Shown here one piece after another: positions 1 through 29,121 of a DNA stretch of 29,121 nt; positions within the stretch are counted from its first letter, which is position 1; each line of letters opens with the position of its first letter. This stretch comes from Rhodocyclaceae bacterium (GTDB taxonomy: Bacteria; Pseudomonadota; Gammaproteobacteria; Burkholderiales; Rhodocyclaceae): contig JAEUNN010000345.1 in the NCBI GenBank assembly GCA_016791085.1, positions 1-29,121 on the forward strand. The letters run 5' to 3'. Made by a program: the position numbers and the translations under genes. A model generated the notes under the pieces. That model was not told the origin of the DNA and searched no databases. It saw only the letters and a program-made list of their open reading frames with translations.

Positions 1-35
1 TCATTCCCAACGCCACCTATCGCCGAGACCAGCCC

Positions 36-2807
36 ATGCCGAACGACAGCGGCAAGCCCGCCGAGGGCACCGACAAGGACGCGCCCCTGCGCGAAGACAT
101 ACGCCTGCTGGGCCGCGTGCTCGGCGACACCGTGCGCACCCAGGCCGGCGAACAAATGTTCGACATGGTCGAGCGCATACGCCAGAACGCGCTAAGTTTC
201 CGCCGCGACGCCAACGAACAGGCGCGGCGCGCGCTGGAAGCCATACTGGACGGCCTGTCGCGCGACGAAGCCATCGTCGTGGTGCGCGCCTTCAGCTATT
301 TTTCGCACCTCGCCAACATCGCCGAGGACCAGCACCACACGCGCCGCTCGCGCGAACACGCCATCAAGGGCTCGGCACCGCGCGCGGGCAGCCTGTCGTA
401 TGCGCTGGACCGCGCCCAGCAGGCCGGCCTCGACGCGTTTGCGCTGCGCAGCTTTTTCGACAATGCGCACATAGGCGCCATCCTGACCGCGCATCCCACC
501 GAAGTGCAGCGCAAAAGCATCCTGGATTGCGAATTCAAGATTGCCGCGCTGCTGCAACAGCGCGCGCGCATGCAACTGACTCCGGACGAACAGGACGCCG
601 CCGAAGAACAACTGCGCGCCGCCGTCATGCTGCTGTGGCAGACGCGCATGTTGCGCATGGCGCGCCTGTCGGTGCTGGACGAAGTTGCCAACGGGCTGTC
701 GTATTTCAACGCCACCTTCCTGCAGGAACTGCCGGCGTTGCATAACCGGCTCGAAGACGAACTGGCGCGCCGCTATGGCGAAAGGAAGCGTGCCGAACTG
801 AAGCCTTTCCTGCGCATAGGTTCATGGATAGGCGGTGACCGCGACGGCAACCCCTTCGTGACGGCGGACGTGCTGCGCGCCACCACGCGCATGCAATCGG
901 CGCGGGTCATGGAGTTCTATTTCGACGAACTGCACAAACTGGGCGGAGAAATGTCGCCCACCACGCGGCTCGTGACGGTAAGCCGCAGCGTACTGGCGAT
1001 GGCCGAAAGCTCGCCGGACCACTCTTCGCACCGCGAGGACGAACCTTACCGCCGCGCCGTGTCGCTCATTTACGCGCGGCTCGCGGCCACCGCGCGCGAA
1101 CTGGACCAGTACGAAGCGCTGCGCCACGAAGCCGGCGCCGCGCCGCGCTATGCAAGCGCCGCGGAATTCAAGACCGACCTCGACAGCCTGCACGAATCGC
1201 TACTTGCCAATGGCGGCGAATTGCTCGCACGCGGGCGGCTGCGGTCCTTGCGGCGTGCCGTGGAACTATTCGGCTTTCACCTGGCGTCGGTGGACCTGCG
1301 CCAGAATTCCGACGTGCACGAACGCATGGTGGCGGAACTATTGCGCGCCGGCCGCCCCGGTACGCGCTATGCGGATCTCGACGAAGAAGCGCGCATCAAA
1401 TTGCTGCTGGAAGAAATCGCCGGCGCGCGCCCGCTGTATTCGCCCTATGTCGATTATTCCGAAGAAACCCGCGGCGAACTCGAAATTCTGCGCGCCTGCG
1501 CGCAAATCCAGGAGCGCCTGGGCGCCGCCGCGGTGCCCAACTACATCATTTCCAAAACCGACGGCGTATCGGACCTGCTGGAAGTTGCGCTGCTGCTCAA
1601 GGAATTCGGCCTGTTGCGGCCGCTGCAGGAAAAGCTCGCGGTCAACATCATCCCGCTGTTCGAAACCATACCGGATTTGCGCAATGCCCCGGCCGTCATG
1701 GACCGCCTGTTCGGCCTGCCCGGTTACCGGCGCCTGCTCGCCTCGCGCGGCCACGTGCAGGAAGTCATGCTGGGCTATTCCGACAGCAACAAGGACGGCG
1801 GCTTCCTGACCTCGGGCTGGGAGCTGTACAAGGCGCAGGTCGCGCTGGTCGAAGTATTCCGCCGCCACGGCGTGAAGCCGCGCCTGTTCCACGGCCGCGG
1901 CGGCAGCGTGGGACGCGGCGGCGGCCCCAGCTACCAGGCCATCCTGGCCCAGCCCGGCGGCGCCGTGCAAGGCCAGATACGCATTACCGAACAGGGCGAA
2001 GTCATCGCGTCGAAATACGCCAACCCGGAAGTCGGCCGCCGCAATCTCGAAACCCTGGCCGCGGCCACGCTGGAAGCCACGCTGTTGCCGCATGAATCCG
2101 GCCCGCCGCCGGCGGAATATCTGGCAAGCATGGAAGCACTGTCCTGCGTGGCCTATGCGGCTTACCGCGCGCTGGTATACGAAACACCCGGCTTCGAGCG
2201 CTATTTCTGGGAATCCACGGTAATCGGCGAAATCGCCGAACTGAACATAGGTTCGCGCCCGGCCTCGCGCAAAAAAAGCACGGCGATCACCGATTTGCGC
2301 GCCATACCCTGGGTATTTTCGTGGGCCCAATGCCGCATCATGCTGCCCGGCTGGTACGGCTTCGGCAGCGCCGTGCGCGCCTATCTGGCCGACCATCCGG
2401 ACGGCCTGGACGTGCTGCAGGCCATGCACAGGAACTGGCCGTTTTTCGCCACCCTGGTGTCCAACATGGACATGGTGTTCGCCAAAACCGACCTCGCGAT
2501 CGCCTCGCGCTATGCCGAACTGGTGTCCGACGTGGCGCTGCGCAACGAAATTTTCGGGCGCATCAAGGACGAATGGCAATCCACGCTGGACGCGCTGTAT
2601 GCCATCACCGGCAAGCAGGAACTGCTGTCCGACAATCCGCTGCTGGCGCGCTCGATCCGCAACCGCTTCCCGTATCTGGACCCGCTCAACCACATCCAGG
2701 TCGAACTGATGCGCCGCTATCGCGCCGGCGACCACCAGGAGCGCACCAAGCGCGCCATACATCTGACCATCAATGGCGTGGCGGCGGGCTTGCGCAACAG
2801 CGGATAG
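36..2807 (+). CDS. ppc: Phosphoenolpyruvate carboxylase (923 aa)
   Basis: Full-length ORF. The translation is recognisably PEP carboxylase: TAHPTE near residue 150, [24 protein letters not shown], and a C-terminal ...[13 protein letters not shown] end. Length is typical of bacterial Ppc. Confidence 0.95.
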
Positions 2808-3194
2808 GCGCCCAGCCCTAACTCCCCGCCGCGCGGCGCGCCGGGCCCCAATCCCGGCTGCGCCGGAATGTCGAAGCTGAGCGGCCCGGCCGCGCCAGTT
2901 GCCGCGCCCCCACGGCCTGCCCGCCGACCGGCCCGGGTGCCGCCGGGCGGATCGCGCCGCCCATGCCGGCGCCCATGCCGGGCCAGCCGCGCCATCCGTC
3001 TGCCAAACCGCCGCAGCGCGCCATTCCGACTAAAGCCGGTGCCGCAACAGCCGTAATAGCGCGCGACGGCTAGCAACGAAGGGCTCCATGCGGCACGGTC
3101 CGCCGGCCCGCTGCGATGACGCCGTCAAGGCACCGGGAAGCGGCATGCACGCTGCCCGGCCGGCACGTCCAACCCTGCACGAAACACCGCAATC

Positions 3195-5567
3195 ATGCTC
3201 AATCGATTTTCGGTAAAAACCCGCCTGATGGCGCTCATGGTCGCCATCCTTGGAATGATCGCGGTCGGCACGCTGATCGGCCTGGGCGGCATGCGTGCTG
3301 CCAATAACGGCATGCACGTCATTTACGCCGAAAAGCTCGAACCGGCCACCATGGCCGGCCGCGTGCTGCGGCTCATGAACGAAAACCGCGCGCAGGTCAT
3401 GCTGGCGCTGCAGCACAACCCGGAAAACCCGTTTTCCAAACTGCACGACCACGCGGTCGACAAGCACCTCGAAGCGATCGCCAAAAATCGCGACGAAATC
3501 ACGGCCATCGTCGACGTCTTTTCCAAACGCGAACTGAGCGCCGACGAGCGCCACCTGCTCGAACAGTACGCGGCCGCCCGCGCGCACTATGTCAAGGACG
3601 GACTTGCGGTGGCGGTCGCCCACATCCGGGCGAACGACTATATGGCCGCCACGCGCACGCTGCTGGATGTGATCAATCCGGCTTATGCCGACGCGTCGGC
3701 CAAGGCCGAAACCCTGCTGGCGTTCTACGTGGATAGCGCGAAAACCGAAAACACCACGCTGGAAACCGCCTACCGCTGGATATTCGGCGCGGGACTGAGC
3801 CTGGGTCTGGTGGCAATGGTGGTGGTACTGGTGGCCAGTATTTCCATCGCACACAGCATCACGCGCCCGCTCGACCGTGCCGTGCAGGTCGCCGACGCGA
3901 TCGCCGCCGATCGCCTGGACAACCGCATCGACGTGGACGGCCGCGACGAACTGGCCGCGCTGCTTACCGCGCTCGCGCGCATGCAGACCAGTCTTAACGA
4001 GCGCATAGGTGCCGAGCGGGAACTGGCGCGCGAATCGCTGCGCATACGCAACGCGCTGGACAAATGTTCCACCAACGTCATGCTGGCCGACACGGATGGG
4101 CGCATCCTCTATCTGAACGAGGCGCTAGCCGCCACGCTGCGCGCGGCCCAGACCGACATCCGCAAGGATCTGCCGGGTTTCGACGCTGCCACTCTGGTGG
4201 GGCGCAACTTTGACGACTTCCACCGCAACCCGGCGCACCAGCGCAATTTACTTGCCGGACTGAGCGGTTCGCACCGGGCGGAAATTCATGTGGGTGGGCG
4301 CGATTTCCGGCTTACCGCCAATCCGGTCATGGACGCCGGCGGCGTGCGCATAGGCACGGTGCTGGAATGGCTGGACCGCACGCAGGAAGTGGCTATCGAA
4401 AACGAACTGGCGGACGTGCTCACGGCCGCCACGCGCGGCGACTTTTCGCGCCGCCTGACGCTCGACGGCAAACAGGGCTTTTTCCGCGAAGTGGCTTGCG
4501 GCCTCAACGAACTCACGGAACTTGTGGCGCGCGGCCTGCGCGAGGTGGCGGGCGTGCTGAATGCAATCGCGCGCGGCGAACTGAACGAGCACGTGAAGGG
4601 CGAATACGGCGGCACTTTCGGGCAATTGAAGAACGACACCAATGCCACCGTGGACCGGCTGCGCGACGTGGTCGGCCAGATCCAGGAAGCCAGCGAGGCG
4701 ATCAATACCGCCGCGTCGGAAATTGCCGCGGGCAACCGCGATCTTTCCGCGCGCACCGAAGAACAGGCCAGTTCGCTGCAGGAAACCGCCAGTTCCATGG
4801 AAGAACTTAACACCACGGTACGGCAGAACGCGGAAAACGCCCAGCGCGCGAACACGCTCGCTGCCAGCAGCAACGACGCGGCACGGCGCGGCGGTGAAAC
4901 CGTGCATGGCGTGGTGGCGACCATGGGCGAAATCCAGCGCTCCGCGCAGAAAATCGCCGACATCATAGGCGTGATCGACTCGATCGCCTTCCAGACCAAT
5001 ATCCTTGCCTTGAACGCCGCGGTCGAGGCCGCGCGCGCCGGCGAACAGGGCCGCGGCTTCGCCGTGGTGGCTTCGGAAGTGCGCGCGCTGGCGCAGCGCA
5101 GCGCGCAGGCCGCCAAAGAAATCAAGGGACTGATCGCCGCCTCCGTGGACAGCGTGAATAGCGGCGCCAAACTGGTGGGCCAGGCCGGCAAAACCATAGA
5201 AGAAGTGGTCGCCAGTTTCGGCGCGGTGGCGGAACTGGTCACCGACATTAGCGGCGCGAGCCGCGAACAAAGTTCCGGCATAGAACAGGTGACGGCGGCC
5301 GTCAATTCCATGGATGAAGTCACCCAGCAAAATGCCGCACTGGTCGAACAGGCCGCCGCCGCCGCGGAATCGCTGGAAGAACAGGCGCAAACCCTGTCGC
5401 GCGTGGTGGCCATGTTCCGTATCGACCGCGGCACCGGCAATGCCGCGCTTGCCGGCCAGCCGCGCGCCGCAGTCGCGCTGCCACGCACGGCTGCGGCGGC
5501 TGCCGTGAAAGCGCCGCTCAAAGCTGGCGCCTCAGCCCCGGCCAGCGAGGAGTGGGAAGAGTTCTGA
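3195..5567 (+). CDS. Methyl-accepting chemotaxis protein. N-terminal TM helix, periplasmic 4-helix-bundle ligand domain, TM2, HAMP, PAS domain, then MCP signalling domain; C-terminal ...EEWEEF.
   Basis: Hydrophobic segments [21 protein letters not shown] and [24 protein letters not shown] flank a ~170-aa periplasmic region. HAMP-like region follows TM2. A PAS-like block runs [21 protein letters not shown]...[16 protein letters not shown]. The highly conserved MCP signalling core ([24 protein letters not shown]...[40 protein letters not shown]) is present. Alternative start at Met 3228 is possible. Confidence 0.9.
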
Positions 5568-5753
5568 TCGGCCGCGGCTGCGCGCGCGCGCCGCGCTCAA
5601 ACCTGCATTCCGCAGTTGGACGCCTGCGAGGGTGCGGCCGACGCCTGGTCCGGCCAGGCGCCCCGGCCCGCTTGGGGCGGTGCTCCACATCCCGGCCACG
5701 AAATGCGCGCCCGGCCGCCGCCGGCGCACCGCTTGCGGCCTGGCGGCTGCCGT

Positions 5754-6782
5754 TCAGCCGGCTTCCACGATGACGCAGCCCTCGCCATCGCGCAGGCGCA
5801 AATCCACGTCCACGAAACGCCTGACCACCTCGATATTGGTTTGCAGGTGCGAGGAGCAGAGCGCACTCGTGTATCGCCCCCGGCCGGCCAGCGCGAGCGG
5901 AATCACGAGCTGATCGGCAAGGTGCTCCGCCACGGCCGCGCGCGAACGTTCGTAGGTCTGCACGTGTTTCAGCAGCCGCGCCGCGACGGTTTCCGAAGGC
6001 AGGCCGCGCGCGCCGAAACTCGTGAATAGTTCGGTGCAGTGCGCATGGCGCAGTTCCAGCATGAGTGCATTGCCCGGCCCTTCACCGGCCGGCAATTGGC
6101 GTATTTCCTGTTGCGCCTGCGGCTTGCGGCGCGCCACCGCGTCCAGTTCGCGGCGCGCGATTTCGCCTGGAATGCCGGCCACCACGGCAATCGCGGTGGT
6201 CCCCAGCAGTGCGCCGCGCTCCATGAGGCAAAGCGGCTGCAAAGCGCCTTGCGGGCGCACGCGCGCCAGCACGGCGCCGCCGCCGGCCGGATAAAAGCCG
6301 TGGCGCTGCAATTCCACGTCCATGTCCACCCCCATGGTGCGCAACAGCGGCAACCAGGCGCGCAGCAAAAAATCCACCGGCGGCGCCGCGGGGTTGTGCG
6401 TGCCGCCGCTCACCAGCAAGCTGGCCGGCGCGTCGGCGAACCACAGCGCGGGCAACAGGGTTTGCAGCACCAGCGTGCATGAACCGGCGGTCCCGATGGC
6501 AAAGCGGTAATCCCCGCCGCGAATTTTGCCGGGTACGAATTGCAGCGTTTGCGAACCGGGGTGAGCGCCGTCTACCGTCGCGCCGCTTATTGCGGCGGCC
6601 GCCTGCACGGCCGTGAGATGCTGGCGCAACAGGCCGGGTTTGGGCCGGCGCGCGCGTATGCGCTCGATACGAAACGGCCGGCCCGTAATCATGGACAGCG
6701 TCAGCGCGCTGCGCAGGATTTGGCCGCCGCCCTCGCCTTGCGAACCATCCAGATCCAGCGCCTTGTTTGCAGTTTTTTCCAC
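5754..6782 (-). CDS. rtcA: RNA 3'-terminal phosphate cyclase RtcA (342 aa), GTG start
   Basis: Translation ...LDLDGSQGEGGGQILRSALTLSMITGRPFRIERIRARRPKPGLLRQHLTAVQAAA... matches the RtcA N-terminal signature (GEGGGQILR...KPGL). It sits 24 nt downstream of rtcB on the same strand. Reverse-complementing 6780-6782 gives GTG as the start codon. Confidence 0.9.
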   Translation of the reverse strand: MEKTANKALDLDGSQGEGGGQILRSALTLSMITGRPFRIERIRARRPKPGLLRQHLTAVQAAAAISGATVDGAHPGSQTLQFVPGKIRGGDYRFAIGTAGSCTLVLQTLLPALWFADAPASLLVSGGTHNPAAPPVDFLLRAWLPLLRTMGVDMDVELQRHGFYPAGGGAVLARVRPQGALQPLCLMERGALLGTTAIAVVAGIPGEIARRELDAVARRKPQAQQEIRQLPAGEGPGNALMLELRHAHCTELFTSFGARGLPSETVAARLLKHVQTYERSRAAVAEHLADQLVIPLALAGRGRYTSALCSSHLQTNIEVVRRFVDVDLRLRDGEGCVIVEAG

Positions 6783-6806
6783 TTTGCGTCCCGTTCCGCC
6801 CCGCGC

Positions 6807-8024
6807 TCAGCCTTTCACACAAACCACCTGGCGCAAGGTATGCACGATTTCCACCAGTTCCCGCTGCGCCCGCATGACCGCGTCTATGTCCTTGTACGCC
6901 ATGGGGATTTCGTCTATCACCGCGGCGTCCTTGCGGCACTCGACGTGGGCGGTCGCGCGCACCTGGTCCTCCACGCTGAAACGGCGCTTGGCGGCATTGC
7001 GGCTCATGCTGCGGCCGGCGCCGTGGCTGCAGGAACAGAACGATTCGGCGTTGCCCAGCCCGCGCACGATAAAGCTTTTCGCGCCCATCGAGCCCGGAAT
7101 GATGCCCAGTTCGCCGCGCCGCGCCGATACCGCGCCCTTGCGCGTGACCAGCAGTTCGGTGCCGAAATGGGTTTCGCGCTGCACGTAGTTGTGATGGCAA
7201 TTCACGGCTTCGACAGCGGCCGTGAAGGGCTTGGTGATCACACTGCGCGTTGCCGCGACCACCGCCTGCATCATGAGCTGGCGGTTCGTGCGCGCATAGT
7301 CCTGCGCCCAGCCGACGGCTTCCACATAGTCGTCGAAATGCGCGCTGCCTTCGCGGAAATACGCCAGATCGCGGTCCGGCAGGTTGGCGATGTGCTCGCG
7401 CATGTCGTCCTGCGCCAGCGTGATGAACAGGCTGCCTATGGCATTGCCGACGCCGCGAGAACCCGAGTGCAGCATGAACCACACGCGCTCGGCCTGGTCC
7501 AGACACACTTCTATGAAGTGGTTGCCGGTGCCCAGGGTGCCCAGGTGCTGGCGGTTGTTGGTGTTCTTGAGGCGCGGGTATTTTTCCGTGATGCGCGCGA
7601 AACCCGGCAGCAACTCGGCCCAGGCCGCATCCACGGCAGCCGGCGGATTTTCCCAGGCGCCCACGTCGCGCCCCTTGCGCGGCGGCGTACGGCCGCAGGG
7701 CACGGCGCGCTCGATGGCGGCGCGCAGCGCGTGCAGGCTGTCGGGCAGGTCGGCCGCCGTGAGCGAACTGCACGCGGCCATCATGCCGCAGCCTATATCC
7801 ACGCCCACCGCGGCCGGAATGATGGCGCCGCGCGTGGGGATCACGCTGCCTATGGTGGAGCCCTTGCCCAGATGCACGTCCGGCATCACGGCGATGTGGC
7901 TGTGGATGAACGGCATGCGCGCGGTATTCATGAGTTGCGCGCGCGCCTCGTCCTCGACCGGCACACCGGCGGTCCACATTTTGATGGGTTTGCCGTGTTC
8001 GACTTCGAGTATCTGATAGTCCAT
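6807..8024 (-). CDS. rtcB: RNA-splicing ligase RtcB (405 aa)
   Basis: MDYQILEVEHG...MPDVHLGKGSTIGSV...GVDIGCGMMA...NCHHNYV...SHGAGRS motifs are typical of the RtcB 3'-phosphate RNA ligase family. Length (~405 aa) fits. Confidence 0.93.
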   Translation of the reverse strand: MDYQILEVEHGKPIKMWTAGVPVEDEARAQLMNTARMPFIHSHIAVMPDVHLGKGSTIGSVIPTRGAIIPAAVGVDIGCGMMAACSSLTAADLPDSLHALRAAIERAVPCGRTPPRKGRDVGAWENPPAAVDAAWAELLPGFARITEKYPRLKNTNNRQHLGTLGTGNHFIEVCLDQAERVWFMLHSGSRGVGNAIGSLFITLAQDDMREHIANLPDRDLAYFREGSAHFDDYVEAVGWAQDYARTNRQLMMQAVVAATRSVITKPFTAAVEAVNCHHNYVQRETHFGTELLVTRKGAVSARRGELGIIPGSMGAKSFIVRGLGNAESFCSCSHGAGRSMSRNAAKRRFSVEDQVRATAHVECRKDAAVIDEIPMAYKDIDAVMRAQRELVEIVHTLRQVVCVKG

Positions 8025-8039
8025 GTCCTGGGCTCCGTT

Positions 8040-8462
8040 TCAGTCCTGAGCGGCAAGCCGCGCCGCTTTGCGCAGCTTGCCTTCGATCTGTGCGCGCCGT
8101 GCGCAAGCCACGCGCCGGCGTTCGGCCGCGCGGCAGGCCGCACAGCGGCGCGCGCTGGTAAATATGCCGCCCTTGGCGACTTCGTACCACCAGCGCTGGC
8201 GTTCGGCGGTCCACAGGCAGTCGGCACCGCAATCCTTGCAGCGGAATGCGACATCCTCGTACCAGCCGCGGCGCGCATAGGCCGGCAGGTCATAACTGTT
8301 GTCGGGTGCGAGCCGTTCCACGCATACCGCCACGCGGCCGGCTCCGGGCCTTGCCGGCACGGCTTGCGGCGGCGCCAGGTCGAGCGCGCGCTTGGCCGCG
8401 CGGCGCCGGCGTGCGGCGCGCAATTCGTCGCGCCGCTGTTTTCCGCTTTTGCAGGTTTTCAT
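8040..8462 (-). CDS. Small basic zinc-ribbon protein of unknown function (~140 aa), located between the SPFH gene and rtcB
   Basis: The ORF is 8040..8486. An internal ATG at 8462 (MKTCKSGKQRR...) is preceded by GGAGG 7 nt upstream, so it is the likely start. The protein has paired Cys motifs (CKDCGADC ... CAACRAAERRRVAC) consistent with a zinc ribbon. It is Arg/Lys-rich, possibly nucleic-acid binding. Host-like codon usage. No recognisable family from memory. Confidence 0.5.
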   Translation of the reverse strand: MKTCKSGKQRRDELRAARRRRAAKRALDLAPPQAVPARPGAGRVAVCVERLAPDNSYDLPAYARRGWYEDVAFRCKDCGADCLWTAERQRWWYEVAKGGIFTSARRCAACRAAERRRVACARRAQIEGKLRKAARLAAQD

Positions 8463-8526
8463 GGTTTTGCCTCCAGCCGCTTGCATTTCAATTCAGGAAG
8501 TAACACCGCGGCGCCCTTGCGCGCGG

Positions 8527-9672
8527 CTAGGGTGCGATCCGCACCAGCCCGTTCAACACCTGGTCCAGGCCGCCGAATACCGAAATGCGGTCTATGCGCT
8601 CGGCGAGTTTTTCCAAGGTTTCCAGCTCTTTGAGCCGCAGCGCGGTGGGGTTGTCCTCCATCACCTTGGCGGTATTGAGCAGCGAGCGCGTGGCCGCGGT
8701 TTCTTCGCGCCGTCGCACCACATTGGCCTGGGCCGCCTTTTCGGCTTCCACCACTTGAGCCAGGATGGTTTTCATTTCCCCGGGCAGCACGATGTCCTTG
8801 ACGCCGGCGCTCGCCACTTCCAGCCCGTAAGCGTCGAATTTGCGGCGCACGTGAGCGCTCACGACTTCGTCGATGAGCTGCTTGTTTTCCAGCAGTTCGT
8901 CGAGGTTACGCGTTCCGACCGCGGCACGCAGACCGAATTGCAGCTCGCGGTACAGGTGCTCGGGCGGCTTGGCGAGCTTGTCGAACGCGCCCAGCACGTC
9001 CGTATAGCGCCAGGTGGCCGCGAAATTCACGCGCAGGCCCACCTTGTCGCGGGTAAGTATTTCCTGTCCGCTCACTTCCATGGTTTGCAGCCGCAGGTCC
9101 ACGAGTTCCACCTGCACCTCGCGGTTGTAGCGCCAGAAGCCCGCCGCACCGGGCGCGAGCAAACCTTCCACCCGTCCATCCACGCGCAGCACGCCGGCGT
9201 GGTAGGCCGGCACCTGCACCAGCAACAGGCCGTTCACGCCGGCCACGGCACGGCCGCGCAGCGCGGGCTGCAACAGGTGCGCCGTAAGCGCCGCCGGCAA
9301 GGCGGCGCCGGCGCGTAAATCCACGCGCTGCAGGCGATGGCGCAGCAAACCTTTCCAGAACACGCGGCGCGAACCCGGCGGCAGCACTTCCACCAGCACC
9401 TCGTTTTCGTAGCGCAGCGCGGCTTCGTCTTCACCGATATCCATGCACTCGAATTCGGCCGCCGCGGTTTCGGCGTCGTGCTGCAGCAGGTAGTCCACGG
9501 TGCTCAGTTCGGTCATGGGCGCATCGAGTTTCCAGACCACCAGCGACAGGCGGTTCATGGGATCGAAAAAGTGATGCCGTCCGGCACCCAGGATGCGTTC
9601 GAAATCGCCATCGCGCAGGAGGGCGCCGCGTTCGTTCTTTTTCACTACAAAGCGTTTCAACATGTTCATCAT
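8527..9672 (-). CDS. SPFH/band-7 (stomatin/prohibitin/slipin-like) family protein (~381 aa)
   Basis: The ORF extends to 9879, but its N-terminal 69 codons are Arg/Pro-rich GC artefact. Start is called at MMNMLKRF (ATG 9672), which has AAGGAAAAGG upstream. The body (...VDLRLQTMEVSGQEILTRDKVGLRVNFAATWRY...GLEVASAGVKDIVLPGEMKTILAQVVEAEKAAQANVVRRREETAATRSLLNTAKVM...) is a typical SPFH domain followed by a coiled-coil. Confidence 0.8.
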   Translation of the reverse strand: MMNMLKRFVVKKNERGALLRDGDFERILGAGRHHFFDPMNRLSLVVWKLDAPMTELSTVDYLLQHDAETAAAEFECMDIGEDEAALRYENEVLVEVLPPGSRRVFWKGLLRHRLQRVDLRAGAALPAALTAHLLQPALRGRAVAGVNGLLLVQVPAYHAGVLRVDGRVEGLLAPGAAGFWRYNREVQVELVDLRLQTMEVSGQEILTRDKVGLRVNFAATWRYTDVLGAFDKLAKPPEHLYRELQFGLRAAVGTRNLDELLENKQLIDEVVSAHVRRKFDAYGLEVASAGVKDIVLPGEMKTILAQVVEAEKAAQANVVRRREETAATRSLLNTAKVMEDNPTALRLKELETLEKLAERIDRISVFGGLDQVLNGLVRIAP

Positions 9673-9925
9673 CCTTTTCCTTGTTGCCGGCGGGCGCCGG
9701 TCCGGCGCGCTTCGCGGGCGGCGCGGGCGGGGAGGTGGGCAGGCGCAGCGGCTTGGGCCCGCGCCGCCCGGCCGCGCTATCGCGCAGCGCCTGGCGCCGG
9801 CCTTCCACCGCCGCGCCCGCCACCCTGCCGCCGACGCGGACCGGGTTGCGGGCCGGACCGGCGGCGGGTGCTTGCGCATGCCGCAGCCGGCGGGTACTGC
9901 TGGACTAGGGTCCTTGCGGACCGCA

Positions 9926-9990
9926 TGGAGCGGGAGTCGAACCCGCGACCGGCCGTTTTCACGGCTGCTCTACCCGACTGAGCTATCCAG
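9926..9990 (-). ncRNA. tRNA-like module (cloverleaf-like, with GAAA-tetraloop hairpin in place of an anticodon arm). Candidate Y-RNA/YrlA-like or tRNA-mimic RNA.
   Basis: Minus-strand sequence: CTGGA-TA-GCTC-AGTCGGGTA-GAGC-A-GCCGT-GAAA-ACGGC-CGGTC-GCGGG-TTCGACT-CCCGC-TCCA. There is a canonical D-arm (GCTC/GAGC, loop with GG) and a canonical T-arm (GCGGG TTCGACT CCCGC). A 5-bp hairpin closed by a GNRA tetraloop sits where the anticodon stem-loop would be. The acceptor stem is only 4 bp (TGGA/TCCA), with no 3' CCA. It is followed by the hairpin GGTCC-GCAA-GGACC (plus 9909-9922). Confidence 0.45.
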
Positions 9991-10040
9991 TGGCGGGCGT
10001 GCCGGGAATCGAACCCGGTAGACCCCGACGGTCACGCCCC
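9991..10040 (-). ncRNA. tRNA minihelix-like module (7-bp acceptor stem + T-arm + discriminator + CCA, no D or anticodon arms)
   Basis: Minus-strand sequence: G-GGGCGTG-ACCGTCGGGGTCTA-CCGGG-TTCGATT-CCCGG-CACGCCC-G-CCA. Acceptor strands GGGCGTG/CACGCCC are perfectly complementary. The T-arm has the consensus TTCGAxT loop. A genomically encoded CCA is present. It lies immediately 5' of the cloverleaf-like module on the same strand. Confidence 0.4.
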
Positions 10041-10165
10041 AACGATCACGATTGCCACGGCGGCATGCGCGGACACGACAGACCGGGATCCGGTTTCCGC
10101 GCACCGGCGGGGTTGCAGAGCCCCGGCCCGTGGGCATTTGCGGCAATGCCGCGATCGCTGTGAAT

Positions 10166-10184
10166 CTAGCGAAGTCCGTGCCAG
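10166..10184 (-). promoter_or_regulatory. Candidate sigma-54 (-24/-12) promoter driving the minus-strand tRNA-like RNA / SPFH / rtcBA operon
   Basis: Minus strand reads CTGGCACGGACTTCGCT: TGGCAC, N5, then TCGCT. This matches the TGGCAC-N5-TTGCW consensus with one mismatch while keeping the -24 GG and -12 GC dinucleotides. It lies in the rtcR-divergent intergenic region, and RtcR is a sigma-54 enhancer-binding protein. A GGCATT-N6-AATGCC hairpin (10133-10150) sits just downstream, at the predicted transcript 5' end. Confidence 0.45.
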
Positions 10185-10322
10185 CGTGGCGCGGCCTACG
10201 CCAGGCAAGCGCAAATCATTGATACAGCTGATGTTTAGTGAAATGCCAGGGATTACGGCCGCGATGCTGCAGGGAGAATTTGCTAGAATTTGATCGCGTA
10301 CTTTATCCATTGATATAAAGCC

Positions 10323-11930
10323 ATGAAATCCACGGTCGCGATCGGTTTTCTCGGCACCACCCTCGATTTCGGCGGCAAAGGCGCGCAACGCTGGGAAAAA
10401 TGGCGCCCGACGGTGGCCCTGTGCCAACAGGAAAATCTGCTCATCCATCGCCTGGAATTGCTGCACGACGCGCGCAGCCGCGGATTGGCCGAGCGCGTGC
10501 GCCTGGACATTGCGGCGGTGTCGCCGGAAACCGAAGTGCGGCGCGTGGAATTGAATTTGCGCGACGCCTGGGATTTCGAGGAGGTATATGGCGCCCTGCT
10601 CGACTACGCGCGCGGCTACGCGTTCGACCCCGAGCGCGAGGACTACCTGATCCACATCACGACCGGCACGCACGTGGCGCAAATATGCTGGTTCCTGCTG
10701 GCCGAGGCGCGCTACTTGCCGGCGCGCCTGGTGCAAACCACGCCGCCGCGCAAACTGGAATCCGATACCAGCGGCACGTATAGCGTGATCGATCTCGATC
10801 TGTCGCGCTACGACCGCATCGCACAACGCTTTGCGCGCGAGCGCGACGCCAGCCTCAGCACCCTGAAAGCTGGCATCGCCACGCGCAATGCGGAATTCAA
10901 TCGCATGATAGAGCGCATCGAACAGGTGGCCGGACGGTCCCGCGCGCCCATGCTGCTGGTCGGCCCGACCGGTGCCGGCAAGTCGTTTCTGGCGCGCCGC
11001 GTCTATGAACTCAAGAAACAGCGCCAGCGCCTGGGCGGACAATTCGTCGAAGTCAATTGCGCCACGCTGCGCGGCGACGCGGCCATGTCGGCGCTATTCG
11101 GCCACGTGAAGGGCGCTTTCACGGGCGCCCAGACGGAACGCCCGGGCCTGTTGCGCGCGGCCGACGGCGGCTTGCTGTTTCTCGACGAAATCGGCGAACT
11201 GGGCCTGGACGAACAGGCCATGCTGCTCAAAGCCGTCGAAGAAAAGCGCTTTTTCCCGTTCGGCGGCGATCGCGAAGCGCAAAGCGACTTCCAGCTTATC
11301 GCCGGCACGCACCGCGACCTGCGCCAGTGGGTGGCGGCCGGGCGTTTCCGCGAAGACCTTTACGCGCGCATCAACCTATGGACTTTCGATCTGCCCGGAC
11401 TGGCCGAGCGGCCGGAAGACCTGGAACCCAATCTCGAATTCGAACTGGCCCGCCACGCCCGCGAACACGGCGAACAGGTGCGCTTCAACCTCGAGGCGCG
11501 CACGCGTTATCTGGATTTTGCAACGTCGGCGCAAGCGCGCTGGCGCGGCAATTTCCGCGAACTGGGCGCATCCGTCACGCGCATGGCCACACTGGCCGTG
11601 GCCGGCCGCATCACCGAACCCTTGGTGCAGGAAGAAATCGGCCGCCTGCGCGCCACCTGGCAGGACGGCACGGCAGCCGACGCCGCGACCCAGGTGCTGG
11701 GAGAAGGCGCGGACGGCCTGGACTGGTTCGACCGCTGCCAGTTGAACGCCGTGATCGAACTATGCCGCGGCAGCAACAGCCTGTCCGATGCCGGACGGCG
11801 CCTGTACGCCATATCGCGCGCCGACAAAAAACAGCCCAACGACGCCGACCGCCTGCGCAAATACCTGGCGCGCTTCGGCCTGGATTTCGAGCGCGCGCGC
11901 GGCCGGAGTGCCGACGCACGAGGTGCCTGA
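10323..11930 (+). CDS. rtcR: Sigma-54-dependent transcriptional regulator RtcR (N-terminal CARF-type sensor domain, central AAA+ sigma-54 activator domain, C-terminal HTH)
   Basis: 535 aa, about E. coli RtcR length. AAA+ motifs: Walker A (PMLLVGPTGAGKSFLARRV), GAFTGA (sigma-54 contact motif), Walker B (GGLLFLDEIGEL), and arginine finger region (FREDLYARINLWTFDLPGLAER). The ~185-aa N-terminus is not a receiver domain and fits the RtcR CARF-like domain. The gene is divergent from the rtcBA operon. Confidence 0.9.
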   Translation: MKSTVAIGFLGTTLDFGGKGAQRWEKWRPTVALCQQENLLIHRLELLHDARSRGLAERVRLDIAAVSPETEVRRVELNLRDAWDFEEVYGALLDYARGYAFDPEREDYLIHITTGTHVAQICWFLLAEARYLPARLVQTTPPRKLESDTSGTYSVIDLDLSRYDRIAQRFARERDASLSTLKAGIATRNAEFNRMIERIEQVAGRSRAPMLLVGPTGAGKSFLARRVYELKKQRQRLGGQFVEVNCATLRGDAAMSALFGHVKGAFTGAQTERPGLLRAADGGLLFLDEIGELGLDEQAMLLKAVEEKRFFPFGGDREAQSDFQLIAGTHRDLRQWVAAGRFREDLYARINLWTFDLPGLAERPEDLEPNLEFELARHAREHGEQVRFNLEARTRYLDFATSAQARWRGNFRELGASVTRMATLAVAGRITEPLVQEEIGRLRATWQDGTAADAATQVLGEGADGLDWFDRCQLNAVIELCRGSNSLSDAGRRLYAISRADKKQPNDADRLRKYLARFGLDFERARGRSADARGA

Positions 11931-12021
11931 GCGGCGTGCAGGCGGTACGGGCCGGGATGGACGGGCGGAGCAAGTATTTGGCGGCCGGCACGCGATGGGA
12001 GCTGAGCCGCGCGCGCAGAAA

Positions 12022-12057
12022 ACGAAAAACGCGCCGGGGGGCGCGTTTTGCTGGAAC
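12022..12057 (+). terminator. Rho-independent terminator downstream of rtcR. It is bidirectional, with a T-run on the minus strand too, and would originally also have terminated tRNA-Ser.
   Basis: GAAAAACGCGCC-GGGG-GGCGCGTTTTGCTGG forms a perfect 10-bp GC-rich stem with a GGGG loop followed by TTTTG. On the minus strand the same stem is followed by GTTTTCT. It abuts the left copy of the 16-bp att repeat. Confidence 0.6.
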
Positions 12058-12073
12058 TTTGGCGGAGAGGGTG
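12058..12073. repeat. Left 16-bp direct repeat (att-like): TTTGGCGGAGAGGGTG, a duplicate of the tRNA-Ser 3' end
   Basis: Identical to 27609-27624. The right copy overlaps the last 14 nt of the intact tRNA-Ser at 27611-27703. Confidence 0.6.
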
Positions 12074-12206
12074 TCCGCGGAGATAGAACTTCCGGCAGTC
12101 CCACAAGGCATCTTTTCAACGCTGTAGCCCTTACCTGCCTTGACTTTGTTGGCTCATGTAGTGCCATAGGCTACCATCCAATCGCACCACCTTAGTTGGG
12201 TAGGAG

Positions 12207-12720
12207 GTGGGGAACAAGGAGATGCGAGCCATGCCAGGCAAAGCAAAGGAACTCTCGGCCCTGGAAGTCTCCCGGCTTACCTCACCAGGTTTGTACGCGG
12301 CGGGGGTCGTCCCCGGTCTGCAACTCCAAGTGACGGCCACCGGAGCACGGACCTGGGTACTGCGAGTATGGGTCGCCGGCAGGCGCCGGGACATGGGGCT
12401 GGGAGGTTATCCCGCCGTGACCCTGGCCATGGCCCGGGAGAAGGCCCGGGAAGCCCGCGACAAGATCGACAGAGGAATTGATCCGATAGGGGAGCGTCGG
12501 GCCGCTCAGAGCACTCTACGCGCCGCCCGTGGTGCTGAGATCACCTTCGAGAAGGCCGCCCAACAGTTCATTGAGGCCAAATCGGCAGAGTGGCGGAACA
12601 CCAAGCACCGGGGCCAATGGGAAGCCACCCTGTCCACCTATGCCTTCCCCGTGATCGGCACCCTCCAGGTTCGGGACGTGGCCCTGCCTCATGTGGTACG
12701 CATTCACAGCCGCGAGATGC
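12207..12720 (+). pseudogene. Truncated P4-family tyrosine integrase. Only the N-terminal ~170 aa (arm-binding DUF4102-like and SAM-like region) is present. The ORF reads on to 13073 through unrelated sequence.
   Basis: N-terminus ...ELSALEVSRLTSPGLYAAGVVPGLQLQVTATGARTWVLRVWVAGRRRDMGLGGYPAVTLAMAREKAREARDKIDRGIDPIGERR...FPVIGTLQVRDVALPHVV is typical of P4-like integrase N-terminal domains. After ~12720 the translation loses all integrase character. No R..HxxR..Y catalytic-domain sequence exists in any frame before the next gene at 13203, and only ~380 nt are available. Confidence 0.65.
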
Positions 12721-13202
12721 CGGCAAGACGCGGTCACCAGGTGACGGCGCTGCTGCTGGGCGAACGGCTAGTCGGGCTCTACAACGGGTCCACCGGGAAG
12801 CAGGTGAATTTTGTTCGAGCCGATCCGCCGCTGCCCTGGCGACGATGCGACGCAGCCGCCGTAGCGGCGCCTTCGGCTGCCAGCATCGCAGCATTCGCAT
12901 TCACAGCGTGGCCCGCCGTGCTGGTCAGCTTGCCGCTCGCGTTGTTATGCCCACCGTTGGTGGTGACGGCGCGCTTCGCCTGGCGCTGTCGCACGCGGGC
13001 ACAGGTTGACCGTGCACTAGACATCGTGAAAGGCCACGATGTCGTGCCACCGCAACTGCGCCGGGTGAAGTAGCGCGACACGGCAGGCAGCGCGCCGCTT
13101 CGCTCTTTGGCTCCCCGCCGTAATGCGCGGGAATGTCGAAGGAATTGTCAGCTCATACATTTCTCTGATACATTTCCTCCGGAATCGACATTTAGGGTAG
13201 CC

Positions 13203-16200
13203 ATGGCCGACAATCTTTTCGCCGTCTGCGAACCACGCGCCGATGTTCTTCAAGGGGCACTGAAGGAGAGCGACTTCGCTGCTGATCTCTCCCAGGTGCT
13301 CCGCGGCGACGCCCCGGACGAGTACAAGAAACCCGAACTGTTCTTCGCGAACACCTACCCGACCAAGGGCCTGAAGAATGTCCTCAAGCTGGTCGCACTG
13401 CGCGTCCTCGGGAGGCCCGAGCAGGTCGGCGCCATCTTCCGCCTCGATACGCAGTTCGGCGGTGGTAAGACGCACACCCTCATCGGCCTCGCACATGCCA
13501 TGCGTGGTCTCGCCGGCGTCCCGAACGCCGATGAGTTCCTGGAGCCGGCCCTTCGCCCGAGCGAACCGATTCGCATCGCCGCCTTCGACGGCGAAAATGC
13601 AGACCCCACCAATGGACGCAGGTTGAGCGACTCCACCCGCGCATTCAGCCCCTGGGGTGAGCTTGCGTTTGCGCTCGCTGGCGAGGCGGGCTACAGGCTC
13701 GTCGAGCAGAGCGACAAGGAAGGCATCGCGCCCGGCGCCGATACCCTGCGTGAACTCCTGGGCACCGACCCGGCGGTCATCCTCATCGACGAAATCGCGC
13801 CCTATCTGCGCAAAGTCGCGGGTCGGAATACGCAGCGAGCCGGCGAGCAACTGCTGGCCTTCATGACTTCGCTGATGAAGGCGGTCGAGAGCCTGCCCAA
13901 AGTCGCTCTCGTCTTCACCCTAGCCGTTGGCCGTGACGGCAAGGCAACCGATGCCTACAGCCGCGAGACGCAGGACATCGCCGCCTTCTTCGCCGAAGCC
14001 GAGAGCGTGGCTGCCCGCAAGGCCACGGTCATCGACCCCACCGAGGACGACGAAACCGTCAAGGTGGTCTGTCGTCGTCTGTTCACTCGCATCGACGAGT
14101 CCAAGGCCAAGCAGGTCGTTGCGGCCTACAAGGCACTCTGGGACGCGAACCGCGAATCACTGCCCACGCCGCCGGCACAAGACCGTCGCGTGGAGGAGTT
14201 CGAGGCTGGCTACCCGCTGCACCCGGAGTTGGTGAAGCTCCTGACCCAGAAGACCGGCACGCTCGGCAACTTCCAGCGCGTGCGCGGCATGCTGCGGCTG
14301 CTGGCGCGCACCGTGGCGCAACTTTGGCAAACCCGGCCCGCCGATGCCTACGCCATCCACACGCATCACATCGACCTTGGTTTCGAGCCCATCCGCCTGG
14401 AGCTGGTCACGCGTCTCAAGCAGGACATCTACGTGCCGGCCATCAAGGCCGAGATCGCCGGCGTGGACCAGAGCTCCGCGCTGGCGGAGCAACTCGATGC
14501 GGGCGCCTTCAAGGGACTGCCAACCTACGGGTCCTATGTCGCGCGCAGTGTCTTCATGCACACACTCGCCTTCAACGACACCCTGCGCGGCCTGAATGCC
14601 GATGAGCTTCGCTACGCCATCCTCGGGCCGGCGACCGACATCGCCTTCATCGACGACGCCCGCAAGCGCTTCATCACCGACTCGGCATACCTCGACGACA
14701 AACCCGGCGCGCCGCTGCGCTTCCTGGCCGAAGCCAACCTCACGCAAATCATCCGGCGTGAGGAGACCAACGTCGACCGCGAAGAGGCCCGGTCGCGCCT
14801 CAATGCCTACATCCGCGACCTGTTCGCCGGCCCCAATCTAAACCTCGTGCCCTTCGCCGCCGGCCCGCACGACATTCCTGATGACGACGGCAGCGGGCGT
14901 CCCTATCTCGCCATGTTGAGCCACGATGCGGTGCAGGTGGTCGGCGATGCCGTCCGCGTTGATACCCTGGTAGAGAAAATCTTTCTTCACCGCGGGACAG
15001 GCAACGACTGGCGGCACAACCGCAACAATCTGGTGTTTGTGGTCGCCGATGCTTCAGGTATCCCGACCATGAAGGCGCGCATGTTGCGCCATTTGGCGCT
15101 CGAGTCGCTGCGCGTGCCAGGCAAGCTCAAGGACCTCGCCGACTACCAGGTCGCCAAGCTGAGCGAGGAGTTCGAGGTCTCGAAGCAACGCCTCGCCCTG
15201 GCGGTCCAGCAGTGCTACCGCCACATCTTCTTCCCCTCGCGCAATCGCGTCGAAGGCGCAAGCTGTGACCTGGCCCACACGGTGGTGGACATTCAGACAG
15301 CCTCGGACCGGCCGGGCGACGGGCAGAAGCAGGTCGTTACGCAGCTCCAGAACGTCAACAAGCTGCGCCTGCCCACCGACCAGCCGGACTCGCCGGTCTA
15401 CGTGCGCGACCGCACGCCGCTCAAGAAGGGGCAAATCACCACCGCCGCACTGCGCAACGAGTTCCGGCAGGACGCCTCCCTGCCGATACTCGTCGGCGAC
15501 GACGTGTTCATCAAGGGCATCCGCCAGGGCATCGACCAAGGCGACTACGTCTACAAGTCCGGCGACCTGCTGCGCGGCAAGGGGGACCCTCACGCCGAAA
15601 TCAAGGTCGACGAGCAGTCCTTCGTATTCACGACGTCGTACGCCGAAGACCACGGTATCTGGCCTCGCCCTGCGCCCACGCCGGCGCCAGCGCCCGCCGG
15701 CGGTGGCGCCTCACCCACCGGCGGACCCGCCTCGGCGCCTTACGGAGCGCCTGCCCCCGGGCCGGCTCCAGCGGCGAATGAGCCAGGTGTCGTCCAGGCC
15801 GAAGACGTGCTCAAGGCCGCGCTGAACCGCGTCTTCGAACAGGCGCGCAACAACGGTGTGCTTACCCTGGGCTCGATGACCATTCGCCCTTTCGACAAGG
15901 GTGACGCCCTCAAACTGATTCCACTGGTCAAATCGGTTCCAAACACCACCAAGCGCATCGAGCTGGAAGCGTCCTTCGAGACGCCGAGCAAGTCGGAAGC
16001 GAGTGTGGCCTTCAAGGGAGACCTCGACGATGCCGCGCCGCTGAAGGACTACCTCGAACCCCAGTTCCGTGCTGCCAGTGACAGCGACGCGAGCGTCACT
16101 TTCATACTGCACTTCGACCCGCCGCTGGCCGTCCAGGGCGCCAGTGCCGACGGCCTCGTCCAGCGCTTGACGCGTCTCGTGTCGCCAGTCGCTCATGTGC

Positions 16201-16229
16201 TCGCCACTGTCGCCGACAAGAAATCCTGA
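13203..16229 (+). CDS. Large P-loop ATPase, DUF499/COG1483-like (BrxC/PglY-like AAA+ ATPase), ~1008 aa, with a Pro/Ala-rich linker before a small C-terminal domain
   Basis: Start is called at MADNLFAV (ATG 13203). The upstream in-frame extension from 13107 is AT-richer, promoter-like DNA. Walker A: RLDTQFGGGKTHTLIGL. Walker B: AVILIDEIAPYL. The >1000-aa size matches DUF499-family ATPases that accompany DUF1156 methylases. Low-complexity PAPTPAPAPAGGGASPTGGPASAPYGAPAPGPAPA linker near the C-terminus. Non-host codon usage. Confidence 0.75.
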   Translation: MADNLFAVCEPRADVLQGALKESDFAADLSQVLRGDAPDEYKKPELFFANTYPTKGLKNVLKLVALRVLGRPEQVGAIFRLDTQFGGGKTHTLIGLAHAMRGLAGVPNADEFLEPALRPSEPIRIAAFDGENADPTNGRRLSDSTRAFSPWGELAFALAGEAGYRLVEQSDKEGIAPGADTLRELLGTDPAVILIDEIAPYLRKVAGRNTQRAGEQLLAFMTSLMKAVESLPKVALVFTLAVGRDGKATDAYSRETQDIAAFFAEAESVAARKATVIDPTEDDETVKVVCRRLFTRIDESKAKQVVAAYKALWDANRESLPTPPAQDRRVEEFEAGYPLHPELVKLLTQKTGTLGNFQRVRGMLRLLARTVAQLWQTRPADAYAIHTHHIDLGFEPIRLELVTRLKQDIYVPAIKAEIAGVDQSSALAEQLDAGAFKGLPTYGSYVARSVFMHTLAFNDTLRGLNADELRYAILGPATDIAFIDDARKRFITDSAYLDDKPGAPLRFLAEANLTQIIRREETNVDREEARSRLNAYIRDLFAGPNLNLVPFAAGPHDIPDDDGSGRPYLAMLSHDAVQVVGDAVRVDTLVEKIFLHRGTGNDWRHNRNNLVFVVADASGIPTMKARMLRHLALESLRVPGKLKDLADYQVAKLSEEFEVSKQRLALAVQQCYRHIFFPSRNRVEGASCDLAHTVVDIQTASDRPGDGQKQVVTQLQNVNKLRLPTDQPDSPVYVRDRTPLKKGQITTAALRNEFRQDASLPILVGDDVFIKGIRQGIDQGDYVYKSGDLLRGKGDPHAEIKVDEQSFVFTTSYAEDHGIWPRPAPTPAPAPAGGGASPTGGPASAPYGAPAPGPAPAANEPGVVQAEDVLKAALNRVFEQARNNGVLTLGSMTIRPFDKGDALKLIPLVKSVPNTTKRIELEASFETPSKSEASVAFKGDLDDAAPLKDYLEPQFRAASDSDASVTFILHFDPPLAVQGASADGLVQRLTRLVSPVAHVLATVADKKS

Positions 16230-16240
16230 GGAACTAGGCC

Positions 16241-16729
16241 ATGACTACTCGACGCGCGCATGTGGTCGCACTCCCCCGCAAGGCCGCCTCCGCACTGCCG
16301 CACTACGAGCTCCGCGCCAAGCGGCAGCGGGGCTCCGACATGGCCCTCGAAATCTGGCAACTGCCGGCAAGTGCGACGCCTCACATCAAACAGCCCACCT
16401 ATGTGGCGGGGCTGCACGGCCGTAACCTCTCGCTGGTTGAGCATCGCTTGCTGCGCCGCCTGAAGGCCGTGCGCATCAACCTCAACGATTTGCCGGCCAT
16501 CGACGCCTTGCGAGTCCCCATCGACGAGGAACTCGCCATCAACCTTGGCCTGCTTTTCCGTTCCCTGGCGCCGATGCGTAACCGTGACCACATGGCCGCG
16601 GTGGCGGCCGGCATCGAGGTCATGACCAAGGAAGAGGCCGGTTACTGGCTCGGCATGGCAATGCATCGCAAATATCCGCGCCGCGTGCTGATGGCACTGC
16701 GCTTCCTGCTCATCGAACCGACCCACTGA
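16241..16729 (+). CDS. Small conserved hypothetical protein (162 aa) between the ATPase and the COG2865 gene. Positionally equivalent to the DUF3780-type partner of DUF499/DUF1156 systems.
   Basis: GAGGAA 6 nt upstream of ATG. 12-nt gap after the ATPase stop and 7-nt gap before the next gene. Island codon usage. The family assignment is by position only and is not verifiable from sequence here. Confidence 0.45.
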   Translation: MTTRRAHVVALPRKAASALPHYELRAKRQRGSDMALEIWQLPASATPHIKQPTYVAGLHGRNLSLVEHRLLRRLKAVRINLNDLPAIDALRVPIDEELAINLGLLFRSLAPMRNRDHMAAVAAGIEVMTKEEAGYWLGMAMHRKYPRRVLMALRFLLIEPTH

Positions 16730-16736
16730 AGGTGGC

Positions 16737-18482
16737 ATGCGCGAACTGACTGAGGTCCGTGCGCTGCTGACGCGTCTCGACGAGGTCGAAGCGGATGCAC
16801 TGGAATCGCAGGACCTCGACTTCAAGGAGTGGCCCGCCGATCACCGGCATGCCATCCGGCTGGCAGTCGACATGGCGGTCTGCATGGCCAATGGTGGCGG
16901 CGGCACGGTTGTTCTGGGGGTGCGCGACCGTGTGGTCGGGCGCTCCCAGGCGATTCTCGGCGTCCCTGCGACCGCGGACCCGCACCAACTGAAGCGTGAC
17001 ATCTACGAACGCACCGCGCCGAAGCTCACTCCCGAGGTTGTGGAGCTTGCCGTCCCGGAGGGCACCGGGCGCCTGTTCTTGATGCAGGTACATGGCGGCC
17101 TGCCACCGTACACCACTACCGCCGGCGCCGGCACCGTCCGGCGCGGCAAGGACTGTGTGCCCCTCACCGGTGACCTGCGCGACCGCCTGATGGTCGAGCG
17201 CGGCGACTCGGACGTAACTGCCGTTGCCGTCGCAGAGCCGGTCGAATCGCTGCTGTCGGCCGCGGCGCTCGAACGGCTGCGCGACTTGGCCCGCCAGGAG
17301 CAGGCGCCGGCAGACATGTTGCGCAAGTCCGACCTCGATCTGCTCGGCGCGCTCGAAGTTCTGCGTGATGGCCGGCTCACCAAGGCCGGTCTGCTCATCG
17401 CCGGCAATGCCGACGCCATTGCTCGTCACCTGCCTAACTACTCATGGACGCACGAGCGCATGAAGAGCGCCACTGCCTACGTGGACCGCGCCGACGGGCG
17501 CGATACGCGAGAGCTCGCTCTGCCACTCGCCCTGCAGGCGCTCGAATCGCGCATCAACGCCGACAACCCCATCACCACCGTCGAGCACGGCCTGCATCAC
17601 TTCGAATTCCGCGCGTACCCCACGGTGGCGCTGCGCGAGGCGCTGCTCAATGCCTTGTGCCACCTGGACTTGCGGCTCGCCAGCCCAGTGCTGGTCAAGC
17701 AGTTCCCGCGCAAGCTCGAAATCAGCAACCCCGGCGGCCTGGTGGGCGGCATCACGCCGGCCAACATCCTTCACCACCCGCCGCTTGCGCGCAACCCCTT
17801 GCTGGTGCATGCACTGTCGAAGCTGCGCTTGGTGAACCGCAGCAATCTCGGCATTGGCCGCATGTTCGAGGCGATGCTCATCGAGGGCAAGGAGCCGCCG
17901 CTCATCGTCGATGAGGAAAGCGCCGTTCGCGTCGTTTTCAAGCGGCAGGAGACTTCAGCGTCGTTCCGCGAGTTCATCGCCGACGAAGGCAAGGCCGGCC
18001 GGGTGCTGGACGTCGACCACCTGCTGGTGCTGAGCTACCTGCTAGGGCATGGCGAGATCGACACGGCTGCGGCCGCAGAACTCTGCCAGCGGCGTGATGC
18101 CGAGATGCGCGACATCCTCGACGAAATGGTGCAGGTCTACGACTACCTGGAACGCGGCGGCGCCGGGCGCGGCACTTGGTGGCGCCTGAAGCCCGCCTTG
18201 CACCGGCGGCTTGAAGGCGCCGGCCATGCCGAGCGGGACCAGCGCATCGACATCGACGTGGCCAAGACCCGTGTGCTCAACATGCTGAAGCAACGGCAGC
18301 AGCGCGGGCAGGCGGGTCTGTCGAACGCCGAGGTTCGCGAGGTGACCGGCTACACACGACAACAGGTCAACCGGCTGATACACGAACTGGAAGCAGAGTC
18401 TGTGCGCATGGTTGGGCACGGACGCGGTGCCCGATACGAATACGTCGGCTCAGTGCCGGCAAAGAAGACCAAGAGTTCATGA
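16737..18482 (+). CDS. COG2865-type protein: N-terminal AlbA_2/Schlafen-like putative DNA-binding domain + HATPase_c_4-like domain + C-terminal HTH (581 aa)
   Basis: AAGGTGG RBS. The architecture (N-terminal ~120-aa Schlafen-box-like region VRALLTRLDEVEADALESQDLDFKEW..., central region ...LREALLNALCHLDLRLASPVLVKQFPRKLEISNPGGLVGGIT..., C-terminal ...LSNAEVREVTGYTRQQVNRLIHELEAES... HTH) matches the defence-island-associated 'predicted transcriptional regulator with Schlafen-like domain' family. The stop overlaps the methylase start (ATGATGA). Confidence 0.7.
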   Translation: MRELTEVRALLTRLDEVEADALESQDLDFKEWPADHRHAIRLAVDMAVCMANGGGGTVVLGVRDRVVGRSQAILGVPATADPHQLKRDIYERTAPKLTPEVVELAVPEGTGRLFLMQVHGGLPPYTTTAGAGTVRRGKDCVPLTGDLRDRLMVERGDSDVTAVAVAEPVESLLSAAALERLRDLARQEQAPADMLRKSDLDLLGALEVLRDGRLTKAGLLIAGNADAIARHLPNYSWTHERMKSATAYVDRADGRDTRELALPLALQALESRINADNPITTVEHGLHHFEFRAYPTVALREALLNALCHLDLRLASPVLVKQFPRKLEISNPGGLVGGITPANILHHPPLARNPLLVHALSKLRLVNRSNLGIGRMFEAMLIEGKEPPLIVDEESAVRVVFKRQETSASFREFIADEGKAGRVLDVDHLLVLSYLLGHGEIDTAAAAELCQRRDAEMRDILDEMVQVYDYLERGGAGRGTWWRLKPALHRRLEGAGHAERDQRIDIDVAKTRVLNMLKQRQQRGQAGLSNAEVREVTGYTRQQVNRLIHELEAESVRMVGHGRGARYEYVGSVPAKKTKSS

Positions 18483-21457
18483 TGACCCGACGACTGATTG
18501 AAGATTGGCTGCCGATCGCGGCGCTGGGAGAAGAGAGCGTGCGCGAGCGGAGGTCTATGACCGCATTGCCGCCAACGTACTACCTCCATGTTTGGTGGGC
18601 ACGTCGCCCGCTGGTGGCCTCGCGTGCGGCGATCCTGGCCTCGTTGCTGCCGGGGGATGCCGACCAGGATAAGTTCCTGCACATGCTGGGGATACATGGG
18701 GACCCCGTTGCGGCGAAGAAACGAATTGCAAAGGCCACTCGTGACGGTGTTCGGCTTGGTGCGGATGCTTACGGCTATTCCCGAGCATTCTCATATTCGC
18801 CAACAGACGAGGAACGAAGCTGGTTCACCGATGAGGTGTCGCGCATCGTCGCGGTAGCACCTGCCGTACTTGATCCGACTGCCGGGGGCGGGAGCATTCC
18901 ATTTGAAAGCGCCAGGCTCGGCTTGACGACGATTGGCAACGACCTCAACCCGGTCGCATCACTCATTGGGCGTGCCACGATCGAACTGCCCATCAAGCAC
19001 GGTCAGGCGGTGCGGCTGGAAATGCTGCGCTTGGGCAAAGTTTTGGTGGAGTGTGTGCGGGAACGTCTTGCCTTCGCCTATCCCGACGAACCAGTAGCCG
19101 ATACGCGTCCAGACGGTTATCTCTGGGCACGCACTGTTCGCTGCCCCCACTGCGAGGGGCTGGTGCCCCTTTCCCCCAACTGGCGCCTGGCACCGGACGG
19201 CACCGGGGTGCGGCTCGAACCGCACAAGGGCAGCGGGCCAGGCGACGCCGCGCGCCACATCCGCTTCCAGATCGTCGCCAAGGTGCAGGAGCAGTCCGCG
19301 GGCACTGTCTCAGGCGGCGACGCCACCTGCCCCTTCGATGACTGCGGGCGGCTGATTTCCGGCGACCACATCCAGGCCGAGGCCCAGGCGGGACGGATGG
19401 GTGAGCAACTCTTTACCGTGGTGTTCAAGAAAAAGGTCATTACCGGCTACACCAAGGCTGGCAAGCCCAAGGAGAAATGGGTGCGCGGCTACCGCGCGCC
19501 CCGGCCCGAGGACGACGTTTCAGAACAGGTTGCGGCAACGCTGGCAGAGAAGCTGCCGGAGTGGGAGGCGCTGGACGTCATCCCTACGGAGAGAGTTCCC
19601 GAGGGACACAAAACTGGAAGCGGTCACGGAGACGGTACCGACCTGCCGCTCAAGCGCGGTGAGACGCACTGGATCCACATGTTCTCGCCCCGCCAGTTGC
19701 TCGGCCACGGTACCGCCGTCGAGGTGTTCCGGGAGCTAATCGAGGAGGAGAAGGCTGCAGAGCGCTGGAGCGAACTGACAGCGGCGGCGTTCTGCTACTT
19801 GTCCTTTTCGTTCGACAAACTGCGCGACTACAACTCACGCATGACGCGCTGGCACGTCAACCGCGAGGTCGTGGTCAATACTTTCGACCGTCACGATTTC
19901 GCTTTCAAGTGGTCCTACGCCGAGATGGCCCCGCTTATCGTCGGCCTGGGCTACGACTGGGCCATCGAGCAGACCGCCAAGTGCATCGGCGAATTGGTGG
20001 AACTGGTGCGACCGGACGCCAAGACCGCCGAGAGCGGCCAGGCCGGTTTCGATTTCGACCATCCGCGCAAAGGTTTTACGCCACCTCCGGTCACCCTTAG
20101 CTGCAAGTCCGGCGACAGCCTGGACCACATTGCCGATGCCAGCATCGACGCAGTCGTGATGGACCCACCCTACTACGATAACGTGATGTACGCCGAGTTG
20201 TCCGACTTCTTCTACGTCTGGCTCAAGCGCACCGCCGGCTATGTCTATCCCGAGTTGTTCCGCCGCCCGCTCACCGACAAGGAAAACGAGGCAGTCGCCA
20301 ACCCCGCCAAGTTCAAGGGTGAAAAGGGCGCCAAAGCGCTGGCCGGGCGCGACTACCAGCACCGCATGGCGGCCATCTTCACCGAGATGCGCCGGGTATT
20401 GAAGCCCGACGGCATCATGACCCTGATGTTCACCCACAAGGCCACCGGCGCCTGGGACGCGCTCACCACCGGCTTGATGGAAGCGGGTTTCGCGATCACG
20501 GCGTCCTGGCCGATCAACACCGAGGCCGAAGGCAGCCTGCATATCAAGGACAAATCGGCGGCCAACTCCACAGTGTTCCTGGTGTGCCGGCCACGCACGG
20601 ACAACGGAGACGACGTCCGCTATTGGGAAGACATCGAGCCCACGGTACGGCAGGCCGTCCGGAGCCGCATCGCGCAGTTCCAGCAGGGCGGCATCCGCGG
20701 CGTGGACCTATACCTCTCTTGCTTCGGTCCTGCGCTCGAAGCTTTCTCGCAACACTGGCCGCTCAAACGCGGTACGCCTCGACAGAACATCGAGCAGGCG
20801 CGCCGGCGCAAGCGGCAGAGCGAGATTTTCGAAGAGGAGTACGACCCCTACGCCGTCACCCCGGAGGACGCGCTGGAAGTGGCGCGCCGCGAGGTGAAGG
20901 ACTGGCGCCTGCATCAGATCACGCATGCACAGCGCAACGTCGAACTCGACAACCTGACCAGTTGGTTCGTGCTGGCCTGGGATGCCTTCGAAGCGCCCGT
21001 GTTTCCGTACGACGAAGCGAATCGGCTTGCGAAGGTGTGCGGCATCGATCTCGACCGCGATGTCGTGGGCAAGCTGGCGGAAAAGAAGGGTTCCGATCTC
21101 GTCCTTTGGGACAGCGTAACCCGCGCAGCGAAGGGGTCGCTGGGACTACCGGATGGGCGTGGCTCGATGATGGACGCGCTGCACCACCTCGCACGGGCAA
21201 CGCGGTCGGCGTCGCTCGAATCCGCCAATGAACTGCTCGCCAAGCACAGCCTGGCCAGCGAGCCGAGCTTTCTGGTTGCGCTGGAAGCGGTGCTCGAAGT
21301 GCTGCCGGTCGGCAAGGAGTGGAGCGGCCTCGATCTTCCCGATACGGCCCAGGGCGCCGGCGCCGACTTCGATGCGCTCGAGAAGCTGCGACGCCTGGCA
21401 TTGGCCGAGACGATTGCCGAACCCGAGCAGCTTAGGATTTGGCAAGAGGAGGTCTGA
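18479..21457 (+). CDS. DUF1156/COG1743-type adenine-specific DNA methyltransferase with Zn-ribbon (992 aa)
   Basis: N-terminal YYLHVWWARRPL (the WWARRP signature I associate with DUF1156). Motif I: VLDPTAGGGSIPFESARLG. Cys pairs RCPHCEG ... ATCPFDDCG form a Zn ribbon. Catalytic motif IV: AVVMDPPYYDN (DPPY, an amino-methyltransferase signature). The start ATG overlaps the upstream stop. Confidence 0.85.
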   Translation: MMTRRLIEDWLPIAALGEESVRERRSMTALPPTYYLHVWWARRPLVASRAAILASLLPGDADQDKFLHMLGIHGDPVAAKKRIAKATRDGVRLGADAYGYSRAFSYSPTDEERSWFTDEVSRIVAVAPAVLDPTAGGGSIPFESARLGLTTIGNDLNPVASLIGRATIELPIKHGQAVRLEMLRLGKVLVECVRERLAFAYPDEPVADTRPDGYLWARTVRCPHCEGLVPLSPNWRLAPDGTGVRLEPHKGSGPGDAARHIRFQIVAKVQEQSAGTVSGGDATCPFDDCGRLISGDHIQAEAQAGRMGEQLFTVVFKKKVITGYTKAGKPKEKWVRGYRAPRPEDDVSEQVAATLAEKLPEWEALDVIPTERVPEGHKTGSGHGDGTDLPLKRGETHWIHMFSPRQLLGHGTAVEVFRELIEEEKAAERWSELTAAAFCYLSFSFDKLRDYNSRMTRWHVNREVVVNTFDRHDFAFKWSYAEMAPLIVGLGYDWAIEQTAKCIGELVELVRPDAKTAESGQAGFDFDHPRKGFTPPPVTLSCKSGDSLDHIADASIDAVVMDPPYYDNVMYAELSDFFYVWLKRTAGYVYPELFRRPLTDKENEAVANPAKFKGEKGAKALAGRDYQHRMAAIFTEMRRVLKPDGIMTLMFTHKATGAWDALTTGLMEAGFAITASWPINTEAEGSLHIKDKSAANSTVFLVCRPRTDNGDDVRYWEDIEPTVRQAVRSRIAQFQQGGIRGVDLYLSCFGPALEAFSQHWPLKRGTPRQNIEQARRRKRQSEIFEEEYDPYAVTPEDALEVARREVKDWRLHQITHAQRNVELDNLTSWFVLAWDAFEAPVFPYDEANRLAKVCGIDLDRDVVGKLAEKKGSDLVLWDSVTRAAKGSLGLPDGRGSMMDALHHLARATRSASLESANELLAKHSLASEPSFLVALEAVLEVLPVGKEWSGLDLPDTAQGAGADFDALEKLRRLALAETIAEPEQLRIWQEEV

Positions 21458-21458
21458 C

Positions 21459-24400
21459 TTGCCACTGCTGACCGACTACGACTGGCGCAGCAAGTACGAC
21501 CCCGATGATGGAACACTCATCGAGCAGTTCTACCTGACCGCCCTTGCCTGCGCACAGCGCTACGACCGCACCACCGGCTATTTCAGCGCAACCGCGCTTG
21601 CTATCGCAGCACGCGGCATTGAAGGTCTCGTGCTCAATGCCGGCCGCATGCGCATGGTGGTGGGTTGCACGCTCGGGCAGCCGGAAGTGGACGCCATCGA
21701 GCAAGGCCAGTCGCTCAAGGACACCGTGGCCGGCATGCTGCTGGCCATGCCTCTGATTAGCACCAGCAAGGGCGATAAGGAGGCCCTTGAACTGATGGCC
21801 TGGATGGTTGCCAAGGGACACCTCGAAATCAAGGTGGCCGTGCCCTGCGACGAGAATCGCAACCCGGTCACGTCGAACGCCATCTTCCACGAGAAGACGG
21901 GTGTCATGGAGGACAAGACCGGTAACCGGCTTGCATTCGCCGGCAGCATCAACGAGACGGCCTACGGGTGGTTGCACAACTGGGAGAGCTTTCACGTCTT
22001 CTGCGACTGGGATGGCGGTACCAAGCATGTGGATGCCGAGGAGCGGACATTCGCGCAGTTGTGGGCCGACAAATCCAGGCGCGCAAAGGTGCTCGACGTG
22101 CCGGCGGCAGTACGGGAGGATCTGCTGCGCTTCATGCCGGCCGACGACCAGGAACCGGAACGGCTGAAACGCGCCCGAGCCGAGGGACCGGCGCCCGAGG
22201 TTACGAACACCGAGGGGACCAAGGCCACTCCCACCAGCCCGCGAGCCGGTGTCGACGAGACGCGCAAACAGGTCTGGAACACCATCTGGGGCGCCCCGCA
22301 ATTGCCCGGCGGTGAGCGCATCGCCGAGGTGACGAGTGCCATCACGCCGTGGCCCCACCAGGTGCGCGCGTTCGATCGCATGGTTGGCAACTGGCCACCC
22401 AGGCTGCTCATCGCCGACGAAGTAGGCCTGGGAAAGACCATCGAAGCGGGCATGCTGTTGCGTTACGCTTGGCTATCCGGCCGGGCGAAGCGCATCCTGG
22501 TGCTCGCCCCGAAGGCCGTGATGACGCAGTGGCAGATTGAGCTACGCGAGAAGTTCAACCTCAACTGGCCGATCTACGACGGCAAGGCGCTCAATTGGTA
22601 CCCGTCTCCGCTGATGAAGGGGCACCAGGAACGCGACGCTTCGCGGGACGATTGGCACCGAGAGCCTTTCGTCATCGCCTCGAGCCACTTGATGCGTCGG
22701 CGAGACCGGCAGCGCGAGCTGCTCGAGGTTGCCGAGCCGTGGGACCTGATCGTTCTGGACGAGGCGCATCACGCTCGGCGCAAGAGCCCTGGCGCGACCA
22801 AGGAAGGACCGCCCAACCTGCTGCTGCAATTGATGCAGAAGCTGAACGCGCGGACGCAAGGGCTGCTGCTGTTGACGGCGACGCCGATGCAGGTGCACCC
22901 GGTGGAAGTGTGGGACCTGCTCGTCCTGCTGGCCATGCCGGCTGCGTGGTCGCGGGGTGCCTTTCTGGAATTCTTTCGCAAGTCCGGCGACGGCAATCCG
23001 TCGCCCGAGGACTTCGAGATGCTGGCGGCGCTGTTCCGTGCAGCCGAGGCTGCGTTCGGCACGATGCCGATGGACGTCGCGGTGCGGCGCACGGCAGGCA
23101 AGAGCCGCCTCAAAGCGCAGAAGGTACTGCGTGCGCTGCGCGACACCGCTGCCACGCCGCGGCGGCAGCTCTCCGCCGAGGAACGGCGCAGTGCCGTGGC
23201 CATCATGCGTGCCCACACGCCAGTGGCTGGCCTGATTTCCCGCCATACGCGCGACCTGCTGCGCGAATACCACCGCCGCGGAATGATAGCCTCGCCTATC
23301 GCCAACCGGATGGTAGTCGACGAGTTCCTCGACATGACGAAGGTCGAGGAGGAGGTGTACGGGGCGCTGGAGGACTACATCTCCACGACCTATAACAACG
23401 CCGCCCAGGACAAGCGCAGCGCGGTTGGCTTCGTGATGACCACCTATCGCAAGCGCTTGGCATCAAGCTTCTACGCGCTGCGCAAGACGCTTGAGGAACG
23501 GCTCGGCGTAGTCGCCGGGCAGGCGAGCTTGCCGTTCGATCAGCTTCGAACCGCCGAAGACGCCGAGGACGACGAGGACGAGAGCGGCGACCAGGCCGAT
23601 GACGACGTCGTGGCGGCGCAGAAGCTTGTCGCCCTCAACCTGGAGGAGAGCGGCGAGATTGAGCGGTTGTTGGCCCAAGTTCGCCGTCTGCCGGTGGACA
23701 GCAAGGCCATCCGCCTGGCGGAGGTACTGCGCTCGCTGCAGGCTGGCAGCTTCCATGCGATGGACAACACGCTGCTGCCACCGTACCCGCAGGCCATCGT
23801 GTTCACGCAGTACACCGATACGCTCGACTACCTGCGCGACTACCTGAAGGGCGAGGGCTTCTCCATCCTGTGCTATTCAGGGCGCGGCGGTGAATGGTTG
23901 CTGCCGGACGGGCGGTGGAAGAACTTGTCACGTGAGGAGACCAAGAGGCGATTCCGTCGTGGCGATGCCCAGGTGCTGGTCTGTACCGACGCGGCGGCCG
24001 AAGGCCTGAACTTCCAGTTCTGCGGCGCGCTCATCAACTTCGATTCTCCATGGAACCCCATGCGGGTGGAGCAGCGCATCGGCCGTGTCGACCGGCTGGG
24101 CCAACGCTTCGAGCGCATCGCCGTCGTGAACCTGATGTACGAAGACACGGTTGAGACCGATGTGTACCGGGCTCTGCGCACGCGCATCAACTTATTCACC
24201 GCCGTGGTCGGGCGGCTGCAGCCGATTCTTTCGACGATGCCGCAGCGCATCGCCGCCGTGGCATTAACCGGCCCGGACGGGCGTCAGCAGGCAAGAGCGA
24301 ATCTCATCTCCCACCTTCAACATGAAGCGGCGGCACCTGCACCGGAGTCGTTCGATATCGACGACGCCATCGACGCGGCGCTCGAGATGGGCGACAGGCC

Positions 24401-24680
24401 TCCCGCGCCGTACGACCTGGAAGACCTCGGCCGCCTGCTCGACCACCAGAAGCTGCTACCGCCGGGATGCGAAGCCCAGCGGGCCAACTCGAAGGACGTG
24501 TTCTGGATTCAGCCCGGCGCGCCCAAGGTGGCGGTGACCACAGATCCCGAGTTCTTCGAAGAGCATGCTGACTCGCTGGAGTTCTGGACGCCGGGAAGCC
24601 CAGCGTTCCCCGGCCCAAGCCTCTCGGAAGGCTTCACGGCCGAACCGGTGCGCTTGAGCGAACTGCTGCGCTCTTCATGA
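21459..24680 (+). CDS. PLD-family nuclease domain fused to SNF2/SWI2-family helicase (~1073 aa), TTG start
   Basis: The ORF tracker starts at 21228, overlapping the methylase by 230 nt. In-frame TTG at 21459, with GAGG 7 nt upstream and 1 nt after the methylase TGA, is the likely start (LPLLTDYDW...). The N-terminal region has a PLD HKD-type motif FHEKTGVMEDKTGNRLAFAGSIN (H-x-K-x4-D ... GSxN). SNF2 helicase motifs: I LLIADEVGLGKTIEAG, II LIVLDEAHHARR, V-VI VLVCTDAAAEGLNFQFCGALINFDSPWNPMRVEQRIGRVDRLGQ. Confidence 0.85.
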   Translation: MPLLTDYDWRSKYDPDDGTLIEQFYLTALACAQRYDRTTGYFSATALAIAARGIEGLVLNAGRMRMVVGCTLGQPEVDAIEQGQSLKDTVAGMLLAMPLISTSKGDKEALELMAWMVAKGHLEIKVAVPCDENRNPVTSNAIFHEKTGVMEDKTGNRLAFAGSINETAYGWLHNWESFHVFCDWDGGTKHVDAEERTFAQLWADKSRRAKVLDVPAAVREDLLRFMPADDQEPERLKRARAEGPAPEVTNTEGTKATPTSPRAGVDETRKQVWNTIWGAPQLPGGERIAEVTSAITPWPHQVRAFDRMVGNWPPRLLIADEVGLGKTIEAGMLLRYAWLSGRAKRILVLAPKAVMTQWQIELREKFNLNWPIYDGKALNWYPSPLMKGHQERDASRDDWHREPFVIASSHLMRRRDRQRELLEVAEPWDLIVLDEAHHARRKSPGATKEGPPNLLLQLMQKLNARTQGLLLLTATPMQVHPVEVWDLLVLLAMPAAWSRGAFLEFFRKSGDGNPSPEDFEMLAALFRAAEAAFGTMPMDVAVRRTAGKSRLKAQKVLRALRDTAATPRRQLSAEERRSAVAIMRAHTPVAGLISRHTRDLLREYHRRGMIASPIANRMVVDEFLDMTKVEEEVYGALEDYISTTYNNAAQDKRSAVGFVMTTYRKRLASSFYALRKTLEERLGVVAGQASLPFDQLRTAEDAEDDEDESGDQADDDVVAAQKLVALNLEESGEIERLLAQVRRLPVDSKAIRLAEVLRSLQAGSFHAMDNTLLPPYPQAIVFTQYTDTLDYLRDYLKGEGFSILCYSGRGGEWLLPDGRWKNLSREETKRRFRRGDAQVLVCTDAAAEGLNFQFCGALINFDSPWNPMRVEQRIGRVDRLGQRFERIAVVNLMYEDTVETDVYRALRTRINLFTAVVGRLQPILSTMPQRIAAVALTGPDGRQQARANLISHLQHEAAAPAPESFDIDDAIDAALEMGDRPPAPYDLEDLGRLLDHQKLLPPGCEAQRANSKDVFWIQPGAPKVAVTTDPEFFEEHADSLEFWTPGSPAFPGPSLSEGFTAEPVRLSELLRSS

Positions 24681-24696
24681 CTCGGGCCGACGAGCA

Positions 24697-26079
24697 ATGA
24701 CAACCTCTGACGACAAGAAGCTCACCGACCGGCAACTGCTCGGCAGCCAGGGCACCAGTCTCATTGATCTGGTCGTATCAAGAATGGGTTTTGTCTGGCG
24801 ATCGACGGCACAGCACGACGCGGGTATCGACGGCGAGATTGAAGTCAGGGACCCGTCGACTGGCCGCATGACGGGCCTGCTCATCAAGGTGCAGAGCAAG
24901 GCGGTCTCGACCTTCGCTAACGAGACCGACGAGAGTTTCGACTACTGGCCGGAAGAGCGCGACATGCGCTACTGGCTGGGCCACAACCTGCCCGTCATCT
25001 TGGTCGTGTCCCAACCTGCGACAGGAAGCATCTACTGGCTCCCGGTGCGGGAGCAGACCTCCTCAGCAAACTCTAAGCGCTTCCACTTCCTCAAGGCCAG
25101 CGACCGCCTTGACGAGGGAGCCCGGGGGCGACTGATTCAGTTGGCGCAGAGCGCTGGCCAGGGCGCGGTGGCTCCGGCGCTGGCGAAGCACGAGCAGTTA
25201 ATCAGCAATCTGTTGCCGGTCGTCCGGCTGCCCGATCGCCTGTACCTGGCGGAAACGAAATTTCGGAGTGGCAAGGAGATTGGCGACCTGCTGAGGGAAA
25301 TGAACCAGCGGGCCGACACTGAAACCACGACGGGCGCAAGGACCGTTCGTCCCGAGCTACGCGTCGAATTCGTGCTCAAGAACAAGCGCATTCTGACTGT
25401 TCGCGACCTCACCGACCCGCGCTATGAGTTCCTGTGCGACCGTGGAACCGTGGAGGACTTCCCCACATCCGAGTGGGCCCTCGCAGCGGACGCGGAAAAG
25501 CAACGTGACTTCGTGCACCTCCTGAACCAGTGCCTCCGAGAGATGCTTCGCGGCATGCCGGAGCATCTGTGGTTCGACCGCGGTGCGAGGTGCTTCTTCT
25601 TCCCTCCGTCACGCGACCGGAAGCCTTACGACTACGCGTACCGCGGCGCCAAGAAGGAGACGGTCCGAGAGGTGTTCAAGGAGCGCATCAACAAGAGCAA
25701 AGGCCACGTCATGGGCTACCGACATAGCGCGATGATTGCCCAATTCTACCGGTACGACGGGTCGTGGTACCTCGAAGTGACACCTACCTACTTCTTCACC
25801 AAGGACGGCGCCCAGAAGAGCAAGTGGCACGAAGAATGGCTGAAGGGCATCAAGGAACTTGAGAAGAACCAGGCAGTGCGCGGCCAGCTTCTCATGTGGG
25901 CCGACCTACTGGTGGAGGTCCCGGACCTCCTTAGTGATGGGTATCCGTTCCTGAGGTTCGGTCCGCCGACTACGTTCTCGACCGAGCGCGGGATCGACGA
26001 TACGGCATGGGCGGCCTCTGACTCGAGCGGAAAATCGGGGATTCCCGATGGCACCGCTCCACTGTTCGAGCTGCTCTGA
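24697..26079 (+). CDS. DUF4365 (DREN, PD-(D/E)xK-like nuclease) domain protein, 460 aa. Candidate DREN-APAZ partner of a short prokaryotic Argonaute (SPARDA-like).
   Basis: N-terminus LGSQGTSLIDLVVSRMGFVWRSTAQHDAGIDGEIEVRD...GLLIKVQSKAV...HNLPVILVV carries the D-GID-x-E ... VQSK pattern of DUF4365/restriction-endonuclease-like fold. The ~300 residues after the nuclease domain are compatible in size with an APAZ domain; APAZ identity is not verifiable by eye. The stop overlaps the downstream start (TGATG). Confidence 0.55.
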   Translation: MTTSDDKKLTDRQLLGSQGTSLIDLVVSRMGFVWRSTAQHDAGIDGEIEVRDPSTGRMTGLLIKVQSKAVSTFANETDESFDYWPEERDMRYWLGHNLPVILVVSQPATGSIYWLPVREQTSSANSKRFHFLKASDRLDEGARGRLIQLAQSAGQGAVAPALAKHEQLISNLLPVVRLPDRLYLAETKFRSGKEIGDLLREMNQRADTETTTGARTVRPELRVEFVLKNKRILTVRDLTDPRYEFLCDRGTVEDFPTSEWALAADAEKQRDFVHLLNQCLREMLRGMPEHLWFDRGARCFFFPPSRDRKPYDYAYRGAKKETVREVFKERINKSKGHVMGYRHSAMIAQFYRYDGSWYLEVTPTYFFTKDGAQKSKWHEEWLKGIKELEKNQAVRGQLLMWADLLVEVPDLLSDGYPFLRFGPPTTFSTERGIDDTAWAASDSSGKSGIPDGTAPLFELL

Positions 26080-27527
26080 TGAAGTTTGAATACCTCGACG
26101 AGCCGGAACTGGAGTTTGGCGGCCTGCGTCGTCACATCGACATTCGGCAAGGGCTGACACTCTTTGGCCCTCTGGATGCGGACGCCGAACGACCCCGTCG
26201 GATTCGACTTGGTTTGGTTGGCACGCAGCAGACCGTGGACGGTATCGTGCAGTGGTTGGAACGCTGCCGCGGCGGCGTCGCAGCGAAGGCGAGCCGACAA
26301 CCAAATCTGTTTCCTGCGTTCCCTGGGTTTGGTGCCGAGTCGGCTTTCAGGACCGAATTCGACATCGACCAGTCGCTCGTGCGCGCCTTGTCGAGTCGCG
26401 AAGTCGCCCGAATTGCCGCGCTGCCCCACTACACAGCGCTGGCTGAGGCGGAGCAGGTTCTCGAGGGGGAGGTCCAGGCCATCAGCGAGAAAGCCCGTCC
26501 CGACGTGGTTATCGTGGCGTTGCCTGCCGAACTGGTCGCTTTGGAGGATGAAGAAGAGGTTGAGGCGACCGCGGAGTTCGCATCCGAGAAGGACCAGTTG
26601 GACTACGAGACCAACATCGATCTGCGCCATATGCTCAAGGCCAAGGTGATGCGGTTCAATCAGCCGATTCAGCTAGTGTTGCCGCAGACCTATGATGAGC
26701 GAGCCAAGGGCAAGACAAGCAAGAAATCCGGCAAGCGGAGGCTTCAGGACGAAGCGACGCGCGCCTGGAACTTCCATACGGCGCTCTGCTACAAAGCCAA
26801 CCATCGTCTGTGGCGGATTGTCCGAAACGCTGCCGATCTGCACACCTGCTTCGTTGGCATTAGCTTCTATCGCTCGCTGGATCAAGCCAACCTGATGACA
26901 AGCATGGCGCAGGTCTACGACGAGCGCGGCGAGGGTGTGATCGTTCGAGGCAAAGCGGTTGAGCTGTCGAAGGACGACCGTCAGCCCCATCTCTCGAATG
27001 ACGATGCGTGCGCATTGCTGGCATCAGCGTTGAGCGAGTACCGACGCGAGCACAAGCATCCACCGGCACGCGTCGTACTGCACAAGAGCTCTTCCTACAA
27101 CCAGTCGGAACTCGATGGATTCAACGCGGCCGTCGACTCGCAAGGGCTGGATTCGGCCGATTTCCTCGTGGTGTCCAAGTCCTTCAGCCGCCTATACCGC
27201 GATGGTCGGTATCCACCGCTGAGGGGCACGATGCTGACGCTTGATGACAGAACGCACTTGCTGTACACGCGGGGCAGCGTGCGCTACTACGCCACGTATC
27301 CAGGCATGTACGTGCCGAGACCATTGAAGTTCCAGATGGCACAAGCCGACGGTAGCGCTCGCCAGGCAGCGGAGGAACTGCTTGCCCTGACCAAGCTCAA
27401 TTGGAACAACACCCAATTCGACGGTGGCCTGCCCATCACGATGCGCGTGGCGCACGAGGTTGGGAAGGTGTTGAAGTATGTGCCGGATGGCGGCGTCGTG
27501 CAGCCGCGGTACAGCTTCTACATGTGA
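26079..27527 (+). CDS. Candidate short prokaryotic Argonaute (MID-PIWI, catalytically inactive), 482 aa
   Basis: Size, translational coupling to an upstream DUF4365-containing ~460-aa protein, and PIWI-like C-terminal features (VVLHKSSSY...FLVVSKSFSRLYRDG, an RDG-type motif) fit SPARDA/SPARTA-type operons. Assignment is by architecture and is not verified by alignment. Confidence 0.45.
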   Translation: MKFEYLDEPELEFGGLRRHIDIRQGLTLFGPLDADAERPRRIRLGLVGTQQTVDGIVQWLERCRGGVAAKASRQPNLFPAFPGFGAESAFRTEFDIDQSLVRALSSREVARIAALPHYTALAEAEQVLEGEVQAISEKARPDVVIVALPAELVALEDEEEVEATAEFASEKDQLDYETNIDLRHMLKAKVMRFNQPIQLVLPQTYDERAKGKTSKKSGKRRLQDEATRAWNFHTALCYKANHRLWRIVRNAADLHTCFVGISFYRSLDQANLMTSMAQVYDERGEGVIVRGKAVELSKDDRQPHLSNDDACALLASALSEYRREHKHPPARVVLHKSSSYNQSELDGFNAAVDSQGLDSADFLVVSKSFSRLYRDGRYPPLRGTMLTLDDRTHLLYTRGSVRYYATYPGMYVPRPLKFQMAQADGSARQAAEELLALTKLNWNNTQFDGGLPITMRVAHEVGKVLKYVPDGGVVQPRYSFYM

Positions 27528-27565
27528 CAACCAACCACTTCCCGGATAGTGGGCTTGGTAGTGGC

Positions 27566-27597
27566 GTAAATAAAAAACGCGGCCTGAATGCCGCGTG
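27566..27597 (-). terminator. Rho-independent terminator for tRNA-Ser (minus strand). It may also terminate the island operon on the plus strand, where the T-run is weak.
   Basis: Stem ACGCGGC/GCCGCGT (27577-27583 / 27590-27596) with loop CTGAAT. On the minus strand it is followed by TTTTTTATTTAC. It lies just inside the island's right end, immediately 3' of the tRNA. Confidence 0.55.
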
Positions 27598-27608
27598 TTT
27601 ACTAGGTG

Positions 27609-27624
27609 TTTGGCGGAGAGGGTG
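27609..27624. repeat. Right 16-bp direct repeat (att-like) TTTGGCGGAGAGGGTG, overlapping the tRNA-Ser 3' end
   Basis: Perfect copy of 12058-12073. Includes the CCA-end and 3' acceptor strand of the tRNA. Confidence 0.6.
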
Positions 27625-27703
27625 GGATTCGAACCCACGTGCCGGTGTTACCCGACCATCCGATTTCGAGTCGGCGCCGTTATGACCGCTTCGGTACCTC
27701 TCC
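27611..27703 (-). tRNA. tRNA-Ser (anticodon CGA), type II with long variable arm, encoded CCA
   Basis: Minus strand: GGAGAGG-TA-CCGAAGCGGTCATAACGG-CGCCGA-CUCGAAA-UCGGA-long variable arm-CGTGGGTTCGAATCCCACC-CCTCTCC-G-CCA. 7-bp acceptor stem. Anticodon loop CU-CGA-AA. T-loop TTCGAAT. ~93 nt. Confidence 0.9.
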
Positions 27704-27789
27704 GGGAGGGCCGCTATTGTAGCAGCTTGGGCGGGCGCTGAGGAGGCGGTGGCGGGCCGGCTTGCGCGTCCCGCCCGCCACGCGGCCAG

Positions 27790-29097
<1,308 letters not shown>

Positions 29098-29121
29098 TTA
29101 TTTGCCGTCATCCTGAGCGCA

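Follow-up and report, generated by a model that had tools for sequence, protein, structure and literature searches.

Two tRNA-shaped RNA modules that would take no part in decoding lie in tandem at the head of an SPFH-rtcBA RNA-repair operon in a Rhodocyclaceae bacterium. Comparison of related loci supports the view that they are non-decoding tRNA mimics, and in form and setting they match b7a-tRNA, a class already predicted in 2016. At roughly even odds (a probability of about 0.5), tRNA-shaped, non-decoding RNAs of this kind belong to SPFH-RtcB operons, are carried in a leader of about 480 nt, and act in trans as partners of the SPFH protein in RtcB/RtcA repair. Operons for RtcB/RtcA repair occur widely, but little is understood of their substrates or of the accessory factors they use. 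To our knowledge, the version of the operon that combines an SPFH gene with a tRNA mimic has never been studied experimentally. The window is the whole 29,121-nt stretch of DNA that was analysed. An earlier note on it had described tandem tRNA-like elements on the minus strand, and each sequence feature that it listed was found again, position by position.

The rtcR Locus and its Operon

The genes of the operon lie on the minus strand. The first (8527..9672) encodes an SPFH/Band-7 'slipin' (Pfam Band_7, 93.5 bits); homologues of the protein bear the source name 'slipin family protein', and Foldseek with its AF2 model gave matches to stomatin, HflK/C and prohibitin at E values from 1e-13 to 1e-9. 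No N-terminal membrane segment was seen in the protein on inspection by eye. The other members are a small, very basic, Arg/Lys-rich treble-clef zinc-ribbon protein (8040..8486; Pfam zf_Tbcl, 42.2 bits), the RNA ligase rtcB (6807..8024; Pfam RtcB, 431.8 bits) and the RNA 3'-phosphate cyclase rtcA (5754..6782; Pfam RTC, 268.9 bits; NCBIfam RNA 3'-terminal phosphate cyclase, 454 bits). PADLOC returned no defence-system match for the SPFH and zinc-ribbon proteins. Divergent from the operon, on the plus strand, is rtcR (10323..11930), whose product joins a CARF/RtcR domain to a sigma-54 AAA+ activator (Pfam RtcR, 285 bits; Sigma54_activat, 169 bits) and is an equivalog of NCBIfam RNA_repair_RtcR (840 bits, cut-off 650). 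On the far side of rtcR there is a defence island, along with a truncated integrase. These RtcR, Band_7, zf_Tbcl, RtcB and RTC domains confirm the SPFH-rtcBA context proposed earlier, and the statement that the window encodes no Ro60/Rsr also holds, as a TROVE/Ro60 domain was absent from the 15 window proteins scanned.

A predicted sigma-54-type promoter, TGGCACGGACUUCGC / TGGCACGGACTTCGC, occupies 10169..10183 of the minus strand, with GG at -24 and GC at -12. It has one mismatch in the pattern match, and alone it is not significant in the window. The pattern CTGGCAC-N5-TCGC is, however, at least 90% conserved in all aligned SPFH-type loci. The spacing of GG and GC, the conservation and the adjoining divergent rtcR are all those of a sigma-54 promoter, so far as sequence can tell, and the candidate named in the earlier note is retained. 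An inverted repeat of the type TTATC-N5-6-GATAA by the rtcR start (10303..10318) forms conserved columns in the 36-locus intergenic alignment and may be an upstream activator or IHF site.

The tRNA-Like Modules

Module 1 (9991..10039, minus strand) is a minihelix. Its 7-bp acceptor stem pairs GGGCGUG (10039-10033) with CACGCCC (10001-9995). A small D-like hairpin with GG in the loop (GACC-GUCGG-GGUC) and a T-arm (CCGGG-UUCGAUU-CCCGG, 10018-10002) follow, and the 3' end is G9994 and then CCA (9993-9991); there is no anticodon arm. The encoded CCA had been singled out beforehand. It is present, as are the stem, T-arm and G, but it is not conserved among orthologous loci and is a local coincidence. 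In 23 betaproteobacterial loci the acceptor helix, in contrast, is kept although its 3' strand takes 16 different sequences. Scored as a contiguous Watson-Crick run, it averages 5.8 there versus 4.0 in shuffled strands, and in 20 of the 23 the run stands 13-17 nt upstream of the T stem. A best-7-mer test that admits G-U pairs (6.1 pairs versus 5.4 in controls) is underpowered in GC-rich sequence. Most Pseudomonas loci have a full cloverleaf in the module 1 slot (43-62 bits with CM R1). The linker between the two modules is variable, 4-6 nt.

Module 2 (9926..9989, minus strand), the b7a-tRNA proper, is a cloverleaf with a 4-bp acceptor, UGGA (9989-9986) with UCCA (9929-9926). U8 and A9 are present, the D-arm is GCUC-AGUCGGGUA-GAGC (9983-9967), and after a 5-nt variable loop the T-arm is GCGGG-UUCGACU-CCCGC (9946-9930). 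The anticodon loop is replaced by a GAAA tetraloop on a 5-bp anticodon-type stem (GCCGU-GAAA-ACGGC, 9965-9952). This cloverleaf, with its GAAA hairpin and short acceptor, had been described in the earlier note and can be read directly from the letters; it scores 39.2 bits with the Rfam tRNA model, above the gathering score of 29, with E = 4.2e-5 when both strands of the whole window are searched. CM R1 scores 92.9 bits over 9885-9992. The acceptor, 4-6 bp in other loci, runs straight into a hairpin, GGUCC-GCAA-GGACC, which, as had been noted, lies directly 3' of the module (9909..9922, minus strand, read 9922-9909). Nearly every locus has this hairpin, three of its five pairs showing compensatory changes, and such a hairpin is also seen 3' of the tRNA-like element in the distant loci L084 and L085. 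Beyond it an apparently single-stranded motif, GCAGUA-CCC (9892..9900, minus strand), forms invariant or nearly invariant columns in alignment A1.

The features that make a tRNA fold are conserved; those that make a tRNA decode are not. When alignment A1 was mapped onto the Rfam tRNA alignment, the core and elbow nucleotides U8, A14, G18G19, T54-Psi55-C56 and A58 were invariant or nearly so; R15, A21, Y48, G53 and C61 are kept as well. The D and T stems of module 2 barely vary across loci, and compensatory changes are seen in all five anticodon-stem pairs and three of six acceptor pairs. In the covariation analysis 95% of cells are paired, versus at most 46% with partners slid. A conserved 7-nt anticodon loop is missing: many orthologous loci have a 4-nt GAAA, GCAA or UUCG tetraloop, and ARAGORN, which called no tRNA at the window site, assigned the orthologous copies to Val, Met, Leu, Ile, His, Arg or no anticodon. 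Module 2 also lacks the 7-bp acceptor, discriminator and CCA of a canonical tRNA, and module 1 the anticodon arm. With arbitrary 'anticodons', tetraloops and conserved covarying stems, the claim that neither module is a functional tRNA stands. The folding check gave a divided answer: the stems covary across loci, but the single-sequence fold of the 138-nt element (z = -1.46) was no better than shuffles and did not recover the cloverleaf. The support for the modules is therefore comparative, not thermodynamic.

Distribution and Linkage

With the window sequence as sole query, nhmmer detected the element at E < 1e-4 in 37 loci; it lies on the strand opposite to rtcR, about 300-450 nt upstream of that gene. 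Among rtcR loci, CM R1 matched 35 of 38 that have an SPFH/Band-7 first gene (71-120 bits) and, between rtcR and rtcB, none of 38 that lack an SPFH gene. Loci outside the build set of R1 also scored: L044 (108 bits), L003 (93), L089 of P. aeruginosa (106.4), and the distant L085 (76) and L084 (42). Overall, position and orientation are the same in more than 40 genomes from two proteobacterial classes plus distant lineages. The comparison of related rtc loci that had been proposed as a check thus found the element kept and its stems covarying.

The distant loci separate the SPFH gene from its usual neighbors. In L085 the gene order is rtcB-rtcA-RNA-Band_7, L084 has no rtcB nearby, and L086 has a KptA-type RNA 2'-phosphotransferase gene alongside; in all three the tRNA-like element is directly upstream of Band_7. 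The linkage is therefore to the SPFH gene, not to rtcR. In three Pseudomonas loci (L053, L055 and L080) the SPFH gene and the flanking RNA domains are kept with the tRNA modules degenerate or lost, and the P. aeruginosa locus has one module only. Some lineages can therefore do without the modules, and the flanking domains must serve a purpose in their own right. A single SPFH homologue came from a scan of viral contigs, and the sequence upstream of it is truncated.

The Structured Leader

The earlier note had placed the element at 9905-10040. The modules are there, but conserved structure predicted by covariation takes in the whole leader of about 480 nt, well beyond those limits. On the 5' side a domain of helices P1-P6 (10059..10136, minus strand) carries conserved GCCCACGG, GCCGGUGC and CAUGCCGCC blocks. 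RNAalifold finds compensatory changes in 19 of its 23 pairs, and 94.3% of cells are paired versus 36-52% with partners slid. CM R2, which describes this domain, scores 94.7 bits on the window, 51-81 bits on held-out loci, 73.1 on P. aeruginosa and 31 on the distant L081; in 24 non-SPFH loci it found nothing below E = 0.1.

On the 3' side are nested long-range helices spanning about 200 nt (9686..9891, minus strand), among them Q1 (9891-9886/9691-9686), Q2 (9863-9855/9703-9695) and Q4 (9837-9828/9730-9721), with a GNRA-capped hairpin between Q1 and Q2. By RNAalifold 23 of 28 pairs are compensatory; 92.2% of cells are paired versus 31-46% when slid, and both sides change in 22 of 27 pairs. The minimum-energy fold of the window itself also contains these helices, and z is -3.45 for the leader as a whole. 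In the window the domain stops about 5 nt short of the RBS, and its closing helix ends a few nt before the RBS in every locus; in the distant L085 a sequence-unrelated 12-bp helix takes its place. The A-rich RBS itself is unpaired in the consensus structure. No Rfam family matches the 5' or 3' flanking domain, and this surrounding leader appears not to be catalogued. An all-against-all covariation scan for additional pairs, whether long-range or in pseudoknots, yielded no usable signal above the many G/A and C/U changes specific to clades.

Relation to Known RNAs

Burroughs and Aravind reportedly predicted b7a-tRNA in RtcB RNA-repair operons (Nucleic Acids Research, 2016). The name stands for 'band 7-associated tRNA', an ncRNA with a strong resemblance to tRNA according to bioRxiv 10.1101/312249, which cites their 2016 prediction. 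As described second-hand there, it is tRNA-like, lies beside a Band-7 gene and RtcB, and alternates with Rsr/YrlA; it is a prediction, and so is the window element, which is alike in these respects. In the window, resemblance to tRNA is seen in the Rfam match, the covariation and the ARAGORN calls on orthologues, the Band-7 gene is directly downstream (9672-8527), and rtcB and rtcA belong to the same operon. Compared with that second-hand description, the window copy differs in its tetraloop in place of an anticodon loop, in the second, reduced minihelix and in being embedded in a three-domain leader. Rfam holds no family for b7a-tRNA, and no other description of this RNA was found in the open literature.

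The P. aeruginosa locus (106.4 bits with R1, 73.1 with R2; ARAGORN tRNA-Arg(acg)) ties PA4581.1 to this family. PA4581.1 is positioned orthologously, with rtcR on one side and the Band_7-rtcB cluster on the other. There is a single module there, with a 7-nt loop, against two in the window, of which module 2 has a 4-nt loop. PA4581.1 is annotated as tRNA-Arg or 'tRNA-Arg4', has no CCA, is detected by qRT-PCR, and accumulates comparably to tRNAs (PMC13637947). The arbitrary 'anticodons' of its orthologues contradict the database reading of PA4581.1 as a tRNA gene. It is not induced together with the Rtc proteins in P. aeruginosa (PMC13637947), so that simple sigma-54 co-transcription fits poorly. 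In a late cystic-fibrosis isolate it also ranked with the genes whose expression had risen most (PMC8743555).

YrlA (RF02553) is likewise a tRNA-mimicking ncRNA of RtcR-controlled rtcBA operons, found in the same slot, and in M. smegmatis it is cut by RNase P and given CCA, according to Chen et al. 2014 (PMC4201824). Both RNAs have conserved T- and D-arm sequences. Sibling rtcR loci carry a Ro60/TROVE gene (Rsr; e.g., L029 and L040) and a YrlA of 73-107 bits between rtcR and rtcB. The window, in contrast, reaches 25.8 bits with the Rfam YrlA model (E = 0.0038 in an 801-nt scan; gathering score 69), and this weak match pairs the T-arm of module 1 with the D-arm of module 2. YrlA has permuted arms, the T-arm 5' of the D-arm under one long terminal stem, and Ro60 as its partner; the window has two modules with their own acceptors and arms in normal tRNA order, the partner gene is SPFH/Band-7, and no adjacent Ro60/Rsr gene was found among the 15 proteins. 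Nor did the Rfam model detect a terminal stem of the YrlA type in the window. Membership in the Y RNA/YrlA family was rejected on the score, the lack of a Ro partner and of the permuted order, and the identity of the partner gene. What survives of the proposed Y-RNA/YrlA-like candidate is the analogy, which is apt for an RNA in the operon slot of Rsr and YrlA, together with the remark that its architecture is distinct.

Two further likenesses are of form. The plan of module 1 (7-bp acceptor, small D-like hairpin, T-arm, reduced or absent anticodon arm) is that of mascRNA (RF01684). Its 31.4 bits with the Rfam mascRNA-menRNA model, a tRNA-like family, are below the gathering score of 42.5 and reflect likeness of form only; homology is implausible because the mascRNA family is eukaryotic. 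The vault particle consists of the major vault protein, which has an SPFH-like shoulder domain, and vault RNAs. There, as genetically in the window, a soluble SPFH-superfamily protein is tied to a small structured RNA. Foldseek listed rabbit MVP for the Band-7 protein at E 1e-8 and TM about 0.3, no better than generic SPFH matches, and the vault analogy is not established.

Possible Roles of the Leader RNA

In the trans-partner reading, RNA damage would activate RtcR and turn on the sigma-54 promoter, as is established for RtcR of Salmonella and E. coli. The leader would fold into the three domains shown by covariation, and the modules would adopt a tRNA-like L-shape with core and elbow kept and the anticodon loop and acceptor end free to vary. 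tRNA-processing enzymes such as RNase P may then recognize the modules and release stable small RNAs. Once freed, these could act in trans as partners of a soluble SPFH oligomer, perhaps of the basic zinc-ribbon protein as well, and RNA and protein together might scaffold or direct RtcB/RtcA repair, as has been proposed for YrlA with Rsr. The short 4-6-bp acceptor of module 2, with no free 3' end signal, counts against this, as do the decay or loss of modules in L053, L055 and L080 and, in P. aeruginosa, the presence of one module only and the failure of the RNA to be induced along with the Rtc proteins.

The whole leader could instead act mainly in cis, its fold governing how stable the SPFH-rtcBA mRNA is or how it is processed or translated, with the modules as sensors or processing sites rather than products; they could, for example, sense tRNA-processing or RNA-repair capacity. 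We consider this rather unlikely, though it is the strongest of the alternatives and is compatible with the trans-partner reading. The RNA lies between promoter and RBS with no terminator-like site found before the SPFH start codon, covariation support for the flanking domains at least equals that for the modules, and these domains persist in loci where the modules have decayed. The placement of a closing helix just before the RBS, even by an unrelated helix in L085, fits as well. The unpaired RBS, however, offers no obvious sequestration switch, and the P. aeruginosa orthologue accumulates comparably to tRNAs (PMC13637947). The RNA also tracks Band_7 when that is not the first gene of the operon (L081 and L085), which suits a partnership with the gene product better than promoter-proximal control.

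Distinctly less probable is a role for the modules as decoys for tRNA nucleases, as source or mimic of the tRNA-fragment ligand by which RtcR is activated through its CARF domain, in feed-forward or feedback control, or as a model substrate of RtcB/RtcA. The retained tRNA body would suit such roles; Salmonella RtcR is reported to respond to tRNA halves that terminate in a 2',3'-cyclic phosphate, and competitive inhibition of anticodon nucleases has been raised as a possibility for YrlA (PMC7790460). Yet the anticodon loop is the least conserved part, and a stable tetraloop, in the window and many other loci, cannot mimic a particular anticodon-nuclease target. RtcR is 67-80% identical across SPFH-type, Rsr-type and plain rtcBA loci, with no sign of a CARF domain specialized for this RNA, and it is with the SPFH gene, not with rtcR, that the element is strictly linked. 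A divergent YrlA is very improbable: the operon type is shared and the Rfam match exists, but that match is far under the gathering score, the covariation describes two tRNA-order modules with their own acceptors, not a T-then-D topology, and no Ro60/TROVE gene was found in the window. Least probable of all are functionless decayed tRNA genes or an integration-site relic, as might be suggested by the missing ARAGORN call and by the integrase and island beyond rtcR. The element occurs in other loci that have no such island, and a remnant varying freely, which the earlier note would have taken as fatal to its proposal, is not what the loci contain. Constant position, compensatory changes and invariant tertiary nucleotides effectively refute decay.

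A Possible Larger RNA and Significance of the Findings

The trans-partner reading can be carried further, somewhat more tentatively. The modules may be the recognizable part of an undescribed structured RNA of about 450-500 nt that acts as one functional unit. Its layout, as predicted from the alignments, would be the 5' domain with its six helices, then up to two tRNA-like modules (in some loci none) and the hairpin, and last the 3' domain of nested helices. The RNA would be specifically linked to one subfamily of soluble slipin/SPFH proteins, within the RNA-repair loci that Beta- and Gammaproteobacteria carry, and pieces of it would be recognizable in distant lineages. If this is true, the large RNA would be no simple pseudo-tRNA but would supply the RNA of a ribonucleoprotein based on SPFH, and that particle would be a conceptual bacterial counterpart of Ro/Y-RNA or vault particles.

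The result corrects an annotation error, since such elements have been named tRNA-Arg, tRNA-Met and so on. The larger leader is a candidate for a new Rfam family and gives concrete parts for genetics and biochemistry. A mimic that is conserved, covaries, is tied to SPFH and replaces Rsr/YrlA strengthens the idea that tRNA-shaped RNAs may be general cofactors of bacterial RNA repair.

The rtc Operon and Its Surroundings

In the window, rtcR (10323-11930, plus strand) is divergent from a minus-strand operon encoding an SPFH/Band_7 protein, a zinc-ribbon protein of the treble-clef type, RtcB and RtcA. The SPFH protein, a slipin, lacks an N-terminal membrane segment by eye, and its predicted structure matches the cage-forming SPFH proteins stomatin, HflK/C and prohibitin. 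The zinc-ribbon protein encoded beside it is very basic. An SPFH protein, PaFlo8, has been described as embedded in an rtc locus (PMC13086221). The earlier note saw no Ro60/Rsr here, and a scan of 15 window proteins likewise detected no Ro60/TROVE domain. A pattern match places a sigma-54-type site, TGGCACGGACTTCGC, at 10183-10169 (minus strand); this promoter (CTGGCAC-N5-TCGC) is conserved in all aligned loci of the SPFH type, i.e., those where SPFH is the first operon gene. An inverted repeat of the TTATC-N5-6-GATAA type (10303-10318) adjoins the rtcR start codon, with an equivalent site in all SPFH-type loci, and may be where RtcR activates from upstream or where IHF binds.

A defence island (12207-27703) directly adjoins rtcR. 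It contains a truncated integrase (12207-13073; Arm-DNA-bind_3 and Phage_int_M), an Hma-like system with an HmaC-like DUF499 ATPase (13107-16229), an HmaB-like DUF1156 methylase (18479-21457) and a SNF2 helicase (21228-24680), a Schlafen/AlbA_2 protein (16737-18482), and a short prokaryotic Argonaute pair (Aga REase-PNTD, 24697-26079; class I pAgo, 26079-27527). A tRNA-Ser(cga) gene (27611-27703, minus strand) marks the island end with serS.

Two tRNA-like Modules

The tandem tRNA-like elements at 9905-10040 (minus strand) read exactly as the earlier note described them. Module 1 (10039-9991) is a minihelix: inside a 7-bp acceptor stem (GGGCGUG, 10039-10033; CACGCCC, 10001-9995) lie a small hairpin and a T-arm of consensus type (CCGGG-UUCGAUU-CCCGG), and G and CCA follow. 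The encoded CCA is present in the window but is not conserved among loci. Module 2 (9989-9926) is a cloverleaf whose acceptor stem has 4 bp and which further comprises U8-A9, a D-arm, a 5-bp stem with a GAAA cap in the anticodon-loop position, a variable loop of 5 nt and a T-arm; directly after it comes a hairpin (9922-9909) with a GCAA cap. On the Rfam tRNA model module 2 reaches 39.2 bits (gathering score 29; E = 4.2e-5 over all 29 kb of the window); on the tRNA-like mascRNA model module 1 reaches 31.4 bits, which falls short of the threshold for that model. ARAGORN, run on the window, called no tRNA at 9905-10040, and the single-sequence fold of the modules was no better than that of shuffles (z = -1.46), so that the case rests on comparison with other genomes.

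A MAFFT alignment of 35 sequences was compared with a control in which pairing partners were slid by 1-3 columns. In the cloverleaf and following hairpin 95.0% of cells were paired, versus 36-46% when slid. Compensatory changes occurred in 5/5 pairs of the anticodon-type stem, 3/6 of the acceptor and 3/5 of the hairpin; the D and T stems are nearly unvarying, like those of real tRNAs. Positions of the tRNA core and elbow (U8, A14, G18G19, A21, G53, T54-Psi55-C56, A58 and C61) are invariant or nearly so. The least conserved part is the loop of the anticodon-type arm: many loci have GAAA, GCAA or UUCG there, and others have 7 nt. In one locus (L005; module 2 at about 3079-3203) this arm carries an expansion of ~18 nt that can lengthen the stem, which shows that the predicted arm tolerates length changes. 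ARAGORN labels the orthologues tRNA-Val, Met, Leu, Ile, His, Arg or 'undetermined'. Given the variable loop and discordant labels, the element is a tRNA-shaped, non-decoding RNA, in line with the earlier note.

In 23 betaproteobacterial loci module 1 keeps an acceptor helix of 5-7 bp with 16 different 3'-strand sequences (mean Watson-Crick run 5.8, versus 4.0 for shuffled strands); in 20 of the 23 the distance from this helix downstream to the T stem is 13-17 nt. Most Pseudomonas loci have, in place of this module 1, a second full cloverleaf, matching positions 2-71 of R1, a covariance model of the cloverleaf region, at 43-62 bits. Module number also varies. One locus (L077) has lost module 1, and both modules are degenerate or lost in P. 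soli (L053), P. donghuensis (L055) and P. entomophila (L080), where the SPFH gene and flanking leader domains are retained. These same three loci also have an FMN riboswitch downstream of rtcR (5615-5756, 6814-6957 and 5529-5670, respectively), which probably reflects no more than synteny common to the clade.

A Larger Structured Leader

The rtcR-SPFH intergenic region is 610-725 nt long in 36 of 38 SPFH-type loci (the other two, at ~1.0-1.1 kb, had tblastn matches beginning at SPFH residue 16) and can be aligned from the promoter through an A-rich RBS. Two further domains flank the modules on the minus strand: a 5' domain (10136-10059) with six helices and a 3' domain (9891-9686) with nested long-range helices. 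Paired cells amounted to 94.3% in the 5' domain (36-52% slid) and 92.2% in the 3' domain (31-46% slid), although these controls flatter somewhat, the structures having been derived and counted on the same alignments. Stronger evidence for the predicted flanking domains is the number of compensated pairs (19/23 in the 5' domain; changes on both sides in 22/27 in the 3' domain) and the held-out matches. R2, a covariance model of the 5' domain, scored 51-81 bits on held-out SPFH-type loci and 31 bits on a distant low-GC locus; on 24 non-SPFH loci it gave nothing below E = 0.1. The 3' domain helices recur in the window's own minimum-energy fold, and the leader taken as a whole gives z = -3.45. In a permissive Rfam scan, 9600-10400 matched no family besides tRNA, mascRNA and, weakly, YrlA. 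Both the large structured leader and the variation in module number, from zero to two, may be new.

Linkage to the SPFH Gene

A genome-collection scan with RtcR as query yielded 80 loci in Beta- and Gammaproteobacteria, and the first operon gene was typed by tblastn, the queries being the operon proteins of the window. An nhmmer search that used only 181 nt of the window detected the element in 37 loci (E < 1e-4), in every case on the strand opposite to rtcR and ~300-450 nt upstream of it. Whether the RNA is present depends on which gene comes first in the operon. Strong R1 matches (71-120 bits) occur in 35 of 38 SPFH loci, the other three (L053, L055, L080) holding degenerate remnants. In the 38 loci without SPFH, the rtcR-rtcB interval gave no match at all. 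Held-out sequences also match R1 (L044, 108 bits; L003, 93 bits). Outside the rtcR-SPFH intergenic region, strong R1 matches are confined to tRNA genes: two genuine tRNA-Lys(uuu) genes just downstream of rtcR in L023 (5647-5815, minus strand), and genes for tRNA-Pro in both L035 and L040.

The loci that lack SPFH fall into two groups, the E. coli type with rtcR beside rtcBA, and those with a Ro60/TROVE gene and true YrlA and YrlB RNAs above Rfam thresholds (YrlA 73-107 bits). SPFH with the tRNA-like RNA, and Rsr with YrlA, thus alternate in the same operon slot. Andreprevotia lacus (L016) has, upstream of rtcR at 23-1325 on the minus strand, a row of at least six T-arm-only matches with one above-threshold YrlA (473-600), which looks like an array of Y-RNA-like modules.

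Full-length SPFH homologues are many (35-56% identity; HMMER, 1.84 billion representative proteins). Five distant ones were examined, and all four with sequence upstream of the gene have a gene-free gap of 440-1040 nt directly upstream of Band_7. In L085 (rtcB-rtcA-gap-Band_7) it holds a tRNA-like element and hairpin (75.8 bits), and by eye a 12-bp long-range helix closes a region of ~190 nt just before the RBS. L084, with rtcB not nearby, has a tRNA-like element (42 bits); L086 has a tRNA-model match and, immediately before it, a T-arm minihelix recognised by eye; in L081 the 5' domain is present, together with a T-arm hairpin likewise recognised by eye. It is thus the SPFH gene, not rtcR, that the RNA follows. 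In the distant, AT-rich L086 (2057-2779, minus strand), Band_7 and its upstream RNA adjoin a PTS_2-RNA (KptA/Tpt1 RNA 2'-phosphotransferase) gene instead of rtcB, which suggests that other RNA-repair enzymes, too, can act as partners of the SPFH-RNA pair.

Possible Function

The comparisons show a three-domain RNA fold conserved downstream of a conserved sigma-54 promoter, with a tRNA core and elbow that are kept at the sequence level and an anticodon loop and acceptor end that are free to vary. They also show strict genetic linkage of the RNA to the slipin, as well as the alternation with Rsr/YrlA. In a possible mechanism, RtcR-dependent transcription would produce the leader, from which tRNA-processing enzymes would excise the modules; precedent comes from M. 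smegmatis YrlA, described as a substrate of RNase P and the CCA-adding enzyme (PMC4201824). The released tRNA mimic, together with an SPFH oligomer, might then scaffold or direct RtcB/RtcA.

The main rival is that the leader acts in cis, for which the flanking domains that persist where modules have decayed are an argument; it is compatible with a tRNA mimic partnering SPFH. That the modules serve as a decoy or CARF ligand, as the earlier note proposed, is weakened by the unconstrained loop and by linkage to SPFH instead of rtcR. Two other candidates, a decayed tRNA and membership in YrlA, were rejected.

Relation to a Predicted RNA Class

The b7a-tRNA (the tRNA associated with band 7), predicted in 2016, is described in one preprint as lacking experimental validation and as thought functionally redundant with YrlA (bioRxiv 10.1101/312249). 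The window element has every b7a-tRNA feature given there. In P. aeruginosa, PA4581.1, annotated as tRNA-Arg4, lies between rtcR and the rtc cluster, is without CCA, reaches about half the canonical tRNA level by qRT-PCR, and was not co-induced with the Rtc proteins (PMC13637947); in a late cystic-fibrosis isolate it ranked with the most strongly up-regulated genes (PMC8743555). A P. aeruginosa locus, found via its slipin (L089), matches R2 (5' domain, 73.1 bits) and R1 (106.4 bits), which ties these reports to the window's RNA family. It has one module, called tRNA-Arg(acg) by ARAGORN, whereas the window has two. The window element is a real, conserved, structured tRNA mimic and, by the features set out in the preprint, a new member of the class predicted in 2016 (Burroughs & Aravind), whose members are mis-annotated as tRNA in genome databases.

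What the first reader, a model, noticed from the sequence alone, without database searches (positions are those of the whole stretch)
13100..27600. Two distinct defence systems packed as one apparent ~14.4-kb, seven-gene transcription unit
From the ATPase start (13203) to the putative Argonaute stop (27527), all seven genes are on the plus strand. Intergenic distances are 12, 7, -4, 1, 16 and -1 nt. Two start codons overlap upstream stops, and the TTG start of the helicase sits 1 nt after the methylase TGA. No internal terminator hairpin or AT-rich promoter-like gap is visible. The only promoter-like AT-richer stretch is 13107-13200, just upstream of the ATPase. The only strong hairpin with a T-run is after 27527. 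Co-transcription and translational coupling of a methylase-based system with a short-pAgo abortive-infection system would be an unusual regulatory linkage between self/non-self discrimination and suicide-type immunity.
Basis: seen in the sequence. Interest (0 to 1): 0.6.

Follow-up and report, generated by a model that had tools for sequence, protein, structure and literature searches.

The report
Restriction-type operon carrying an Argonaute module
A mobile 14.4-kb block in a Rhodocyclaceae genome joins a methylation-based restriction system (Hma) to two suicide-type modules (a Schlafen protein and a short-Argonaute SPARDA pair), apparently behind one promoter; this is a new example of a layout already described for such systems, not an oddity.

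Summary
Seven intact plus-strand genes run from 13203 to 27527, with gaps of 11, 7, -4, 1, 16 and -1 nt.

They form three modules, not two:
- an Hma / BREX-related restriction system: DUF499 ATPase, DUF7680, DUF1156 DPPY methylase, PLD-Snf2 helicase;
- an embedded Schlafen-GHKL-wHTH gene;
- SPARDA (DREN-APAZ plus short pAgo) appended 16 nt after the helicase gene.

Related contigs with unrelated flanks share the block exactly from a conserved promoter (13145-13174, TTGTCA-18-TACATT) to the pAgo stop codon. Hma and SPARDA genes show equal synonymous divergence and dN/dS of 0.02-0.18, so they have evolved as one unit. I found no internal promoter or terminator signal. Co-transcription is therefore likely but not shown.

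The hairpin after 27527 has its T-run on the minus strand. It terminates tRNA-Ser, next to which the block sits in a roughly 15.5-kb island with a decayed integrase.

The linkage is not unusual. Embedding of other defences in Hma, BREX and type I RM operons is published. SPARDA is separable: close Hma relatives lack it or carry a broken copy.

Less expected is that SPARDA cassettes elsewhere sit just after hsdR, brxL or a type IIG gene, or inside Hma.

The parts
12058..12073 (.). Left copy of the 16-nt direct repeat TTTGGCGGAGAGGGTG. It is a displaced 3' end of tRNA-Ser (att remnant), preceded by a minus-strand terminator at 12026-12049.
12207..12716 (+). Remnant of a P4-type tyrosine integrase. 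Only the Arm-DNA-binding and core-binding domains are present; there is no catalytic domain. It is fused in frame to the next ORF.
12717..13073 (+). Conserved 118-aa ORF with a hydrophobic stretch, shared only with L091. Mismatches are biased to third codon positions. It lies upstream of the operon promoter.
13144..13202 (+). Conserved 5' regulatory region: -35 TTGTCA (13145-13150), 18-nt spacer, TG-extended -10 TACATT (13169-13174), ACATTT repeats, and SD AGGG. It marks the 5' edge of the block shared by relatives that have unrelated flanks.
13203..16229 (+). hmaC: DUF499 AAA+ (ORC/Cdc6-type) ATPase, 1008 aa. Walker A GGGKT is inferred from the L091 orthologue (96% identical); Walker B is ILIDE.
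16241..16729 (+). DUF7680 protein, 162 aa. It is present between hmaC and hmaB in every related locus examined, in the position of MtsB in MANTIS.
16737..18482 (+). Schlafen(AlbA_2)-HATPase_c_4(GHKL)-wHTH protein, 581 aa. It is an accessory effector or regulator sitting in the DUF7680|hmaB slot and is specific to the betaproteobacterial clade.
   Evidence: PMC12839542 section 35
18479..21457 (+). hmaB: DUF1156 N6-adenine DNA methyltransferase, 992 aa, with DPPY at residues 562-565. Its dS is much higher than that of its neighbours, which indicates allele exchange.
21459..24680 (+). hmaA: N-terminal PLD/HKD nuclease (H144-x-K146...D152...G162-S-x-N165) fused to a RapA-like Swi2/Snf2 helicase, 1073 aa, TTG start.
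24681..24696 (+). 16-nt hmaA-DREN junction. It is 15-19 nt long in all SPARDA-carrying relatives and shows no structure beyond shuffled controls.
24697..26079 (+). DREN(DUF4365)-APAZ effector of SPARDA, 460 aa, with D45, Q66 and K68 conserved.
26079..27527 (+). Short prokaryotic Argonaute (MID+PIWI only), 482 aa. The start overlaps the DREN-APAZ stop by 1 nt.
27577..27596 (-). GC-rich hairpin with a T-run on the minus strand: the terminator of tRNA-Ser. It might act bidirectionally. It is not part of the conserved block.
27609..27703 (-). tRNA-Ser(cga) at 27611-27703, together with the right copy of the 16-nt direct repeat at 27609-27624.

Best explanation
The block 13144-27527 is a horizontally mobile, composite defence operon. 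It sits in the remains of a tRNA-Ser-integrated island.

Core system. The core is an Hma / BREX-related restriction system with the four-gene layout of MANTIS. By homology to MANTIS:
- the AAA+ ATPase HmaC, probably helped by the small DUF7680 protein, loads the N6-adenine methylase HmaB onto short asymmetric sites;
- methylation marks self DNA;
- unmethylated invader sites recruit the PLD-Snf2 motor-nuclease HmaA, which cuts the DNA.

Grafted modules. Two abortive-infection modules have been added to this operon:
- a Schlafen-GHKL-wHTH protein in the variable slot between DUF7680 and hmaB;
- SPARDA at the 3' end. By homology to solved SPARDA complexes, the short pAgo loads small RNA guides and recognises complementary invader DNA. 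The complex then polymerises, and this switches on the DREN collateral nuclease.

Expression and action. All seven genes are most likely transcribed from the single conserved sigma70-type promoter at 13145-13174, with overlapping or near-abutting stop and start codons. The layers probably act independently: restriction first, then suicide-type back-up for invaders that escape or inhibit restriction. Joint transcription would give co-inheritance on mobile elements and low, matched expression of a toxic effector.

Status of the steps.
- Shown: gene identities, motifs, block boundaries, co-divergence, purifying selection.
- Inferred: co-transcription, all biochemical activities, layered action.
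For: Identity of the parts.
- Pfam, PADLOC, NCBIfam and PDB matches.
- Motifs present: HmaA H144/K146/D152/GSxN; HmaB DPPY and HmaC Walker B; DREN D45/Q66/K68 invariant in 28 homologues. These match D41/Q60/K62 of NbaSPARDA (PMC12205087).

One unit.
- The same seven-gene order occurs in at least four unrelated flanking contexts.
- Homology starts at the promoter (window 13144) and ends at the pAgo stop (27527).
- The promoter TTGTCA-N18-(TG)TACATT is conserved in all betaproteobacterial-clade loci, at 78-96% HmaC identity. Its -10-region motif has no further close copy (0-1 mismatch) elsewhere in the window.
- dS is alike for HmaC, DUF7680, SLFN, HmaA, DREN and pAgo: 0.36-0.50 against L081, and 1.2-2.0 against L085/L094. 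dN/dS is 0.02-0.18.
- The junction is 15-19 nt in all carriers.
- No promoter or terminator consensus lies inside the block.
- Synonymous variation does not dip at the 3' end of hmaA.
- The junction has no structure beyond shuffled controls.

Mechanism by homology.
- MANTIS: bioRxiv 10.64898/2026.09.23.753747.
- SPARDA: PMC12205087.

The pattern is known.
- Embedding in Hma, BREX and RM: bioRxiv 10.1101/2024.01.29.577857.
- Schlafen-kinase-wHTH and other back-up nucleases in BREX and BR loci: PMC12839542.
- My own sample shows Septu, a TIR protein, a PIN pair, a GmrSD-like protein and an HTH-M78 protein in the same slots.
Against: - No transcript data exist. A promoter that does not resemble the sigma70 consensus could lie inside the 3' end of hmaA. 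The synonymous-site test has few sequences and little power.
- SPARDA is separable. HmaA relatives at 74-90% identity lack it (L092, L093, L095-L099, L104, L107). L089 has it broken by a rearrangement while Hma stays intact.
- Most SPARDA loci are autonomous. Only 9 of 73 have a same-strand gene within 40 nt upstream, and three plasmid loci have no RM gene upstream.
- The Hma proteins score far below the NCBIfam equivalog cut-offs for the Gao_RL/MANTIS proteins. DUF7680 is not DUF3780 by sequence. Transfer of the MANTIS mechanism is therefore by analogy.
- The window is a MAG contig, so expression and activity in the organism are unknown.
Confidence: 0.6

Rival explanations
1. Adjacency without shared regulation. 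SPARDA is an autonomous two-gene cassette that landed next to hmaA and keeps its own promoter inside the last codons of hmaA. The tight spacing would reflect only compaction of cargo on mobile elements.
For: - SPARDA works alone in heterologous hosts (PMC12205087).
- Most SPARDA loci have their own upstream region.
- Close Hma relatives lack SPARDA or carry a broken copy.
- SPARDA has slightly lower GC and GC3 than the hma genes: 0.60-0.61 against 0.63-0.66 for GC, and 0.74-0.79 against 0.78-0.82 for GC3.
Against: - Only 16 nt separate the genes.
- No promoter-like hexamers lie in hmaA.
- Synonymous sites at the hmaA 3' end show no extra constraint.
- The stand-alone relatives' conserved AT-rich leader is absent here.
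- The only conserved non-coding element of the block is the 5' promoter.
Confidence: 0.2
2. Direct functional wiring. SPARDA would not be merely a second layer but would depend on, or guard, the restriction system. It might be held inactive by Hma and released when a phage anti-restriction protein disables Hma, as PrrC is by EcoprrI. Alternatively, Hma activity might feed or bias pAgo guide loading.
For: SPARDA lies tightly downstream of the last gene of methylation-based systems in independent lineages:
- hsdR in L001 and L034;
- an Eco57I-like type IIG enzyme in L024;
- brxL in L058;
- hmaA here.
It also lies inside Hma in L031, L046, L049 and L060. The PrrC precedent is cited.
Against: - The same slots take many unrelated defence modules, so no SPARDA-specific tie is needed.
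- SPARDA is active alone.
- There is no fusion or shared domain between SPARDA and Hma proteins.
- The count of tight junctions is small (12 loci) and has no matched control.
Confidence: 0.15
3. Decaying relic. The block is a non-functional remnant of a dead genomic island, so its organisation has no present regulatory meaning.
For: The integrase is truncated. A relative carries a disrupted SPARDA.
Against: All seven ORFs are intact and keep their catalytic motifs. dN/dS is 0.02-0.18 over dS up to about 2.
Confidence: 0.03

Closest known systems
Hma systems with embedded defence genes (Payne et al., bioRxiv 10.1101/2024.01.29.577857; PADLOC Hma)
   Same: - HmaC, HmaB and HmaA profile matches: E 5e-94, 2e-71 and 6e-57.
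- Extra same-strand genes lie between the hma genes.
- Other defence modules occupy the same slots in relatives.
- Co-regulation by embedding has already been proposed.
   Different: - SPARDA here is appended after hmaA rather than nested.
- pAgo is not discussed as an embedded partner in that text.
- DUF7680 behaves as a constant fourth core gene, not as variable cargo.
MANTIS / Gao_RL, i.e. type-2 BREX-related (BR) system (bioRxiv 10.64898/2026.09.23.753747; PMC12839542)
   Same: - Four-gene order: DUF499 AAA+ ATPase, small protein, DUF1156 N6-MTase, N-terminal HKD/PLD + Swi2/Snf2 helicase.
- One HKD motif per protomer.
- A DPPY methylase.
   Different: - The small protein is DUF7680, not DUF3780, with no detectable sequence relation.
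- All three large proteins score far below the Gao_RL equivalog cut-offs: 172/1200, 246/1000 and 361/1100 bits.
- A Schlafen gene is inserted and SPARDA is appended.
SPARDA (short pAgo + DREN-APAZ; NbaSPARDA and relatives, PDB 9jsb, 9qbp, 9qbl)
   Same: - Full-length matches of both proteins to solved SPARDA chains: E 1e-102 to 1e-107 for the pAgo, and 2e-43 to 2e-54 for DREN-APAZ.
- Effector-then-pAgo order with overlapping stop and start.
- DREN catalytic D/Q/K conserved.
   Different: There is no leader or promoter region of its own. The cassette starts 16 nt after the stop of a 1073-aa helicase-nuclease gene and has co-diverged with it.
PrrC anticodon nuclease embedded in the EcoprrI type I R-M operon
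   Same: A suicide-type effector encoded in the same operon as a methylation-based restriction system.
   Different: PrrC binds EcoprrI and is silenced by it; no such interaction is known or indicated here. PrrC lies between hsd genes, whereas SPARDA lies at the 3' end.
BREX with embedded BrxU/GmrSD (plasmid pEFER) and other BREX/BR 'back-up effector' loci (PMC12839542, section 35)
   Same: A methylation-based system with extra nucleases in the same operon. Schlafen-kinase-wHTH is listed there as a frequent partner (at least 1017 taxa).
   Different: No PglZ or BrxL is present here. Argonaute, PIWI, APAZ and DUF4365 are not mentioned in that paper or in its held supplements.

Membership tests
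SPARDA | Short pAgo consisting of MID + PIWI only (about 480 aa) | tested here: met
   The 482-aa protein aligns end to end with solved SPARDA Argonautes 9qbp_B, 9qbl_B and 9jsb_A (E 1e-102 to 1e-107). PADLOC pAgo_I scores 1e-171.
SPARDA | Partner protein with an N-terminal DREN (DUF4365, PD-(D/E)XK) nuclease and a C-terminal APAZ domain, encoded immediately upstream | tested here: met
   Pfam DUF4365 covers residues 18-150. PADLOC Aga_REase-PNTD1-PNTD2 scores 4e-145 over residues 6-446. PDB DREN-APAZ chains match. The stop and start codons overlap by 1 nt.
SPARDA | DREN catalytic residues (D41, Q60, K62 in NbaSPARDA) | tested here: met
   D45, Q66 and K68 are invariant in 28 homologues and align with D/Q/K of 9qbp_A. 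The residue roles come from PMC12205087.
SPARDA | RNA-guided recognition of DNA that triggers filament assembly and collateral nuclease activity | not testable with these tools
   This needs biochemistry or in vivo assays.
Hma (PADLOC) / BREX-related (BR) DUF499-centred systems | DUF499 AAA+ ATPase, DUF1156 N6-adenine methylase and Swi2/Snf2 helicase in one same-strand locus | tested here: met
   Searches give the profile matches. DPPY and Walker B are seen. The RapA-like helicase is seen.
BR type 2 = MANTIS / Gao_RL | [quoted passage not shown] | tested here: met
   H144-E-K146...D152...G162-S-I-N165. PLDc_2 covers residues 135-202. PADLOC PLD_Helicase scores 9e-72 and PbeA N-terminal matches start at residue 4.
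BR type 2 = MANTIS / Gao_RL | Stand-alone DUF3780 (MtsB) gene within the locus | tested here: not met
   [not shown]
BR type 2 = MANTIS / Gao_RL | Equivalog-level similarity to the Gao_RL proteins (NCBIfam NF042962, NF042963, NF042964) | tested here: not met
   Scores are 172, 246 and 361 bits against cut-offs of 1200, 1000 and 1100. The proteins are homologous but belong to a different clade.
BREX (types 1-6) / BR type 3 | PglZ phosphatase-like protein (and BrxL or an iSTAND partner) | tested here: not met
   None of the seven proteins matches PglZ or BrxL in Pfam or PADLOC.
DISARM | DrmA helicase plus DrmB (DUF1998) core | tested here: not met
   Only the helicase gives DrmD and DrmA-like partial matches. 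There is no DUF1998 protein.
Single operon (polycistronic transcription unit) | One promoter, no internal terminator, and a transcript spanning all junctions | tested here: inconclusive
   Sequence and comparative data agree with one unit. No RNA data are available.
tRNA-integrated genomic island | Direct repeat of the tRNA 3' end at both borders plus an integrase gene | tested here: met
   A 16-nt exact repeat lies at 12058-12073 and 27609-27624; the right copy overlaps the 3' end of tRNA-Ser. The integrase is present but lacks its catalytic domain, so the island is probably immobile now.

The most novel reading that the evidence does not exclude
SPARDA cassettes may be selectively recruited to the 3' end, or the internal slots, of methylation-based restriction operons (type I R-M, type IIG, BREX, Hma) because the two are functionally wired. 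SPARDA would act as a guard that fires when restriction is inhibited or bypassed, or its guide loading or expression would depend on the restriction operon. The Rhodocyclaceae block, which has co-diverged as a unit to dS above 1, would be the clearest case.
Probability: 0.15. Interest if true: 0.65.

Novelty: new member of a known kind. Interest (0 to 1): 0.35.

Why it matters
The block is a natural, compact three-layer defence cassette: restriction, a Schlafen protein and a short Argonaute. It has one conserved promoter and clean borders, so it can be cloned as it stands. That makes it useful for testing whether embedded or appended abortive-infection modules are merely co-inherited with restriction systems or cooperate with them.

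The recurrence of SPARDA directly after hsdR, brxL, a type IIG gene and hmaA suggests a rule for where short-pAgo cassettes settle. That rule has not been stated in the papers I could read.

The data also indicate that Hma systems of this clade have four core genes. DUF7680 takes the place of MtsB, which links Hma to the MANTIS mechanism.

Tried and rejected
- Classification as BREX or DISARM: rejected. There is no PglZ/BrxL and no DrmB.
- Strict MANTIS membership: rejected. Scores fall below the equivalog cut-offs, and the small gene is DUF7680 rather than DUF3780.
- Search for an internal promoter:
  - the sigma70 scan found none;
  - the motif TGATACATTT has no further close copy (0-1 mismatch) in the window;
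  - synonymous variation does not dip at the hmaA 3' end.
  These results are negative but of low power.
- 16-nt exact copy of the terminator stem-loop inside hmaC (14586-14601): it does not complete a hairpin there, so I judged it chance.
- Megablast of the block against PLSDB plasmids: no match.
Whether SPARDA there is inverted or partly deleted therefore stays open.
- My first HKD regular expression (HxK-x4-D) missed the motif, which has five residues between K and D.
- The idea that SPARDA always travels with R-M genes: rejected by three plasmid loci and by most of the 73 genome loci.


Full report
**Source.** The window is a complete 29,121-bp contig of a MAG labelled 'Rhodocyclaceae bacterium'. 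Exact protein look-ups return MBL8482087-MBL8482101.

**Check of the observation.**
- ORF listing and direct reading confirm seven uninterrupted plus-strand genes from 13203 to 27527.
- The gaps are 11, 7, -4, 1, 16 and -1 nt.
- The helicase starts at TTG 21459, one base after the methylase TGA. A strong Shine-Dalgarno sequence (AAGAGGAGG) lies inside the end of the methylase gene.
- A longer ORF from ATG 21228 is not supported. Profile matches begin at residue 4 of the TTG form, and relatives are called at 1073 aa.
- The consensus scan finds sigma70-like sites only at 13145-13174 and 13185-13214.
- The scan finds no terminator-like site at any junction. The total of 12 sites on both strands equals the shuffled expectation of 12.9.
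- The hairpin after the last gene (27577-27596) is real, but its T-run is on the minus strand. It is the terminator of tRNA-Ser(cga), 27611-27703 on the minus strand. On the plus strand its tail is only GUUUACUAGG.

**What the genes are.**
- 13203-16229 is a DUF499 AAA+ ATPase (PADLOC HmaC, 5e-94).
- 16241-16729 is a DUF7680 protein.
- 16737-18482 has Schlafen AlbA_2, HATPase_c_4 and a MarR-like wHTH.
- 18479-21457 is a DUF1156 N6-adenine methylase (HmaB, 2e-71) with DPPY at residue 562.
- 21459-24680 is an N-terminal PLD nuclease with one HKD motif (H144, K146, D152, G162-S-x-N165) fused to a RapA-like Swi2/Snf2 helicase.
- 24697-26079 is DREN(DUF4365)-APAZ.
- 26079-27527 is a short pAgo.
- The last two align over their full length with solved SPARDA complexes 9qbp, 9qbl and 9jsb.
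- The DREN residues D45, Q66 and K68 are invariant in 28 homologues. They correspond to the catalytic D41, Q60 and K62 of NbaSPARDA (PMC12205087).

**Placement in the literature.**
- DUF499-DUF1156-helicase loci are the 'Hma' systems of PADLOC. They are also the 'BREX-related (BR)' systems of PMC12839542.
- BR type 2 has an N-terminal HKD on the helicase and a small stand-alone DUF3780 gene. It equals Gao_RL, now called MANTIS.
- For MANTIS, ATPase- and MtsB-dependent loading of the methylase, hemimethylation of asymmetric 6-bp sites, and restriction by the PLD-helicase MtsD have been shown or proposed (bioRxiv 10.64898/2026.09.23.753747).
- The window system has the same four-gene layout, but it is a different clade.
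  - The NCBIfam Gao_RL equivalogs score 172, 246 and 361 bits against cut-offs of 1200, 1000 and 1100.
  - The small gene is DUF7680, not DUF3780.
- An AlphaFold model of DUF7680 (pLDDT 79.5) has four strands and five helices. This is the composition published for DUF3780.
- In about 60 related loci that hold both hmaC and hmaB, a DUF7680 gene always lies between them. It is therefore a core component, not cargo.

**Is it one unit? Arrangement and borders.**
- Close relatives from metagenomes carry the same seven-gene order in unrelated surroundings.
  - L081-L084 are followed by a dienelactone hydrolase gene.
  - L085 is followed by RepC/RepA-like/ParA genes.
  - L086 is preceded by KfrA-like and IS66 genes.
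  - L091 and L094 also carry the arrangement.
- Pairwise nucleotide comparison shows homology beginning at window 13144 and ending at 27527, or 27536 in L081. That runs from the promoter to the pAgo stop codon.

**Is it one unit? The promoter.**
- The 60 nt before hmaC are the only conserved non-coding stretch.
- They hold -35 TTGTCA, an 18-nt spacer, a TG-extended -10 TACATT, and repeated ACATTT.
- The stretch is conserved in every betaproteobacterial-clade locus (78-96% HmaC identity) although the sequence further upstream differs.
- The -10-region motif (TGATACATTT) has no further close copy (0-1 mismatch) elsewhere in the window.

**Is it one unit? The junction and divergence.**
- The hmaA-DREN spacer is 15-19 nt in all carriers.
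- It has no structure beyond shuffled controls (z = 0.24).
- Synonymous variation in the last 40 codons of hmaA (0.32) lies within the range for the gene (0.27-0.54, mean 0.39). Nothing suggests an embedded conserved promoter, but the test is weak.
- Nei-Gojobori estimates give dN/dS of 0.02-0.18 for all seven genes.
- dS is alike for HmaC, DUF7680, SLFN, HmaA, DREN and pAgo: 0.36-0.50 against L081, and 1.2-2.0 against L085 and L094.
- So the Hma and SPARDA parts have diverged together since before these lineages split.
- Only hmaB stands out, with dS of 1.1-3.2 and an unalignable stretch around 18712-19124. Exchange of methylase alleles would explain this.

**Separability.**
- HmaA relatives at 74-90% identity with 1-10 kb of downstream sequence have no SPARDA: L092, L093, L095-L099, L104 and L107. 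In L092 a SEFIR/TIR-NTPase gene follows after about 900 nt.
- In L089 only the first 310 nt or so of the DREN gene remain. They are joined to an inverted piece of the pAgo 3' end, while all hma genes are intact.
- Many relatives have an extra 375-381-aa gene of unknown family between hmaB and hmaA. The window, L081 and L091 lack it.

**The slots.**
- At 50-60% identity the operon is the four-gene core.
- Two positions, DUF7680|hmaB and hmaB|hmaA, hold varied inserts:
  - Septu PtuA-PtuB (L136);
  - a TIR protein, PDC-S35 (L149);
  - an unknown protein with a PIN protein (L151, L155, L168, L169);
  - GmrSD-like enzymes, HEC-05-like (L110, L111);
  - an HTH-M78 peptidase (L126).
- This is what Payne et al. 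described. In that study 62.7% of 1,485 Hma systems carry embedded genes, and 22.8% of embedded genes are known defences. Embedded genes share the orientation of the host system in 96.7% of cases, and the authors suggest co-regulation (bioRxiv 10.1101/2024.01.29.577857).
- PMC12839542 (section 35) lists Schlafen-minimal kinase-wHTH proteins as back-up effectors linked to BREX and BR loci in at least 1017 taxa.
- Neither text mentions Argonaute partners.

**SPARDA seen from its own side.**
- I scanned one genome per species and kept the best 80 of 232 SPARDA loci.
- In four of them the pair lies inside an Hma operon, after DUF7680 and before hmaB: L031, L046, L049 and L060.
- Their pAgos fall in at least two lineages. 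L060 is only 56-58% identical to the others, and the nearest relatives of L031/L046/L049 (L032, L037, L039) show no Hma.
- In L046 and L049 minus-strand genes separate SPARDA from hmaB, so strict co-transcription of the whole locus is not general.
- Among 73 loci with enough upstream sequence, only 9 have a same-strand gene ending within 40 nt of the DREN start.
- Of the 12 tight neighbours (within 60 nt), seven belong to methylation-based restriction-type operons:
  - HsdR in L001, an hsdM-hsdS-hsdR operon on a Tn7-like element. This is the closest stand-alone relative of the window's SPARDA (66% and 79% identity);
  - HsdR in L034;
  - an Eco57I-like type IIG enzyme in L024, overlapping by 4 nt;
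  - BrxL in L058;
  - a DEAD/ResIII helicase of unassigned system in L040;
  - DUF7680 of Hma in L046 and L049.
- L002 and L003 have a type I and an MmeI-type system within 2-4 kb.
- Ryazansky et al. (PMC6299218) had already listed HsdS, methyltransferase, type III restriction and Schlafen orthogroups among 'pAgo operon' proteins.
- Three plasmid-borne SPARDA loci show no R-M neighbour.
- The pattern is therefore a recurrent minority arrangement. I have no matched control for its frequency.

**Genomic setting.**
- A 16-nt exact direct repeat (TTTGGCGGAGAGGGTG) lies at 12058-12073 and 27609-27624. The right copy overlaps the 3' end of tRNA-Ser.
- Each copy is followed, on the minus strand, by a terminator hairpin (12026-12049 and 27577-27596).
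- Between the repeats lie an integrase remnant and the defence block. The integrase remnant (12207-12716) has the arm-binding and core-binding domains only.
- Homology with L091 begins at 12706. There the integrase reading frame continues in frame into a conserved 118-aa ORF (12717-13073). Its mismatches are biased to third codon positions: 19, 14 and 38.
- The block thus appears to have replaced the integrase 3' part and the former cargo of a tRNA-Ser island of about 15.5 kb.
- Flanking genes are chromosomal: PEP carboxylase, an MCP, RtcR and SerRS.

**Interpretation.**
- The best reading is a mobile composite operon: a MANTIS-like Hma restriction system, with a Schlafen module embedded and SPARDA appended, driven by one conserved promoter.
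- The layers probably act independently.
- Rival readings are an internal SPARDA promoter (0.2), direct guard-type wiring (0.15), and a dead relic (0.03).
- Nothing here requires a new mechanism.
- The new elements are:
  - the identity of the appended partner (a complete short-pAgo system);
  - the evidence that it has co-diverged with its host operon;
  - the repeated appearance of SPARDA at the 3' end of other restriction-type operons;
  - the status of DUF7680 as a fourth core Hma gene.

Noticed in passing
window 12058-12073 and 27609-27624; 12207-13073: The block lies in a roughly 15.5-kb tRNA-Ser island bounded by a 16-nt direct repeat. The integrase keeps only its N-terminal 170 codons (12207-12716). 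These are fused in frame to a conserved 118-aa ORF with a hydrophobic stretch (12717-13073), which is shared with L091.
   Followed up: partly
window 9926-9989 (- strand): Rfam reports a tRNA-like match (39.2 bits, model positions 4-67 of 71) that ARAGORN does not call. It lies between rtcR (10323-11930, +) and a divergent SPFH/Band-7 gene (8527-9879, -). It might be a tRNA-like or Y-RNA-like element of an Rtc locus.
   Followed up: no
window 18479-21457 (hmaB), especially 18712-19124: The methylase gene has dS of 1.1-3.2 where its neighbours have 0.3-0.5 (L081, L091) or 1.2-2.0 (L085, L094). It also has a stretch that does not align at the DNA level. This suggests exchange of methylase or specificity alleles within an otherwise co-diverging operon.
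   Followed up: partly
L085 5636-6763; L086 18215-19360; L089 15458-16603; also L093, L094, L101: A 375-381-aa gene with no Pfam or PADLOC match lies between hmaB and hmaA in many close relatives. It is absent from the window, L081 and L091.
   Followed up: partly
L089 19833-20257 (and L090): SPARDA is disrupted in this lineage. The first 310 nt or so of the DREN gene are joined to an inverted fragment of the pAgo 3' end (window 27487->27374), while all hma genes remain intact. Whether this is an inversion or a deletion could not be read, because the locus ends there.
   Followed up: partly
window 13144-13202 and the same region in L086-L107: The conserved promoter region contains AATGTCA ... 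ATACATTT ... TGATACATTT ... GACATTT. It occurs only in the clade that also carries the Schlafen-GHKL-wHTH gene. The wHTH domain could be an autoregulator that binds these repeats.
   Followed up: no
L001 1143-12771 (Azonexus MAG JAVHPH010000004.1): A TnsD/TniQ gene, an Mrr-like gene, hsdM-hsdS-hsdR and SPARDA all lie on one strand. DREN-APAZ starts about 10 nt after the hsdR stop. This is a Tn7-like element carrying an R-M plus SPARDA operon.
   Followed up: partly
L136 5001-7057; L149 5351-6046; L110/L111 (L111 5236-7125); L151, L155, L168, L169: Other defence modules sit in the Hma slots: a complete Septu (PtuA-PtuB), a TIR protein (PDC-S35), GmrSD-like enzymes, and an unknown protein paired with a PIN protein.
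   Followed up: yes
window 14586-14601 and 27578-27593: A 16-nt exact copy of the terminator stem-loop sequence (CGCGGCCTGAATGCCG) lies inside hmaC. It does not form the full hairpin there and is probably chance.
   Followed up: partly
[not shown]
   Followed up: partly

Follow-up and report, generated by a model that had tools for sequence, protein, structure and literature searches.

A probable distant MANTIS-like defense cassette with a DUF7680 small protein and an embedded Schlafen gene, carried on a tRNA-Ser island of a Rhodocyclaceae bacterium

Gene neighborhoods that combine DUF499, DUF1156 and SNF2 proteins have been classified as DUF499-centered BREX-related systems (PMC12839542). For the type-1 form (Hma), the helicase-nuclease has experimental support (PMC11232893), and the type-2 form, Gao_RL (Gao_29), has been shown to restrict phages. 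Gao_RL, the four-gene HKD-helicase form, has been renamed MANTIS (MtsA-D), and its mechanism and structures were described in a 2026 preprint (bioRxiv 10.64898/2026.09.23.753747). In the same preprint, a “strongly positive surface” was reported for MtsB, the nuclease activity of MtsD was not reconstituted in vitro, and SauUSI was proposed as a structural and mechanistic analogue of MtsD. An initial annotation had called the locus described here an uncharacterized system; with the family classified and Gao_RL/MANTIS studied, that label is outdated.

The window analyzed is a stretch of 29,121 nucleotides of Rhodocyclaceae DNA. ORF analysis of the window located five tightly spaced + strand genes running in one direction and spanning 13203-24680. 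The intergenic spacings are, in order, 11, 7, -4 (an ATGA overlap) and 1 nt; the initial annotation had the last three values right but gave 12 nt for the first. All five ORFs of the module that it proposed exist on the + strand, and each motif that it named is present. The features of the cassette and its surroundings are listed below.

12058-12073, no strand: left 16-bp direct repeat, TTTGGCGGAGAGGGTG; att-like island end, identical to the tRNA-Ser 3' end at 27609-27624
13145-13174, + strand: promoter-like site TTGTCA-18-TACATT, with TG; consensus match only, about 30 nt upstream of the ATPase start
13203-16229, + strand: DUF499 AAA+ ATPase (MtsA/HmaC/BrxC-like), ATG start, 1008 aa
16241-16729, + strand: DUF7680 small basic protein, 162 aa, in the position of MtsB (DUF3780) in MANTIS operons
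16737-18482, + strand: Schlafen (AlbA_2)-HATPase_c_4-wHTH protein, 581 aa; accessory gene in the DUF7680-to-methyltransferase slot
18479-21457, + strand: DUF1156 N6-adenine DNA methyltransferase (MtsC/HmaB-like), 992 aa
21459-24680, + strand: PLD(HKD)-SNF2 helicase-nuclease (MtsD-like), 1073 aa
27609-27624, no strand: right 16-bp direct repeat, inside the 3' end of tRNA-Ser(CGA)
27611-27703, - strand: tRNA-Ser(CGA), holding the right repeat copy in its 3' end

The helicase gene has a TTG start, with AGGAGG 7 nt upstream. Matches to the promoter-like consensus occurred twice in 16 kb, which is not above the count in shuffled sequence; both lie directly upstream of the ATPase gene.

The core order is that of MANTIS/Gao_RL: a DUF499 ATPase, a small basic alpha+beta protein, a DUF1156 alpha-group methyltransferase with a Zn-ribbon insert, and an HKD+SNF2 helicase. 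The three large proteins are full-length collinear homologues of their Gao_RL counterparts, and the best or only NCBIfam match for each was a Gao_RL model. The cassette is thus probably a distant MANTIS-like (Gao_RL, BREX-related type 2) variant, which would form a separate deep DUF7680 lineage with an exchangeable Schlafen gene, work by a MANTIS-type mechanism and travel as cargo of a tRNA-Ser island. Several differences from MANTIS/Gao_RL were also found. Identity between the core proteins and those of canonical Gao_RL is only 24-27%, and their scores fall 7 to 3 times under the NCBIfam equivalog cut-offs. No MtsR-like repressor gene was seen upstream of the cassette, and a Schlafen gene is inserted. 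The Pfam searches confirmed DUF499, SLFN_AlbA_2 with HATPase_c_4, DUF1156, and SNF2-rel_dom with Helicase_C in the respective proteins. The earlier proposal of a methylation-based, restriction-modification-like defense cassette is supported.

The P-loop ATPase of more than 1000 aa carries both motifs attributed to it, i.e. Walker A GGGKTH (aa 86-91, nt 13458-13475) and Walker B ILIDEI (aa 193-198, nt 13779-13796); a Pro/Ala-rich linker (aa 821-862) is followed by a variable C-terminal domain. It matched Pfam DUF499 at 3e-34 and NCBIfam DUF499_antiphage at 172 bits (cut-off 1200). The canonical DUF3780-type operon L008 served as the reference for BLASTP comparisons of the three large proteins, and the ATPases aligned collinearly with 24% identity over 738 columns. 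In PADLOC, the best model for the ATPase was HmaC (5e-94, 314 bits), over DUF499 (1e-36, 124 bits); for the methyltransferase it was HmaB (2e-71, 239 bits), over DUF1156_MTase (7e-51, 171 bits). The ATPase also scored 199 bits to a Thermus HEPN-DUF499 (type-1) protein versus 86 bits to a Gao_RL ATPase. Because the ATPase lies nearer to this type-1 protein than to the Gao_RL ATPases, the subtype placement is ambiguous. The same scores favor assigning the cassette to Hma, the type-1 BREX-related form, with an ATPase, a methyltransferase and a helicase bearing its own nuclease effector, the small subunit being dispensable. Hma (HmaABC) likewise combines a DUF499 ATPase, a DUF1156 methyltransferase and an SNF2 helicase-nuclease, and its operon is an insertion hot spot for other defense genes. 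We regard this assignment as improbable in view of the helicase and the small gene. [quoted passage not shown] The helicase aligns with the type-1 helicase over the motor core only, but with Gao_RL helicases over its full length. Finally, Hma lacks a small subunit, whereas a small conserved gene between the ATPase and methyltransferase genes, found in 76/80 related loci, is a type-2 trait.

The HKD motif of the helicase (HEKTGVMED...GSIN) occupies aa 144-165 (nt 21888-21953). It is followed by the SNF2 motifs GLGKT (323), DEAH (434), TATP (473) and QRIGRVDRLGQ (872), with the core at about nt 22344-24233. Pfam returned SNF2-rel_dom, Helicase_C and ResIII. The fusion of a PLD motif, HxK(x4)D...GSxN, to SNF2 that had been claimed is present at the motif level, although PLDc_2 itself was sub-threshold (21.4 bits versus a cut-off of 27); the HKD region can be aligned to the PLD domain in a canonical Gao_RL helicase. 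Alignment with the L008 helicase was collinear (27% identity, 940 columns) and included the PLD domain with HxK...GSxNET. The PADLOC model PLD_Helicase matched at 9e-72, and NCBIfam phospholipD_antiphage at 361 bits (cut-off 1100). SauUSI-type ATP-dependent restriction enzymes share the fusion of a PLD nuclease to an SF2 motor. They are, however, autonomous and target modified DNA, while the present helicase is expected to depend on the ATPase and methyltransferase and is predicted to target unmodified DNA.

Other PADLOC matches of the helicase were to BrxHI (8e-81), PbeA (1e-72) and DrmD (8e-70), with BrxHII also among the models matched, and the methyltransferase matched PglXI (4e-19). Type-3 BREX (BrxC, PglXI, BrxHII, PglZ, BrxA, BrxF) contains a homologous ATPase/methyltransferase/helicase triad and marks self by adenine methylation. 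That the cassette is type-3 BREX, class 1 DISARM or the phosphorothioation-dependent Pbe form is nevertheless very unlikely. The helicase matches reflect the common SNF2 core and PLD domain, and the NCBIfam DISARM_DrmD score (286 bits) is below its cut-off of 610. No PglZ, BrxA/B/L, DrmA/DrmB (DUF1998), separate DrmC or dnd/ssp genes were found anywhere in the island, in agreement with the earlier exclusion of canonical BREX and DISARM, and, in further differences from type-3 BREX, BrxF is absent and the helicase has its own PLD nuclease.

In the methyltransferase, all of the previously listed elements of an amino-methyltransferase were located: WWARRP (aa 39-44), motif I DPTAGGGS (aa 132-139, nt 18872-18895), motif IV DPPY (aa 562-565, nt 20162-20173), and a 4-Cys Zn ribbon formed by CPHC (aa 222-225) and CPFDDC (aa 284-289) in the central target-recognition insert (nt 19142-19345). 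The alpha-group order, motif I to Zn-ribbon insert to DPPY, matches the description of MtsC. Pfam DUF1156 matched at 7.5e-15 and NCBIfam DUF1156_antiphage at 246 bits (cut-off 1000); the alignment with the L008 methyltransferase was full-length and collinear at 26% identity. Among close relatives, this is the least conserved component (76-78% identity versus 85-91% for the others), and its differences cluster within aa 81-400, with variable segments at aa 81-120, 161-200 and 361-400.

The small protein is the one feature that sets the locus apart. The initial annotation noted that such cassettes often include a small DUF3780 gene; a small gene is indeed present, but its product matched Pfam DUF7680 (2e-42) and not Pfam DUF3780, and no PADLOC or NCBIfam model matched. 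Its pI is 10.85. In the AF2 model (pLDDT 81), the order of elements is b-b-b-a-(a)-b-a-a-a-a, and predicted models of DUF7680 and DUF3780 have the same order and register, with four strands and five main helices. Sequence homology between the two was not demonstrable (hhalign probability 1-2%, E 0.025-0.057; nothing by BLASTP). The operon slot, predicted fold order and basic pI suggest that DUF7680 is the counterpart of MtsB.

DUF7680 relatives were found in 530 places among genomes of 185,579 species. In 76/80 related loci, the DUF7680 gene lies directly downstream of the DUF499 ATPase gene, and all core partners were seen in 50/80. The identical five-gene order was present in three Burkholderia pseudomallei genome contexts, and the four-gene form was seen on plasmids of Aminobacter and of Haloarcula, the latter a haloarchaeal plasmid with the same four genes. 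The recurrence in B. pseudomallei and the ATPase-DUF7680 adjacency argue that the arrangement is not due to chance, and the neighborhood is conserved as had been anticipated. Judged from the sequences, cassettes of the DUF7680 type form a deep lineage.

A 15.5-kb island at tRNA-Ser carries the cassette, next to a SPARDA-type short Argonaute system; the island integrase is decayed. The whole cassette appears to be cargo of this island, integrated at tRNA-Ser. ATP-dependent methylation could in principle have a regulatory role, but there is little chance that the cassette is an epigenetic or DNA-maintenance module instead of an immune system: it shares a tRNA-integrated island with the Argonaute system, its relatives occur on plasmids, operon slots in related loci gather GmrSD, AAA_21 and Fic-type defense genes, and homologous architectures restrict phages and plasmids.

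The Schlafen protein matched Pfam SLFN_AlbA_2 (2e-12), a nuclease domain, and HATPase_c_4 (1e-15), a minimal ATPase of histidine-kinase type, and its C-terminal wHTH matched MarR_2 (1e-4) under the Pfam cut-off. The catalytic motif Ex4(E/D)xK is intact (ESQDLDFK, aa 23-30), and GGGGTVVLGVRD is found at aa 53-64. AlbA_2 with this motif, followed by HATPase_c_4 and wHTH, is the layout of the HisKinase-HTH class, the commonest pSlfn architecture (19% of pSlfns). Schlafen-kinase-wHTH genes inside BREX/BR loci have been catalogued as auxiliary effectors in at least 1017 taxa. The pSlfns tested as defenders are DUF262- and Ig-like fusions, and no published defense phenotype or trigger for the HisKinase-wHTH class was found in the literature searched.

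It is conceivable, though unlikely, that the Schlafen protein belongs to the system as a built-in regulator or sensor, as the initial annotation suggested, and, for example, senses failed restriction and cleaves RNA, or controls expression through its wHTH. Its gene sits within the operon, 7 nt past the DUF7680 gene, and shares 4 nt (ATGA) with the start of the methyltransferase gene; it occupies the identical slot in 11/11 loci that have both Schlafen and all core genes, and it is retained at 57-91% identity throughout the betaproteobacterial clade as well as in some members of the gamma- and alphaproteobacteria. Against this, a homologue is present in 21/80 DUF7680-type loci and absent from 59/80, contiguous four-gene operons among them. 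The overlap is not a conserved feature, B. pseudomallei having a 58-nt gap before the methyltransferase gene, and in one locus (L032) the homologue lies upstream of the ATPase gene instead. In other loci, the same slots hold unrelated, defense-type genes, including AAA_15/AAA_21 ATPases, Fic, GmrSD and a NOV_C nuclease. The gene, which had been described earlier as an extra component, thus appears to be an exchangeable accessory in an operon hot spot, and its product most likely acts as an abortive-infection RNase in a second layer of defense, not as a core subunit.

For the preferred MANTIS-like reading, the steps in the DUF7680 lineage are inferred by analogy with MANTIS. The ATPase would load the methyltransferase onto short asymmetric sites, and the small basic protein would stimulate methyl transfer, such that host sites become methylated on one strand as a self mark. 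Unmodified incoming sites, read by the same ATPase/small-protein/methyltransferase assembly, would license translocation and cutting by a dimeric PLD-SNF2 motor. The methyltransferase may owe its sequence specificity to its variable central insert, since among close relatives this enzyme is less conserved than the other components and varies mainly in aa 81-400.

In the literature searched, we did not find DUF7680 in place of DUF3780 (MtsB) in this cassette type, nor the depth and spread of the DUF7680 lineage, its place in the MtsB slot with a matching predicted fold order, or the interchangeable Schlafen slot. The defense family and embedded Schlafen-kinase-wHTH genes are already known.

The window, a 29,121-bp contig of 60-70% G+C from a Rhodocyclaceae bacterium MAG, carries five + strand ORFs, whose coordinates agreed with those of the initial annotation:

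Genes of the cassette.
13203-16229, + strand: ATPase ORF, 1008 aa
16241-16729, + strand: small-protein ORF, 162 aa
16737-18482, + strand: Schlafen ORF, 581 aa
18479-21457, + strand: methyltransferase ORF, 992 aa
21459-24680, + strand: helicase ORF, 1073 aa, TTG start with AGGAGG 7 nt upstream

The spacings of 7, -4 (an ATGA overlap), and 1 nt were likewise reproduced, but the first gap was 11 nt rather than 12. A promoter-like site is located immediately 5' of the first cassette gene, and no + strand terminator-like sites were found between the cassette genes. An alternative ATPase start (TTG at 13107) was rejected; the ATG at 13203 was preferred because the HmaC profile aligned from residue 8 of the shorter form. 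The NCBI annotation designates the cassette genes just as "ATP-binding protein", "DEAD/DEAH box helicase", or "hypothetical". Three other long ORFs in the contig (6540-8633, +; 6082-8232, -; 11057-12127, +) had no Pfam matches and overlapped real genes on the opposite strand or in another frame; these are high-G+C artefacts, not genes.

The motifs initially named in the three large proteins were all located, and the gene content, gene order, and intact catalytic motifs of the cassette are established. The ATPase is a DUF499 AAA+ protein of the ORC/Cdc6-STAND type (Pfam DUF499, 3e-34; PADLOC HmaC, 5e-94) with intact Walker A (GGGKTH) and Walker B (ILIDEI) motifs. A Pro/Ala/Gly-rich linker (aa 821-862; window 15663-15788) lies N-terminal to its C-terminal domain of ~145 aa, which is the least conserved part of the protein among close relatives (48-75% identity vs 80-93% elsewhere). 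The methyltransferase (Pfam DUF1156, 7.5e-15) is of the N6-adenine class, with a helical DUF1156 domain at its N terminus and a target-recognition insert; it features WWARRP, motif I (DPTAGGGS), a Zn ribbon (CPHC, CPFDDC), and motif IV (DPPY). The helicase matched Pfam SNF2-rel_dom (4e-17) and Helicase_C (1e-19), and SNF2 motifs I, II, III, and VI are present. Its HKD motif (HEKTGVMED...GSINET, aa 144-167) aligned with the PLD motif of the Gao_RL helicase; PLDc_2 scored 21.4 bits, which is under the Pfam cut-off, and PADLOC PLD_Helicase gave 9e-72.

The cassette had been read as an uncharacterised defence system. The defence reading was right, but systems of this kind have already been described and, in part, characterised; the statement that experimental characterisation was lacking is outdated by work on the BREX-related (BR) systems Hma and MANTIS. 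In type 1 BR systems (Hma), the helicase has a C-terminal PD-(D/E)XK nuclease; in type 2, it has an N-terminal HKD nuclease and is accompanied by a stand-alone DUF3780 gene; in type 3, PglZ and an inactive STAND protein are added (PMC12839542). The Hma helicase-nuclease confers protection from phage T4 (PMC11232893). Type 2, also called Gao_RL, was renamed MANTIS in a September 2026 preprint (bioRxiv 10.64898/2026.09.23.753747). According to that preprint, the methyltransferase MtsC is loaded by the AAA+ ATPase MtsA onto 6-bp asymmetric sites, methyl transfer requires MtsB (a small, dimeric, basic protein), turnover comes from ATP hydrolysis, and a single strand per site is methylated. All four proteins are required for restriction, which favours inverted pairs of unmodified sites, and MtsD is a dimeric, SauUSI-like PLD-SF2 motor (10.64898/2026.09.23.753747). 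The preprint gives the MtsB family as DUF3870, whereas the NAR paper on BR classification (PMC12839542) and the NCBI annotation of canonical operons give DUF3780 (PF12635); DUF3870 is probably a typographical error. Solved structures were searched by sequence using the four core proteins and a DUF3780 profile; no MtsA, MtsB, or MtsC was found, and the only matches were of generic SNF2 proteins (RapA and others) to the helicase.

The three large proteins are homologous to BR/MANTIS components. When compared by BLASTP with their counterparts in a canonical DUF3780-type operon (Lichenicola plasmid, locus L008), they were collinear over their full lengths at 24% (ATPase), 26% (methyltransferase), and 27% (helicase) identity; the helicase alignment included the PLD motif (HEKTGV...AFAGSINETAYGW vs HGKAGV...AFMGSVNETASGW). 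A Gao_RL equivalog model was the best or sole NCBIfam match for each, but the scores fell far below the equivalog cut-offs: 172 bits vs 1200 for DUF499_antiphage, 246 vs 1000 for DUF1156_antiphage, and 361 vs 1100 for phospholipD_antiphage. In PADLOC, the Gao_RL-type models were outscored by HmaC and HmaB for the ATPase and methyltransferase, and HmaA was outscored by PLD_Helicase for the helicase. The ATPase was also closer by BLASTP to a type-1 Thermus HEPN-DUF499 protein (199 bits) than to Gao_RL (86 bits). The helicase matched type-1 Thermus in the motor core only (104 + 79 bits) and Gao_RL over its full length (185-206 bits). The Hma helicase has a C-terminal PD-(D/E)XK domain (NOV_C/DUF3883) and an N-terminal Tudor domain, whereas the window helicase shares with MANTIS the N-terminal HKD arrangement; Pfam detected no NOV_C in it, but did so in the Thermus type-1 helicase (locus L090, 2e-18). 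The architecture is therefore type-2-like. Higher scores were obtained within the lineage defined by the small protein described below: 988 (Aminobacter) and 287 bits (Haloarcula) for the ATPase, and 1077 (Aminobacter), 643 (Nostoc), and 412 bits (Haloarcula) for the helicase. By these comparisons, the lineage of the cassette is distinct from the studied type-2 lineage.

Assignments to BREX, DISARM, and Pbe were rejected, since the partner genes that define these systems are absent. The first two had already been dismissed in the initial annotation, and rightly: of the domains that mark type 3 BR and BREX systems, no PglZ, inactive STAND/BrxB, or BrxA was found in the genes of either the island or the window, and neither DUF1998 (Pfam) nor the combination of DrmA, DrmB, and a separate DrmC was detected. 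The resemblance to class 1 DISARM is confined to a DrmD-like SNF2 core (286 bits; cut-off 610).

A DUF3780 gene had been named as a frequent member of such cassettes, but the 162-aa protein matched Pfam DUF7680 (2e-42) and not DUF3780. No PADLOC or NCBIfam model matched it, even at E = 10 for PADLOC, and no mention of DUF7680 was found in the literature searched. Its relatives (E <= 0.001) comprise 1748 clusters at 90% identity, and a profile search at the same threshold yielded 487 representatives of 50%-identity clusters. In a scan of one genome per species (185,579 species), they were encoded in 530 stretches. Locus counts were made on the 80 best loci. A DUF499 ATPase gene lies directly 5' of DUF7680 in 76 of these, and the ATPase, methyltransferase, and PLD-helicase occur together in 50/80, the remainder mostly ending at contig edges. 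The module thus recurs as a conserved neighbourhood, and the linkage of DUF7680 to BR/MANTIS-like components is conserved. The four-gene set is also plasmid-borne in Aminobacter, Nostoc, and, among archaea, Haloarcula. On the Haloarcula pelagica plasmid (L091), the operon (DUF499, DUF7680, DUF1156, PLD-helicase) occupies 9953-20419; its DUF7680 protein, at 205 aa, is longer, and the adjoining divergent gene encodes a 1338-aa N-6 DNA methylase.

In the window, DUF7680 holds the slot that the stand-alone DUF3780 protein (MtsB) has in MANTIS, between the ATPase and methyltransferase genes; it is read here as the positional counterpart of MtsB. BLASTP gave no match between the two families. Their hhalign comparison, with small and then enlarged alignments (183 and 121 sequences), was not significant (probability 1-2%, E 0.025-0.057); the weak alignment paired EEA-YWLGM...PRRVL-ALR-LL with PEERWWL-TM...GWRKAVRFALTE. 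AlphaFold2 models were built independently (pLDDT 81 for DUF7680 and 82 for DUF3780), and their elements were alike and in the same register, which the weak hhalign alignment shares:

Secondary-structure elements in the AlphaFold2 models (DUF7680; DUF3780).
strand 1: 21-28; 18-23
strand 2: 34-41; 31-36
strand 3: 53-59; 49-55
helix 1: 60-76; 57-78
short extra helix: 81-86; none
strand 4: 89-94; 88-93
helix 2: 96-109; 94-107
helix 3: 115-126; 112-124
helix 4: 130-142; 127-141
helix 5: 146-158; 151-162

On the basis of these models, DUF7680 is probably also the structural counterpart of MtsB. Basic charge and the four-strand, five-helix layout are common to both families, and their EE-x-[YW]-W-L and A-[LV]-R-x-x-L motifs coincide in the weak profile alignment; these common features are pointers to functionally interesting residues.

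Close relatives differ most in the methyltransferase, which shows 76-78% identity vs 85-91% for the other components. The drop is confined to three segments (aa 81-120, 161-200, and 361-400, at 42-47%); identity in the catalytic C-terminal part remains at 92-96%. This pattern would be consistent with a specificity-determining central insert as in MtsC.

The Schlafen protein matched Pfam SLFN_AlbA_2 (2e-12), HATPase_c_4, and, weakly, a MarR-type wHTH. It thus has the commonest prokaryotic Schlafen architecture (AlbA_2, histidine-kinase-like ATPase, and wHTH); no phenotype for that architecture was found in the literature searched. The AlbA_2 domain keeps the catalytic Ex4(E/D)xK motif (ESQDLDFK, aa 23-30) and a GG...GVxD element. 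The gene had been taken for an extra component, and it is indeed accessory: a homologue (>=45% identity) is present in only 21/80 DUF7680 loci, mainly of Betaproteobacteria, with some purple sulfur bacteria and one Rhodospirillaceae MAG. In all 11 complete loci bearing it, the gene occupies the DUF7680-to-methyltransferase slot; in locus L032, a homologue lies 5' of the ATPase gene. Contiguous four-gene operons without it account for 7/80 loci. Nor is the ATGA overlap of the Schlafen and methyltransferase genes conserved: in B. pseudomallei the two are 58 nt apart. Two intra-operon slots, DUF7680-to-methyltransferase and methyltransferase-to-helicase, otherwise hold varied, unrelated genes (loci L026, L036, L039, L051, L076, L080, L023, and L085), encoding AAA_15/AAA_21 ATPases, a STAND-like AAA protein, Fic, GmrSD, a NOV_C nuclease, a SAM methyltransferase, and DUF3422. 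Given this sporadic presence, the Schlafen-free operons, the other slot genes, and the unconserved overlap, the Schlafen gene resembles exchangeable cargo inserted at a hot spot of the operon. This agrees with the "auxiliary and backup effector" reading (PMC12839542) and with the insertion hot spot described for Hma (PMC11232893). The protein may serve as a backup, second-layer abortive-infection RNase. Because of its variable inserts, the DUF7680 lineage is a promising place to look for accessory defence genes.

The cassette resides on a 15.5-kb integrated island that holds two defence systems and is delimited by direct repeats:

Features of the island.
12058-12073 and 27609-27624: exact 16-bp direct repeat, TTTGGCGGAGAGGGTG; the right copy is the 3' end of tRNA-Ser
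27611-27703, - strand: tRNA-Ser(CGA)
12207-13073, + strand: integrase remnant, Arm-DNA-bind_3 and Phage_int_M only, with no catalytic domain (Pfam)
24697-27527, + strand: DUF4365 (Mrr-like nuclease)-APAZ gene and overlapping short pAgo gene (PADLOC 4e-145 and 1e-171)

The island is probably no longer self-mobile. The DUF4365-APAZ/pAgo pair is a SPARDA-type short Argonaute system; it begins 16 nt 3' of the helicase stop codon, and no terminator-like site intervenes. The pair was found in 0/89 related loci, and the cassette and the Argonaute system are therefore neighbours, not a conserved unit. PEP carboxylase, a chemoreceptor gene, serS, and rtcR with a divergent operon lie outside the island. 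On the - strand, this operon comprises, in order, a tRNA-like RNA, Band_7, a treble-clef zinc-finger gene (zf_Tbcl), rtcB, and rtcA. The RNA (9926-10039, - strand, between rtcR and Band_7) has a shortened anticodon arm and reached 39.2 bits with the Rfam tRNA model; ARAGORN made no call, and YrlA (Y RNA-like) was sub-threshold (25.8 bits; gathering score 69). It may belong, as a Y-RNA-like or tRNA-like element, to an rtc RNA-repair operon without a Ro60 gene.

By analogy with MANTIS, the methyltransferase would be loaded in an ATPase-dependent manner, the small protein would stimulate methylation, hemimethylation would constitute the self mark, and unmodified sites would elicit translocation and cleavage by the PLD-SNF2 protein. 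The locus is a variant that belongs to a deep DUF7680 lineage and combines a type-1-like ATPase, a type-2-like architecture, and a Schlafen insert. No description of this variant was found in the literature searched, and the curated Gao_RL models miss it. A bolder proposal, which we consider rather unlikely, is that DUF7680 cassettes form a fourth, hitherto undescribed BR subtype (type-1-like ATPase with type-2-like HKD helicase), in which the small subunit is a diverged MtsB homologue or an independent replacement and the betaproteobacterial Schlafen RNase is functionally wired in, coupling restriction to abortive infection.

Since the kind of system is known, the chief value of the variant reading is a corrected classification. 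The MANTIS preprint describes the role of MtsB as unclear and notes that related systems may use alternative proteins for it (10.64898/2026.09.23.753747). The widespread DUF7680 lineage is a natural comparison for this least understood MANTIS component. The variant is thus of use mainly for comparative work on the unexplained MtsB step and for correcting the annotation.

Follow-up and report, generated by a model that had tools for sequence, protein, structure and literature searches.

Gene organization of the locus

The window, by which we mean the whole 29,121-nucleotide stretch of DNA that was analyzed, contains two adjoining + strand genes with ATG start codons, encoding a 460-residue DREN-APAZ effector and a 482-residue short prokaryotic Argonaute (pAgo; Table 1). 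Both open reading frames were found at exactly the coordinates given in the first-pass annotation, and the TGATG overlap that it had described was present: the junction reads ...CTC TGA TG AAG..., with the stop codon of the effector gene (TGA, 26077–26079) sharing one nucleotide with the start codon of the pAgo gene (ATG, 26079–26081). The effector gene thus lies immediately upstream of its partner. This gene order and coupling, which had been put forward as typical of SPARDA, turned out to be traits of the family, as DREN-APAZ was encoded immediately 5′ of pAgo in 79 of the 80 related loci, with an overlapping junction in 66 of 79. The E-values obtained with the two proteins (1e-145 and 1e-171 against PADLOC models; 1e-53 and 1e-107 against PDB chains) rule out chance reading frames in GC-rich DNA. 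Antisense frames overlapping the pair, such as 25788–26630 on the − strand, were set aside as artefacts of high GC content. A search of the related loci for a recurrent third SPARDA gene found none, each candidate being confined to one locus; a DUF4058 gene after pAgo in locus L017 and a 268-residue reading frame in L001 are both absent from the window.

Table 1. Features of the island and of the gene pair in the window.
Feature	Position	Strand	Evidence or remark
Distal att-like direct repeat, TTTGGCGGAGAGGGTG	12058–12073		Perfect 16-bp repeat of 27609–27624
Truncated integrase gene adjoining distal repeat	12207–13073		Arm-DNA-bind_3 and Phage_int_M domains only
Hma-type module	13107–24680	+	Pfam, PADLOC
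HmaC-like DUF499 ATPase	13107–16229	+	Pfam DUF499; PADLOC HmaC, E 6e-94
DUF7680 gene	16241–16729	+	Pfam
Schlafen/AlbA_2-HATPase_c_4 protein	16737–18482	+	Pfam
HmaB DUF1156 methyltransferase	18479–21457	+	Pfam DUF1156; PADLOC HmaB, E 2e-71
HmaA PLD/SNF2 helicase	21459–24680	+	Pfam SNF2, Helicase_C; PADLOC HmaA, E 8e-57
DREN-APAZ effector gene (460 aa), upstream gene of the pair	24697–26079	+	ORF, PADLOC, PDB chains
DREN (DUF4365) PD-(D/E)xK nuclease domain, residues 18–150	24748–25146	+	Pfam PF14280
DREN active-site block, D41, D45, E49, Q66, K68	24817–24900	+	Alignment to Xau/Nba
APAZ domain, residues ~155–445	25159–26031	+	Match to 9qbl_A, 9om4_A, PADLOC APAZ models
C-terminal tail of DREN-APAZ, ending LFELL	26032–26076	+	Charge count, clade-conserved ending
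TGATG stop/start overlap (translational coupling)	26077–26081	+	Sequence
Short pAgo gene (482 aa, MID + PIWI only)	26079–27527	+	PADLOC, PDB, AF2, Foldseek
MID guide 5′-end pocket R183, K187, Q198, K239 (RK type), g1-base pocket D181/L182/L201, g2 readers Q223/N231	26625–26795	+	Family alignment
PIWI domain, predicted catalytically inactive, residues ~250–482	26826–27524	+	Family profile; boundary by analogy with NbaAgo
PIWI sensor loop DDRQPHL	residues 299–305	+	Family alignment
GC-rich hairpin between pAgo stop and tRNA-Ser 3′ end	27577–27596		Terminator scan
Proximal 16-bp repeat copy at tRNA-Ser 3′ end	27609–27624	−	Repeat search
tRNA-Ser(CGA) gene, island integration site	27611–27703	−	ARAGORN

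A ~15.5-kb island at tRNA-Ser, bounded by 16-bp direct repeats, carries the pair as its last cargo, and the repeat of the tRNA 3′ end recurs at the far border together with the integrase gene. Present-day mobility of the island is doubtful, since the integrase is a remnant that lacks its catalytic domain. No tRNA adjacency was found in 19 related loci, indicating that integration at tRNA-Ser is specific to the island in the window. The hairpin downstream of the pAgo gene has a stem of 7 pairs, 6 of them GC, with a T-run on the − strand. It is probably the terminator of tRNA-Ser, and could possibly serve as a bidirectional terminator that ends the operon on the + strand as well.

Upstream of the pair lies an Hma-type module, in which an HmaC ATPase, an HmaB adenine methyltransferase and an HmaA helicase are encoded in the same orientation on the + strand, with gaps of no more than 12 nt between consecutive genes. 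For the HmaA protein, the BrxHI, PbeA, PLD_Helicase and DrmD helicase models all gave better scores than PADLOC HmaA. Its TTG start at 21459 is preceded by a GAGGAGG ribosome-binding site and agrees with the 1073-residue gene call on an identical contig (L082), and was preferred on these grounds to a longer frame beginning with ATG at 21228.

The effector and the short Argonaute

The effector matched the PADLOC model Aga_REase-PNTD1-PNTD2 over residues 6–446 (E 3.8e-145) and the DREN-APAZ chains 9qbp_A, 9qbq_A and 9jsb_D with E-values of 1.6e-53 to 1.6e-42. It is ~31% identical to the Xau DREN-APAZ protein and 66% identical to its closest genomic homologue, at locus L001. The only Pfam domain in the protein was DUF4365, at residues 18–150 (E 2.2e-26; 93 bits against a cutoff of 24.3), and the block DAGIDGEIEVRD...LIKVQSK, which had been picked out beforehand as DUF4365, falls inside this match and includes the catalytic residues. 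Among 64 aligned sequences, D45, E49 and Q66 were invariant and K68 was present in 62, while the column of D41, aligned to Xau E37, held E in 40 and D in 24. D45, Q66 and K68 are the counterparts of Nba D41, Q60 and K62, which are the catalytic residues mutated in that system, and an E37A mutant of the Xau protein is inactive. The N-terminal DREN domain therefore has its catalytic residues intact.

An APAZ domain follows C-terminal to the nuclease. Residues 155–445 matched the APAZ-only XauSPARDA construct 9qbl_A (E 1.1e-21) and residues 154–405 matched the HNH-APAZ protein of SPARHA, 9om4_A (E 1.6e-4), while matches to the PADLOC SIR2-APAZ (160–405, E 8e-24) and TIR-APAZ (163–373) models were confined to the same part of the protein. 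The first-pass annotation would have given up its SPARDA call had no APAZ-like region been present; these matches, along with those to the DREN-APAZ chains, show that there is one. The last 40 residues carry a net charge of −4 and end in LFELL, which is conserved in the clade. By analogy with residues 414–444 of the Xau protein, this tail may be autoinhibitory and occupy the nucleic-acid groove.

The pAgo protein matched PADLOC pAgo_I over residues 1–482 (E 1e-171) and, along its full length, the EaeSPARDA, XauSPARDA and NbaSPARDA chains 9qbp_B, 9qbl_B and 9jsb_A (E 1e-107 to 1e-103). In a Foldseek search with the AF2 model (pLDDT 81.4, pTM 0.84), the best 21 matches to the predicted fold were all SPARDA pAgo chains, with TM-scores of 0.84–0.91. 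MID and PIWI homology, likewise named in advance as decisive, was thus evident, and the end-to-end alignment with SPARDA pAgo chains of 482–485 residues indicates a protein of MID and PIWI domains only, with neither N nor PAZ. Pfam and NCBIfam gave no meaningful match, and the Pfam Piwi model was not reached; it was reached by 7 of 42 pAgo family members. Because most of the family falls below that threshold, we relied on PADLOC, PDB and fold searches.

In the MID domain, K187, Q198, K239, Q223 and N231 were invariant in 79 sequences, and position 183 was R in 22 and H in 57. The 5′-phosphate pocket (R/H-K-Q-K) is present, R183, K187 and K239 being equivalent to Nba R183, K187 and K240, which bind the guide 5′-phosphate. 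Nba N181, F182 and W201 hold g1A, Xau N179, Q222 and N230 read 5′-AU, and residues that read the 2′-OH have been described for Nba. The preference for 5′-AU guides cannot be confidently transferred to the pAgo in the window, because its g1-base pocket consists of D181, L182 and L201 where Nba and Xau have N, F and W.

A profile of the family aligned to residues 516–641 of TtAgo (E 9e-10) and placed the catalytic D546 of TtAgo (LLRDGR) opposite S337 (LHKSS), in a column occupied by S or T throughout the 79 family sequences. This HMM-supported position points to a PIWI domain without the DEDX tetrad; the pairing of S262 with D478 is a motif-level match only. When the TtAgo PIWI region was added to the family alignment with MAFFT, there was a β-strand shift at D478 and the alignment was ambiguous at D660, leaving D546 as the only reliable position. 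The LYRDG motif, which the first-pass annotation had offered as a PIWI-like feature, had to be discarded as evidence: it aligns with the non-catalytic TtAgo strand RVYPV, the catalytic RDG lying opposite KSS, and its D375 is a variable column in the family. The filament interface and sensor loops (β-relay) of SPARDA were recognizable at the sequence level, with E282 (Xau E281) conserved in 74 and R283 (Xau R282) in 77 of the 79 sequences.

An apparently intact SPARDA system and its alternatives

From the full-length homology to solved SPARDAs and the conservation of every experimentally tested residue class, we conclude with high confidence that the two genes form an intact SPARDA system, a short pAgo with a DREN-APAZ nuclease, of clade S2B. 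The earlier SPARDA-like call was therefore well founded in architecture, homology and residues. The functional assignment is by homology, at 31–39% identity, to systems in which complex, guide, target, collateral cleavage and protection have been studied. For Nba, Xau and Eae it is known that RNA-guided recognition of target DNA leads to collateral nuclease activity and to cell death or immunity. The pair is a previously unstudied member of this known defense system, and as such an ordinary find. Its nearest SPARDA relatives are in Azonexus, Cupriavidus and Paraburkholderia.

By analogy with Nba-, Xau- and EaeSPARDA, translational coupling would yield roughly equal amounts of the two proteins, which would assemble into a heterodimer. 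The guides, small RNAs originating from abundant transcripts, would be anchored by their 5′-phosphate in the MID pocket (R183, K187, Q198 and K239). Once a guide has paired with matching DNA of a high-copy invader, either plasmid or phage, the acidic C-terminal tail of DREN-APAZ would be displaced and the sensor loops of PIWI pushed, with the complexes polymerizing into filaments through the E282/R283 interface. The PIWI domain itself would not cut; instead, the DREN domains would form tetramers that cleave DNA without sequence preference (in Nba, ssDNA and RNA as well), and the infected cell would die or stop growing. Hma would provide a methylation-based first layer of defense and SPARDA an abortive-infection second layer, probably on one transcript.

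How closely the pair is tied to the Hma module can be judged from its surroundings. It begins 16 nt after hmaA on the same strand, and a terminator scan predicted no + strand terminator in between; a promoter scan was uninformative about an internal promoter, giving no more sites than in shuffled sequence. Based on spacing and simple consensus scans, SPARDA is probably co-transcribed with the Hma operon. Among related loci, SPARDA adjoins or sits inside Hma-like operons in at least five separate pAgo lineages and is truly embedded in them at L017, L029, L032 and L073; in other relatives it is attached to or lies within modules of Type I R-M or MmeI type, and at least 18 of 80 loci have a methyltransferase module (such as Hma, Type I R-M or MmeI-type) within 10 kb. 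This recurrent placement at Hma and Type I R-M operons fits published "embedded defense" patterns. In view of the module, its spacing and the recurrence, a layered defense in one operon is a reasonable though tentative suggestion, and a functional link between the two systems would be hypothetical. One could imagine that SPARDA is taken up preferentially by methylation-based restriction operons, internally or at their 3′ end, because the layers cooperate, with obligatory co-transcription setting the dosage, the restriction or helicase-nuclease machinery exposing the ssDNA target, and SPARDA acting as a fail-safe against invaders that evade methylation; we consider this unlikely. It is less likely still that SPARDA is a functionally integrated part of Hma beyond a shared transcript, either as a backup effector dependent on Hma helicase/nuclease products or under Hma regulation. 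The short gap and the repeated associations would agree with such integration, but 62 of the 80 related loci have no such module within 10 kb, and in E. coli the two genes of Nba, Xau or Eae SPARDA are functional in the absence of Hma. Moreover, DNA homology with relatives does not extend beyond the two coding sequences, indicating that the cassette moves on its own, and unrelated defense systems are known to be embedded quite generally in Hma, R-M, BREX and DISARM operons, which implies no mechanistic coupling.

Two further readings concern the activity of the pair. There is some chance, though a minor one, that the pair works as a SPARDA-type machine but specifies its guides differently, by another 5′ nucleotide or by using DNA, and hence has a trigger spectrum unlike those of Nba and Xau. 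The altered g1 pocket would favor this, as would its wide variation (79 sequences show 21 different residue combinations) and the restriction of the D-L-R-L combination to the betaproteobacterial clade to which the pAgo belongs. Against it, the readers of g2U and most of the 5′-phosphate pocket are invariant, and the aspartate at 181 might still serve as a hydrogen-bond acceptor for adenine N6. That the pair is instead a decaying or inactive relic on an immobilized island, as the truncated integrase and the missing Pfam and NCBIfam matches of the pAgo might hint, is very improbable: both proteins have their full length and can be aligned from end to end with solved ones, and all catalytic and binding residues are intact. 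Full-length homologues exist at 98–75% identity, as does an identical full-length copy on an independent metagenomic contig (L082), whereas a truly disrupted locus (L068) looks different, with a truncated pAgo match and no effector gene.

Relation to known systems

The SPARDA family is already characterized structurally and biochemically, with thousands of members and structures for three: NbaSPARDA (9jsb, 9jsz and 9vx1), XauSPARDA (9qbq and 9qcc) and EaeSPARDA (9qbp). The system in the window, a further, fairly divergent (31–39% identity) and apparently intact SPARDA, conceptually changes nothing, as it only adds a member to that family. Since the D/L/L first-guide-base pocket of its betaproteobacterial clade differs from those of the studied systems, it is a reasonable candidate for asking how guide 5′-end preference varies, a question relevant to nucleic-acid detection tools built on SPARDA. 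The recurrent placement of SPARDA at or inside methylation-based operons also provides a concrete, testable case of whether embedded systems cooperate or are only co-regulated.

With the three solved SPARDAs the pair shares gene order and overlap, a DUF4365-APAZ effector, a 482-residue MID-PIWI pAgo with an inactive PIWI domain, the DREN active site, the RK-type pocket, the g2 readers, the sensor loop and the filament interface. Compared to XauSPARDA, it is ~39% (pAgo) and 31% (DREN-APAZ) identical, has D41, a common natural variant, in place of E37, and its sensor loop reads DDRQPHL instead of RGRHPYL. The g1 pocket differs from that of Nba and Xau, and the pair further stands out by lying on a tRNA-Ser island, where it occupies the 3′ end of an Hma operon. 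SPARHA (AcaSPARHA, 9om4), likewise a nuclease system of clade S2B that forms filaments, has a clearly related pAgo (E 6e-77, TM 0.81), but its effector is an HNH nuclease, and the effector in the window has DUF4365 at its N-terminus and matches 9om4_A in the APAZ region only. SPARTA and SPARSA likewise have a short inactive pAgo of similar fold (TM ~0.74–0.84 at 21–23% identity) with an APAZ partner encoded upstream, and the pair would share their RNA-guided DNA sensing and oligomerization-driven activation. Their effectors, however, are NADases that deplete NAD+ rather than nucleases, and neither a TIR nor a SIR2 domain was found by Pfam in the effector described here. Long catalytically active pAgos such as TtAgo have a homologous PIWI core, but the pAgo in the window lacks N and PAZ (482 against 685 residues), has a serine in place of D546 and would act through its partner nuclease, not by slicing.

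The Hma operon itself resembles those with embedded or adjacent cassettes (Payne et al., bioRxiv 10.1101/2024.01.29.577857) in its co-oriented HmaC, HmaB and HmaA, in the DUF7680 and Schlafen/AlbA_2 genes between them and in carrying another defense system in the same orientation. The main text of that study does not name pAgo cargo, and in the window SPARDA follows the last of the hma genes instead of lying among them.

Identity of the SPARDA pair and its key residues

The first-pass annotation had read two coupled ORFs downstream of a methylation module as a SPARDA pair. This interpretation was supported by homology, predicted fold and residue conservation, with the exception of its argument from an LYRDG motif. 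Both ORFs had been placed exactly (see table), and the TGATG overlap was found at their junction (CTC-TGA-TG-AAG), where the stop codon (26077–26079) and the ATG (26079–26081) have one base in common. The quoted N-terminal block lies inside a Pfam DUF4365 match (residues 18–150, E = 2.2e-26).

When searched against PADLOC, both proteins gave whole-length matches: the 460-aa protein to Aga_REase-PNTD1-PNTD2 (residues 6–446, E = 3.8e-145) and the 482-aa protein to pAgo_I (residues 1–482, E = 1e-171). Among all PDB chains, the 460-aa protein matched the DREN-APAZ chains of EaeSPARDA (9qbp_A, E = 1.6e-53), XauSPARDA (9qbq_A, E = 6e-48) and NbaSPARDA (9jsb_D, E = 1.6e-42), and its residues 155–445 matched the APAZ-only Xau construct 9qbl_A (E = 1.1e-21). 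The pAgo chains of the same three systems matched the 482-aa protein end to end (E = 1e-107 to 1e-103), followed by SPARHA pAgo (6e-77), SPARTA pAgos (~1e-37) and a weak match to a long pAgo (2.5e-5). From a 42-sequence alignment, AlphaFold2 gave a pAgo model (pLDDT 81.4, pTM 0.84) that was compared with the PDB by Foldseek; the 21 best matches were SPARDA pAgo chains (TM 0.84–0.91), with SPARHA and SPARTA next. The window pAgo gave no match reaching Pfam Piwi or any NCBIfam model; Pfam Piwi was reached by 7 of the 42 family members. The PADLOC, PDB and fold matches therefore place MID/PIWI homology in the 482-aa protein and an APAZ region in the DUF4365 protein, the absence of either of which had been named in advance as counting against a SPARDA.

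Residues were mapped on alignments of 64 DREN-APAZ and 79 pAgo sequences from related loci. The Xau sequences were rebuilt from printed alignments, and all residues that the XauSPARDA paper names are found at the stated positions in them. In the DREN domain, D45, Q66 and K68 are the counterparts of the mutated Nba catalytic residues D41/Q60/K62; D45, Q66 and also E49 are invariant, and K68 is present in 62/64. At the column of Xau E37, where the E37A mutation is inactivating, the window has D41 (E in 40/64, D in 24/64). In the pAgo, the Nba 5'-phosphate ligands R183, K187 and K240 correspond to R183, K187 and K239, accompanied by Q198, which is invariant among the 79 sequences; as read from the alignment, the MID pocket is of the RK type. 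The g2U readers Xau Q222 and N230 correspond to Q223 and N231, both likewise invariant, the filament-interface residues Xau E281 and R282 to E282 and R283, and the sensor loop lies at 299–305. The g1-base pocket, however, is not conserved: the window has D181/L182/L201 where Nba has N181/F182/W201 and Xau also has N/F/W, and 21 residue combinations occur among the 79 family sequences. This variability suggests varied 5'-nucleotide preferences within SPARDA, and a 5'-AU guide preference should therefore not be assumed for the window pAgo. The DREN-APAZ proteins of the window and of two close relatives (loci L001 and L004) share a conserved LFELL ending (window 26062–26076) after an acidic, low-complexity tail, whereas the Xau DREN-APAZ does not have this ending.

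To assess the PIWI domain, TtAgo was taken from pTT27, its D478, E512, D546 and D660 were confirmed in the sequence, and it was aligned to the short-pAgo family profile (E = 9e-10). The TtAgo stretch LLRDGR aligns with LHKSS, and D546 is therefore opposite S337 of the window, where every one of the 79 pAgo sequences has S or T. By this alignment the window PIWI is inactive, a claim that refers to the D546 column as the sole tetrad position, the MAFFT placement of the other three TtAgo residues being unreliable. The motif put forward earlier as a PIWI-like feature, RLYRDG, falls opposite TtAgo GRVYPV in the same profile alignment, and D375 of LYRDG occupies a variable column in the pAgo alignment; LYRDG is thus a coincidence and not a PIWI signature.

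An Hma-type operon on an island at tRNA-Ser

The methylation module that had been noted directly upstream of the pair is an Hma-type operon, separated from the DREN-APAZ gene by 16 nt (24680/24697). Because of this short gap after hmaA, and because no + strand terminator was predicted within the cluster, co-transcription of Hma and SPARDA is plausible.

Features of the window and their coordinates
Feature	Coordinates	Strand	Remarks
rtcA	5754–6782	−	
Band_7/SPFH gene	8527–9879	−	
rtcR	10323–11930	+	
Genomic island	12074–27608		Delimited by 16-bp repeats
P4-type integrase, truncated	12207–13073	+	Catalytic domain missing
Hma-type operon	13107–24680	+	DUF499 ATPase, DUF1156 methyltransferase, PLD/SNF2 helicase
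DUF7680 protein	16241–16729	+	Between hmaC and hmaB
Schlafen/AlbA_2-HATPase_c_4-MarR-like protein	16737–18482	+	Between hmaC and hmaB
DREN-APAZ gene	24697–26079	+	460 aa ORF
Short pAgo gene	26079–27527	+	482 aa ORF
g1-base pocket	26619–26683		pAgo residues 181–201; D181/L182/L201

The mechanical ORF for hmaA begins at ATG 21228 and overlaps hmaB by 230 nt; this start was rejected. The true start is almost certainly TTG 21459, which stands behind a GAGGAGG ribosome-binding site, 1 nt past the hmaB stop, and gives a protein of 1073 aa, the same length as the gene call on the identical contig L082. DUF7680, found together with Hma in five other loci, may be a core Hma component. The Schlafen/AlbA_2 gene is missing from those loci and is probably embedded cargo. 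Fifty residues of its product (291–340) match PADLOC SIR2-APAZ models outside their APAZ part (E = 5e-7), probably through a shared Schlafen-like or wHTH element of the kind present in the SIR2-Schlafen-APAZ fusions that Ryazansky et al. described.

The sequence TTTGGCGGAGAGGGTG, a perfect 16-bp direct repeat, occurs at 12058–12073 and 27609–27624 and brackets ~15.5 kb; its second copy forms the 3' end of tRNA-Ser(CGA) (27611–27703, − strand). A GC-rich hairpin precedes each copy (12026–12049 and 27577–27596). All island genes are on the + strand, in the order integrase, HmaC-like DUF499 ATPase, DUF7680, Schlafen/AlbA_2-HATPase_c_4, HmaB, HmaA and the SPARDA pair, followed by the hairpin. Since the integrase has lost its catalytic domain, the island is probably fixed in place. 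One flank of the island carries ppc, a chemoreceptor gene, rtcA, a Band_7 gene and rtcR; serS lies beyond the opposite end. In the flanking rtc locus (5754–11930), the long ORFs at 6082–8232 (−) and 6540–8633 (+) had no Pfam match, so the position where rtcB would be expected has no assigned gene.

A two-gene cassette beside methylation-based defence operons

At E ≤ 1e-20 the pAgo has over 3,400 homologues among database proteins. The top three (98%, 90% and 89% identical) are metagenomic; of those with a named source, the nearest is from Ralstonia pickettii (75% identity). The comparison covered 80 related loci, of which those of Azonexus (79%), Cupriavidus (75%) and Paraburkholderia (71%) rank first. 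A DREN-APAZ gene is directly upstream of the pAgo in 79 of the 80, and 66 of these 79 junctions have a stop/start overlap. The sole exception, a Calothrix locus (L068, 8000–11383), is probably a disrupted SPARDA, because the pAgo match begins at residue 31, no DREN-APAZ gene is present at the locus and an unrelated ORF lies upstream. At the DNA level, the window resembles its nearest relatives in the two coding sequences alone (24711–27527), and no recurrent third SPARDA gene was found in the related loci, indicating that SPARDA travels as a cassette of two genes. The window pair recurs in identical form on an independent contig from a metagenome, again in the order hmaB-hmaA-DUF4365-pAgo.

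Hma-like genes flank SPARDA in two other loci, L016 (convergent) and L075, and in four more (L017, 4440–19861; L029; L032; L073), from two cyanobacteria, a Verrucomicrobiales MAG and an uncultured bacterium, SPARDA lies between hmaC/DUF7680 and hmaB/hmaA. Alongside the embedded SPARDA, L017 has a 23S_rRNA_IVP/bAvd-like gene and a DUF4058 gene. The SPARDA–Hma cases span at least 5 separate pAgo lineages, whose nearest relatives are without Hma. Among the window's closest relatives, SPARDA immediately follows hsdM-hsdS-hsdR in Azonexus (L001, 2440–11449), stands 2 kb downstream of an hsdM-hsdS-hsdR-type operon in Cupriavidus (L002) and comes after an MmeI-type methyltransferase/helicase cluster in L009. 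It also immediately follows hsdM-hsdS-hsdR in Geobacter (L011) and is placed between hsdM and hsdR in three Poribacteria loci (L041, L057, L071). An HsdM-, HmaB- or MmeI-type methyltransferase module lies within 10 kb in at least 18 of the 80 loci, a lower bound from tblastn.

Hma, Type I R-M, BREX and DISARM operons often harbour embedded defence systems in the same orientation (10.1101/2024.01.29.577857), and the neighbourhoods of pAgo genes are enriched in methyltransferases, HsdS, helicases and Schlafen/AlbA_2 proteins. The association of SPARDA with methylation operons fits these published patterns; it is real but of a known type. This co-location, earlier taken to suggest a layered defence, does not show mechanistic coupling; against such coupling, two genes make up the working system in the characterised SPARDAs.

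The mechanism is taken wholly from Nba, Xau and Eae SPARDA; the window itself shows the architecture, the homology and the conservation of the residues needed for it. By analogy, the coupled genes would yield a DREN-APAZ:pAgo heterodimer loaded with small 5'-phosphorylated RNA guides from abundant transcripts. Complementary invader DNA would displace the acidic C-terminal tail and push the sensor loops, the complexes would polymerise, and the DREN domains would assemble as tetramers. Their indiscriminate degradation of DNA and other nucleic acids would kill the cell or arrest it. Judged from its sequence, the window pair is a divergent but ordinary, previously undescribed member of the SPARDA family that current defence-annotation tools would flag automatically; mild novelty is confined to two points, its variant g1 pocket and the repeated capture of SPARDA by operons of methylation-based defence.
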